Of a DNA stretch of 64,000 nucleotides, positions 1 through 64,000 are shown one piece after another. Made by a program: the position numbers and the translations under genes. Under the pieces are notes generated by a model, which saw nothing but the letters and a program-made list of their open reading frames with translations, was not told the DNA's origin and ran no database searches. Each line of letters starts with the position of its first letter. Positions within the stretch are counted from its first letter, which is position 1. Source of the stretch: Auanema rhodensis (taxonomy: Eukaryota > Animalia > Nematoda); assembly GCA_964057225.1 (NCBI GenBank), contig OZ059896.1, positions 4,030,001-4,094,000 of the forward strand, written 5' to 3'.

Positions 1-3000
1 AAAAATTTTTGTCAAAATGTTTTTGGAAGCAATTTTGAGTGTACATGGAAACTCAACATACACTAATGCATCATTTTTCAAACGATCATAACTTATTTTT
101 GTATTAAGCGTTTCTCAATGTAGTATAGTGCATTCGATGCGGATTTTTAAGCTGCGTCGATCTGTAATATCAGATTTGCGCTAGCTTGAAAATGCACCGA
201 GATATCAACTGATATAAGTTCACACCTATATCCTCGATTTTCACCCTGAAGAATTAATTTTTTCGTTGAATAACATTGTCCATCGTTTTTGCCTTGAAAA
301 AAGGAATCTAAAAACATCTACTTTTTGCTAAATTATTTTGAAATTTTTCGAAAAAATTTTTGTCAAAATGTTTTTGGAAGCAATTTTGAGTGTACATGGA
401 AACTCAACATACACTAATGCATCATTTTTCAAACGATCATAACTTATTTTTGTATTAAGCGTTTCTCAATGTAGTATAGTGCATTCGATGCGGATTTTTA
501 AGCTGCGTCGATCTGTACTATCAGATTTGCGCTAGCTTGAAAATGCACCGAGATATCAACTGATATAAGTTCACACCTATATCCTCGATTTTCACCCTGA
601 AGAATTAATTTTTTCGTTGAATAACATTGTCCATCGTTTTTGCCTTGAAAAAAGGAATCTAAAAACATCTACTTTTCGCTAAATTATTTTGAAATTTTTC
701 GAAAAAATTTTTGTCAAAATGTTTTTGGAAGCAATTTTGAGTGTACATGGAAACTCAACATACACTATTGCATCATTTTTCAAACGATCATAACTAATTT
801 TTGTATTAAGCTTTTCTTAATGTAGTATAGTGCATTCGATGCGGATTTTTAAGCTGCGTCGATCTGTACTATCAGATTTGCGCTAGCTTGAAAATGCACC
901 GAGATATCAACTGATATAAGTTCACACTTATATCCTCGATTTTCACCCTGAAGAATTAATTTTTTCGTTGAATAACATTGTCCATCGTTTTTGCCTCAAA
1001 AAAAGGAATTTAAAAACATCTACTTTTCGCTAAATTATTTTGAAATTTTTCGAAAAAATTTTTGTCAAAATGTTTTTGGAAGCAATTTTGAGTGTACATG
1101 GAAACTCAACATACACTATTGCATCATTTTTCAAACGATCATAACTAATTTTTGTATTAAGCTTTTCTTAATGTAGTATAGTGCATTTGATGCGGATTTT
1201 TAAGCTGCGTCGATCTGTACTATCAGATTTGCGCTAGCTTGAAAATGCACCGAGATATGAACTGATATAAGTTCACACTTATATCCTCGATTTTCACCCT
1301 GAAGAATTAATTTTTTCGTTGAATTACATTGTCCATCGTTTTTGCCTTGAAAAAAGGAATCTAAAAACATCTACTTTTCGCTAAATTATTTTGAAATTTT
1401 TCGAAAAAATTTTTGTCAAAATGTTTTTGGAAGCAATTTTGAGTGTACATGGAAACTCAACATACACTAATGCATCATTTTTCAAACGATCATAACTTAT
1501 TTTTGTATTAAGCGTTTCTCAATGTAGTATAGTGCATTCGATGCGGATTTTTAAGCTGCGTCGATCTGTACTATCAGATTTGCGCTAGCTTGAAAATGCA
1601 CCGAGATATGAACTGATATAAGTTCACATTTATATCCTCGATTTTCACCCTGAAGAATTAATTTTTTCGTTGAATTACATTGTCCATCGTTTTTGCCTTG
1701 AAAAAAGGAATCTAAAAACATCTACTTTTCGCTAAATTATTCTGAAATTTTTCGAAAAAATTTTTGTCAAAATGTTTTTGGAAGCAATTTTGAGTGTACA
1801 TGGAAACTCAACATACACTAATGCATCATTTTTCAAACGATCATAACTAATTTTTGTATTAAGCGTTTCTCAATGTAGTATAGTGCATTCGATGCGGATT
1901 TTTAAGCTGCGTCGATCTGTACTATCAGATTTGCGCTAGCTTGAAAATGCACCGAGATATCAACTGATATAAGTTCACACCTATATCCTCGATTTTCACC
2001 CTGAAGAATTAATTTTTTCGTTGAATAACATTGTCCATCGTTTTTGCCTTGAAAAAAGGAATCTAAAAACATCTACTTTTTGCTAAATTATTTTGAAATT
2101 TTTCGAAAAAATTTTTGTCAAAATGTTTTTGGAAGCAATTTTGAGTGTACATGGAAACTCAACATACACTAATGCATCATTTTTCAAACGATCATAACTT
2201 ATTTTTGTATTAAGCGTTTCTCAATGTAGTATAGTGCATTCGATGCGGATTTTTAAGCTGCGTCGATCTGTACTATCAGATTTGCGCTAGCTTGAAAATG
2301 CACCGAGATATGAACTGATATAAGTTCACACTTATATCCTCGATTTTCACCCTGAAGAATTAATTTTTTCGTTGAATTACATTGTCCATCGTTTTTGCCT
2401 TGAAAAAAGGAATCTAAAAACATCTACTTTTCGCTATATTATTTTGAAATTTTTCGAAAAAATTTTTGTCAAAATGTTTTTGGAAGCAATTTTGAGTGTA
2501 CATGGAAACTCAACATACACTAATGCATCATTTTTCAAACGATCATAACTAATTTTTGTATTAAGCGTTTCTCAATGTAGTATAGTGCATTCGATGCGGA
2601 TTTTTAAGCTGCGTCGATCTGTAATATCAGATTTGCGCTAGCTTGAAAATGCACCGAGATATCAACTGATATAAGTTCACACCTATATCCTCGATTTTCA
2701 CCCTGAAGAATTAATTTTTTCGTTGAATAACATTGTCCATCGTTTTTGCCTTGAAAAAAGGAATCTAAAAACATCTACTTTTTGCTAAATTATTTTGAAA
2801 TTTTTCGAAAAAATTTTTGTCAAAATGTTTTTGGAAGCAATTTTGAGTGTACATGGAAACTCAACATACACTAATGCATCATTTTTCAAACGATCATAAC
2901 TTATTTTTGTATTAAGCGTTTCTCAATGTAGTATAGTGCATTCGATGCGGATTTTTAAGCTGCGTCGATCTGTAATATCAGATTTGCGCTAGCTTGAAAA

Positions 3001-6000
3001 TGCACCGAGATATCAACTGATATAAGTTCACACCTATATCCTCGATTTTCACCCTGAAGAATTAATTTTTTCGTTGAATAACATTGTCCATCGTTTTTGC
3101 CTTGAAAAAAGGAATCTAAAAACATCTACTTTTTGCTAAATTATTTTGAAATTTTTCGAAAAAATTTTTGTCAAAATGTTTTTGGAAGCAATTTTGAGTG
3201 TACATGGAAACTCAACATACACTAATGCATCATTTTTCAAACGATCATAACTTATTTTTGTATTAAGCGTTTCTCAATGTAGTATAGTGCATTCGATGCG
3301 GATTTTTAAGCTGCGTCGATCTGTACTATCAGATTTGCGCTAGCTTGAAAATGCACCGAGATATCAACTGATATAAGTTCACACCTATATCCTCGATTTT
3401 CACCCTGAAGAATTAATTTTTTCGTTGAATAACATTGTCCATCGTTTTTGCCTTGAAAAAAGGAATCTAAAAACATCTACTTTTTGCTAAATTATTTTGA
3501 AATTTTTCGAAAAAATTTTTGTCAAAATGTTTTTGGAAGCAATTTTGAGTGTACATGGAAACTCAACATACACTAATGCATCATTTTTCAAACGATCATA
3601 ACTTATTTTTGTATTAAGCGTTTCTCAATGTAGTATAGTGCATTCGATGCGGATTTTTAAGCTGCGTCGATCTGTACTATCAGATTTGCGCTAGCTTGAA
3701 AATGCACCGAGATATCAACTGATATAAGTTCACACCTATATCCTCGATTTTCACCCTGAAGAATTAATTTTTTCGTTGAATAACATTGTCCATCGTTTTT
3801 GCCTTGAAAAAAGGAATCTAAAAACATCTACTTTTTGCTAAATTATTTTGAAATTTTTCGAAAAAATTTTTGTCAAAATGTTTTTGGAAGCAATTTTGAG
3901 TGTACATGGAAACTCAACATACACTAATGCATCATTTTTCAAACGATCATAACTTATTTTTGTATTAAGCGTTTCTCAATGTAGTATAGTGCATTCGATG
4001 CGGATTTTTAAGCTGCGTCGATCTGTACTATCAGATTTGCGCTAGCTTGAAAATGCACCGAGATATCAACTGATATAAGTTCACACTTATATCCTCGATT
4101 TTCACCCTGAAGAATTAATTTTTTCGTTGAATAACATTGTCCATCGTTTTTGCCTCGAAAGAAGGAATCTAAAAACATCTACTTTTCGCTAAATTATTTT
4201 GAAATTTTTCGAAAAAATTTTTGTCAAAATGTTTTTGGAAGCAATTTTGAGTGTACATGGAAACTCAACATACACTAATGCATCATTTTTCAAACGATCA
4301 TAACTTATTTTTGTATTAAGCGTTTCTCAATGTAGTATAGTGCATTCGATGCGGATTTTTAAGCTGCGTCGATCTGTACTATCAGATTTGCGCTAGCTTG
4401 AAAATGCACCGAGATATCAACTGATATAAGTTCACACTTATATCCTCGATTTTCACCCTGAAGAATTAATTTTTTCGTTGAATAACATTGTCCATCGTTT
4501 TTGCCTCAAAAAAAGGAATCTAAAAACATCTACTTTTCGCTAAATTATTTTGAAATTTTTCGAAAAAATTTTTGTCAAAATGTTTTTGGAAGCAATTTTG
4601 AGTGTACATGGAAACTCAACATACACTAATGCATCATTTTTCAAACGATCATAACTTATTTTTGTATTAAGCGTTTCTCAATGTAGTATAGTGCATTCGA
4701 TGCGGATTTTTAAGCTGCGTCGATCTGTACTATCAGATTTGCGCTAGCTTGAAAATGCACCGAGATATGAACTGATATAAGTTCACACTTATATCCTCGA
4801 TTTTCACCCTGAAGAATTAATTTTTTCGTTGAATTACATTGTCCATCGTTTTTGCCTTGAAAAAAGGAATCTAAAAACATCTACTTTTCGCTAAATTATT
4901 TTGAAATTTTTCGAAAAAATTTTTGTCAAAATGTTTTTGGAAGCAATTTTGAGTGTACATGGAAACTCAACATACACTAATGCATCATTTTTCAAACGAT
5001 CATAACTAATTTTTGTATTAAGCGTTTCTCAATGTAGTATAGTGCATTCGATGCGGATTTTTAAGCTGCGTCGATCTGTACTATCAGATTTGCGCTAGCT
5101 TGAAAATGCACCGAGATATCAACTGATATAAGTTCACACCTATATCCTCGATTTTCACCCTGAAGAATTAATTTTTTCGTTGAATAACATTGTCCTTCGT
5201 TTTTGCCTTGAAAAAAGGAATCTAAAAACATCTACTTTTTGCTAAATTATTTTGAAATTTTTCGAAAAAATTTTTGTCAAAATGTTTTTGGAAGCAATTT
5301 TGAGTGTACATGGAAACTCAACATACACTAATGCATCATTTTTCAAACGATCATAACTAATTTTTGTATTAAGCGTTTCTCAATGTAGTATAGTGCATTC
5401 GATGCGGATTTTTAAGCTGCGTCGATCTGTACTATCAGATTTGCGCTAGCTTGAAAATGCACCGAGATATCAACTGATATAAGTTCACACTTATATCCTC
5501 GATTTTCACCCTGAAGAATTAATTTTTTCGTTGAATTACATTGTCCATCGTTTTTGCCTTGAAAAAAGGAATCTAAAAACATCTACTTTTCGCTAAATTA
5601 TTTTGAAATTTTTCGAAAAAATTTTTGTCAAAATGTTTTTGGAAGCAATTTTGAGTGTACATGGAAACTCAACATACACTATTGCATCATTTTTCAAACG
5701 ATCATAACTAATTTTTGTATTAAGCTTTTCTTAATGTAGTATAGTGCATTCGATGCGGATTTTTAAGCTGCGTCGATCTGTACTATCAGATTTGCGCTAG
5801 CTTGAAAATGCACCGAGATATGAACTGATATAAGTTCACACTTATATCCTCGATTTTCACCCTGAAGAATTAATTTTTTCGTTGAATTACATTGTCCATC
5901 GTTTTTGCCTTGAAAAAAGGAATCTAAAAACATCTACTTTTCGCTAAATTATTTTGAAATTTTTCGAAAAAATTTTTGTCAAAATGTTTTTGGAAGCAAT

Positions 6001-9000
6001 TTTGAGTGTACATGGAAACTCAACATACACTAATGCATCATTTTTCAAACGATCATAACTAATTTTTGTATTGAGCGTTTCTCAATGTAGTATAGTGCAT
6101 TCGATGCGGATTTTTAAGCTGCGTCGATCTGTACTATCAGATTTGCGCTAGCTTGAAAATGCACCGAGATATCAACTGATATAAGTTCACACTTATATCC
6201 TCGATTTTCACCCTGAAGAATTAATTTTTTCGTTGAATTACATTGTCCATCGTTTTTGCCTTGAAAAAAGGAATCTAAAAACATCTACTTTTCGCTAAAT
6301 TATTTTGAAATTTTTCGAAAAAATTTTTGTCAAAATGTTTTTGGAAGCAATTTTGAGTGTACATGGAAACTCAACATACACTAGTGCATCATTTTTCAAA
6401 CGATCATAACTTATTTTTGTATTAAGCGTTTCTCAATGTAGTATAGTGCATTCGATGCGGATTTTTAAGCTGCGTCGATCTGTACTATCAGATTTGCGCT
6501 AGCTTGAAAATGCACCGAGATATCAACTGATATAAGTTCACACTTATATCCTCGATTTTCACCCTGAAGAATTAATTTTTTCGTTGAATAACATTGTCCA
6601 TCGTTTTTGCCTTGAAAAAAGGAATCTAAAAACATCTACTTTTCGCTAAATTATTTTGAAATTTTTCGAAAAAATTTTTGTCAAAATGTTTTTGGAAGCA
6701 ATTTTGAGTGTACATGGAAACTCAACATACACTAATGCATCATTTTTCAAACGATCATAACTAATTTTTGTATTAAGCGTTTCTCAATGTAGTATAGTGC
6801 ATTCGATGCGGATTTTTAAGCTGCGTCGATCTGTACTATCAGATTTGCGCTAGCTTGAAAATGCACCGAGATATGAACTGATATAAGTTCACACTTATAT
6901 CCTCGATTTTCACCCTGAAGAATTAATTTTTTCGTTGAATTACATTGTCCATCGTTTTTGCCTTGAAAAAAGGAATCTAAAAACATCTACTTTTCGCTAA
7001 ATTATTTTGAAATTTTTCGAAAAAATTTTTGTCAAAATGTTTTTGGAAGCAATTTTGAGTGTACATGGAAACTCAACATACACTAATGCATCATTTTTCA
7101 AACGATCATAACTATTTTTTGTATTAAGCGTTTCTCAATGTAGTATAGTGCATTCGATGCGGATTTTTAAGCTGCGTCGATCTGTACTATCAGATTTGCG
7201 CTAGCTTGAAAATGCACCGAGATATCAACTGATATAAGTTCACACTTATATCCTCGATTTTCACCCTGAAGAATTAATTTTTTCGTTGAATAACATTGTC
7301 CATCGTTTTTGCCTCGAAAAAAGGAATCTAAAAACATCTACTTTTCGCTAAATTATTTTGAAATTTTTCGAAAAAATTTTTGTCAAAATGTTTTTGGAAG
7401 CAATTTTGAGTGTACATGGAAACTCAACATACACTAATGCATCATTTTTCAAACGATCATAACTAATTTTTGTATTAAGCGTTTCTCAATGTAGTATAGT
7501 GCATTCGATGCGGATTTTTAAGCTGCGTCGATCTGTACTATCAGATTTGCGCTAGCTTGAAAATGCACCGTGATATGAACTGATATAAGTTCACACTTAT
7601 ATCCTCGATTTTCACCCTGAAGAATTAATTTTTTCGTTGAATTACATTGTCCATCGTTTTTGCCTTGAAAAAAGGAATCTAAAAACATCTACTTTTCGCT
7701 AAATTATTTTGAAATTTTTCGAAAAAATTTTTGTCAAAATGTTTTTGGAAGCAATTTTGAGTGTACATGGAAACTCAACATACACTAATGCATCATTTTT
7801 CAAACGATCATAACTTATTTTTGTATTAAGCGTTTCTTAATGTAGTATAGTGCATTCGATGCGGATTTTTAAGCTGCGTCGATCTGTACTATCAGATTTG
7901 CGCTAGCTTGAAAATGCACCGAGATATCAACTGATATAAGTTCACACTTATATCCTCGATTTTCACCCTGAAGAATTAATTTTTTCGTTGAATAACATTG
8001 TCCATCGTTTTTGCCTTGAAAAAAGGAATCTAAAAACATCTACTTTTTGCTAAATTATTTTGAAATTTTTCGAAAAAATTTTTGTCAAAATGTTTTTGGA
8101 AGCAATTTTGAGTGTACATGGAAACTCAACATACACTAATGCATCATTTTTCAAACGATCATAACTAATTTTTGTATTAAGCGTTTCTCAATGTAGTATA
8201 GTGCATTCGATGCGGATTTTTAAGCTGCGTCGATCTGTACTATCAGATTTGCGCTAGCTTGAAAATGCACCGAGATATCAACTGATATAAGTTCACACCT
8301 ATATCCTCGATTTTCACCCTGAAGAATTAATTTTTTCGTTGAAAAACATTGTCCATCGTTTTTGCCTTGAAAAAAGGAATCTAAAAACATCTACTTTTTG
8401 CTAAATTATTTTGAAATTTTTCGGGAAAATTTTTGTCAAAATGTTTTTGGAAGCAATGTTGAGTGTACATGGAAACTCAACATACACTAATGCATCATTT
8501 TTCAAACGATCATAACTAATTTTTGTATTAAGCTTTTCTTAATGTAGTATAGTGAATTCGATGCGGATTTTTAAGCTGCGTCGATCTGTGTTATCAGATT
8601 TCCGCTAGCTTAAAAATGCACCGAGATATGAACTGATATAAGTTCACACCTATATCCTCGATTTTCACCCTGAAGAATTAATTTTTTCGTTGAATTACAT
8701 TGTCCATCGTTTTTGCCTTGAAAAAAAGAATCTAAAAACATCTACTTTTCGCTAAATTATTTTGAAATTTTTCGAAAAAATTTTTGTCAAAATGTTTTTG
8801 GAAGCAATTTTGAGTGTACATGGAAACTCAACATACACTAATGCATCATTTTTCAAACGATCATAACTTATTTTTGTATTAAGCGTTTCTCAATGTAGTA
8901 TAGTGCATTCGATGCGGATTTTTAAGCTGCGTCGATCTGTACTATCAGATTTGCGCTAGCTTGAAAATGCACCGAGATATCAACTGATATAAGTTCACAC

Positions 9001-12000
9001 TTATATCCTCGATTTTCACCCTGAAGAATTAATTTTTTCGTTGAATAACATTGTCCATCGTTTTTGCCTCGAAAAAAGGAATCTAAAAACATCTACTTTT
9101 CGCTAAATTATTTTGAAATTTTTCGAAAAAATTTTTGTCAAAATGTTTTTGGAAGCAATTTTGAGTGTACATGGAAACTCAACATACACTAATGCATCAT
9201 TTTTCAAACGATCATAACTAATTTTTGTATTAAGCGTTTCTCAATGTAGTATGGTGCATTCGATGCGGATTTTTAAGCTGCGTCGATCTGTGTTATCAGA
9301 TTTCCGCTAGCTTAAAAATGCACCGAGATATCAACTGATATAAGTTCACACCTATATCCTCGATTTTCACACTGAAGAATTAATTTTTTCGTTGAATAAC
9401 ATTGTCCATCGTTTTTGCCTTGAAAAAAGGAATCTAAAAACATCTACTTTTTGCTAAATTATTTTGAAATTTTTCGAAAAAATTTTTGTCAAAATGTTTT
9501 TGGAAGCAATTTTGAGTGTACATGGAAACTCAACATACACTAATGCATCATTTTTCAAACGATCATAACTAATTTTTGTATTAAGCGTTTCTCAATGTAG
9601 TATAGTGCATTCGATGCGGATTTTTAAGCTGCGTCGATCTGTACTATCAGATTTGCGCTAGCTTGAAAATGCACCGAGATATCAACTGATATAAGTTCAC
9701 ACCTATATCCTCGATTTTCACCCTGAAGAATTAATTTTTTCGTTGAAAAACATTGTCCATCGTTTTTGCCTTGAAAAAAGGAATCTAAAAACATCTACTT
9801 TTTGCTAAATTATTTTGAAATTTTTCGGGAAAATTTTTGTCAAAATGTTTTTGGAAGCAATGTTGAGTGTACATGGAAACTCAACATACACTAATGCATC
9901 ATTTTTCAAACGATCATAACTAATTTTTGTATTAAGCTTTTCTTAATGTAGTATAGTGCATTCGATGCGGATTTTTAAGCTGCGTCGATCTGTGTTATCA
10001 GATTTGCGCTAGCTTGAAAATGCACCGAGATATCAACTGATATAAGTTCACCCCTATATCCTCGATTTTCACCCTGAAGAATTAATTTTTTCGTTGAATT
10101 ACATTGTCCATCGTTTTTACCTCGAAAAAAGGAATCTAAAAACATCTACTTTTCGCTAAATTATTTCGAAATTTTTCGAAAAAATTTTTGTCAAAATGTT
10201 TTTGGAAGCAATTTTGAGTGTACATGGAAACTCAACATACACTATTGCATCATTTTTCAAACGATCATAACTAATTTTTGTATTAAGCTTTTCTTAATGT
10301 AGTATAGTGCATTCGATGCGGATTTTTAAGCTGCGTCGATCTGTACTATCAGATTTGCGCTAGCTGGAAAATGCACCGAGATATGAACTGATATAAGTTC
10401 ACACTTATATCCTCGATTTTCACCCTGAAGAATTAATTTTTTCGTTGAATTACATTGTCCATCGTTTTTGCCTTGAAAAAAGGAATCTAAAAACATCTAC
10501 TTTTCGCTAAATTATTTTGAAATTTTTCGAAAAAATTTTTGTCAAAATGTTTTTGGAAGCAATTTTGAGTGTACATGGAAACTCAACATACACTAATGCA
10601 TCATTTTTCAAACGATCATAACTTATTTTTGTATTAAGCGTTTCTCAATGTAGTATAGTGCATTAGATGCGGATTTTTAAGCTGCGTCGATCTGTACTAT
10701 CAGATTTGCGCTAGCTTGAAAATGCACCGAGATATCAACTGATATAAGTTCACACTTATATCCTCGATTTTCACCCTGAAGAATTAATTTTTTCGTTGAA
10801 TAACATTGTCCATCGTTTTTGCCTCAAAAAAAGGAATCTAAAAACATCTACTTTTCGCTAAATTATTTTGAAATTTTTCGAAAAAATTTTTGTCAAAATG
10901 TTTTTGGAAGCAATTTTGAGTGTACATGGAAACTCAACATACACTAATGCATCATTTTTCAAACGATCATAACTAATTTTTGTATTAAGCGTTTCTCAAT
11001 GTAGTATAGTGCATTCGATGAGGATTTTTAAGCTGCGTCGATCTGTGTTATCAGATTTCCGCTAGCTTAAAAATGCACCGAGATATCAACTGATATAAGT
11101 TCACACCTATATCCTCGATTTTCACCCTGAAGAATTAATTTTTTCGTTGAATAACATTGTCCATCGTTTTTGCCTTGAAAAAAGGAATCTAAAAACATCT
11201 ACTTTTTGCTAAATTATTTTGAAATTTTTCGAAAAAATTTTTGTCAAAATGTTTTTGGAAGCAATGTTGAGTGTACATGGAAACTCAACATACACTAATG
11301 CATCATTTTTCAAACGATCATAACTAATTTTTGTATTAAGCTTTTCTTAATGTAGTATAGTGCATTCGATGCGGACTTTTAAGCTGCGTCGATCTGTGTT
11401 ATCAGATTTGCGCTAGCTTAAAAATGCACCGAGATATCAACTGATATAAGTTCACACCTATATCCTCGATTTTCACCCTGAAGAATTAATTTTTTCGTTG
11501 AATAACATTGTCCATCGTTTTTGCCTTGAAAAAAGGAATCTAAAAACATCTACTTTTTGCTAAATTATTTTGAAATTTTTCGAAAAAATTTTTGTCAAAA
11601 TGTTTTTGGAAGCAATGTTGAGTGTACATGGAAACTCAACATACACTAATGCATCATTTTTCAAACGATCATAACTAATTTTTGTATTAAGCTTTTCTTA
11701 ATGTAGTATAGTGCATTCGATGCGGACTTTTAAGCTGCGTCGATCTGTGTTATCAGATTTGCGCTAGCTTAAAAATGCACCGAGATATCAACTGATATAA
11801 GTTCACACCTATATCCTCGATTTTCACCCTGAAGAATTAATTTTTTCGTTGAATAACATTGTCCATCGTTTTTGCCTTGAAAAAAGGAATCTAAAAACAT
11901 CTACTTTTTGCTGAATTATTTTGAAATTTTTCGAAAAAATTTTTGTCAAAATGTTTTTGGAAGCAATTTTGAGTGTACATGGAAACTCAACATACACTAA

Positions 12001-15000
12001 TGCATCATTTTTCAAACGATCATAACTAATTTTTGTATTAAGCGTTTCTTAATGTAGTATAGTGCATTCGATGCGGATTTTTAAGCTGCGTCGATCTGTG
12101 TTATCAGATTTCCGCTAGCTTAAAAATGCACCGAGATATGAACTGATATAAGTTCACACCTATATCCTCGATTTTCACCCTGAAGAATTAATTTTTTCGT
12201 TGAATGACATTGTCCATCGTTTTTGCCTTGAAAAAAGGAATCTAAAAACATCTACTTTTTGCTAAATTATTCTGAAATTTTTCGAAAAAATTTTTGTCAA
12301 AATGTTTTTGGAAGCAATTTTGAGTGTACATGGAAACTCAACATACACTAATGCATCATTTTTCAAACGATCATAACTAATTTTTGTATTAAGCGTTTCT
12401 CAATGTAGTATAGTGCATTCGATGCGGATTTTTAAGCTGCGTCGATCTGTGTTATCAGATTTCCGCTAGCTTAAAAATGCACCGAGATATCAACTGATAT
12501 AAGTTCACACCTATATCCTCGATTTTCACCCTGAAGAATTAATTTTTTCGTTGAATGACATTGTCCATCGTTTTTGCCTTGAAAAAAGGAATCTAAAAAC
12601 ATCTACTTTTTGCTAAATTATTCTGAAATTTTTCGAAAAAATTTTTGTCAAAATGTTTTTGGAAGCAATTTTGAGTGTACATGGAAACTCAACATACACT
12701 AATGCATCATTTTTCAAACGATCATAACTAATTTTTGTATTAAGCGTTTCTCAATGTAGTATAGTGCATTCGATGCGGATTTTTAAGCTGCGTCGATCTG
12801 TGTTATCAGATTTCCGCTAGCTTAAAAATGCACCGAGATATCAACTGATATAAGTTCACACCTATATCCTCGATTTTCACCCTGAAGAATTAATTTTTTC
12901 GTTGAATGACATTGTCCATCGTTTTTGCCTTGAAAAAAGGAATCTAAAAACATCTACTTTTTGCTAAATTATTCTGAAATTTTTCGAAAAAATTTTTGTC
13001 AAAATGTTTTTGGAAGCAATTTTGAGTGTACATGGAAACTCAACATACACTAATGCATCATTTTTCAAACGATCATAACTAATTTTTGTATTAAGCGTTT
13101 CTTAATGTAGTATAGTGCATTCGATGCGGATTTTTAAGCTGCGTCGATCTGTGTTATCAGATTTCCGCTAGCTTAAAAATGCACCGAGATATGAACTGAT
13201 ATAAGTTCACACCTATATCCTCGATTTTCACCCTGAAGAATTAATTTTTTCGTTGAATGACATTGTCCATCGTTTTTGCCTTGAAAAAAGGAATCTAAAA
13301 ACATCTACTTTTTGCTAAATTATTCTGAAATTTTTCGAAAAAATTTTTGTCAAAATGTTTTTGGAAGCAATTTTGAGTGTACATGGAAACTCAACATACA
13401 CTAATGCATCATTTTTCAAACGATCATAACTAATTTTTGTATTAAGCGTTTCTCAATGTAGTATAGTGCATTCGATGCGGATTTTTAAGCTGCGTCGATC
13501 TGTGTTATCAGATTTCCGCTAGCTTAAAAATGCACCGAGATATCAACTGATATAAGTTCACACCTATATCCTCGATTTTCACCCTGAAGAATTAATTTTT
13601 TCGTTGAATGACATTGTCCATCGTTTTTGCCTTGAAAAAAGGAATCTAAAAACATCTACTTTTTGCTAAATTATTCTGAAATTTTTCGAAAAAATTTTTG
13701 TCAAAATGTTTTTGGAAGCAATTTTGAGTGTACATGGAAACTCAACATACACTAATGCATCATTTTTCAAACGATCATAACTAATTTTTGTATTAAGCGT
13801 TTCTTAATGTAGTATAGTGCATTCGATGCGGATTTTTAAGCTGCGTCGATCTGTGTTATCAGATTTCCGCTAGCTTAAAAATGCACCGAGATATGAACTG
13901 ATATAAGTTCACACCTATATCCTCGATTTTCACCCTGAAGAATTAATTTTTTCGTTGAATGACATTGTCCATCGTTTTTGCCTTGAAAAAAGGAATCTAA
14001 AAACATCTACTTTTTGCTAAATTATTCTGAAATTTTTCGAAAAAATTTTTGTCAAAATGTTTTTGGAAGCAATTTTGAGTGTACATGGAAACTCAACATA
14101 CACTAATGCATCATTTTTCAAACGATCATAACTAATTTTTGTATTAAGCGTTTCTCAATGTAGTATAGTGCATTCGATGCGGATTTTTAAGCTGCGTCGA
14201 TCTGTGTTATCAGATTTCCGCTAGCTTAAAAATGCACCGAGATATCAACTGATATAAGTTCACACCTATATCCTCGATTTTCACCCTGAAGAATTAATTT
14301 TTTCGTTGAATGACATTGTCCATCGTTTTTGCCTTGAAAAAAGGAATCTAAAAACATCTACTTTTTGCTAAATTATTCTGAAATTTTTCGAAAAAATTTT
14401 TGTCAAAATGTTTTTGGAAGCAATTTTGAGTGTACATGGAAACTCAACATACACTAATGCATCATTTTTCAAACGATCATAACTAATTTTTGTATTAAGC
14501 GTTTCTCAATGTAGTATAGTGCATTCGATGCGGATTTTTAAGCTGCGTCGATCTGTGTTATCAGATTTGCGCTAGCTTGAAAATGCACCGAGATATCAAC
14601 TGATATAAGTTCACACCTATATCCTCGATTTTCACCCTGAAGAATTAATTTTTTCGTTGAATGACATTGTCCATCGTTTTTGCCTTGAAAAAAGGAATCT
14701 AAAAACATCTACTTTTTGCTAAATTATTCTGAAATTTTTCGAAAAAATTTTTGTCAAAATGTTTTTGGAAGCAATTTTGAGTGTACATGGAAACTCAACA
14801 TACACTAATGCATCATTTTTCAAACGATCATAACTAATTTTTGTATTAAGCTTTTCTTAATGTAGTATAGTGCATTCGATGCGGACTTTTAAGCTGCGTC
14901 GATCTGTGTTATCAGATTTGCGCTAGCTTAAAAATGCACCGAGATATCAACTGATATAAGTTCACACCTATATCCTCGATTTTCACCCTGAAGAATTAAT

Positions 15001-17727
15001 TTTTTCGTTGAATAACATTGTCCATCGTTTTTGCCTTGAAAAAAGGAATCTAAAAACATCTACTTTTTGCTAAATTATTTTGAAATTTTTCGAAAAAATT
15101 TTTGTCAAAATGTTTTTGGAAGCAATGTTGAGTGTACATGGAAACTCAACATACACTAATGCATCATTTTTCAAACGATCATAACTAATTTTTGTATTAA
15201 GCTTTTCTTAATGTAGTATAGTGCATTCGATGCGGACTTTTAAGCTGCGTCGATCTGTGTTATCAGATTTGCGCTAGCTTAAAAATGCACCGAGATATCA
15301 ACTGATATAAGTTCACACCTATATCCTCGATTTTCACCCTGAAGAATTAATTTTTTCGTTGAATAACATTGTCCATCGTTTTTGCCTTGAAAAAAGGAAT
15401 CTAAAAACATCTACTTTTTGCTGAATTATTTTGAAATTTTTCGAAAAAATTTTTGTCAAAATGTTTTTGGAAGCAATTTTGAGTGTACATGGAAACTCAA
15501 CATACACTAATGCATCATTTTTCAAACGATCATAACTAATTTTTGTATTAAGCTTTTCTTAATGTAGTATAGTGCATTCGATGCGGATTTTTAAGCTGCG
15601 TCGATCTGTGTTATCAGATTTGCGCTAGCTTGAAAATGCACCGAGATATCAACTGATATAAGTTCACACCTATATCCTCGATTTTCACCCTGAAGAATTA
15701 ATTTTTTCGTTGAATTACATTGTTCATCGTTTTTGCCTCGAAAAAAGGAATCTAAAAACATCTACTTTTCGCTAAATTATTTTGAAATTTTTCGAAAAAA
15801 TTTTTGTCAAAATGTTTTTGGAAGCAATTTTGAGTGTACATGGAAACTCAACATACACTATTGCATCATTTTTCAAACGATCATAACTAATTTTTGTATT
15901 AAGCTTTTCTTAATGTAGTATAGTGCATTCGATGCGGTTTTTTAAGCTGCGTCGATCTGTGCTATCAGATTTCCGCTAGCTTAAAAATGCACCGAGATAT
16001 CAACTGATATAAGTTCACACCTATATCCTCGATTTTCACCCTGAAGAATTAATTTTTTCGTTGAATAACATTGTCCATCGTTTTTGCCTTGAAAAAAGGA
16101 ATCTAAAAACATCTACTTTTTGCTAAATTATTTTGAAATTTTTCGAAAAAATTTTTGTCAAAATGTTTTTGGAAGCAATTTTGAGTGTACATGGAAACTC
16201 AACATACACTATTGCATCATTTTTCAAACGATCATAACTAATTTTTGTATTAAGCTTTTCTTAATGTAGTATAGTGCATTCGATGCGGTTTTTTAAGCTG
16301 CGTCGATCTGTGCTATCAGATTTCCGCTAGCTTAAAAATGCACCGAGATATCAACTGATATAAGTTCACACCTATATCCTCGATTTTCACCCTGAAGAAT
16401 TAATTTTTTCGTTGAATAACATTGTCCATCGTTTTTGCCTTGAAAAAAGGAATCTAAAAACATCTACTTTTTGCTAAATTATTTTGAAATTTTTCGAAAA
16501 AATTTTTGTCAAAATGTTTTTGGAAGCAATGTTGAGTGTACATGGAAACTCAACATACACTAATGCATCATTTTTCAAACGATCATAACTAATTTTTGTA
16601 TTAAGCTTTTCTTAATGTAGTATAGTGCATTCGATGCGGACTTTTAAGCTGCGTCGATCTGTGTTATCAGATTTGCGCTAGCTTAAAAATGCACCGAGAT
16701 ATCAACTGATATAAGTTCACACCTATATCCTCGATTTTCACCCTGAAGAATTAATTTTTTCGTTGAATAACATTGTCCATCGTTTTTGCCTTGAAAAAAG
16801 GAATCTAAAAACATCTACTTTTTGCTAAATTATTTTGAAATTTTTCGAAAAAATTTTTGTCAAAATGTTTTTGGAAGCAATTTTGAGTGTACATGGAAAC
16901 TCAACATACACTATTGCATCATTTTTCAAACGATCATAACTAATTTTTGTATTAAGCTTTTCTTAATGTAGTATAGTGCATTCGATGCGGATTTTTAAGC
17001 TGCGTCGATCTGTACTATCAGATTTGCGCTAGCTTGAAAATGCACCGAGATATGAACTGATATAAGTTCACACTTATATCCTCGATTTTCACCCTGAAGA
17101 ATTAATTTTTTCGTTGAATAACATTGTCCATCGTTTTTGCCTTGAAAAAAGGAATCTAAAAACATCTACTTTTCGCTAAATTATTTTGAAATTTTTCGAA
17201 AAAATTTTTGTCAAAATGTTTTTGGAAGCAATGTTGAGTGTACATGGAAACTCAACATACACTAATGCATCATTTTTCAAACGATCATAACTAATTTTTG
17301 TATTAAGCTTTTCTTAATGTAGTATAGTGCATTCGATGCGGACTTTTAAGCTGCGTCGATCTGTGTTATCAGATTTGCGCTAGCTCAAAAATGCACCGAG
17401 ATATCAACTGATATAAGTTCACACTTATATCCTCGATTTTCACCCTGAAGAATTAATTTTTTCGTTGAATAACAATGTCCATCGTCTTTGTCTTGAAAAA
17501 AGAAATCTAAAAACATCTACTTTTTGTGAAATTATTTTGTAATTTTTCGGGAAACTTTTTGTCAAAATGTTTTTGGAAGCAATGTTGAGTGTACATGGAA
17601 ACTCAACATACACTAATGCATCATTTTTCAAACGATCATAACTAATTTTTGTATTGAGCGTTTCTCCATGTAGTATAGTGCATTCGATGCGGATTTTTAA
17701 GCTGCGTCGATCTGTGTTATCAGATTT
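1..17727 (+). repeat. 351-bp tandem satellite, left array (~50.5 monomers, continues beyond window start)
   Basis: Motifs recur every 351 bp. Homologous ORFs at 991/15733 (42x351) and 11824/17440 (16x351) show exact phase. The array ends at ...TATCAGATTT (17727). Confidence 0.98.
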
Positions 17728-17754
17728 ACTTCAACTTCTAATCAACAACCCAAC

Positions 17755-17770
17755 GGCCCTCTTTAGGGCC
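17755..17770 (+). terminator. Replication-dependent histone mRNA 3' stem-loop (SLBP-binding hairpin), nematode-type loop CTTT
   Basis: CCCAAC-GGCCCT-CTTT-AGGGCC-ACA gives a 6-bp stem and 4-nt loop with typical A/C-rich flanks. It matches the C. elegans histone hairpin, which has C at loop position 1. Confidence 0.9.
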
Positions 17771-18156
17771 ACATTTAAATTTGATGTATTCATAATGATT
17801 TATAATATAATACTGTGTCTGTCTTGTCTTTTTTTGCTATGTAATGATAATTGATATGATATGTTTCGCTGTTATGTAAAGGAGAATCCCTATCTTTGAT
17901 ACTCCATATCCATCTCTATTTTTTTTTATGAATTTCATTAATTATGCTTTCATGTTGATAACAACAACAGTGATCATATCTAATGCCTCACATGTTTCTA
18001 TTCCACGTTTGTTCGCAAATAAACAGTTGTTTATGTTATTCTTATCGTTTATATAAAATTTAAATATACATTTCTAGAATTTCTAGCAAAATTAAGCGCC
18101 AATATGCTTGGTGGCGATTACAATGGGTTTTTGCGCGGTGACCTCTACAGCACTAG

Positions 18157-18163
18157 TATATAA
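18157..18163 (+). promoter_or_regulatory. Putative TATA box of histone H4 promoter (TATATAA)
   Basis: Lies 49 bp upstream of the H4-like ATG within a locally GC-richer segment, consistent with the short 5' UTRs of histone genes. Confidence 0.6.
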
Positions 18164-18205
18164 CGGAGATGCTAGGGTTACTATTCAACACACAGCTTGA
18201 TCAGC

Positions 18206-18250
18206 ATGTCTGAACGTGGTAAAGGAGGAAAAGGTCTTGAATTTATATGA
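18206..18250 (+). pseudogene. H4: Histone H4 5' fragment, copy 1 (MSERGKGGKGLEFI*)
   Basis: ATG TCT GAA CGT GGT AAA GGA GGA AAA GGT CTT matches H4 MSGRGKGGKGL at 10/11 residues, with G>E at codon 3. Homology then stops and TGA follows. 'GL' favours H4 over H2A. Confidence 0.85.
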
Positions 18251-18588
18251 TTGAATAATAAAATAGTGATTGACTTATCTGTGCTATGTGCTTGTTGTTG
18301 ATTAGAAGTTGAAGTAATTGATTGGTAGTTGAAGCTGACTACAACCGCTCTTTCTTTTTTTTAAAATGATATGATTGTTTAGATTTTCATTGCTTGCTTA
18401 TGCTATTTTGAAAATTTGAATATTCTTAGTGTTGTATTTTTTTTAATTTTTATTTTTTCTCTTTTTTTTTTCATATTTATACTTATATATATAAATATAA
18501 TGTATATATTGAGAGATTTAGCTAACTAGTTAATATATTAGCATTTGTACAGTTCGGCTTTCATTGACTTTAGGAATGTGGGCGTGGT

Positions 18589-18825
18589 TTATTTACTCTA
18601 GTATACTCTATACATCTCCTGATAATTGTTTGATCTTATTTATATTTGTTGAAAATTCTTCACATTTTCTTATTGAAAGTGCTTCTTGATATTTCTTCTT
18701 TGCTTTTATTATTTGATTTTACAATGACTTGATATAACTTTCTTTTGTATCCTGTTCATGGAATGAATAATTATATACTGTAGTATAATTTGTACATCTC
18801 TTGATAATTGTTTGTTCTTATTTGT
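18589..18825 (-). repeat. Diverged ~180-bp satellite monomers (T-rich orientation)
   Basis: TTATTTACTCTAGTATAC, CTTCTTGATA and GTATCCTGTTCATGGA match core-satellite motifs with extra substitutions. Confidence 0.8.
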
Positions 18826-19855
18826 TATCCATGAACAGGATACGAAAGAAAGTTATAACAAGTCATTGAAAAATTAAGTATTAAAAACAAAAAAAAAGTA
18901 TCAAGAAGCATTTTCAGTAAGAAAACATGAAGAAATTTTAACAAATACAAATAAGAATGAGAAAATTATCAAGAGATGCATAACGTATTATAGAGTATCA
19001 GTAAACATTTAAAATATGAACAGGTTTCAAAAAAAGTAATATCAATTCATGGGAAAGTATTAAAAGCAGAGAAGAAGTATCAAGAAGGATTTTCAGTAAG
19101 AAAACATGAAGTAATTTTAACAAATACAAAGAAGAATGAGAAAATTATCAAGAGATATATAACGTACTATAGAGTATCAGTAAACATTTTAAATATGAAC
19201 AGGTTTCAAAAAAAGTTATAACAAGTCATGGTAAAATCAAGTTTTAAAAGCAAAGAAGAAGTATCAAGAAGGATTTTCAGCAAGAAAACATGAAGAAATT
19301 TTAACAAATACAAAGAAGAATGAGAAAATTATCGAAAGATGTACAAATTATACTAGAGTATCCGTAAACATTTAAAATATGAACAGGTTTCAACAAAAGT
19401 AATATCAAGTCATGATAAAATCAAGTATTAAAAACAAAAAAAAAGTATCAAGAAGCATTTTCAGTAAGAAAACAGGAAGAAATTTTAACAAATACAAAAC
19501 AGAATGACAAAATTATCGAAAGATGTACAAAGTATACTAGAGTATCAGTAAACATTTAAAATATGAACAGGTTTCAACAAAAGTAAAATCAAGTCATGAT
19601 AAAATCAAGTATTAAAAACAAAAAAAAAGTATCAAGAAGCATTTTCAGTAAGAAAACAGGAAGAAATTTTAACAAATACAAAAAAGAATGAGAAAATTAT
19701 CAAGAGATGTACAAAATATACTAGAGTAAAATATTATTTATTCCATGAACATGATACGAAAGAAAGTTATAACAAGTCATGGTAAAATCAAGTATTAAAA
19801 ACAAAAAAAAGTATCAAGAAGCATATTCAGTAGGAAAACATGAAGAAATTTTAAC
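18825..19855 (+). repeat. 179-184-bp satellite block, A-rich orientation
   Basis: Repeating AAGTATCAAGAAG..TTTTCAGTAAGAAAACATGAAGAAATTTTAACAAATAC units. Confidence 0.93.
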
Positions 19856-20661
19856 TTTGTTCGCAAATAAACAGTTGTTTATGTTATTCTTATCGTTTAT
19901 ATAAAATTTAAATATACATTTCTAGAATTGAGCGGCAAAATTAAGCGCCAATATGCTTGGTGGCGATTACAATGGGTTTTTGCGCGGTGACCTCTACAGC
20001 ACTAGTATAGAACGGAGATGCTAGGGTTACTATTCAACACACAGCTTGATCAGCATGTCTGAACGTGGTAAAGGAGGAAAAGGTCTTGAACTTATATGAT
20101 TGAATAATAAAATAGTGATTGACTTATCTGTGCTATGTGCTTGTTGTTGATTAGAAGTTGAAGTAATGATGCTGACTACAACCGCTCTTTCTTTTTTTTA
20201 AAATGATATGATTGTTTAGATTTTCATTGCTTGCTTATGCTATTTTGAAAATTTGAATATTCTTAGTGTTGTATTTTTTTAAATTTTTATTTTTTCTCTT
20301 TTTTTTTCATATTTATACTTATATATATAAATATAATGTATATATTGAGAGATTTAGCTAACTAGTTAATATATTAGCATTTGTACAGTTCGGCTTTCAT
20401 TGACGTTAGGAATGTGGGCGTGGTTTATTTACTCTAGTATACTCTATACATCTCCTGATAATTGTTTGATCTTATTTATATTTCTTGAAAATTCTTCACA
20501 TTTTCTTATTGAAAGTGCTTCTTGATATTTCTTATTTGCTTTTATTATTTGATTTTACAATGACTTGATATAACTTTCTTTTGTATCCTGTTCATGGAAT
20601 GAATAATTATATACTGTAGTATAATTTGTACATCTCTTGATAATTGTTTGTTCTTATTTGT
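19856..20661 (+). repeat. Histone-derived cassette, copy 2 (direct repeat of 18008-18825; lacks the stem-loop end)
   Basis: Starts abruptly at TTTGTTCGCAAATAAAC after satellite TTAAC and is colinear with copy 1. Its TATA reads TATAGAA (20006-20012). Confidence 0.93.
20055..20099 (+). pseudogene. H4: Histone H4 5' fragment, copy 2 (MSERGKGGKGLELI*)
   Basis: Same 11 codons and same breakpoint as copy 1. Confidence 0.85.
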
Positions 20662-21090
20662 ATTTGTAGAAATTTTCCAAAACAAAATGCTTCTTAACAC
20701 TTTTTCTTTGTTTTTAATACTTGATTTTACCATGACATGATATAACTTTCTTTCGTATCCTGCTCATGGAATAAATAATAGTTTACTCTAGTATACTCTG
20801 TACATCTCCTGAAAATTTTCTCATTCTACTTTGTATTCTTTAAAAATTCTTCATGTTTTCTTACTGAAAATACTTCTTGATACTTCTTCTTTGCTTTTAA
20901 AACTTGATTTTATCATGACTTGTTATAACTTTTTTTGAAACCTGTTTATATTTAAAATGTTTACTGATACTCTATAGTACGTTATATATCTCTTGATAAT
21001 TTTCTCATTCTTCTTGGTATTTGTTAAAATTTTTTTATGTTTTCCTACTGAAGATGCTTCTTGATACTTTTTTTTGTTTTTAATACTTGA
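20425..21090 (-). repeat. ~180-bp satellite block, T-rich orientation (diverged at its left end)
   Basis: Reverse-complement monomers ending at TAATACTTGA. Confidence 0.88.
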
Positions 21091-22590
21091 AGCATTTTCA
21101 GTAAGAAAACATGAAGAAATTTTAACAAATACAAAGAAGAATGAGAAAATTATCAAGAGATGTACAAAGTATACTAGAGTAAACTATTATTTTATCCATG
21201 AACAGGATACGAAAGAAAGTTATATCAAGTCATTGAAAAATCAAGTATTAAAAACAAAGAAAAAGTATCAAGAAGCATTTTCAGTAAGAAAACATGAAGA
21301 AATTTTAAAGAATACAATTAAGAATGAGAAAATTATCAGGAGATGTACAGAGTATACTAGAGTAAATAATTATTTACTACATGAACAAGATACGAAAGAA
21401 AGTAATATCAAGTCATGATAAAATCAAGTATTAAAAACAAAGAAGAAGTATCAAGAAGGATTTTCAATAAGAAAACATGAAGAAATTTTAACAAATACAA
21501 ATAAGAATGAGAAAATTATCAAGAGATGTATAACATATTATAGAGTATCAGTAAACATTTAAAATATGAACAGGTTTCAAAAAAAGTAATATCAACTCAT
21601 GGGGAAATCAAGTTTTAAAAGCAAAGAAGAAGTATCAAGAAGGATTTTCATTAAGAAAACATGAAGAAATTTTAACAAATACAAATAAGAATGAGAAAAT
21701 TATCAAGAGATGTATAACATATTATAGAGTATCAGTAAACATTTAAAATATGAACAGGTTTCAAAAAAAGTAATATCAATTCATGGGTAAGTATTAAAAG
21801 CAGAGAAGAAGTATCAAGAAGGATTTTCAGTAAGAAAACATGAAGAAATTTTAACAAATACAAAGAAGAATGAAAAAATTATCAAGAGATGCATAACGTA
21901 TTATAGAGTATCAGTAAACATTTAAAATATGAACAGGTTTCAAAAAAAGTAATATCATTTCATGGGGAAGTATTAAAAGCAAAGAAGAAGTATCAAGAAG
22001 CATTTTCAGTAAGATAACATGAAGAAATTTCAACAAATACAAAAAAGAATGAGAAAATTATCAAGAGATGCATAACGTATTATAGAGTATCAGTAAACAT
22101 TTAAAATATGAACAGGTTTCAAAAAAAGTAATATCATTTCATGGGGAAGTATTAAAAGCAAAGAAGAAGTATCAAGAAGGATTTTCAATAAGAAAACATG
22201 AAGAAATTTTAACAAATACAAAGAAGAATGAAAAAATTATCAAGAGATGCATAACGTATTATAGAGTATCAGTAAACATTTAAAATATGAACAGGTTTCA
22301 AAAAAAGTAATATCATTTCATGGGGAAGTATTAAAAGCAAAGAAGAAGTATCAAGAAGGATTTTCAATAAGAAAACATGAAGAAATTTTAACAAATACAA
22401 AGAAGAATGAAAAAATTATCAAGAGATGCATAACGTATTATAGAGTATCAGTAAACATTTAAAATATGAACAGGTTTCAAAAAAAGTAATATCATTTCAT
22501 GGGGAAGTATTAAAAGCAAAGAAGAAGTATCAAGAAGGATTTTCAATAAGAAAACATGAAGAAATTTCAACAAATACAAATAAGAATGAA
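21089..22590 (+). repeat. 179-184-bp satellite block, A-rich orientation
   Basis: CATGAAG recurs at 21110, 21293, 21476, 21660, 21839, 22018, 22197, 22376 and 22555 (periods 183, 183, 184, then 179). Confidence 0.95.
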
Positions 22591-22594
22591 AGAA

Positions 22595-25500
22595 CCTTCT
22601 TGATACTTCTTCTTTGCATTTAAAACTTGATTTTACCATGACTTGTTATAACTTTTTTTGAAACCTGTTCATATTTAAAATGTTTACTGATACTCTATAG
22701 TACGTTATATATCTCTTGATAATTTTCTCATTCTTATTTGTATTTGTTGAAATTTCTTCATGTTTTCTTATTGAAAATCCTTCTTGTTACTTCTTCTTTG
22801 CTTTTAATACTTCCCCATGAAATGATATTACCTTTTTTGAAACCTGTTCATATTTTAAATGTTTACTGATACTCTATAATATGTTATACATCTCTTGATA
22901 ATTTTCTCATTCTTATTTGTATTTGTTGAAATTTCTTCATGTTATCTTACTGAAAATGCTTCTTGATACTTTTTTTTGTTTTTAATACTTGATTTTACCT
23001 TGACTTGATATTACTTTCTTTCGTATCATGTTCATGGAATAAATAATAGTTTACTCTAGTATACTTTGTACATCTCTTGATAATTTTCTCATTCTTATTT
23101 GTATTTGTTGAAATTTCTTCATGTTTTCTTATTGAAAATCCTTCTTGATACTTCTTCTTCGCTTTTAATACTTCCCCATGAAATGATATTACTTTTTTTG
23201 AAACCTGTTCATATTTTAAATGTTTACTGATACTCTATTATACGTTATGCATCTCTTGATAATTTTTTCATTCTTCTTTGTATTTGTTAAAATTTCTTCA
23301 TGTTTTCTTACTGAAAATCCTTCTTGATACTTCTTCTCTGCTTTTAATACTTCCCCATGAATTGATATTACTTTTTTTGAAACCTGTTCATATTTCAAAT
23401 GTTTACTGATACTCTATAATATGTTATGCATCTTTCGATAATTTTCTCATTCTTTTTTGTATTTGTTAAAATTTCTTCATGTTTTCTTTTTGAAAATCCT
23501 TCTTGATACTTCTTCTTTGCTTTTAAAACTTGATTTTACCATGATTTGTTATAACTTTTTTTGAAACCTGTTCATATTTTAAATGTTTACTGATACTCTA
23601 TAATACGTTATGCATCTCTTGATAATTTTTTCATTCTTCTTTGTATTTGTTAAAAATTTCTTCATGTTTTCTTACTGAAAATCCTTCTTGATACTTCTTC
23701 TCTGCTTTTAATACTTCCCCATGAATTGATATTACTTTTTTTGAAACCTGTTCATATTTCAAATGTTTACTGATACTCTATAATATGTTATGCATCTTTC
23801 GATAATTTTCTCATTCTTTTTTGTATTTGTTAAAATTTCTTCATGTTTTCTTACTGAAAATCCTTCTTGATACTTCTTCTTTTCTTTTAAAACTTGATTT
23901 TACCATGACTTGTTATAACTTTTTTTGAAACCTGTTCATATTTAAAATGTTTACTGATACTCTATAAAACGTTATATATCTCTTGATAATTTTCTCATTC
24001 TTATTTGTATTTGTTGAAATATCTTCATGTTTTCTTATTGAAAATCCTTCTTGATACTTCTTCTTTGCTTTTAAAACTTGATTTTTCCATGACTTGTTAT
24101 AACTTTTTTTGAAACCTGTTCATATTTAAAATGTTTACTGATACTCTATAGTACGTTATATATCTCTTGATAATTTTCTCATTCTTCTGTGTATTTGTTA
24201 AAATTTCTTCATGTTTTCCTACTGAAGATGCTTCTTGATACTTTTTTTTGTTTTTAATACTTGATTTTACCATGACTTGTTATAACTTTCTTTCGTATCA
24301 TGTTCATGGAATAAATAATATTTTACTCTAGTATATTTTGTACATCTCTTGATAATTTTCTCATTCTTTTTTGTATTTGTTAAAATTTCTTCCTGTTTTC
24401 TTACTGAAAATGCTTCTTGATACTTTTTTTTTGTTTTTAATACTTGATTTTATCATGACTTGATTTTACTTTTGTTGAAACCTGTTCATATTTTAAATGT
24501 TTGCTGATACTCTAGTATACTTTGTACATCTTTCGATAATTTTGTCATTCTTTTTTGTATTTGTTAAAATTTCTTCATGTTTTCTTACTGAAAATCCTTC
24601 TTGATACTTCTTCTTTGCTTTTAAAACTTGATTTTACCATGACTTGTTATAACTTTTTTTGAAACCTGTTCATATTTAAAATGTTTACTGATACTCTATA
24701 GTACGTTATATATCTCTTGATAATTTTCTCATTCTTATTTGTATTTGTTAAAATTTCTTCATGTTTTCTTACTGAAAATGCTTCTTGATACTTTTTTTTG
24801 TTTTTAAAACTTGATTTTATCATGACTTGATATTACTTTCTTTCGTATCTTGTTCATGTAGTAAATAATTATTTACTCTAGTATACTTTGTACATTTCTT
24901 GATAATTTTCTCATTCTTCTTTGTATTCTTAAAAATTTCTTCATGTTTTCTTACTGAAAATCCTTCTTGATACTTCTTCTTTGCTTTTAAAACTCGATTT
25001 TCCCATGAATTGATATTACTTTTTTTGAAACCTGTTCATATTTTAAATGTTTACTGATACTCTATTATACGTTATGCATCTCTTGATAATTTTTTCATTC
25101 TTCTTTGTATTTGTTAAAATTTCTTCATGTTTTCTTACTGAAAATCCTTCTTGATACTTCTTCTCTGCTTTTAATACTTCCCCATGAAATGATATTACCT
25201 TTTTTGAAACCTGTTCATATTTTAAATGTTTACTGATACTCTATAATATGTTATACATCTCTTGATAATTTTCTCATTCTTATTTGTATTTGTTGAAATT
25301 TCTTCATGTTATCTTACTGAAAATGCTTCTTGATACTTTTTTTTGTTTTTAATACTTGATTTTACCTTGACTTGATATTACTTTCTTTCGTATCATGTTC
25401 ATGGAATAAATAATAGTTTACTCTAGTATACTTTGTACATCTCTTGATAATTTTCTCATTCTTATTTGTATTTGTTGAAATTTCTTCATGTTTTCTTATT

Positions 25501-28500
25501 GAAAATCCTTCTTGATACTTCTTCTTCGCTTTTAATACTTCCCCATGAAATGATATTACTTTTTTTGAAACCTGTTCATATTTTAAATGTTTACTGATAC
25601 TCTATTATACGTTATGCATCTCTTGATAATTTTTTCATTCTTCTTTGTATTTGTTAAAATTTCTTCATGTTTTCTTACTGAAAATCCTTCTTGATACTTC
25701 TTTCTGCTTTTAATACTTCCCCATGAATTGATATTACTTTTTTTGAAACCTGTTCATATTTCAAATGTTTACTGATACTCTATAATATGTTATGCATCTT
25801 TCGATAATTTTCTCATTCTTTTTTGTATTTGTTAAAATTTCTTCATGTTTTCTTACTGAAAATCCTTCTTGATACTTCTTCTTTTCTTTTAAAACTTGAT
25901 TTTACCATGACTTGTTATAACTTTTTTTGAAACCTGTTCATATTTAAAATGTTTACTGATACTCTATAGTACGTTATATATCTCTTGATAATTTTCTCAT
26001 TCTTATTTGTATTTGTTGAAATATCTTCATGTTTTCTTATTGAAAATCCTTCTTGATACTTCTTCTTTGCTTTCAAAACTTGATTTTACCATGATTTGTT
26101 ATAACTTTTTTTGAAACCTGTTCATATTTTAAATGTTTACTGATACTCTATAATACGTTATGCATCTCTTGATAATTTTTTCATTCTTCTTTGTATTTGT
26201 TAAAAATTTCTTCATGTTTTCTTACTGAAAATCCTTCTTGATACTTCTTCTCTGCTTTTAATACTTCCCCATGAATTGATATTACTTTTTTTGAAACCTG
26301 TTCATATTTCAAATGTTTACTGATACTCTATAATATGTTATGCATCTTTCGATAATTTTCTCATTCTTTTTTGTATTTGTTAAAATTTCTTCATGTTTTC
26401 TTACTGAAAATCCTTCTTGATACTTCTTCTTTTCTTTTAAAACTTGATTTTACCATGACTTGTTATAACTTTTTTTGAAACCTGTTCATATTTAAAATGT
26501 TTACTGATACTCTATAGTACGTTATATATCTCTTGATAATTTTCTCATTCTTATTTGTATTTGTTGAAATATCTTCATGTTTTCTTATTGAAAATCCTTC
26601 TTGATACTTCTTCTTTGCTTTTAAAACTTGATTTTACCATGACTTGTTATAACTTTTTTTGAAACCTGTTCATATTTAAAATGTTTACTGATACTCTATA
26701 GTACGTTATATATCTCTTGATAATTTTCTCATTCTTCTGTGTATTTGTTAAAATATCTTCATGTTTTCTTATTGAAAATCCTTCTTGATACTTCTTCTTT
26801 GCTTTTAAAACTTGATTTTACCATGACTTGTTATAACTTTTTTTGAAACCTGTTCATATTTAAAATGTTTACTGATACTCTATAGTACGTTATATATCTC
26901 TTGATAATTTTCTCATTCTTATTTGTATTTGTTGAAATATCTTCATGTTTTCTTATTGAAAATCCTTCTTGATACTTCTTCTTTGCTTTTAAAACTTGAT
27001 TTTACCATGACTTGTTATAACTTTTTTTGAAACCTGTTTATATTTAAAATGTTTACTGATACTCTATAGTACGTTATATATCTCTTGATAATTTTCTCAT
27101 TCTTATTTGTATTTGTTGAAATTTCTTCATGTTTTCTTATTGAAAATCCTTCTTGATACTTCTTCTTTGCTTTTAATACTTCCCCATGAAATGATATTAC
27201 TTTTTTCGAAATCTGTTCATATTTTAAATGTTTACTGATACTCTATAATACGTTATGCATCTCTTGATAATTTTTTCATTCTTCTTTGTATTTGTTAAAA
27301 TTTCTTCATGTTTTCTTACTGAAAATCCTTCTTGATACTTCTTCTCTGCTTTTAATACTTCCCCATGAATTGATATTACTTTTTTTGAAACCTGTTCATA
27401 TTCCAAATGTTTACTGATACTCTATAATATGTTATGCATCTTTCGATAATTTTCTCATTCTTTTTTGTATTTGTTAAAATTTCTTCATGTTTTCTTACTG
27501 AAAATCCTTCTTGATACTTCTTCTTTGCTTTTAAAACTTGATTTTACCATGACTTGTTATAACTTTTTTTGAAACCTGTTCATATTTAAAATGTTTACTG
27601 ATACTCTATAGTACGTTATATATCTCTTGATAATTTTCTCATTCTTCTGTGTATTTGTTAAAATTTCTTCATGTTTTCCTACTGAAGATGCTTCTTGATA
27701 CTTTTTTTTGTTTTTAATACTTGATTTTACCATGACTTGTTATAACTTTCTTTCGTATCATGTTCATGGAATAAATAATATTTTACTCTAGTATATTTTG
27801 TACATCTCTTGATAATTTTCTCATTCTTTTTTGTATTTGTTAAAATTTCTTCCTGTTTTCTTACTGAAAATGCTTCTTGATACTTTTTTTTTGTTTTTAA
27901 TACTTGATTTTATCATGACTTGATTTTACTTTTGTTGAAACCTGTTCATATTTTAAATGTTTACTGATACTCTAGTATACTTTGTACATCTTTCGATAAT
28001 TTTGTCATTCTTTTTTGTATTTGTTAAAATTTCTTCATGTTTTCTTACTGAAAATCCTTCTTGATACTTCTTCTTTGCTTTTAAAACTTGATTTTACCAT
28101 GACTTGTTATAACTTTTTTTGAAACCTGTTCATATTTAAAATGTTTACTGATACTCTATAGTACGTTATATATCTCTTGATAATTTTCTCATTCTTATTT
28201 GTATTTGTTAAAATTTCTTCATGTTTTCTTACTGAAAATGCTTCTTGATACTTTTTTTTGTTTTTAAAACTTGATTTTATCATGACTTGATATTACTTTC
28301 TTTCGTATCTTGTTCATGTAGTAAATAATTATTTACTCTAGTATACTTTGTACATTTCTTGATAATTTTCTCATTCTTCTTTGTATTCTTAAAAATTTCT
28401 TCATGTTTTCTTACTGAAAATCCTTCTTGATACTTCTTCTTTGCTTTTAAAACTCGATTTTCCCATGAATTGATATTACTTTTTTTGAAACCTGTTCATA

Positions 28501-31500
28501 TTTTAAATGTTTACTGATACTCTATAATACGTTATACATTTCTTGATAATTTTCTCATTCTTCTTTGTATTTGTTAAAATTTCTTCATGTTTTCTTATTG
28601 AAAATCCTTCTTGATACTTCTTCTTTGTTTTTAATACTTGATTTTATCATGACTTGATATTACTTTCTTTCGTATCTTGTTCATGTAGTAAATAATTATT
28701 TACTCTAGTATACTTTGTACATTTCTTGATAATTTTCTCATTCTTATTTGTATTTGTTAAAATTTCTTCATGTTTTCTTACTGAAAATGCTTCTTGATAC
28801 TTTTTTTTTGTTTTTAATACTTGATTTTACCATGACTTGTTATAACTTTCTTTCGTATCCTGTTCATGGAATAAATAATAGTTTACTCTAGTATACTTTG
28901 TACATTTCTTGATAATTTTCTCATTCTTATTTGTATTTGTTAAAATTTCTTCATGTTTTCTTACTGAAAATCCTTCTTGATACTTCTTCTTTGCTTTTAA
29001 AACTTGATTTTACCATGACTTGTTATAACTTTTTTTGAAACCTGTTCATATTTAAAATGTTTACTGATACTCTATAGTACGTTATATATCTCTTGATAAT
29101 TTTCTCATTCTTATTTGTATTTGTTAAAATTTCTTCATGTTTTCTTACTGAAAATGCTTCTTGATACTTTTTTTTGTTTTTAATACTTGATTTTACCATG
29201 ACTTGTTATAACTTTCTTTCGTATCCTGTTCATGGAATAAATAATAGTTTACTCTTGTATACTTTGTACATCTCCTGATAATTTTCTCATTCTTCTTTGT
29301 ATTCTTGAAAATTTCTTCATGTTTTCTTACTGAAAATCCTTCTTGATACTTCTTCTTTGCTTTTAAAACTCGATTTTCCCATGAATTGATATTACTTTTT
29401 TTGAAACCTGTTCATATTTTAAATGTTTACTGATACTCTATAATACGTTATACATTTCTTGATAATTTTCTCATTCTTCTTTGTATTTGTTAAAATTTCT
29501 TCATGTTTTCTTATTGAAAATCCTTCTTGATACTTCTTCTTTGCTTTTAATACTTCCCCATGAAATGATATTACTTTTTTTGAAACCTGTTCATATTTTA
29601 AATGTTTACTGATACTCTATAATATGTTATGCATCTTTCGATAATTTTCTCATTCTTTTTTGTATTTGTTAAAATTTCTTCATGTTTTCTTACTGAAAAT
29701 CCTTCTTGATACTTCTTCTTTGCTTTTAAAACTTGATTTTACCATGACTTGTTATAACTTTTTTTGAAACCTGTTCATATTTAAAATGTTTACTGATACT
29801 CTATAATACGTTATGCATCTCTTGATAATTTTTTCATTCTTCTTTGTATTTGTTAAAATTTCTTCATGTTTTCTTACTGAAAATCCTTCTTGATACTTTT
29901 TTTTTGTTTTTAATACTTGATTTTATCATGACTTGATATTACTTTTGTTGAAACCTGTTCATATTTTAAATGTTTACTGATACTCTAGTATAATTTGTAC
30001 ATCTTTCGATAATTTTCTCATTCTTCTTTGTATTTGTTAAAATTTCTTCATGTTTTCTTGCTGAAAATCCTTCTTGATACTTCTTCTTTGCTTTTAAAAC
30101 TTGATTTTACCATGACTTGTTATAACTTTTTTTGAAACCTGTTCATATTTAAAATGTTTACTGATACTCTATAGTACGTTATATATCTCTTGATAATTTT
30201 CTCATTCTTCTTTGTATTTGTTAAAATTTCTTCATGTTTTCTTACTGAAAATCCTTCTTGATACTTCTTCTTTGCTTTTAAAACTTGATTTTACCATGAC
30301 TTGTTATAACTTTTTTTGAAACCTGTTCATATTTAAAATGTTTACTGATACTCTATAATACGTTATGCATCTCTTGATAATTTTTTCATTCTTCTTTGTA
30401 TTTGTTAAAATTTCTTCATGTTTTCTTACTGAAAATCCTTCTTGATACTTCTTCTTTGCTTTTAAAACTTGATTTTACCATGACTTGTTATAACTTTTTT
30501 TGAAACCTGTTCATATTCCAAATGTTTACTGATACTCTATAATATGTTATGCATCTTTCGATAATTTTCTCATTCTTTTTTGTATTTGTTAAAATTTCTT
30601 CATGTTTTCTTACTGAAAATCCTTCTTGATACTTCTTCTTTGCTTTTAAAACTTGATTTTACCATGACTTGTTATAACTTTTTTTGAAACCTGTTCATAT
30701 TCCAAATGTTTACTGATACTCTATAATATGTTATGCATCTTTCGATAATTTTCTCATTCTTTTTTGTATTTGTTAAAATTTCTTCATGTTTTCCTACTGA
30801 AGATGCTTCTTGATACTTTTTTTTGTTTTTAATACTTGATTTTACCATGACTTGTTATAACTTTCTTTCGTATCATGTTCATGGAATAAATAATATTTTA
30901 CTCTAGTATATTTTGTACATCTCTTGATAATTTTCTCATTCTTTTTTGTATTTGTTAAAATTTCTTCCTGTTTTCTTACTGAAAATGCTTCTTGATACTT
31001 TTTTTTTGTTTTTAATACTTGATTTTATCATGACTTGATTTTACTTTTGTTGAAACCTGTTCATATTTTAAATGTTTACTGATACTCTAGTATACTTTGT
31101 ACATCTTTCGATAATTTTGTCATTCTGTTTTGTATTTGTTAAAATTTCTTCATGTTTTCTTACTGAAAATGCTTCTTGATACTTTTTTTTTGTTTTAATA
31201 CTTGATTTTATCATGACTTGATTTTACTTTTGTTGAAACCTGTTCATATTTTAAATGTTTACTGATACTCTAGTATACTTTGTACATCTTTCGCTAATTT
31301 TCTCATTCTTCTTTGTATTTGTTAAAATTTCTTCATGTTTTCTTACTGAAAATCCTTCTTGATACTTCTTCTTTGCTTTTAAAACTTGATTTTACCATGA
31401 CTTGTTATAACTTTTTTTGAAACCTGTTCATATTTAAAATGTTTACTGATACTCTATAGTACGTTATGCATCTCTTGATAATTTTTTCATTCTTCTTTGT

Positions 31501-32242
31501 ATTTGTTAAAATTTCTTCCTGTTTTCTTACTGAAAATGCTTCTTGATACTTTTTTTTTGTTTTTAATACTTGATTTTATCATGACTTGATTTTACTTTTG
31601 TTGAAACCTGTTCATATTTTAAATGTTTACTGATACTCTAGTATACTTTGTACATCTTTCGATAATTTTGTCATTCTGTTTTGTATTTGTTAAAATTTCT
31701 TCATGTTTTCTTACTGAAAATGCTTCTTGATACTTTTTTTTTGTTTTAATACTTGATTTTATCATGACTTGATTTTACTTTTGTTGAAACCTGTTCATAT
31801 TTTAAATGTTTACTGATACTCTAGTATACTTTGTACATCTTTCGCTAATTTTCTCATTCTTCTTTGTATTTGTTAAAATTTCTTCATGTTTTCTTACTGA
31901 AAATCCTTCTTGATACTTCTTCTTTGCTTTTAAAACTTGATTTTACCATGACTTGTTATAACTTTTTTTGAAACCTGTTCATATTTAAAATGTTTACTGA
32001 TACTCTATAGTACGTTATGCATCTCTTGATAATTTTTTCATTCTTCTTTGTATTTGTTAAAATTTCTTCATGTTTTCTTACTGAAAATCCTTCTTGATAC
32101 TTCTTCTCTGCTTTTAATACTTTCCCATGAATTGATATTACTTTTTTTGAAACCTGTTCATATTTTAAATGTTTACTGATACTCTATAATACGTTATGCA
32201 TCTCTTGATAATTTTCTCATTCTTATTTGTATTTGTTAAAAT
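22595..32242 (-). repeat. Main 179-184-bp satellite block, T-rich orientation (~53 monomers)
   Basis: Continuous tandem units containing CCTTCTTGATACTTCTTC and GAAACCTGTTCATATTT, with several length and sequence variants. Confidence 0.96.
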
Positions 32243-32654
32243 GTGAAAAAAAATGTGAAGAATTTTCAAGAAATATAAATAAGATCAAACAATTATCAGG
32301 AGATGTATAGAGTATACTAGAGTAAATAAACCACGCCCACATTCCTAACGTCAATGAAAGCCGAACTGTACAAATGCTAATATATTAACTAGTTAGCTAA
32401 ATCTCTCAATATATACATTATATTTATATATATAAGTATAAATATGAAAAAAAAAGAGAAAAAATAAAAATTAAAAAAAATACAACACTAAGAATATTCA
32501 AATTTTCAAAATAGCATAAGCAAGCAATGAAAATCTAAACAATCATATCATTTTAAAAAAAAGAAAGAGCGGTTGTAGTCAGCATCATTACTTCAACTTC
32601 TAATCAACAACAAGCACATAGCACAGATAAGTCAATCACTATTTTATTATTCAA

Positions 32655-32699
32655 TCATATAAATTCAAGACCTTTTCCTCCTTTACCACGTTCAGACAT
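32655..32699 (-). pseudogene. H4: Histone H4 5' fragment, copy 3 (MSERGKGGKGLEFI*)
   Basis: TCATATAAATTCAAGACCTTTTCCTCCTTTACCACGTTCAGACAT is the reverse complement of copy 1. Confidence 0.85.
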
Positions 32700-32741
32700 G
32701 CTGATCAAGCTGTGTGTTGAATAGTAACCCTAGCATCTCCG

Positions 32742-32748
32742 TTATATA
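32742..32748 (-). promoter_or_regulatory. Putative TATA box of H4 promoter, copy 3
   Basis: TTATATA on + (TATATAA on -), with the same spacing to the ATG as copy 1. Confidence 0.6.
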
Positions 32749-33135
32749 CTAGTGCTGTAGAGGTCACCGCGCAAAAACCCATTGTAATCGCCACCAAGCA
32801 TATTGGCGCTTAATTTTGCCGCTCAATTCTAGAAATGTATATTTAAATTTTATATAAACGATAAGAATAACATAAACAACTGTTTATTTGCGAACAAACG
32901 TGGAATAGAAACATGTGAGGCATTAGATATGATCACTGTTGTTGTTATCAACATGAAAGCATAATTAATGAAATTCATAAAAAAAAATAGAGATGGATAT
33001 GGAGTATCAAAGATAGGGATTCTCCTTTACATAAGAGCGAAACATATCATATCAATTATCATTACATAGCAAAAAAAGACAAGACAGACACAGTATTATA
33101 TTATAAATCATTATGAATACATCAAATTTAAATGT

Positions 33136-33151
33136 GGCCCTAAAGAGGGCC
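33136..33151 (-). terminator. Histone 3' stem-loop, copy in right cassette
   Basis: GGCCCTAAAGAGGGCC on + is GGCCCTCTTTAGGGCC on -, intact. Confidence 0.9.
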
Positions 33152-33178
33152 GTTGGGTTGTTGATTAGAAGTTGAAGT

Positions 33179-36100
33179 AAATCTGATAACACAGATTGAC
33201 GCAGCTTAAAAATCCGCATCGAATGCACTATACTACATGGAGAAACGCTCAATACAAAAATTAGTTATGATCGTTTGAAAAATGATGCATTAGTGTATGT
33301 TGAGTTTCCATGTACACTCAACATTGCTTCCAAAAACATTTTGACAAAAAGTTTCCCGAAAAATTTCAAAATAATTTCACAAAAAGTAGATGTTTTTAGA
33401 TTCCTTTTTTCAAGACAAAAACGATGGACATTGTTATTCAACAAAAAAATTAATTCTTCACGGTGAAAATCGAGGATATAAGTGTGAACCTATATCAGTT
33501 GATATCTCGGTGCATTTTTAAGCTAGCGCAAATCTGATAACACAGATCGACGCAGCTTAAAAATCCGCATCGAATGCACTATACTACATTAAGAAAAGCT
33601 TAATACAAAAATTAGTTATGATCGTTTGAAAAATGATGCATTAGTGTATGTTGAGTTTCCATGTACACTCAACATTGCTTCCAAAAACATTTTGACAAAA
33701 ATTTTCCCGAAAAATTTCAAAATAATTTCACAAAAAGTAGATGTTTTTAGATTCCTTTTTTCAAGACAAAGACGATGGACATTGTTATTCAACAAAAAAA
33801 TTAATTCTTCACGGTGAAAATCGAGGATATAAGTGTGAACCTATATCAGTTGATATCTCGGTGCATTTTCAAGCTAGTGCAAATCTGATAACACAGATCG
33901 ACGCAGCTTAAAAATCCGCATCGAATGCACTATACTACATTAAGAAAAGCTTAATACAAAAATTAGTTATGATCGTTTGAAAAATGATGCATTAGTGTAT
34001 GTTGAGTTTCCATGTACACTCAACATTGCTTCCAAAAACATTTTGACAAAAATTTTCCCGAAAAATTTCAAAATAATTTCACAACAAGTAGATGTTTTTA
34101 GATTCCTTTTTTCAAGACAAAGACGATGGACATTGTTATTCAACAAAAAAAATTAATTCTTCAGGGTGAAAATCGAGGATATAAGTGTGAACTTATATCA
34201 GTTGATATCTCGGTGCATTTTTAAGCTAGCGCAAATCTGATAACACAGATCGACGCAGCTTAAAAATCCGCATCAAATGCACTATACTACATTAAGAAAA
34301 GCTTAATACAAAAATTAGTTATGATCGTTTGAAAAATGATGCATTAGTGTATGTTGAGTTTCCATGTACACTCAACATTGCTTCCAAAAACATTTTGACA
34401 AAAATTTTCCCGAAAAATTTCAAAATAATTTCACAAAAAGTAGATGTTTTTAGATTCCTTTTTTCAAGACAAAGACGATGGACATTGTTATTCAACAAAA
34501 AAATTAATTCTTCACGGTGAAAATCGAGGATATAAGTGTGAACCTATATCAGTTGATATCTCGGTGCATTTTCAAGCTAGCGCAAATCTGATAACACAGA
34601 TCGACGCAGCTTAAAAATCCGCATCGAATGCACTATACTACATTAAGAAAAGCTTAATACAAAAATTAGTTATGATCGTTTGAAAAATGATGCATTAGTG
34701 TATGTTGAGTTTCCATGTACACTCAACATTGCTTCCAAAAACATTTTGACAAAAATTTTCCCGAAAAATTTCAAAATAATTTCACAAAAAGTAGATGTTT
34801 TTAGATTCCTTTTTTCAAGACAAAGACGATGGACATTGTTATTCAACAAAAAAATTAATTCTTCAGGGTGAAAATCGAGGATATAAGTGTGAACTTATAT
34901 CAGTTGATATCTCGGTGCATTTTTAAGCTAGCGCAAATCTGATAACACAGATCGACGCAGCTTAAAAATCCACATCGAATGCACTATACTACATTGGGAA
35001 ACACTCAATACAAAAATTAGTTATGATCGTTTGAAAAATGATGCATTAGTGTATGTTGAGTTTCCATGTACACTCAACATTGCTTCCAAAAACATTTTGA
35101 CAAAAATTTTCCCGAAAAATTTCAAAATAATTTCACAAAAAGTAGATGTTTTTAGATTCCTTTTTTCAAGACAAAGACGATGGACATTGTTATTCAACAA
35201 AAAAATTAATTCTTCACGGTGAAAATCGAGGATATAAGTGTGAACCTATATCAGTTGATATCTCGGTGCATTTTCAAGCTAGCGCAAATCTGATAACACA
35301 GATCGACGCAGCTTAAAAATCCGCATCGAATGCACTATACTACATTAAGAAAAGCTTAATACAAAAATTAGTTATGATCGTTTGAAAAATGATGCATTAG
35401 TGTATGTTGAGTTTCCATGTACACTCAACATTGCTTCCAAAAACATTTTGACAAAAATTTTCCCGAAAAATTTCAAAATAATTTCACAAAAAGTAGATGT
35501 TTTTAGATTCCTTTTTTCAAGACAAAGACGATGGACATTGTTATTCAACAAAAAAATTAATTCTTCACGGTGAAAATCGAGGATATAAGTGTGAACCTAT
35601 ATCAGTTGATATCTCGGTGCATTTTCAAGCTAGCGCAAATCTGATAACACAGATCGACGCAGCTTAAAAATCCGCATCGAATGCACTATACTACATTAAG
35701 AAAAGCTTAATACAAAAATTAGTTATGATCGTTTGAAAAATGATGCATTAGTGTATGTTGAGTTTCCATGTACACTCAACATTGCTTCCAAAAACATTTT
35801 GACAAAAATTTTCCCGAAAAATTTCAAAATAATTTCACAAAAAGTAGATGTTTTTAGATTCCTTTTTTCAAGACAAAGACGATGGACATTGTTATTCAAC
35901 AAAAAAATTAATTCTTCAGGGTGAAAATCGAGGATATAAGTGTGAACTTATATCAGTTGATATCTCGGTGCATTTTTAAGCTAGCGCAAATCTGATAACA
36001 CAGATCGACGCAGCTTAAAAATCCGCATCGAATGCACTATACTACATTAAGAAAAGCTTAATACAAAAATTAGTTATGATCGTTTGAAAAATGATGCATT

Positions 36101-39100
36101 AGTGTATGTTGAGTTTCCATGTACACTCAACATTGCTTCCAAAAACATTTTGACAAAAATTTTCCCGAAAAATTTCAAAATAATTTCACAAAAAGTAGAT
36201 GTTTTTAGATTCCTTTTTTCAAGACAAAGACGATGGACATTGTTATTCAACAAAAAAATTAATTCTTCACGGTGAAAATCGAGGATATAAGTGTGAACCT
36301 ATATCAGTTGATATCTCGGTGCATTTTCAAGCTAGCGCAAATCTGATAACACAGATCGACGCAGCTTAAAAATCCGCATCGAATGCACTATACTACATTA
36401 AGAAAAGCTTAATACAAAAATTAGTTATGATCGTTTGAAAAATGATGCATTAGTGTATGTTGAGTTTCCATGTACACTCAACATTGCTTCCAAAAACATT
36501 TTGACAAAAATTTTCCCGAAAAATTTCAAAATAATTTCACAAAAAGTAGATGTTTTTAGATTCCTTTTTTCAAGACAAAGACGATGGACATTGTTATTCA
36601 ACAAAAAAATTAATTCTTCAGGGTGAAAATCGAGGATATAAGTGTGAACTTATATCAGTTGATATCTCGGTGCATTTTTAAGCTAGCGCAAATCTGATAA
36701 CACAGATCGACGCAGCTTAAAAATCCGCATCGAATGCACTATACTACATTAAGAAAAGCTTAATACAAAAATTAGTTATGATCGTTTGAAAAATGATGCA
36801 TTAGTGTATGTTGAGTTTCCATGTACACTCAACATTGCTTCCAAAAACATTTTGACAAAAATTTTCCCGAAAAATTTCAAAATAATTTCACAAAAAGTAG
36901 ATGTTTTTAGATTCCTTTTTTCAAGACAAAGACGATGGACATTGTTATTCAACAAAAAAATTAATTCTTCAGGGTGAAAATCGAGGATATAAGTGTGAAC
37001 TTATATCAGTTGATATCTCGGTGCATTTTTAAGCTAGCGCAAATCTGATAACACAGATCGACGCAGCTTAAAAATCCGCATCGAATGCACTATACTACAT
37101 TAAGAAAAGCTTAATACAAAAATTAGTTATGATCGTTTGAAAAATGATGCATTAGTGTATGTTGAGTTTCCATGTACACTCAACATTGCTTCCAAAAACA
37201 TTTTGACAAAAATTTTCCCAAAAAATTTCAAAATAATTTCACAAAAAGTAGATGTTTTTAGATTCCTTTTTTCAAGACAAAGACGATGGACATTGTTATT
37301 CAACAAAAAAATTAATTCTTCACGGTGAAAATCGAGGATATAAGTGTGAACCTATATCAGTTGATATCTCGGTGCATTTTCAAGCTAGCGCAAATCTGAT
37401 AACACAGATCGACGCAGCTTAAAAATCCGCATCGAATGCACTATACTACATTAAGAAAAGCTTAATACAAAAATTAGTTATGATCGTTTGAAAAATGATG
37501 CATTAGTGTATGTTGAGTTTCCATGTACACTCAACATTGCTTCCAAAAACATTTTGACAAAAATTTTCCCGAAAAATTTCAAAATAATTTCACAAAAAGT
37601 AGATGTTTTTAGATTCCTTTTTTCAAGACAAAGACGATGGACATTGTTATTCAACAAAAAAATTAATTCTTCAGGGTGAAAATCGAGGATATAAGTGTGA
37701 ACTTATATCAGTTGATATCTCGGTGCATTTTTAAGCTAGCGCAAATCTGATAACACAGATCGACGCAGCTTAAAAATCCGCATCGAATGCACTATACTAC
37801 ATTAAGAAAAGCTTAATACAAAAATTAGTTATGATCGTTTGAAAAATGATGCATTAGTGTATGTTGAGTTTCCATGTACACTCAACATTGCTTCCAAAAA
37901 CATTTTGACAAAAATTTTCCCGAAAAATTTCAAAATAATTTCACAAAAAGTAGATGTTTTTAGATTCCTTTTTTCAAGACAAAGACGATGGACATTGTTA
38001 TTCAACAAAAAAATTAATTCTTCACGGTGAAAATCGAGGATATAAGTGTGAACCTATATCAGTTGATATCTCGGTGCATTTTCAAGCTAGCGCAAATCTG
38101 ATAACACAGATCGACGCAGCTTAAAAATCCGCATCGAATGCACTATACTACATTAAGAAAAGCTTAATACAAAAATTAGTTATGATCGTTTGAAAAATGA
38201 TGCATTAGTGTATGTTGAGTTTCCATGTACACTCAACATTGCTTCCAAAAACATTTTGACAAAAATTTTCCCGAAAAATTTCAAAATAATTTCACAAAAA
38301 GTAGATGTTTTTAGATTCCTTTTTTCAAGACAAAGACGATGGACATTGTTATTCAACAAAAAAATTAATTCTTCAGGGTGAAAATCGAGGATATAAGTGT
38401 GAACTTATATCAGTTGATATCTCGGTGCATTTTTAAGCTAGCGCAAATCTGATAACACAGATCGACGCAGCTTAAAAATCCGCATCGAATGCACTATACT
38501 ACATTAAGAAAAGCTTAATACAAAAATTAGTTATGATCGTTTGAAAAATGATGCATTAGTGTATGTTGAGTTTCCATGTACACTCAACATTGCTTCCAAA
38601 AACATTTTGACAAAAATTTTCCCGAAAAATTTCAAAATAATTTCACAAAAAGTAGATGTTTTTAGATTCCTTTTTTCAAGACAAAGACGATGGACATTGT
38701 TATTCAACAAAAAAATTAATTCTTCACGGTGAAAATCGAGGATATAAGTGTGAACCTATATCAGTTGATATCTCGGTGCATTTTCAAGCTAGCGCAAATC
38801 TGATAACACAGATCGACGCAGCTTAAAAATCCGCATCGAATGCACTATACTACATTAAGAAAAGCTTAATACAAAAATTAGTTATGATCGTTTGAAAAAT
38901 GATGCATTAGTGTATGTTGAGTTTCCATGTACACTCAACATTGCTTCCAAAAACATTTTGACAAAAATTTTCCCGAAAAATTTCAAAATAATTTCACAAA
39001 AAGTAGATGTTTTTAGATTCCTTTTTTCAAGACAAAGACGATGGACATTGTTATTCAACAAAAAAATTAATTCTTCAGGGTGAAAATCGAGGATATAAGT

Positions 39101-42100
39101 GTGAACTTATATCAGTTGATATCTCGGTGCATTTTTAAGCTAGCGCAAATCTGATAACACAGATCGACGCAGCTTAAAAATCCGCATCGAATGCACTATA
39201 CTACATTAAGAAAAGCTTAATACAAAAATTAGTTATGATCGTTTGAAAAATGATGCATTAGTGTATGTTGAGTTTCCATGTACACTCAACATTGCTTCCA
39301 AAAACATTTTGACAAAAATTTTCCCGAAAAATTTCAAAATAATTTCACAACAAGTAGATGTTTTTAGATTCCTTTTTTCAAGACAAAGACGATGGACATT
39401 GTTATTCAACAAAAAAAATTAATTCTTCAGTGTGAAAATCGAGGATATAAGTGTGAACTTATATCAGTTGATATCTCGGTGCATTTTTAAGCTAGCGCAA
39501 ATCTGATAACACAGATCGACGCAGCTTAAAAATCCACATCGAATGCACTATACTACATTAAGAAAAGCTTAATACAAAAATTAGTTATGATCGTTTGAAA
39601 AATGATGCATTAGTGTATGTTGAGTTTCCATGTACACTCAACATTGCTTCCAAAAACATTTTGACAAAAATTTTCCCGAAAAATTTCAAAATAATTTCAC
39701 AAAAAGTAGATGTTTTTAGATTCCTTTTTTCAAGACAAAGACGATGGACATTGTTATTCAACAAAAAAATTAATTCTTCACGGTGAAAATCGAGGATATA
39801 AGTGTGAACCTATATCAGTTGATATCTCGGTGCATTTTCAAGCTAGCGCAAATCTGATAACACAGATCGACGCAGCTTAAAAATCCGCATCGAATGCACT
39901 ATACTACATTAAGAAAAGCTTAATACAAAAATTAGTTATGATCGTTTGAAAAATGATGCATTAGTGTATGTTGAGTTTCCATGTACACTCAACATTGCTT
40001 CCAAAAACATTTTGACAAAAATTTTCCCGAAAAATTTCAAAATAATTTCACAAAAAGTAGATGTTTTTAGATTTCTTTTTTCAAGACAAAGACGATGGAC
40101 ATTGTTATTCAACAAAAAAATTAATTCTTCACGGTGAAAATCGAGGATATAAGTGTGAACCTATATCAGTTGATATCTCGGTGCATTTTCAAGCTAGCGC
40201 AAATCTGATAACACAGATCGACGCAGCTTAAAAATCCGCATCGAATGCACTATACTACATTAAGAAAAGCTTAATACAAAAATTAGTTATGATCGTTTGA
40301 AAAATGATGCATTAGTGTATGTTGAGTTTCCATGTACACTCAACATTGCTTCCAAAAACATTTTGACAAAAATTTTCCCGAAAAATTTCAAAATAATTTC
40401 ACAAAAAGTAGATGTTTTTAGATTCCTTTTTTCAAGACAAAGACGATGGACATTGTTATTCAACAAAAAAATTAATTCTTCAGGGTGAAAATCGAGGATA
40501 TAAGTGTGAACTTATATCAGTTGATATCTCGGTGCATTTTTAAGCTAGCGCAAATCTGATAACACAGATCGACGCAGCTTAAAAATCCGCATCGAATGCA
40601 CTATACTACATTAAGAAAAGCTTAATACAAAAATTAGTTATGATCGTTTGAAAAATGATGCATTAGTGTATGTTGAGTTTCCATGTACACTCAACATTGC
40701 TTCCAAAAACATTTTGACAAAAATTTTCCCGAAAAATTTCAAAATAATTTCACAAAAAGTAGATGTTTTTAGATTCCTTTTTTCAAGACAAAGACGATGG
40801 ACATTGTTATTCAACAAAAAAATTAATTCTTCAGGGTGAAAATCGAGGATATAAGTGTGAACTTATATCAGTTGATATCTCGGTGCATTTTTAAGCTAGC
40901 GCAAATCTGATAACACAGATCGACGCAGCTTAAAAATCCGCATCGAATGCACTATACTACATTAAGAAAAGCTTAATACAAAAATTAGTTATGATCGTTT
41001 GAAAAATGATGCATTAGTGTATGTTGAGTTTCCATGTACACTCAACATTGCTTCCAAAAACATTTTGACAAAAATTTTCCCGAAAAATTTCAAAATAATT
41101 TCACAACAAGTAGATGTTTTTAGATTCCTTTTTTCAAGACAAAGACGATGGACATTGTTATTCAACAAAAAAAATTAATTCTTCAGTGTGAAAATCGAGG
41201 ATATAAGTGTGAACTTATATCAGTTGATATCTCGGTGCATTTTTAAGCTAGCGCAAATCTGATAACACAGATCGACGCAGCTTAAAAATCCACATCGAAT
41301 GCACTATACTACATTGGAAAACACTCAATACAAAAATTAGTTATGATCGTTTGAAAAATGATGCATTAGTGTATGTTGAGTTTCCATGTACACTCAACAT
41401 TGCTTCCAAAAACATTTTGACAAAAAGTTTCCCGAAAAATTTCAAAATAATTTCACAAAAAGTAGATGTTTTTAGATTCCTTTTTTCAAGACAAAGACGA
41501 TGGACATTGTTATTCAACGAAAAAATTAATTCTTCAGGGTGAAAATCGAGGATATAAGTGTGAACTTATATCAGTTGATATCTCGGTGCATTTTTAAGCT
41601 AGCGCAAATCTGATAACACAGATCGACGCAGCTTAAAAATCCGCATCGAATGCACTATACTACATTAAGAAAAGCTTAATACAAAAATTAGTTATGATCG
41701 TTTGAAAAATGATGCATTAGTGTATGTTGAGTTTCCATGTACACTCAACATTGCTTCCAAAAACATTTTGACAAAAATTTTCCCGAAAAATTTCAAAATA
41801 ATTTCACAAAAAGTAGATGTTTTTAGATTTCTTTTTTCAAGACAAAGACGATGGACATTGTTATTCAACAAAAAAATTAATTCTTCACGGTGAAAATCGA
41901 GGATATAAGTGTGAACCTATATCAGTTGATATCTCGGTGCATTTTCAAGCTAGCGCAAATCTGATAACACAGATCGACGCAGCTTAAAAATCCGCATCGA
42001 ATGCACTATACTACATTAAGAAAAGCTTAATACAAAAATTAGTTATGATCGTTTGAAAAATGATGCATTAGTGTATGTTGAGTTTCCATGTACACTCAAC

Positions 42101-45100
42101 ATTGCTTCCAAAAACATTTTGACAAAAATTTTCCCGAAAAATTTCAAAATAATTTCACAAAAAGTAGATGTTTTTAGATTCCTTTTTTCAAGACAAAGAC
42201 GATGGACATTGTTATTCAACAAAAAAATTAATTCTTCAGGGTGAAAATCGAGGATATAAGTGTGAACTTATATCAGTTGATATCTCGGTGCATTTTTAAG
42301 CTAGCGCAAATCTGATAACACAGATCGACGCAGCTTAAAAATCCGCATCGAATGCACTATACTACATTAAGAAAAGCTTAATACAAAAATTAGTTATGAT
42401 CGTTTGAAAAATGATGCATTAGTGTATGTTGAGTTTCCATGTACACTCAACATTGCTTCCAAAAACATTTTGACAAAAATTTTCCCGAAAAATTTCAAAA
42501 TAATTTCACAAAAAGTAGATGTTTTTAGATTCCTTTTTTCAAGACAAAGACGATGGACATTGTTATTCAACAAAAAAATTAATTCTTCAGGGTGAAAATC
42601 GAGGATATAAGTGTGAACTTATATCAGTTGATATCTCGGTGCATTTTTAAGCTAGCGCAAATCTGATAACACAGATCGACGCAGCTTAAAAATCCACATC
42701 GAATGCACTATACTACATTGGGAAACACTCAATACAAAAATTAGTTATGATCGTTTGAAAAATGATGCATTAGTGTATGTTGAGTTTCCATGTACACTCA
42801 ACATTGCTTCCAAAAACATTTTGACAAAAATTTTCCCGAAAAATTTCAAAATAATTTCACAAAAAGTAGATGTTTTTAGATTTCTTTTTTCAAGACAAAG
42901 ACGATGGACATTGTTATTCAACAAAAAAATTAATTCTTCACGGTGAAAATCGAGGATATAAGTGTGAACCTATATCAGTTGATATCTCGGTGCATTTTCA
43001 AGCTAGCGCAAATCTGATAACACAGATCGACGCAGCTTAAAAATCCGCATCGAATGCACTATACTACATTAAGAAAAGCTTAATACAAAAATTAGTTATG
43101 ATCGTTTGAAAAATGATGCATTAGTGTATGTTGAGTTTCCATGTACACTCAACATTGCTTCCAAAAACATTTTGACAAAAATTTTCCCGAAAAATTTCAA
43201 AATAATTTCACAAAAAGTAGATGTTTTTAGATTCCTTTTTTCAAGACAAAGACGATGGACATTGTTATTCAACAAAAAAATTAATTCTTCAGGGTGAAAA
43301 TCGAGGATATAAGTGTGAACTTATATCAGTTGATATCTCGGTGCATTTTTAAGCTAGCGCAAATCTGATAACACAGATCGACGCAGCTTAAAAATCCACA
43401 TCGAATGCACTATACTACATTGGGAAACACTCAATACAAAAATTAGTTATGATCGTTTGAAAAATGATGCATTAGTGTATGTTGAGTTTCCATGTACACT
43501 CAACATTGCTTCCAAAAACATTTTGACAAAAATTTTCCCGAAAAATTTCAAAATAATTTCACAAAAAGTAGATGTTTTTAGATTCCTTTTTTCAAGACAA
43601 AGACGATGGACATTGTTATTCAACAAAAAAATTAATTCTTCACGGTGAAAATCGAGGATATAAGTGTGAACCTATATCAGTTGATATCTCGGTGCATTTT
43701 CAAGCTAGCGCAAATCTGATAACACAGATCGACGCAGCTTAAAAATCGGCATCGAATGCACTATACTACATTAAGAAAAACTTAATACAAAAATTAGTTA
43801 TGATCGTTTGAAAAATGATGCATTAGTGTATGTTGAGTTTCCATGTACACTCAACATTGCTTCCAAAAACATTTTGACAAAAATTTTCCCGAAAAATTTC
43901 AAAATAATTTCACAAAAAGTAGATGTTTTTAGATTTCTTTTTTCAAGACAAAGACGATGGACATTGTTATTCAACAAAAAAATTAATTCTTCACGGTGAA
44001 AATCGAGGATATAAGTGTGAACCTATATCAGTTGATATCTCGGTGCATTTTCAAGCTAGCGCAAATCTGATAACACAGATCGACGCAGCTTAAAAATCCG
44101 CATCGAATGCACTATACTACATTAAGAAAAGCTTAATACAAAAATTAGTTATGATCGTTTGAAAAATGATGCATTAGTGTATGTTGAGTTTCCATGTACA
44201 CTCAACATTGCTTCCAAAAACATTTTGACAAAAATTTTCCCGAAAAATTTCAAAATAATTTCACAAAAAGTAGATGTTTTTAGATTCCTTTTTTCAAGAC
44301 AAAGACGATGGACATTGTTATTCAACAAAAAAATTAATTCTTCAGGGTGAAAATCGAGGATATAAGTGTGAACTTATATCAGTTGATATCTCGGTGCATT
44401 TTTAAGCTAGCGCAAATCTGATAACACAGATCGACGCAGCTTAAAAATCCGCATCGAATGCACTATACTACATTAAGAAAAGCTTAATACAAAAATTAGT
44501 TATGATCGTTTGAAAAATGATGCATTAGTGTATGTTGAGTTTCCATGTACACTCAACATTGCTTCCAAAAACATTTTGACAAAAATTTTCCCGAAAAATT
44601 TCAAAATAATTTCACAAAAAGTAGATGTTTTTAGATTCCTTTTTTCAAGACAAAGACGATGGACATTGTTATTCAACAAAAAAATTAATTCTTCAGGGTG
44701 AAAATCGAGGATATAAGTGTGAACTTATATCAGTTGATATCTCGGTGCATTTTTAAGCTAGCGCAAATCTGATAACACAGATCGACGCAGCTTAAAAATC
44801 CACATCGAATGCACTATACTACATTGGGAAACACTCAATACAAAAATTAGTTATGATCGTTTGAAAAATGATGCATTAGTGTATGTTGAGTTTCCATGTA
44901 CACTCAACATTGCTTCCAAAAACATTTTGACAAAAATTTTCCCGAAAAATTTCAAAATAATTTCACAAAAAGTAGATGTTTTTAGATTTCTTTTTTCAAG
45001 ACAAAGACGATGGACATTGTTATTCAACAAAAAAATTAATTCTTCACGGTGAAAATCGAGGATATAAGTGTGAACCTATATCAGTTGATATCTCGGTGCA

Positions 45101-48100
45101 TTTTCAAGCTAGCGCAAATCTGATAACACAGATCGACGCAGCTTAAAAATCCGCATCGAATGCACTATACTACATTAAGAAAAGCTTAATACAAAAATTA
45201 GTTATGATCGTTTGAAAAATGATGCATTAGTGTATGTTGAGTTTCCATGTACACTCAACATTGCTTCCAAAAACATTTTGACAAAAATTTTCCCGAAAAA
45301 TTTCAAAATAATTTCACAAAAAGTAGATGTTTTTAGATTCCTTTTTTCAAGACAAAGACGATGGACATTGTTATTCAACAAAAAAATTAATTCTTCAGGG
45401 TGAAAATCGAGGATATAAGTGTGAACTTATATCAGTTGATATCTCGGTGCATTTTTAAGCTAGCGCAAATCTGATAACACAGATCGACGCAGCTTAAAAA
45501 TCCACATCGAATGCACTATACTACATTGGGAAACACTCAATACAAAAATTAGTTATGATCGTTTGAAAAATGATGCATTAGTGTATGTTGAGTTTCCATG
45601 TACACTCAACATTGCTTCCAAAAACATTTTGACAAAAATTTTCCCGAAAAATTTCAAAATAATTTCACAAAAAGTAGATGTTTTTAGATTCCTTTTTTCA
45701 AGACAAAGACGATGGACATTGTTATTCAACAAAAAAATTAATTCTTCACGGTGAAAATCGAGGATATAAGTGTGAACCTATATCAGTTGATATCTCGGTG
45801 CATTTTCAAGCTAGCGCAAATCTGATAACACAGATCGACGCAGCTTAAAAATCGGCATCGAATGCACTATACTACATTAAGAAAAACTTAATACAAAAAT
45901 TAGTTATGATCGTTTGAAAAATGATGCATTAGTGTATGTTGAGTTTCCATGTACACTCAACATTGCTTCCAAAAACATTTTGACAAAAATTTTCCCGAAA
46001 AATTTCAAAATAATTTCACAAAAAGTAGATGTTTTTAGATTCCTTTTTTCAAGACAAAGACGATGGACATTATTATTCAACAAAAAATTAATTCTTCAGG
46101 GTGAAAATCGAGGATATAAGTGTGAACTTATATCAGTTGATATCTCAGTGCATTTTTAAGCTAGCGCAAATCTGATAACACAGATCGACGCAGCTTAAAA
46201 ATCCGCATCGAATGCACTATACTACATTAAGAAAAGCTTAATACAAAAATTAGTTATGATCGTTTGAAAAATGATGCATTAGTGTATGTTGAGTTTCCAT
46301 GTACACTCAACATTGCTTCCAAAAACATTTTGACAAAAATTTTCCCGAAAAATTTCAAAATAATTTCACAAAAAGTAGATGTTTTTAGATTCCTTTTTTC
46401 AAGACAAAGACGATGGACATTGTTATTCAACAAAAAAATTAATTCTTCACGGTGAAAATCGAGGATATAAGTGTGAACCTATATCAGTTGATATCTCGGT
46501 GCATTTTCAAGCTAGCGCAAATCTGATAACACAGATCGACGCAGCTTAAAAATCCGCATCGAATGCACTATACTACATTAAGAAAAGCTTAATACAAAAA
46601 TTAGTTATGATCGTTTGAAAAATGATGCATTAGTGTATGTTGAGTTTCCATGTACACTCAACATTGCTTCCAAAAACATTTTGACAAAAATTTTCCCGAA
46701 AAATTTCAAAATAATTTCACAAAAAGTAGATGTTTTTAGATTCCTTTTTTCAAGACAAAGACGATGGACATTGTTATTCAACAAAAAAATTAATTCTTCA
46801 CGGTGAAAATCGAGGATATAAGTGTGAACCTATATCAGTTGATATCTCGGTGCATTTTCAAGCTAGCGCAAATCTGATAACACAGATCGACGCAGCTTAA
46901 AAATCCGCATCGAATGCACTATACTACATTAAGAAAAGCTTAATACAAAAATTAGTTATGATCGTTTGAAAAATGATGCATTAGTGTATGTTGAGTTTCC
47001 ATGTACACTCAACATTGCTTCCAAAAACATTTTGACAAAAATTTTCCCGAAAAATTTCAAAATAATTTCACAAAAAGTAGATGTTTTTAGATTCCTTTTT
47101 TCAAGACAAAGACGATGGACATTGTTATTCAACAAAAAAATTAATTCTTCACGGTGAAAATCGAGGATATAAGTGTGAACCTATATCAGTTGATATCTCG
47201 GTGCATTTTCAAGCTAGCGCAAATCTGATAACACAGATCGACGCAGCTTAAAAATCCGCATCGAATGCACTATACTACATTAAGAAAAGCTTAATACAAA
47301 AATTAGTTATGATCGTTTGAAAAATGATGCATTAGTGTATGTTGAGTTTCCATGTACACTCAACATTGCTTCCAAAAACATTTTGACAAAAATTTTCCCG
47401 AAAAATTTCAAAATAATTTCACAAAAAGTAGATGTTTTTAGATTCCTTTTTTCAAGACAAAGACGATGGACATTGTTATTCAACAAAAAAATTAATTCTT
47501 CACGGTGAAAATCGAGGATATAAGTGTGAACCTATATCAGTTGATATCTCGGTGCATTTTCAAGCTAGCGCAAATCTGATAACACAGATCGACGCAGCTT
47601 AAAAATCCGCATCGAATGCACTATACTACATTAAGAAAAGCTTAATACAAAAATTAGTTATGATCGTTTGAAAAATGATGCATTAGTGTATGTTGAGTTT
47701 CCATGTACACTCAACATTGCTTCCAAAAACATTTTGACAAAAATTTTCCCGAAAAATTTCAAAATAATTTCACAAAAAGTAGATGTTTTTAGATTCCTTT
47801 TTTCAAGACAAAGACGATGGACATTGTTATTCAACAAAAAAATTAATTCTTCACGGTGAAAATCGAGGATATAAGTGTGAACCTATATCAGTTGATATCT
47901 CGGTGCATTTTCAAGCTAGCGCAAATCTGATAACACAGATCGACGCAGCTTAAAAATCCGCATCGAATGCACTATACTACATTAAGAAAAGCTTAATACA
48001 AAAATTAGTTATGATCGTTTGAAAAATGATGCATTAGTGTATGTTGAGTTTCCATGTACACTCAACATTGCTTCCAAAAACATTTTGACAAAAATTTTCC

Positions 48101-51100
48101 CGAAAAATTTCAAAATAATTTCACAAAAAGTAGATGTTTTTAGATTCCTTTTTTCAAGACAAAGACGATGGACATTGTTATTCAACAAAAAAATTAATTC
48201 TTCACGGTGAAAATCGAGGATATAAGTGTGAACCTATATCAGTTGATATCTCGGTGCATTTTCAAGCTAGCGCAAATCTGATAACACAGATCGACGCAGC
48301 TTAAAAATCCGCATCGAATGCACTATACTACATTAAGAAAAGCTTAATACAAAAATTAGTTATGATCGTTTGAAAAATGATGCATTAGTGTATGTTGAGT
48401 TTCCATGTACACTCAACATTGCTTCCAAAAACATTTTGACAAAAATTTTCCCGAAAAATTTCAAAATAATTTCACAAAAAGTAGATGTTTTTAGATTCCT
48501 TTTTTCAAGACAAAGACGATGGACATTGTTATTCAACAAAAAAATTAATTCTTCACGGTGAAAATCGAGGATATAAGTGTGAACCTATATCAGTTGATAT
48601 CTCGGTGCATTTTCAAGCTAGCGCAAATCTGATAACACAGATCGACGCAGCTTAAAAATCCGCATCGAATGCACTATACTACATTAAGAAAAGCTTAATA
48701 CAAAAATTAGTTATGATCGTTTGAAAAATGATGCATTAGTGTATGTTGAGTTTCCATGTACACTCAACATTGCTTCCAAAAACATTTTGACAAAAATTTT
48801 CCCGAAAAATTTCAAAATAATTTCACAAAAAGTAGATGTTTTTAGATTCCTTTTTTCAAGACAAAGACGATGGACATTGTTATTCAACAAAAAAATTAAT
48901 TCTTCACGGTGAAAATCGAGGATATAAGTGTGAACCTATATCAGTTGATATCTCGGTGCATTTTCAAGCTAGCGCAAATCTGATAACACAGATCGACGCA
49001 GCTTAAAAATCCGCATCGAATGCACTATACTACATTAAGAAAAGCTTAATACAAAAATTAGTTATGATCGTTTGAAAAATGATGCATTAGTGTATGTTGA
49101 GTTTCCATGTACACTCAACATTGCTTCCAAAAACATTTTGACAAAAATTTTCCCGAAAAATTTCAAAATAATTTCACAAAAAGTAGATGTTTTTAGATTC
49201 CTTTTTTCAAGACAAAGACGATGGACATTGTTATTCAACAAAAAAATTAATTCTTCACGGTGAAAATCGAGGATATAAGTGTGAACCTATATCAGTTGAT
49301 ATCTCGGTGCATTTTCAAGCTAGCGCAAATCTGATAACACAGATCGACGCAGCTTAAAAATCCGCATCGAATGCACTATACTACATTAAGAAAAGCTTAA
49401 TACAAAAATTAGTTATGATCGTTTGAAAAATGATGCATTAGTGTATGTTGAGTTTCCATGTACACTCAACATTGCTTCCAAAAACATTTTGACAAAAATT
49501 TTCCCGAAAAATTTCAAAATAATTTCACAAAAAGTAGATGTTTTTAGATTCCTTTTTTCAAGACAAAGACGATGGACATTGTTATTCAACAAAAAAATTA
49601 ATTCTTCACGGTGAAAATCGAGGATATAAGTGTGAACCTATATCAGTTGATATCTCGGTGCATTTTCAAGCTAGCGCAAATCTGATAACACAGATCGACG
49701 CAGCTTAAAAATCCGCATCGAATGCACTATACTACATTAAGAAAAGCTTAATACAAAAATTAGTTATGATCGTTTGAAAAATGATGCATTAGTGTATGTT
49801 GAGTTTCCATGTACACTCAACATTGCTTCCAAAAACATTTTGACAAAAATTTTCCCGAAAAATTTCAAAATAATTTCACAAAAAGTAGATGTTTTTAGAT
49901 TCCTTTTTTCAAGACAAAGACGATGGACATTGTTATTCAACAAAAAAATTAATTCTTCACGGTGAAAATCGAGGATATAAGTGTGAACCTATATCAGTTG
50001 ATATCTCGGTGCATTTTCAAGCTAGCGCAAATCTGATAACACAGATCGACGCAGCTTAAAAATCCGCATCGAATGCACTATACTACATTAAGAAAAGCTT
50101 AATACAAAAATTAGTTATGATCGTTTGAAAAATGATGCATTAGTGTATGTTGAGTTTCCATGTACACTCAACATTGCTTCCAAAAACATTTTGACAAAAA
50201 TTTTCCCGAAAAATTTCAAAATAATTTCACAAAAAGTAGATGTTTTTAGATTCCTTTTTTCAAGACAAAGACGATGGACATTGTTATTCAACAAAAAAAT
50301 TAATTCTTCACGGTGAAAATCGAGGATATAAGTGTGAACCTATATCAGTTGATATCTCGGTGCATTTTCAAGCTAGCGCAAATCTGATAACACAGATCGA
50401 CGCAGCTTAAAAATCCGCATCGAATGCACTATACTACATTAAGAAAAGCTTAATACAAAAATTAGTTATGATCGTTTGAAAAATGATGCATTAGTGTATG
50501 TTGAGTTTCCATGTACACTCAACATTGCTTCCAAAAACATTTTGACAAAAATTTTCCCGAAAAATTTCAAAATAATTTCACAAAAAGTAGATGTTTTTAG
50601 ATTCCTTTTTTCAAGACAAAGACGATGGACATTGTTATTCAACAAAAAAATTAATTCTTCACGGTGAAAATCGAGGATATAAGTGTGAACCTATATCAGT
50701 TGATATCTCGGTGCATTTTCAAGCTAGCGCAAATCTGATAACACAGATCGACGCAGCTTAAAAATCCGCATCGAATGCACTATACTACATTAAGAAAAGC
50801 TTAATACAAAAATTAGTTATGATCGTTTGAAAAATGATGCATTAGTGTATGTTGAGTTTCCATGTACACTCAACATTGCTTCCAAAAACATTTTGACAAA
50901 AATTTTCCCGAAAAATTTCAAAATAATTTCACAAAAAGTAGATGTTTTTAGATTCCTTTTTTCAAGACAAAGACGATGGACATTGTTATTCAACAAAAAA
51001 ATTAATTCTTCAGGGTGAAAATCGAGGATATAAGTGTGAACTTATATCAGTTGATATCTCGGTGCATTTTTAAGCTAGCGCAAATCTGATAACACAGATC

Positions 51101-54100
51101 GACGCAGCTTAAAAATCCACATCGAATGCACTATACTACATTGGGAAACACTCAATACAAAAATTAGTTATGATCGTTTGAAAAATGATGCATTAGTGTA
51201 TGTTGAGTTTCCATGTACACTCAACATTGCTTCCAAAAACATTTTGACAAAAATTTTCCCGAAAAATTTCAAAATAATTTCACAAAAAGTAGATGTTTTT
51301 AGATTCCTTTTTTCAAGACAAAGACGATGGACATTGTTATTCAACAAAAAAATTAATTCTTCACGGTGAAAATCGAGGATATAAGTGTGAACCTATATCA
51401 GTTGATATCTCGGTGCATTTTCAAGCTAGCGCAAATCTGATAACACAGATCGACGCAGCTTAAAAATCGGCATCGAATGCACTATACTACATTAAGAAAA
51501 GCTTAATACAAAAATTAGTTATGATCGTTTGAAAAATGATGCATTAGTGTATGTTGAGTTTCCATGTACACTCAACATTGCTTCCAAAAACATTTTGACA
51601 AAAATTTTCCCGAAAAATTTCAAAATAATTTCACAAAAAGTAGATGTTTTTAGATTCCTTTTTTCAAGACAAAGACGATGGACATTATTATTCAACAAAA
51701 AATTAATTCTTCAGGGTGAAAATCGAGGATATAAGTGTGAACTTATATCAGTTGATATCTCGGTGCATTTTTAAGCTAGCGCAAATCTGATAACACAGAT
51801 CGACGCAGCTTAAAAATCCGCATCGAATGCACTATACTACATTAAGAAAAGCTTAATACAAAAATTAGTTATGATCGTTTGAAAAATGATGCATTAGTGT
51901 ATGTTGAGTTTCCATGTACACTCAACATTGCTTCCAAAAACATTTTGACAAAAATTTTCCCAAAAAATTTCAAAATAATTTCACAAAAAGTAGATGTTTT
52001 TAGATTCCTTTTTTCAAGACAAAGACGATGGACATTGTTATTCAACAAAAAAATTAATTCTTCACGGTGAAAATCGAGGATATAAGTGTGAACCTATATC
52101 AGTTGATATCTCGGTGCATTTTCAAGCTAGCGCAAATCTGATAACACAGATCGACGCAGCTTAAAAATCCGCATCGAATGCACTATACTACATTAAGAAA
52201 AGCTTAATACAAAAATTAGTTATGATCGTTTGAAAAATGATGCATTAGTGTATGTTCAGTTTCCATGTACACTCAACATTGCTTCCAAAAACATTTTGAC
52301 AAAAATTTTCCCGAAAAATTTCAAAATAATTTCACAAAAAGTAGATGTTTTTAGATTCCTTTTTTCAAGACAAAGACGATGGACATTGTTATTCAACAAA
52401 AAAATTAATTCTTCAGGGTGAAAATCGAGGAAATAAGTGTGAACTTATATCAGTTGATATCTCGGTGCATTTTTAAGCTAGCGCAAATCTGATAACACAG
52501 ATCGACGCAGCTTAAAAATCCACATCGAATGCACTATACTACATTGGGAAACACTCAATACAAAAATTAGTTATGATCGTTTGAAAAATGATGCATTAGT
52601 GTATGTTGAGTTTCCATGTACACTCAACATTGCTTCCAAAAACATTTTGACAAAAATTTTCCCGAAAAATTTCAAAATAATTTCACAAAAAGTAGATGTT
52701 TTTAGATTCCTTTTTTCAAGACAAAGACGATGGACATTGTTATTCAACAAAAAAATTAATTCTTCACGGTGAAAATCGAGGATATAAGTGTGAACCTATA
52801 TCAGTTGATATCTCGGTGCATTTTCAAGCTAGCGCAAATCTGATAACACAGATCGACGCAGCTTAAAAATCCGCATCGAATGCACTATACTACATTAAGA
52901 AAAGCTTAATACAAAAATTAGTTATGATCGTTTGAAAAATGATGCATTAGTGTATGTTGAGTTTCCATGTACACTCAACATTGCTTCCAAAAACATTTTG
53001 ACAAAAATTTTCCCGAAAAATTTCAAAATAATTTCACAAAAAGTAGATGTTTTCAGATTCCTTTTTTCAAGACAAAGACGATGGACATTATTATTCAACA
53101 AAAAATTAATTCTTCAGGGTGAAAATCAAGGATATAAGTGTGAACTTATATCAGTTGATATCTCGGTGCATTTTTAAGCTAGCGCAAATCTGATAACACA
53201 GATCGACGCAGCTTAAAAATCCGCATCGAATGCACTATACTACATTAAGAAAAGCTTAATACAAAAATTAGTTATGATCGTTTGAAAAATGATGCATTAG
53301 TGTATGTTGAGTTTCCATGTACACTCAACATTGCTTCCAAAAACATTTTGACAAAAATTTTCCCGAAAAATTTCAAAATAATTTCACAAAAAGTAGATGT
53401 TTTTAGATTCCTTTTTTCAAGACAAAGACGATGGACATTGTTATTCAACAAAAAAATTAATTCTTCACGGTGAAAATCGAGGATATAAGTGTGAACCTAT
53501 ATCAGTTGATATCTCGGTGCATTTTCAAGCTAGCGCAAATCTGATAACACAGATCGACGCAGCTTAAAAATCCGCATCGAATGCACTATACTACATTAAG
53601 AAAAGCTTAATACAAAAATTAGTTATGATCGTTTGAAAAATGATGCATTAGTGTATGTTGAGTTTCCATGTACACTCAACATTGCTTCCAAAAACATTTT
53701 GACAAAAATTTTCCCGAAAAATTTCAAAATAATTTCACAAAAAGTAGATGTTTTTAGATTCCTTTTTTCAAGACAAAGACGATGGACATTGTTATTCAAC
53801 AAAAAAATTAATTCTTCACGGTGAAAATCGAGGATATAAGTGTGAACCTATATCAGTTGATATCTCGGTGCATTTTCAAGCTAGCGCAAATCTGATAACA
53901 CAGATCGACGCAGCTTAAAAATCCGCATCGAATGCACTATACTACATTAAGAAAAGCTTAATACAAAAATTAGTTATGATCGTTTGAAAAATGATGCATT
54001 AGTGTATGTTGAGTTTCCATGTACACTCAACATTGCTTCCAAAAACATTTTGACAAAAATTTTCCCGAAAAATTTCAAAATAATTTCACAAAAAGTAGAT

Positions 54101-57100
54101 GTTTTTAGATTCCTTTTTTCAAGACAAAGACGATGGACATTGTTATTCAACAAAAAAATTAATTCTTCAGGGTGAAAATCGAGGATATAAGTGTGAACTT
54201 ATATCAGTTGATATCTCGGTGCATTTTTAAGCTAGCGCAAATCTGATAACACAGATCGACGCAGCTTAAAAATCCACATCGAATGCACTATACTACATTG
54301 GGAAACACTCAATACAAAAATTAGTTATGATCGTTTGAAAAATGATGCATTAGTGTATGTTGAGTTTCCATGTACACTCAACATTGCTTCCAAAAACATT
54401 TTGACAAAAATTTTCCCGAAAAATTTCAAAATAATTTCACAAAAAGTAGATGTTTTTAGATTCCTTTTTTCAAGACAAAGACGATGGACATTGTTATTCA
54501 ACAAAAAAATTAATTCTTCACGGTGAAAATCGAGGATATAAGTGTGAACCTATATCAGTTGATATCTCGGTGCATTTTCAAGCTAGCGCAAATCTGATAA
54601 CACAGATCGACGCAGCTTAAAAATCGGCATCGAATGCACTATACTACATTAAGAAAAGCTTAATACAAAAATTAGTTATGATCGTTTGAAAAATGATGCA
54701 TTAGTGTATGTTGAGTTTCCATGTACACTCAACATTGCTTCCAAAAACATTTTGACAAAAATTTTCCCGAAAAATTTCAAAATAATTTCACAAAAAGTAG
54801 ATGTTTTTAGATTCCTTTTTTCAAGACAAAGACGATGGACATTATTATTCAACAAAAAATTAATTCTTCAGGGTGAAAATCGAGGATATAAGTGTGAACT
54901 TATATCAGTTGATATCTCGGTGCATTTTTAAGCTAGCGCAAATCTGATAACACAGATCGACGCAGCTTAAAAATCCGCATCGAATGCACTATACTACATT
55001 AAGAAAAGCTTAATACAAAAATTAGTTATGATCGTTTGAAAAATGATGCATTAGTGTATGTTGAGTTTCCATGTACACTCAACATTGCTTCCAAAAACAT
55101 TTTGACAAAAATTTTCCCGAAAAATTTCAAAATAATTTCACAAAAAGTAGATGTTTTTAGATTCCTTTTTTCAAGACAAAGACGATGGACATTGTTATTC
55201 AACAAAAAAATTAATTCTTCAGGGTGAAAATCGAGGATATAAGTGTGAACTTATATCAGTTGATATCTCGGTGCATTTTTAAGCTAGCGCAAATCTGATA
55301 ACACAGATCGACGCAGCTTAAAAATCCACATCGAATGCACTATACTACATTGGGAAACACTCAATACAAAAATTAGTTATGATCGTTTGAAAAATGATGC
55401 ATTAGTGTATGTTGAGTTTCCATGTACACTCAACATTGCTTCCAAAAACATTTTGACAAAAATTTTCCCGAAAAATTTCAGAATAATTTCACAAAAAGTA
55501 GATGTTTTTAGATTCTTTTTTTCAAGACAAAGACGATGGACATTGTTATTCAACAAAAAAATTAATTCTTCACGGTGAAAATCGAGGATATAAGTGTGAA
55601 CCTATATCAGTTGATATCTCGGTGCATTTTCAAGCTAGCGCAAATCTGATAACACAGATCGACGCAGCTTAAAAATCCGCATCGAATGCACTATACTACA
55701 TTAAGAAAAGCTTAATACAAAAATTAGTTATGATCGTTTGAAAAATGATGCATTAGTGTATGTTGAGTTTCCATGTACACTCAACATTGCTTCCAAAAAC
55801 ATTTTGACAAAAATTTTCCCGAAAAATTTCAAAATAATTTCACAAAAAGTAGATGTTTTTAGATTCCTTTTTTCAAGACAAAGACGATGGACATTGTTAT
55901 TCAACAAAAAATTAATTCTTCAGGGTGAAAATCGAGGATATAAGTGTGAACTTATATCAGTTGATATCTCGGTGCATTTTTAAGCTAGCGCAAATCTGAT
56001 AACACAGATCGACGCAGCTTAAAAATCCGCATCGAATGCACTATACTACATTAAGAAAAGCTTAATACAAAAATTAGTTATGATCGTTTGAAAAATGATG
56101 CATTAGTGTATGTTGAGTTTCCATGTACACTCAACATTGCTTCCAAAAACATTTTGACAAAAATTTTCCCGAAAAATTTCAAAATAATTTCACAAAAAGT
56201 AGATGTTTTTAGATTCCTTTTTTCAAGACAAAGACGATGGACATTGTTATTCAACAAAAAAATTAATTCTTCAGGGTGAAAATCGAGGATATAAGTGTGA
56301 ACTTATATCAGTTGATATCTCGGTGCATTTTTAAGCTAGCGCAAATCTGATAACACAGATCGACGCAGCTTAAAAATCCACATCGAATGCACTATACTAC
56401 ATTGGGAAACACTCAATACAAAAATTAGTTATGATCGTTTGAAAAATGATGCATTAGTGTATGTTGAGTTTCCATGTACACTCAACATTGCTTCCAAAAA
56501 CATTTTGACAAAAATTTTCCCGAAAAATTTCAAAATAATTTCACAAAAAGTAGATGTTTTTAGATTCTTTTTTTCAAGACAAAGACGATGGACATTGTTA
56601 TTCAACAAAAAAATTAATTCTTCACGGTGAAAATCGAGGATATAAGTGTGAACCTATATCAGTTGATATCTCGGTGCATTTTCAAGCTAGCGCAAATCTG
56701 ATAACACAGATCGACGCAGCTTAAAAATCCGCATCGAATGCACTATACTACATTAAGAAAAGCTTAATACAAAAATTAGTTATGATCGTTTGAAAAATGA
56801 TGCATTAGTGTATGTTGAGTTTCCATGTACACTCAACATTGCTTCCAAAAACATTTTGACAAAAATTTTCCCGAAAAATTTCAAAATAATTTCACAAAAA
56901 GTAGATGTTTTTAGATTCCTTTTTTCAAGACAAAGACGATGGACATTGTTATTCAACAAAAAAATTAATTCTTCACGGTGAAAATCGAGGATATAAGTGT
57001 GAACCTATATCAGTTGATATCTCGGTGCATTTTCAAGCTAGCGCAAATCTGATAACACAGATCGACGCAGCTTAAAAATCCACATCGAATGCACTATACT

Positions 57101-60100
57101 ACATTGGGAAACACTCAATACAAAAATTAGTTATGATCGTTTGAAAAAGGATGCATTAGTGTATGTTGAGTTTCCATGTACACTCAACATTGCTTCCAAA
57201 AACATTTTGACAAAAATTTTCCCGAAAAATTTCAAAATAATTTCACAAAAAGTAGATGTTTTTAGATTCCTTTTTTCAAGACAAAGACGATGGACATTGT
57301 TATTCAACAAAAAAATTAATTCTTCACGGTGAAAATCGAGGATATAAGTGTGAACCTATATCAGTTGATATCTCGGTGCATTTTCAAGCTAGCGCAAATC
57401 TGATAACACAGATCGACGCAGCTTAAAAATCCGCATCGAATGCACTATACTACATTAAGAAAAGCTTAATACAAAAATTAGTTATGATCGTTTGAAAAAG
57501 GATGCATTAGTGTATGTTGAGTTTCCATGTACACTCAACATTGCTTCCAAAAACATTTTGACAAAAATTTTCCCGAAAAATTTCAAAATAATTTCACAAA
57601 AAGTAGATGTTTTTAGATTCCTTTTTTCAAGACAAAGACGATGGACATTGTTATTCAACAAAAAAATTAATTCTTCAGGGTGAAAATCGAGGATATAAGT
57701 GTGAACTTATATCAGTTGATATCTCGGTGCATTTTTAAGCTAGCGCAAATCTGATAACACAGATCGACGCAGCTTAAAAATCCGCATCGAATGCACTATA
57801 CTACATTAAGAAAAGCTTAATACAAAAATTAGTTATGATCGTTTGAAAAATGATGCATTAGTGTATGTTGAGTTTCCATGTACACTCAACATTGCTTCCA
57901 AAAACATTTTGACAAAAATTTTCCCGAAAAATTTCAAAATAATTTCACAAAAAGTAGATGTTTTTAGATTCCTTTTTTCAAGACAAAGACGATGGACATT
58001 GTTATTCAACAAAAAAATTAATTCTTCACGGTGAAAATCGAGGATATAAGTGTGAACCTTTATCAGTTGATATCTCGGTGCATTTTCAAGCTAGCGCAAA
58101 TCTGATAACACAGATCGACGCAGCTTAAAAATCCGCATCGAATGCACTATACTACATTAAGAAAAGCTTAATACAAAAATTAGTTATGATCGTTTGAAAA
58201 ATGATGCATTAGTGTATGTTGAGTTTCCATGTACACTCAACATTGCTTCCAAAAACATTTTGACAAAAATTTTCCCGAAAAATTTCAAAATAATTTCACA
58301 AAAAGTAGATGTTTTTAGATTCCTTTTTTCAAGACAAAGACGATGGACATTGTTATTCAACAAAAAAATTAATTCTTCAGGGTGAAAATCGAGGATATAA
58401 GTGTGAACTTATATCAGTTGATATCTCGGTGCATTTTTAAGCTAGCGCAAATCTGATAACACAGATCGACGCAGCTTAAAAATCCGCATCGAATGCACTA
58501 TACTACATTAAGAAAAGCTTAATACAAAAATTAGTTATGATCGTTTGAAAAATGATGCATTAGTGTATGTTGAGTTTCCATGTACACTCAACATTGCTTC
58601 CAAAAACATTTTGACAAAAATTTTCCCGAAAAATTTCAAAATAATTTCACAAAAAGTAGATGTTTTTAGATTTCTTTTTTCAAGACAAAGACGATGGACA
58701 TTGTTATTCAACAAAAAAATTAATTCTTCAGGGTGAAAATCGAGGATATAAGTGTGAACTTATATCAGTTGATATCTCGGTGCATTTTTAAGCTAGCGCA
58801 AATCTGATAACACAGATCGACGCAGCTTAAAAATCCGCATCGAATGCACTATACTACATTAAGAAAAGCTTAATACAAAAATTAGTTATGATCGTTTGAA
58901 AAATGATGCATTAGTGTATGTTGAGTTTCCATGTACACTCAACATTGCTTCCAAAAACATTTTGACAAAAATTTTCCCGAAAAATTTCAAAATAATTTCA
59001 CAAAAAGTAGATGTTTTTAGATTTCTTTTTTCAAGACAAAGACGATGGACATTGTTATTCAACAAAAAAATTAATTCTTCAGGGTGAAAATCGAGGATAT
59101 AAGTGTGAACTTATATCAGTTGATATCTCGGTGCATTTTTAAGCTAGCGCAAATCTGATAACACAGATCGACGCAGCTTAAAAATCCGCATCGAATGCAC
59201 TATACTACATTAAGAAAAGCTTAATACAAAAATTAGTTATGATCGTTTGAAAAATGATGCATTAGTGTATGTTGAGTTTCCATGTACACTCAACATTGCT
59301 TCCAAAAACATTTTGACAAAAATTTTCCCGAAAAATTTCAAAACAATTTCACAAAAAGTAGATGTTTTTAGATTTCTTTTTTCAAGACAAAGACGATGGA
59401 CATTGTTATTCAACAAAAAAATTAATTCTTCAGGGTGAAAATCGAGGATATAAGTGTGAACTTATATCAGTTGATATCTCGGTGCATTTTTAAGCTAGCG
59501 CAAATCTGATAACACAGATCGACGCAGCTTAAAAATCCACATCGAATGCACTATACTACATTGGGAAACACTCAATACAAACATTAGTTATGATCGTTTG
59601 AAAAATGATGCATTAGTGTATGTTGAGTTTCCATGTACACTCAACATTGCTTCCAAAAACATTTTGACAAAAATTTTCCCGAAAAATTTCAAAATAATTT
59701 CACAAAAAGTAGATGTTTTTAGATTCCTTTTTTCAAGACAAAGACGATGGACATTGTTATTCAACAAAAAAATTAATTCTTCAGGGTGAAAATCGAGGAT
59801 ATAAGTGTGAACTTATATCAGTTGATATCTCGGTGCATTTTTAAGCTAGCGCAAATCTGATAACACAGATCGACGCAGCTTAAAAATCCACATCGAATGC
59901 ACTATACTACATTGGGAAACACTCAATACAAACATTAGTTATGATCGTTTGAAAAATGATGCATTAGTGTATGTTGAGTTTCCATGTACACTCAACATTG
60001 CTTCCAAAAACATTTTGACAAAAATTTTCCCGAAAAATTTCAAAATAATTTCACAAAAAGTAGATGTTTTTAGATTCCTTTTTTCAAGACAAAGACGATG

Positions 60101-63100
60101 GACATTGTTATTCAACAAAAAAATTAATTCTTCAGGGTGAAAATCGAGGATATAAGTGTGAACCTATATCAGTTGATATCTCGGTGCATTTTCAAGCTAG
60201 CGCAAATCTGATAACACAGATCGACGCAGCTTAAAAATCCGCATCGAATGCACTATACTACATGGAGAAACGCTCAATACAAAAATTAGTTATGATCGTT
60301 TGAAAAATGATGCATTAGTGTATGTTGAGTTTCCATGTACACTCAACAATGCTTCCAAAAACATTTTGACAAAAATTTTCCCGAAAAATTTCAAAATAAT
60401 TTCACAAAAAGTAGATGTTTTTAGATTCCTTTTTTCAAGACAAAGACGATGGACATTGTTATTCAACAAAAAAATTAATTCTTCAGGGTGAAAATCGAGG
60501 ATATAAGTGTGAACTTATATCAGTTGATATCTCGGTGCATTTTTAAGCTAGCGCAAATCTGATAACACAGATCGACGCAGCTTAAAAATCCGCATCGAAT
60601 GCACTATACTACATTAAGAAAAGCTTAATACAAAAATTAGTTATGATCGTTTGAAAAATGATGCATTAGTGTATGTTGAGTTTCCATGTACACTCAACAT
60701 TGCTTCCAAAAACATTTTGACAAAAATTTTCCCGAAAAATTTCAAAATAATTTCACAAAAAGTAGATGTTTTTAGATTCCTTTTTTCAAGACAAAGACGA
60801 TGGACATTGTTATTCAACAAAAAAATTAATTCTTCACGGTGAAAATCGAGGATATAAGTGTGAACCTATATCAGTTGATATCTCGGTGCATTTTCAAGCT
60901 AGCGCAAATCTGATAACACAGATCGACGCAGCTTAAAAATCCACATCGAATGCACTATACTACATTGGGAAACACTCAATACAAAAATTAGTTATGATCG
61001 TTTGAAAAATGATGCATTAGTGTATGTTGAGTTTCCATGTACACTCAACATTGCTTCCAAAAACATTTTGACAAAAATTTTCCCGAAAAATTTCAAAATA
61101 ATTTCACAAAAAGTAGATGTTTTTAGATTCCTTTTTTCAAGACAAAGACGATGGACATTGTTATTCAACAAAAAAATTAATTCTTCACGGTGAAAATCGA
61201 GGATATAAGTGTGAACCTATATCAGTTGATATCTCGGTGCATTTTCAAGCTAGCGCAAATCTGATAACACAGATCGACGCAGCTTAAAAATCCGCATCGA
61301 ATGCACTATACTACATTAAGAAAAGCTTAATACAAAAATTTGTTATGATCGTTTGAAAAATGATGCATTAGTGTATGTTGAGTTTCCATGTACACTCAAC
61401 ATTGCTTCCAAAAACATTTTGACAAAAATTTTCCCGAAAAATTTCAAAATAATTTCACAAAAAGTAGATGTTTTTAGATTCCTTTTTTCAAGACAAGGAC
61501 GATGGACATTGTTATTCAACAAAAAAATTAATTCTTCAGGGTGAAAATCGAGGATATAAGTGTGAACTTATATCAGTTGATATCTCGGTGCATTTTTAAG
61601 CTAGCGCAAATCTGATAACACAGATCGACGCAGCTTAAAAATCCGCATCGAATGCACTATACTACATTAAGAAAAGCTTAATACAAAAATTAGTTATGAT
61701 CGTTTGAAAAATGATGCATTAGTGTATGTTGAGTTTCCATGTACACTCAACATTGCTTCCAAAAACATTTTGACAAAAATTTTCCCGAAAAATTTCAAAA
61801 TAATTTCACAAAAAGTAGATGTTTTTAGATTCCTTTTTTCAAGACAAAGACGATGGACATTGTTATTCAACAAAAAAATTAATTCTTCACGGTGAAAATC
61901 GAGGATATAAGTGTGAACCTATATCAGTTGATATCTCGGTGCATTTTCAAGCTAGCGCAAATCTGATAACACAGATCGACGCAGCTTAAAAATCCGCATC
62001 GAATGCACTATACTACATTAAGAAAAGCTTAATACAAAAATTAGTTATGATCGTTTGAAAAATGATGCATTAGTGTATGTTGAGTTTCCATGTACACTCA
62101 ACATTGCTTCCAAAAACATTTTGACAAAAATTTTCCCGAAAAATTTCAAAATAATTTCACAAAAAGTAGATGTTTTTAGATTTCTTTTTTCAAGACAAAG
62201 ACGATGGACATTGTTATTCAACAAAAAAATTAATTCTTCAGGGTGAAAATCGAGGATATAAGTGTGAACTTATATCAGTTGATATCTCGGTGCATTTTTA
62301 AGCTAGCGCAAATCTGATAACACAGATCGACGCAGCTTAAAAATCCACATCGAATGCACTATACTACATTGGGAAACACTCAATACAAACATTAGTTATG
62401 ATCGTTTGAAAAATGATGCATTAGTGTATGTTGAGTTTCCATGTACACTCAACATTGCTTCCAAAAACATTTTGACAAAAATTTTCCCGAAAAATTTCAA
62501 AATAATTTCACAAAAAGTAGATGTTTTTAGATTCCTTTTTTCAAGACAAAGACGATGGACATTGTTATTCAACAAAAAAATTAATTCTTCACGGTGAAAA
62601 TCGAGGATATAAGTGTGAACCTATATCAGTTGATATCTCGGTGCATTTTCAAGCTAGCGCAAATCTGATAACACAGATCGACGCAGCTTAAAAATCCGCA
62701 TCGAATGCACTATACTACATTAAGAAAAGCTTAATACAAAAATTTGTTATGATCGTTTGAAAAATGATGCATTAGTGTATGTTGAGTTTCCATGTACACT
62801 CAACATTGCTTCCAAAAACATTTTGACAAAAATTTTCCCGAAAAATTTCAAAATAATTTCACAAAAAGTAGATGTTTTTAGATTCCTTTTTTCAAGACAA
62901 AGACGATGGACATTGTTATTCAACAAAAAAATTAATTCTTCAGGGTGAAAATCGAGGATATAAGTGTGAACTTATATCAGTTGATATCTCGGTGCATTTT
63001 TAAGCTAGCGCAAATCTGATAACACAGATCGACGCAGCTTAAAAATCCACATCGAATGCACTATACTACATTGGGAAACACTCAATACAAACATTAGTTA

Positions 63101-64000
63101 TGATCGTTTGAAAAATGATGCATTAGTGTATGTTGAGTTTCCATGTACACTCAACATTGCTTCCAAAAACATTTTGACAAAAATTTTCCCGAAAAATTTC
63201 AAAATAATTTCACAAAAAGTAGATGTTTTTAGATTCCTTTTTTCAAGACAAAGACGATGGACATTGTTATTCAACAAAAAAATTAATTCTTCACGGTGAA
63301 AATCGAGGATATAAGTGTGAACCTATATCAGTTGATATCTCGGTGCATTTTCAAGCTAGCGCAAATCTGATAACACAGATCGACGCAGCTTAAAAATCCA
63401 CATCGAATGCACTATACTACATTGGGAAACACTCAATACAAAAATTTGTTATGATCGTTTGAAAAATGATGCATTAGTGTATGTTGAGTTTCCATGTACA
63501 CTCAACATTGCTTCCAAAAACATTTTGACAAAAATTTTCCCGAAAAATTTCAAAATAATTTCACAAAAAGTAGATGTTTTTAGATTCCTTTTTTCAAGAC
63601 AAAGACGATGGACATTGTTATTCAACAAAAAAATTAATTCTTCAGGGTGAAAATCGAGGATATAAGTGTGAACTTATATCAGTTGATATCTCGGTGCATT
63701 TTTAAGCTAGCGCAAATCTGATAACACAGATCGACGCAGCTTAAAAATCCGCATCGAATGCACTATACTACATTAAGAAAAGCTTAATACAAAAATTAGT
63801 TATGATCGTTTGAAAAATGATGCATTAGTGTATGTTGAGTTTCCATGTACACTCAACATTGCTTCCAAAAACATTTTGACAAAAATTTTCCCGAAAAATT
63901 TCAAAATAATTTCACAAAAAGTAGATGTTTTTAGATTCCTTTTTTCAAGACAAAGACGATGGACATTGTTATTCAACAAAAAAATTAATTCTTCAGGGTG
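33179..64000 (-). repeat. 351-bp tandem satellite, right array, inverted relative to the left (~88 monomers, continues beyond window end)
   Basis: Reverse complement of the left monomer. The ORF track shows a 351-bp period with occasional +/-1 bp. It is a distinct subfamily (e.g. CAAGACAAAGACG, TTTCCCGA, TTTCACAA, CTCAACATT). Confidence 0.98.

Follow-up and report, generated by a model that had tools for sequence, protein, structure and literature searches.

Satellite arrays in complete assemblies, such as Arabidopsis CEN180 and human alpha-satellite, show strand switches and inversions. Sequenced fold-back inverted duplications have a spacer of 766 bp to 70 kb (median 3.4 kb) between their arms, and their junctions show short stretches of inverted homology (Hermetz et al., 2014; PMC3907307). 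In Auanema rhodense, which has programmed DNA elimination, multi-megabase tandem-repeat blocks with units of 167–504 nt have been described, located alongside non-coding RNA loci and a histone H3-variant cluster that undergoes elimination (bioRxiv 10.64898/2026.08.27.747507).

The window (the whole 64,000-nucleotide stretch of DNA analyzed here) holds two arrays of a 351-bp satellite in opposite orientation, each ending at a copy of the same non-satellite cassette (copies A and C), with a 184-bp satellite and a third, truncated copy (B) between them. As in CEN180 and alpha-satellite, long homogeneous arrays reorient abruptly and have their own variants on each side, whereas the switch in this window crosses a non-satellite cassette and a second satellite instead of falling within one array. 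The unit range published for the Auanema rhodense blocks (167–504 nt) spans both 184 and 351, although inverted array layouts are not described in that work (bioRxiv 10.64898/2026.08.27.747507), and none of the four published Auanema rhodense probe sequences could be matched in the window when up to 6 errors were allowed. The locus also resembles fold-back inverted duplications: the 13.6-kb gap between A and C lies within the published spacer range of 766 bp to 70 kb (PMC3907307), although this spacer is satellite and the term “single-copy” is only loosely true of it; 184-bp monomers in both orientations at the spacer edge may supply inverted homology; and smaller fold-backs with short spacers occur inside the 184-bp satellite. 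Unlike the published cases, the recognizable copy here extends over only ∼1.3–1.5 kb per arm, the events are old and under satellite turnover, and there is no terminal deletion or telomere in the window. We consider it probable (roughly 62%) that the locus is the rearrangement scar of old inverted, fold-back type duplications in satellite-rich DNA, without a dedicated function. On present evidence, the locus adds one more example to a known kind of structure, and does not define a new system or a new kind of chromatin domain.

The 351-bp satellite occupies both ends of the window:

1–17376, + strand: 351-bp satellite array of the left (L) subfamily, found with TRF and extending past the window start.
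17377–17727, + strand: terminal monomer of the left arm, of the R subfamily, assigned by diagnostic sites and monomer alignment.
33179–64000, − strand: 351-bp satellite array of the right (R) subfamily, found with TRF and extending past the window end.

TRF reports 50.5 copies for the left array (1–17727) and 87.8 copies for the right array (33179–64000), each with 98% matches, and a 14-mer dot-plot of left versus right contains reverse-complement matches only, which places the two arrays in opposite orientation. Monomers were cut in a common phase and aligned (50 from the left, comprising 49 whole L-type monomers and the terminal one, and 87 from the right). Pairwise differences average 8.3 among left monomers, 5.0 among right monomers, and 17.6 when a left monomer is compared with a right one. 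The L and R consensus sequences differ in 16 columns (about 5%), with 7 of the 16 fixed in both arrays. Runs of identical neighboring monomers occur in the left array (e.g., L10–L16 and L40–L50), and GTG and ATC subtypes are interleaved among the 87 whole monomers of the right array. Because monomers differ so much less within each array than between them, and because identical neighbors occur in runs, the L and R arrays appear to have been homogenized separately. The AT skew reverses between the arms and the GC skew keeps its sign, since the two subfamilies differ at several C/G sites. No significant similarity was detected in any pairing of the 351-bp satellite, the 184-bp satellite, and the cassette; 20–23-mers of the satellites and of the stem-loop described below had no match in the literature, and a literature search by monomer sizes returned nothing relevant.

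The cassette copies, and the recognizable elements within them, are as follows:

17728–18671, + strand: cassette copy A, full length (944 bp), delimited by alignment to copy C and continuing as 184-bp satellite to 18825.
19856–20661, + strand: cassette copy B, 5′-truncated, located by BLAST and three-way alignment, in direct orientation relative to copy A.
32247–33178, − strand: cassette copy C, full length (932 bp), inverted, delimited by alignment to copy A.
17726–17749, + strand: left arm of a perfect 24-bp inverted repeat in copy A, found by exact-match search, with its partner at 18294–18317.
17750–17796, + strand: histone mRNA 3′ stem-loop of copy A (stem 17755–17770), matching Rfam RF00032 (Histone3).
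18155–18250, + strand: H4 promoter relic and H4 start, with a TATA box at 18157–18163 and an ATG at 18206, followed by 14 codons and then a stop.
33110–33156, − strand: histone 3′ stem-loop of copy C, matching Rfam Histone3.

Over 929 aligned bases, copies A and C are 99.46% identical and show 5 mismatches along with 5 gap events. Copy B aligns with C without gaps (652 bp, 99.39%); its identity with A is 99.13% in the global alignment with gapped positions excluded, and 97.1% over 819 bp by BLAST. Within the 652 bp common to all three, private changes number none in C and three in B, of which one falls in the TATA box; A shows five or six private events, a 12-bp indel among them. Each full-length cassette consists of 592 bp of histone-locus DNA, then ∼270 bp of AT-rich unique DNA, and then the 184-bp satellite, and the junction with this satellite is identical in A, B, and C (18587, 20423, and 32331, respectively). 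Beyond that junction, the satellite tails run for 239 bp (A), 666 bp (B), and 85 bp (C; 32247–32331) before folding back. Copy B begins at the equivalent of A position 18008 and so has neither the stem-loop nor the left arm of the repeat. Its 5′ edge is joined non-homologously to inverted 184-bp satellite, and the junction 20-mer (19849–19868) is unique in the window.

The first 592 bp of the cassette derive, on the sequence features found, from a histone gene cluster. The stem-loop matches the full Rfam model (28.3 bits, E 1.7e-4), although it falls below the gathering score of 34. The ATG at 18206 opens MSERGKGGKGLEFI followed by a stop, matching H4 residues 1–11 with one change, and H4 is broken off after codon 11; from the familiar H4 sequence, we take MSERGKGGKGLEFI to be the H4 N-terminus. 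Copies A and C retain an intact TATA motif, where B has TATAGAA. Six-frame translation of the cassette gave no histone-like reading except this H4 start. The 592 bp of histone-derived DNA are enclosed by the 24-bp inverted repeat, which is present as the same pair in copy C (33157–33180 and 32588–32611) and as the right arm only in copy B (20143–20166).

Both 351-bp arrays stop at the same monomer position, ending in ATCAGATTT (CAGATTT), and continue into the same non-satellite sequence. By exact-match search, the junction 15-mer occurs once per strand, at 17721–17735 (+) and 33171–33185 (−). The initial annotation had described much of this architecture, and its account is borne out: the 351-bp arrays are inverted, by TRF and by the self dot-plot that it had proposed as a check; both break at CAGATTT, with the same final bases and a junction 15-mer on each strand; the same cassette, which it put at ∼940 bp, joins them in mirror orientation (944 and 932 bp); the inner repeats are histone-derived, as judged from the H4 start and the sub-threshold stem-loop; and the arms belong to different satellite subfamilies, as the 8.3 and 5.0 differences within arrays against 17.6 between them attest.

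The monomer that adjoins the left junction (17377–17727) stands apart from the rest of its array, at least 16 differences away from every other left monomer. At all 7 of the fixed sites it shows the R state, its pattern over the 16 sites equals that of R24, and it differs from R78 and R01 at 6–8 positions. Its interpretation as an L/R hybrid was rejected, given that the pattern equals R24. The change from L-type to R-type is located between 17202 and 17476, and the sequence from 17377 to 18671 is colinear with that from 33529 to 32247 in mirror order. The copied tract thus delimited comprises at least 252 bp of R-type 351-bp satellite, the cassette, and the first 85 bp of the 184-bp satellite, at 97.7–99.5% identity. 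Because the left terminal monomer is R-type, the identical break on the two sides is inherited with one copied junction and represents identity by descent. Two independent breaks at a monomer hot spot or fragile base are ruled out by the same R-type monomer at the left junction.

Between cassettes A and C lie 13,575 bp (18672–32246), and TRF detects several 179–184-bp arrays between the two 351-bp arrays. Mapping of the 184-bp monomer onto 17700–33200, with + denoting the orientation of the main array, resolved the following blocks:

18587–18825, + orientation: 184-bp block of 239 bp.
18831–19921, − orientation: 184-bp block, inverted over 1025 bp up to the start of copy B at 19856.
20188–20297, + orientation: short 184-bp match inside copy B.
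20423–21088, + orientation: 184-bp block.
21089–22594, − orientation: 184-bp block.
22587–32242, + orientation: main 184-bp array (TRF: 52.9 copies, 88% matches).
32247–32331, − orientation: 184-bp block, the tail of copy C.

The interval 19922–20422, which is partly unmatched in this map, is part of copy B. The main array has a weak 3-monomer periodicity in the lag histogram. The 184-bp satellite switches strand four times (∼18825/18831, 21060/21089, 22590, and 32242/32247), with spacers of 65, 28, 46, and ∼19 nt in that order, the last read by eye. At the first switch, the inverted arms (18634–18762 and 18828–18956) are 87% complementary, and complementarity is 87–97% at the switches where the repeat finder returned a pair; because the arms are only this similar and do not form perfect palindromes, the strand switches are probably old events. 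The Rfam microRNA matches at 21035–21114 were rejected, as they score 23–30 bits against gathering scores of 60–111 and correspond to a fold-back hairpin. Coding potential was rejected, the one 114-aa open reading frame lying within satellite, and ARAGORN found no tRNA gene in the window. The ∼13.6 kb of different satellite that the initial annotation saw enclosed by the cassettes is thus the 184-bp satellite, but it is not uniform, given copy B and the four strand switches.

These observations are consistent with the following scenario. An ancestral module would have consisted of a 351-bp array, the break after CAGATTT, the 592-bp histone-locus relic, the ∼270 bp of AT-rich unique DNA, and the 184-bp satellite. 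This module may have been copied in inverted orientation, giving rise to A and C, by a duplication of the fold-back or template-switch type that left the 13.6-kb spacer. The 351-bp arrays would then have diverged by unequal exchange and local amplification, with only the terminal left monomer, at the array edge, escaping homogenization and keeping the old type. Further fold-back inversions would have taken place in the 184-bp satellite, and the truncated copy B would have been placed inside it. The cassette itself may have changed slowly, or conversion from arm to arm may have kept its copies alike. What we infer from this arrangement is the sequence in which the events took place, their fold-back mechanism, and the extent of the first duplication (long arrays, or 1.3–1.5 kb around the junction). 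As high identity spans only ∼1.3–1.5 kb per arm, the long arrays may never have belonged to one duplication; gene conversion between the arms could maintain the likeness of the cassettes whatever the age of the structure; and the cassette could be retained for a reason, as its promoter and stem-loop motifs are intact in two copies. Monomers of the 184-bp satellite lie in both orientations at both inner edges, and the original junction is no longer distinguishable after turnover; extension of the mirror into the 184-bp arrays is likewise ambiguous, with several array positions matching equally well. Of the readings that the initial annotation had offered, the scar of an inverted duplication is the one favored here, as the two junctions represent one copied tract and the gap between them is within the range of sequenced cases.

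An unlikely alternative is that the assembly fused two loci, each composed of a 351-bp array, the cassette, and a 184-bp array, head to head inside the 184-bp satellite, or gave one block the wrong orientation. Exact 184-bp matches do occur kilobases apart in the core and could mislead an assembler, but the monomers are only ∼88% alike, so that unique markers are dense, 5 substitutions and 5 indels separate A from C, and the two arrays are of different subfamilies. Fold-back read artifacts have identical arms and no spacer; at the switches in this window the arms reach at most 97% complementarity, spacers of 19–65 nt separate them, and no switch point is a perfect palindrome, in agreement with the earlier judgment that a simple read fold-back is improbable. 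More doubtful still is a mobile-element origin, in which the 592-bp histone unit would be a non-autonomous terminal-inverted-repeat (“Pack-type”) element that landed twice, in separate events, at one and the same monomer position in two opposite arrays. In its favor, the perfect 24-bp inverted repeat lies precisely at the two ends of the histone-derived part; yet A and C have both flanks in common (outside, the R-type monomer; inside, the ∼270 bp of unique DNA with the 184-bp junction), which argues for segmental copying and not for separate insertions. Further evidence against insertion is that no target-site duplication was found beyond a trivial TA inside the palindrome, that copy B lacks the left arm and has the same right flank as A and C, and that the left arm runs straight into the stem-loop, the arrangement expected of a native histone 3′ UTR.

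The inverted cassettes might instead act as boundaries or promoters around a specialized satellite core, either as a centromere-like domain (cnt/imr/otr) or as a source of dsRNA by convergent transcription; we regard this functional reading as unlikely also. In its favor are the mirrored arrangement of the outer arrays and inner repeats and, in both A and C, an intact TATA box, H4 start, and stem-loop directed inward. As in the fission-yeast centromere, outer repeats are inverted, the inner repeats are inverted and nearly identical (99.46%), and the middle is distinct; unlike that centromere, the middle here is not non-repetitive, being tandem satellite with internal inversions and a truncated third cassette whose TATA box is mutated, and the inner repeats have no boundary tRNA genes (ARAGORN, window). 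The symmetry is also imperfect, as the unequal 184-bp tails (239, 666, and 85 bp) attest. Nematodes with programmed DNA elimination are holocentric, which, if this genome is of that kind, would count against a centromere-like role. The centromere analogy is disfavored by the satellite core and by the absence of tRNA genes in the window; of the structured, centromere-like domain proposed earlier, only the geometry stands. A bolder form of the functional reading, which we hold to be very improbable, would make the histone relic a recurrent, promoter-bearing seam module, with inward H4 promoters producing dsRNA from the inverted 184-bp blocks, and small RNAs derived from it marking the (possibly germline-limited) repeats for silencing or elimination.

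Under the preferred reading of a duplication scar, the cassette is a rare single-copy-like marker in megabase-scale satellite DNA, and its copies provide fixed points for tracing how arrays are duplicated, inverted, and homogenized. The comparison of arrays (∼5% apart) with the unique DNA embedded between them (0.5% apart) suggests that the arrays turn over faster, and that monomers at the array edge may escape homogenization. The cassette could also serve to trace how germline-limited repeat blocks are built, provided that the genome belongs to a nematode that undergoes programmed DNA elimination.

Every monomer of the 351-bp satellite, which forms the left (1-17727, + strand) and right (33179-64000, - strand) arrays of the window, contains an internal imperfect palindrome in the GTTGAGT...ACTCAAC region:

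Alignment columns 206-233 (e.g., window 17582-17609): imperfect internal palindrome of the 351-bp monomer, 28 nt.

Despite being reverse complements, the two arms (1-17727 and 33179-64000) do not differ in the sign of their GC skew, because the subfamilies that make up the two arrays differ at several C/G positions: the left-array monomer has approximately 57 C and 52 G, and the right array has the reverse, with both read in the same orientation.

Two of the three copies of the cassette (the histone-derived junction piece), A and B, carry private differences noted here. In copy A (17728-18671, + strand), the right arm of the 24-bp inverted repeat is followed directly by 12 extra bases at 18318-18329; these form an imperfect tandem copy of that arm (15/17 bases) and are absent from copies B and C. 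Truncated copy B has TATAGAA rather than TATATAA as its H4 TATA box (window 20004-20015), and the motif is intact in copies A and C.

In the right array (33179-64000), two monomer subtypes are interleaved, distinguished by G/T/G vs. A/T/C at columns 39, 48, and 68 of the monomer alignment. Their frequent alternation gives rise to a weak 702-bp dimer periodicity, with monomers differing by 5.4 on average at lag 1 and by 4.3 at lag 2. In the left array (1-17376), identical monomers occur in runs (numbered by monomer, L10 = L15; L11 = L13 = L16; L12 = L14; L40 = L41 = L42 = L45 = L50), which point to very recent local amplification. The main array of the second, 184-bp satellite (22587-32242, + strand) is weakly periodic at 3 monomers and contains exact 184-bp matches that repeat at a spacing of ∼3.1-3.5 kb (e.g., near 24302, 27762, and 30877), a hint of larger duplicated segments inside the array.

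Follow-up and report, generated by a model that had tools for sequence, protein, structure and literature searches.

Comparison with known systems

Drosophila and C. elegans have hairpin-RNA (hpRNA) and inverted-repeat endo-siRNA loci. On the lampbrush chromosomes of the newt Notophthalmus, satellite lying beside histone genes is read through (Diaz et al., 1981 and Gall et al., 1981, as listed in PMC5615363; for satellite 2, PMC2114352). A review of satellite biology (PMC5615363) deals with array edges, where relics of gene fragments and monomers that are less homogenised occur. Ascaris, which undergoes programmed DNA elimination, is the one nematode found with siRNA data of this kind; its siRNAs do not target the major satellite, which is of 121 bp (PMC12633612). 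Eliminated satellites have been published for Mesorhabditis (Sat11, Sat65, and Sat23) and for Caenorhabditis auriculariae (150 and 160 bp), with unit sizes that differ from those in the window analysed here (the whole stretch of 64,000 nucleotides), and a literature search returned no relevant account of a 351-bp nematode satellite. Looking up the exact products of ORFs in the window likewise gave no match.

The locus shares features with each of these systems while departing from all of them. As in the newt, a histone-locus promoter has a tandem satellite as its neighbour, and RNA continues out of gene-derived sequence into satellite units; however, the newt has intact histone genes at which termination fails in oocytes, whereas here only an 11-codon stump is present and RNA coverage sets in upstream of the H4 TATA box, over only ~0.6 kb with some scattered satellite contigs besides. 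Transcription through the adjacent inverted blocks would yield long intramolecular dsRNA, in the manner of hpRNA and endo-siRNA loci, but the arms beside the transcribed seam are 84% complementary and the blocks look like ordinary satellite fold-back rearrangements. In keeping with array-edge relics, unique gene-derived DNA has been kept at the border and copied with the array, and the border 351-bp units are closer between the arms than the array average; the difference is that this relic is specifically histone-derived, keeps a stem-loop, both TATA boxes and an ATG, and is present in RNA. Like Ascaris, this organism is a nematode that has large satellite domains close to a chromosome end, but the major Ascaris satellite is free of siRNA targeting.

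Satellite arrays and orientation blocks

The window is bounded by a left 351-bp satellite array (1-17727, - strand; 50.5 units; TRF period 351, 98% matches) that is inverted relative to the right array (33179-64000, + strand; 87.8 units). A blastn map of the DNA between them revealed blocks of a 184-bp satellite in alternating orientation. The block next to the seam (18594-18825, +; 1.3 units) is followed by a reversed block of 5.6 units (18826-19855, -), the fold-back partner of 18594-18762. Beyond this lie a forward block at about 20440-21090 (+; listed from 20607 and overlapping the second copy of the seam), a reversed block of 8.3 units of 179/184-bp satellite (21090-22589, -) that mirrors the start of the main forward block, and the main core itself (22590-32242, +; 52.9 units). 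The orientation switches proposed in the preliminary description were recovered at about 18826, 21090, 22590, and 32245. On its minus strand the core has no AATAAA where base composition predicts 84, but this is not a signal, the core being 53 copies of one unit, and miRNA-like Rfam matches at 21035-21114 (among them mir-392, at 30 bits where the gathering score is 62) correspond to the hairpin at the switch between forward and reversed blocks.

A broken histone fragment at the seam

The elements of the seam occur in the order stem-loop of an upstream gene, 430-bp spacer, broken H4, foreign spacer, and first 184-bp units. A TATA box, short leader, and H4 start had been described at three sites facing the core, and exact matching placed these fragments at 18157-18239 (+), 20006-20088 (+), and 32666-32748 (-). 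The TATA box is TATATAAC in copy 1 (18157-18164, +) and copy 3 (32741-32748, -), while copy 2 carries the mutated form TATAGAAC (20006-20013, +; T>G at 20010), as had been noted. The 34-nt H4 start, encoding MSERGKGGKGL plus 1 nt, matches exactly at 18206-18239 (+), 20055-20088 (+), and 32666-32699 (-). In copy 1 the leader runs to an ATG at 18206, codon 3 is Glu where H4 has Gly, and the reading breaks after 18239. The TATA motif alone carries little weight, since exact matching found 15 extra occurrences of TATATAAC in 17000-34000, every one inside the 184-bp satellite. The H4 identity is borne out by a contig of DNA run X1 that matches 18173-18239 and goes on with GAAAGGGAG, restoring a ...GLGKGG reading. 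A complete H4 open reading frame (~103 codons) is absent, with the match limited to 11 codons plus 1 nt and a stop three codons into unrelated sequence. The promoters of the three copies probably belong to a dead histone-cluster fragment and not to a replication-dependent H4 gene.

The break after 18239 is a fusion, with one X1 contig running from 18239 into intact H4 and another, at a depth of 2260, in which the sequence from 18240 on has a different left flank. X1 depth is 1057 for the contig that spans the break compared to 639 for the H4-type contig, indicating that the relic is multi-copy.

An Rfam search of 17000-34000 (E<=1) gave just two matches to the histone stem-loop (Histone3), one at 17750-17796 (+) and the other at 33110-33156 (-), both scoring 28.3 bits (E=1.7e-4) and so under the gathering score of 34; a whole-window Rfam scan at the gathering threshold gave no matches. 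Both lie upstream of H4 fragments, which leaves all three fragments without a stem-loop downstream, in agreement with the original observation. The stem-loop at 17750-17796 (stem 17755-17770, loop CTTT) is a remnant of a lost upstream histone gene, its C-first loop being of a type which we take to be nematode-like. It is directly preceded by a 24-nt sequence (17726-17749, +; exact match), the first 2 nt of which overlap the last 351-bp unit and the reverse complement of which recurs exactly at 18294-18317. The former histone intergenic spacer (17797-18156, +) contains a second, consensus TATA box, TATATAAA, at 18050-18057. The non-histone spacer joined to the H4 stump (18240-18593, +) carries an AATAAA at 18257 and the inverted 24-mer. 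Copy 1 differs from its relatives by a private 12-nt insertion (18318-18329) and by an A at 18333, where copies 2 and 3 typically have T. A further variant block, 18082-18086, is private to the copy 1 locus, and positions 18161 and 18242 also carry variants that tell the copies apart.

Duplication history of the seam

An inverted duplication pairs 17000-18671 with 33906-32247. Within it, copy 3 (32247-33180, -) is an inverted copy of 17726-18671, 97.6% identical over 945 nt, and retains the H4 start (32666-32699), TATA box (32741-32748), stem-loop (33136-33151), and 24-mer (33157-33180). Copy 2 (19856-20661, +) is a partial direct duplicate of 18008-18825 that is 97% identical to copy 1 and is without the stem-loop. 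The three orphan promoters of the preliminary description are thus present but are not independent, since all are copies of one element, 96-99% alike. One inverted and one partial direct duplication of the seam explain the geometry, such that convergence on the core is mostly geometry and need not be viewed as a selected design.

Conservation gives no support to the suggestion that the promoters had been co-opted. Copies 1 and 3 differ by six events in 866 nt of unique relic, evenly spread, while copies 2 and 3 show four differences in 652 nt, one of the four in the TATA box, so comparison of the three copies revealed promoter positions no better conserved than the remaining relic, with the TATA box of copy 2 mutated.

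The 351-bp units are 98.3-98.7% identical within arrays (98.3% in the left array) and 95.4% between arrays, with 17 fixed consensus differences separating left from right. The border units are 96.7% alike between the arms (17000-17727), against the array average of 95.4%, and the gapless arm pair including relic sequence reaches 98%. Judged by the within- and between-array identities and the 17 fixed differences, the palindrome arms are real and old. Between the arms the relic diverges by 0.7% and the adjacent 351-bp units by 3.3%; constraint could account for this lower divergence of the relic, as an alternative to homogenisation of the satellite within each array. The seam is also present in two related organisms. 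The architecture of the seam is that of ordinary satellite dynamics.

RNA over the seam

The RNA evidence comprises contigs of three runs from the same organism (X8, X9, and X14), the kind of which is only guessed ("RNA?"); the contigs carry no strand, and their source copy is indistinct among many near-identical family members. An X8 contig with a depth of 14.3 covers 18115-18430, crossing the H4 break, and has two features that are typical of copies 2 and 3, namely the 12-nt deletion and a T at 18333. All three runs have contigs within 18510-18695, reaching the first 184-bp unit, which starts at 18594, and X9 contigs also cover 184-bp units at 18945-19150. The stretch between 18115-18430 and 18510-18695 is low-complexity sequence that was skipped in mapping, and no RNA contig spans the orientation switch at 18826. 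All three runs have zero depth over 17450-18076, including the part of the 351-bp satellite tested (17450-17734). The summed depth of the 351-bp satellite is 10^6-10^7 in DNA run X1, where it is 10^3-10^4 times deeper than the relic, and zero in the three RNA runs; that of the relic is ~10^3-10^4 in DNA and 3-14 in RNA. As the deep 351-bp satellite is absent from RNA, the relic and 184-bp signal is not DNA carry-over, and some copy of the seam family is genuinely, if weakly, transcribed.

Promoter-driven read-through into the satellite had been proposed, and RNA does extend from the relic into the first 184-bp unit, but the contig starts upstream of the H4 TATA box. The left edge of the contig (18115) lies 42 nt upstream of that TATA box and precedes the start proposed at ~18185 by ~70 nt, such that the H4 core promoter is neither needed nor shown; contigs can merge overlapping transcripts, so some initiation at ~18185 is compatible with the data. 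There is no TTTATT (an antisense poly(A) signal) near 18115, and the consensus TATATAAA lies ~60 nt upstream on the + strand. We infer that the seam RNA most likely runs on the + strand and starts at this upstream TATATAAA (18050-18057) rather than at the H4 TATA box, but it could be antisense and end near 18115.

The proposal that the inverted blocks yield fold-back dsRNA is retained at the level of prediction, with read-through RNA predicted to form long hairpins from arms that are 84-95% complementary (93-95% at the reversed block 21090-22589 and 84% at the switch nearest the transcribed seam). For 18560-19030 the predicted fold reaches -195 kcal/mol (z = -23.7), and for 21960-23000 it reaches -556 kcal/mol. 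A role for the seam in generating small RNAs is possible.

Origin of the seam and alternative explanations

The seam is probably a dead histone fragment that became fixed between satellites, was copied with them, and is weakly and locally transcribed from the upstream TATATAAA. The fragment would have comprised the 3' stem-loop of one gene, an intergenic spacer, and an H4 promoter with 11 codons, which broke after 18239 and fused to unrelated repeated DNA. Once fixed as the seam between the 351-bp and 184-bp satellites it would have been copied along with both, the outer pair of copies arising by one inverted duplication and the middle copy by one that was direct and partial, while fold-back inversions flipped blocks of the 184-bp satellite. 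Orientation toward the core would then be a by-product of the architecture, and transcription may begin at about 18085-18115 and cross the dead H4 start into the first 184-bp units. That the relic promoters are inert, the RNA coming from antisense or pervasive low-level germline transcription or from a relic copy inside an expressed gene elsewhere, is unlikely; it would be in keeping with directionless contigs that are unassignable to a copy, with their low depth, and with the occurrence of the 18115-18430 contig in one of the three RNA runs, but no RNA contig runs on into sequence unlike the window, and the edge at 18115 is sharp, with TATATAAA upstream and no TTTATT nearby. It is quite unlikely that these are functional, co-opted histone promoters whose transcripts run through inverted 184-bp blocks as hairpin RNA and converge in the core, the dsRNA being processed into small RNAs by which the satellite family is silenced or marked. 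RNA over the relic and into the 184-bp satellite alongside a silent 351-bp satellite, strong predicted hairpins, and the presence of a single sense-strand AATAAA between each H4 stump and the satellite, with few in the satellite itself, would all suit such promoters. Set against these are the 42 nt upstream of the H4 TATA box included in the RNA contig, the lack of promoter-specific conservation together with the mutated TATA box of copy 2, a duplication history that accounts for the geometry, an RNA depth of 3-14 that is low for a multi-copy family, and the escape of the major Ascaris satellite from siRNA targeting (PMC12633612). A broader form of the idea is very unlikely. In this form the relic would be a conserved promoter cassette at satellite seams genome-wide, driving transcription of inverted 184-bp blocks in the germline or the early embryo to give hairpin and convergent dsRNA; the resulting small RNAs would mark satellite domains either for heterochromatin or, should the species be one that eliminates DNA, for removal, with the 351-bp satellite silent.

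The perfect 24-nt inverted repeats that delimit the 592-bp piece 17726-18317 would fit a non-autonomous gene-fragment (Pack-type) DNA transposon inserted at the array borders. Such an origin is extremely unlikely, as no target-site duplication is visible at the flanks, copy 2 is without the left repeat and begins at the equivalent of 18008, similarity between copies extends past the right repeat to 18671-18825, and X1 assigns the right repeat to a repeat family of its own, which is deeper and has a left flank unlike this one. It is barely credible that the palindromic layout is an assembly artefact such as a chimeric fold-back read. X1 contig depth is near zero over 18704-18817 (about zero over 18761-18817), by the first switch, and the fold-back junction of copy 1 therefore lacks independent confirmation; however, a hole in contig coverage proves nothing, and divergence of 2-5% between the arms, including fixed variants specific to one array, is not expected of a fold-back artefact.

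Implications for satellite domains in nematodes

The window shows the building of a satellite domain in a clean and dated case, with a gene fragment at the border, inverted and direct duplication, and fold-back inversions. It is the seam and not the dominant satellite that appears in RNA. If the seam transcript were a regular source of satellite dsRNA, it would provide a defined promoter to manipulate in studying the silencing of satellites in nematodes.

The seam and its satellite surroundings

The seam is a broken fragment of a histone locus (stem-loop, spacer, H4 stump and foreign spacer) lying between a 351-bp and a 184-bp satellite. Tandem Repeats Finder detected two oppositely oriented arrays of the 351-bp satellite, 1-17727 and 33179-64000, with 179-184-bp satellite arrays occupying 18831-32242. 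Block order was taken from blastn of the junction against the window, with orientation anchors as a check. The 351-bp array at the left gives way to the unique seam at 17728-18593 (copy 1, +), followed by 184-bp units in one orientation (F) at 18594-18825 and in the other (R) at 18826-19855. A duplicate of 18008-18825 (97%; copy 2, +) lies at 19856-20661, after which the 184-bp satellite runs as an F block up to 21090, an R block at 21090-22589 and an F block at 22590-32242, with an inverted copy of 17728-18671 (97.6%; copy 3, -) at 32247-33178 adjoining the right-hand 351-bp array. The orientation switches of the preliminary description (~18825, 21090, 22592 and 32245) are correct on both the blastn map and the anchors. 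In the main core, 22590-32242, anchor spacing alternates between 184 nt and 179 nt with some anchors ~360 nt apart, which hints at a higher-order periodicity. Rfam miRNA matches at 21035-21114 (mir-392, lsy-6, MIR1512 and others) were sub-threshold, all fell on the F/R-switch hairpin of the 184-bp satellite and are most likely due to chance.

Histone sequences in the seam

Rfam identified a histone 3′ stem-loop at 17750-17796 (+), mirrored at 33110-33156 (-), each at 28.3 bits (E=1.7e-4) and under the gathering score of 34, with no further histone stem-loops in 17000-34000. In copy 1, a TATA box (TATATAAC, 18157-18164) and an H4 start (ATG at 18206) follow ~430 nt 3′ of the stem-loop. The remaining 34 nt of H4 encode MSERGKGGKGL, an H4 start with Gly3 changed to Glu; unrelated sequence follows 18239, where the H4 frame reaches a stop three codons on. 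Exact copies of the H4 start at 20055-20088 (+) and 32666-32699 (-), together with the H4 continuation in the DNA run X1, bear out the earlier observation of a TATA box, leader and H4 start at three sites, with the TATA box of the middle copy altered (T>G). A single AATAAA lies 18 nt past each H4 break, and TATATAAC occurs 15 more times in 17000-34000, every time within the 184-bp satellite.

One X1 contig matches 18173-18239 and then runs into GAAAGGGAG, restoring the ...GLGKGG of intact H4, while another carries 18240-18313 attached to a different left flank. Since X1 contigs continue both halves separately, the seam is a histone-cluster fragment fused to another repeated sequence, and it is multi-copy because the contig bridging the break is deeper than the H4-type contig (1057 vs 639). 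The alternative-flank contig is deeper still (2260 vs 1057), so that a more abundant repeat family donated the right half. The alternative-flank contig, with sequence from right of the break (18240-18317, including an inverted 24-mer), has three substitutions. A 12-nt insertion at 18318-18329 is private to copy 1; it creates an imperfect tandem duplication of the 17 nt before it (ttgattagaagttgaag / ttgattggtagttgaag) and is useful as a copy-1-specific marker.

RNA from the seam

In the run index, part of the seam occurs in several RNA-labelled runs (kind guessed) from the same organism, and three of these (X8, X9 and X14) were compared with X1 over 17450-19150. A 317-nt X8 contig (depth 14.3) spans 18115-18430 across the H4 break and shows two traits characteristic of copies 2 and 3, a 12-nt deletion and T at 18333; because it crosses the break and bears these variants it derives from a relic copy rather than from a real H4 gene. 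Each of the three runs has a contig within 18510-18695, the intervening 18431-18509 being a low-complexity stretch skipped in contig mapping, and X9 has additional 184-bp satellite contigs at 18945-19150. RNA depth was zero in all three runs over 17450-18076, an interval of very high DNA depth that takes in the final 351-bp unit together with the stem-loop and ~300 nt beyond; this counts against plentiful 351-bp satellite RNA ending in the histone stem-loop in these libraries. In X1 the summed depth of the 351-bp satellite is 10^6-10^7 against ~10^3-10^4 for the relic, so that the 351-bp satellite would be the first to appear had DNA been carried over. The relic family is thus genuinely represented in RNA, with transcription centred on the seam and a source copy that is not assignable among near-identical copies.

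The preliminary description suggested that the histone promoters could drive transcription into the core. For the RNA seen here the H4 core promoter is neither needed nor shown, the X8 contig already beginning at 18115, 42 nt upstream of the TATA box and ~70 nt upstream of the proposed start. Instead, a + strand RNA starting at ~18085-18115 is favoured, although the contigs are without strand and may merge overlapping transcripts. A consensus TATATAAA at 18050-18057 and the absence of an antisense poly(A) signal near 18115 both count toward such a start. The X8 contig also reads through the AATAAA after the H4 break. Published passages on newt lampbrush chromosomes describe structural-gene promoters reading through into satellite DNA (PMC2114352, PMC5615363) and, as far as these accounts go, offer the nearest precedent for seam RNA entering the satellite, but the newt histone genes are intact whereas here the stump alone is left.

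Any RNA reading through would be predicted to fold strongly at the inverted blocks (-195 kcal/mol, z = -23.7, for 18560-19030; -556 kcal/mol for 21960-23000), where complementarity between arms is 84% at the first switch, compared with 93-95% at the third. No contig of X8, X9 or X14 spans an orientation switch on 17450-19150, and siRNAs do not target the major satellite of Ascaris, the one nematode found with data of this kind (PMC12633612). That the core acts as a small-RNA generator, as had been suggested, is improbable.

Origin of the three copies

The three seam copies are not independent. Copies 1 and 3 are the arms of one inverted duplication: 17000-18081 is 98% complementary to 32825-33906, with similarity extending to 18671/32247 and resuming (98%) at 18935-19443 vs 31734-32242. 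The middle copy is a partial duplicate beginning at the equivalent of 18008. Across 652 positions only four separate copy 2 from copy 3, and one of the four falls within the TATA box. Six difference events separate copies 1 and 3 across the 866-nt unique part, and none fell in 18090-18239 where ~1 was expected; the promoter therefore shows no detectable excess of conservation.

An assembly artefact as the source of the palindrome is ruled out by array-specific divergence, the 351-bp arrays being 98.3-98.7% alike internally and 95.4% between arrays, with 17 fixed consensus differences. X1 contig depth is almost nil at 18704-18817, leaving the copy-1 fold-back junction without independent support. 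The 351-bp units adjoining the seam (17000-17727 vs 33179-33906) show 24 differences in 728 nt, 96.7% identity between arms compared with 95.4% array-wide, as expected where the edges of arrays are poorly homogenised.

DNA runs labelled as two other organisms (X5 for one; X11, X13 and X15 for the other) contain 6-35% of sampled seam words, and thus close relatives carry nearly identical seam sequence. The promoters do face the core as originally described, yet because the copies arose by duplication this geometry is the product of one, at most two, rearrangements. The structure is an array-border relic amid fold-back inversions, the outcome of ordinary satellite dynamics.
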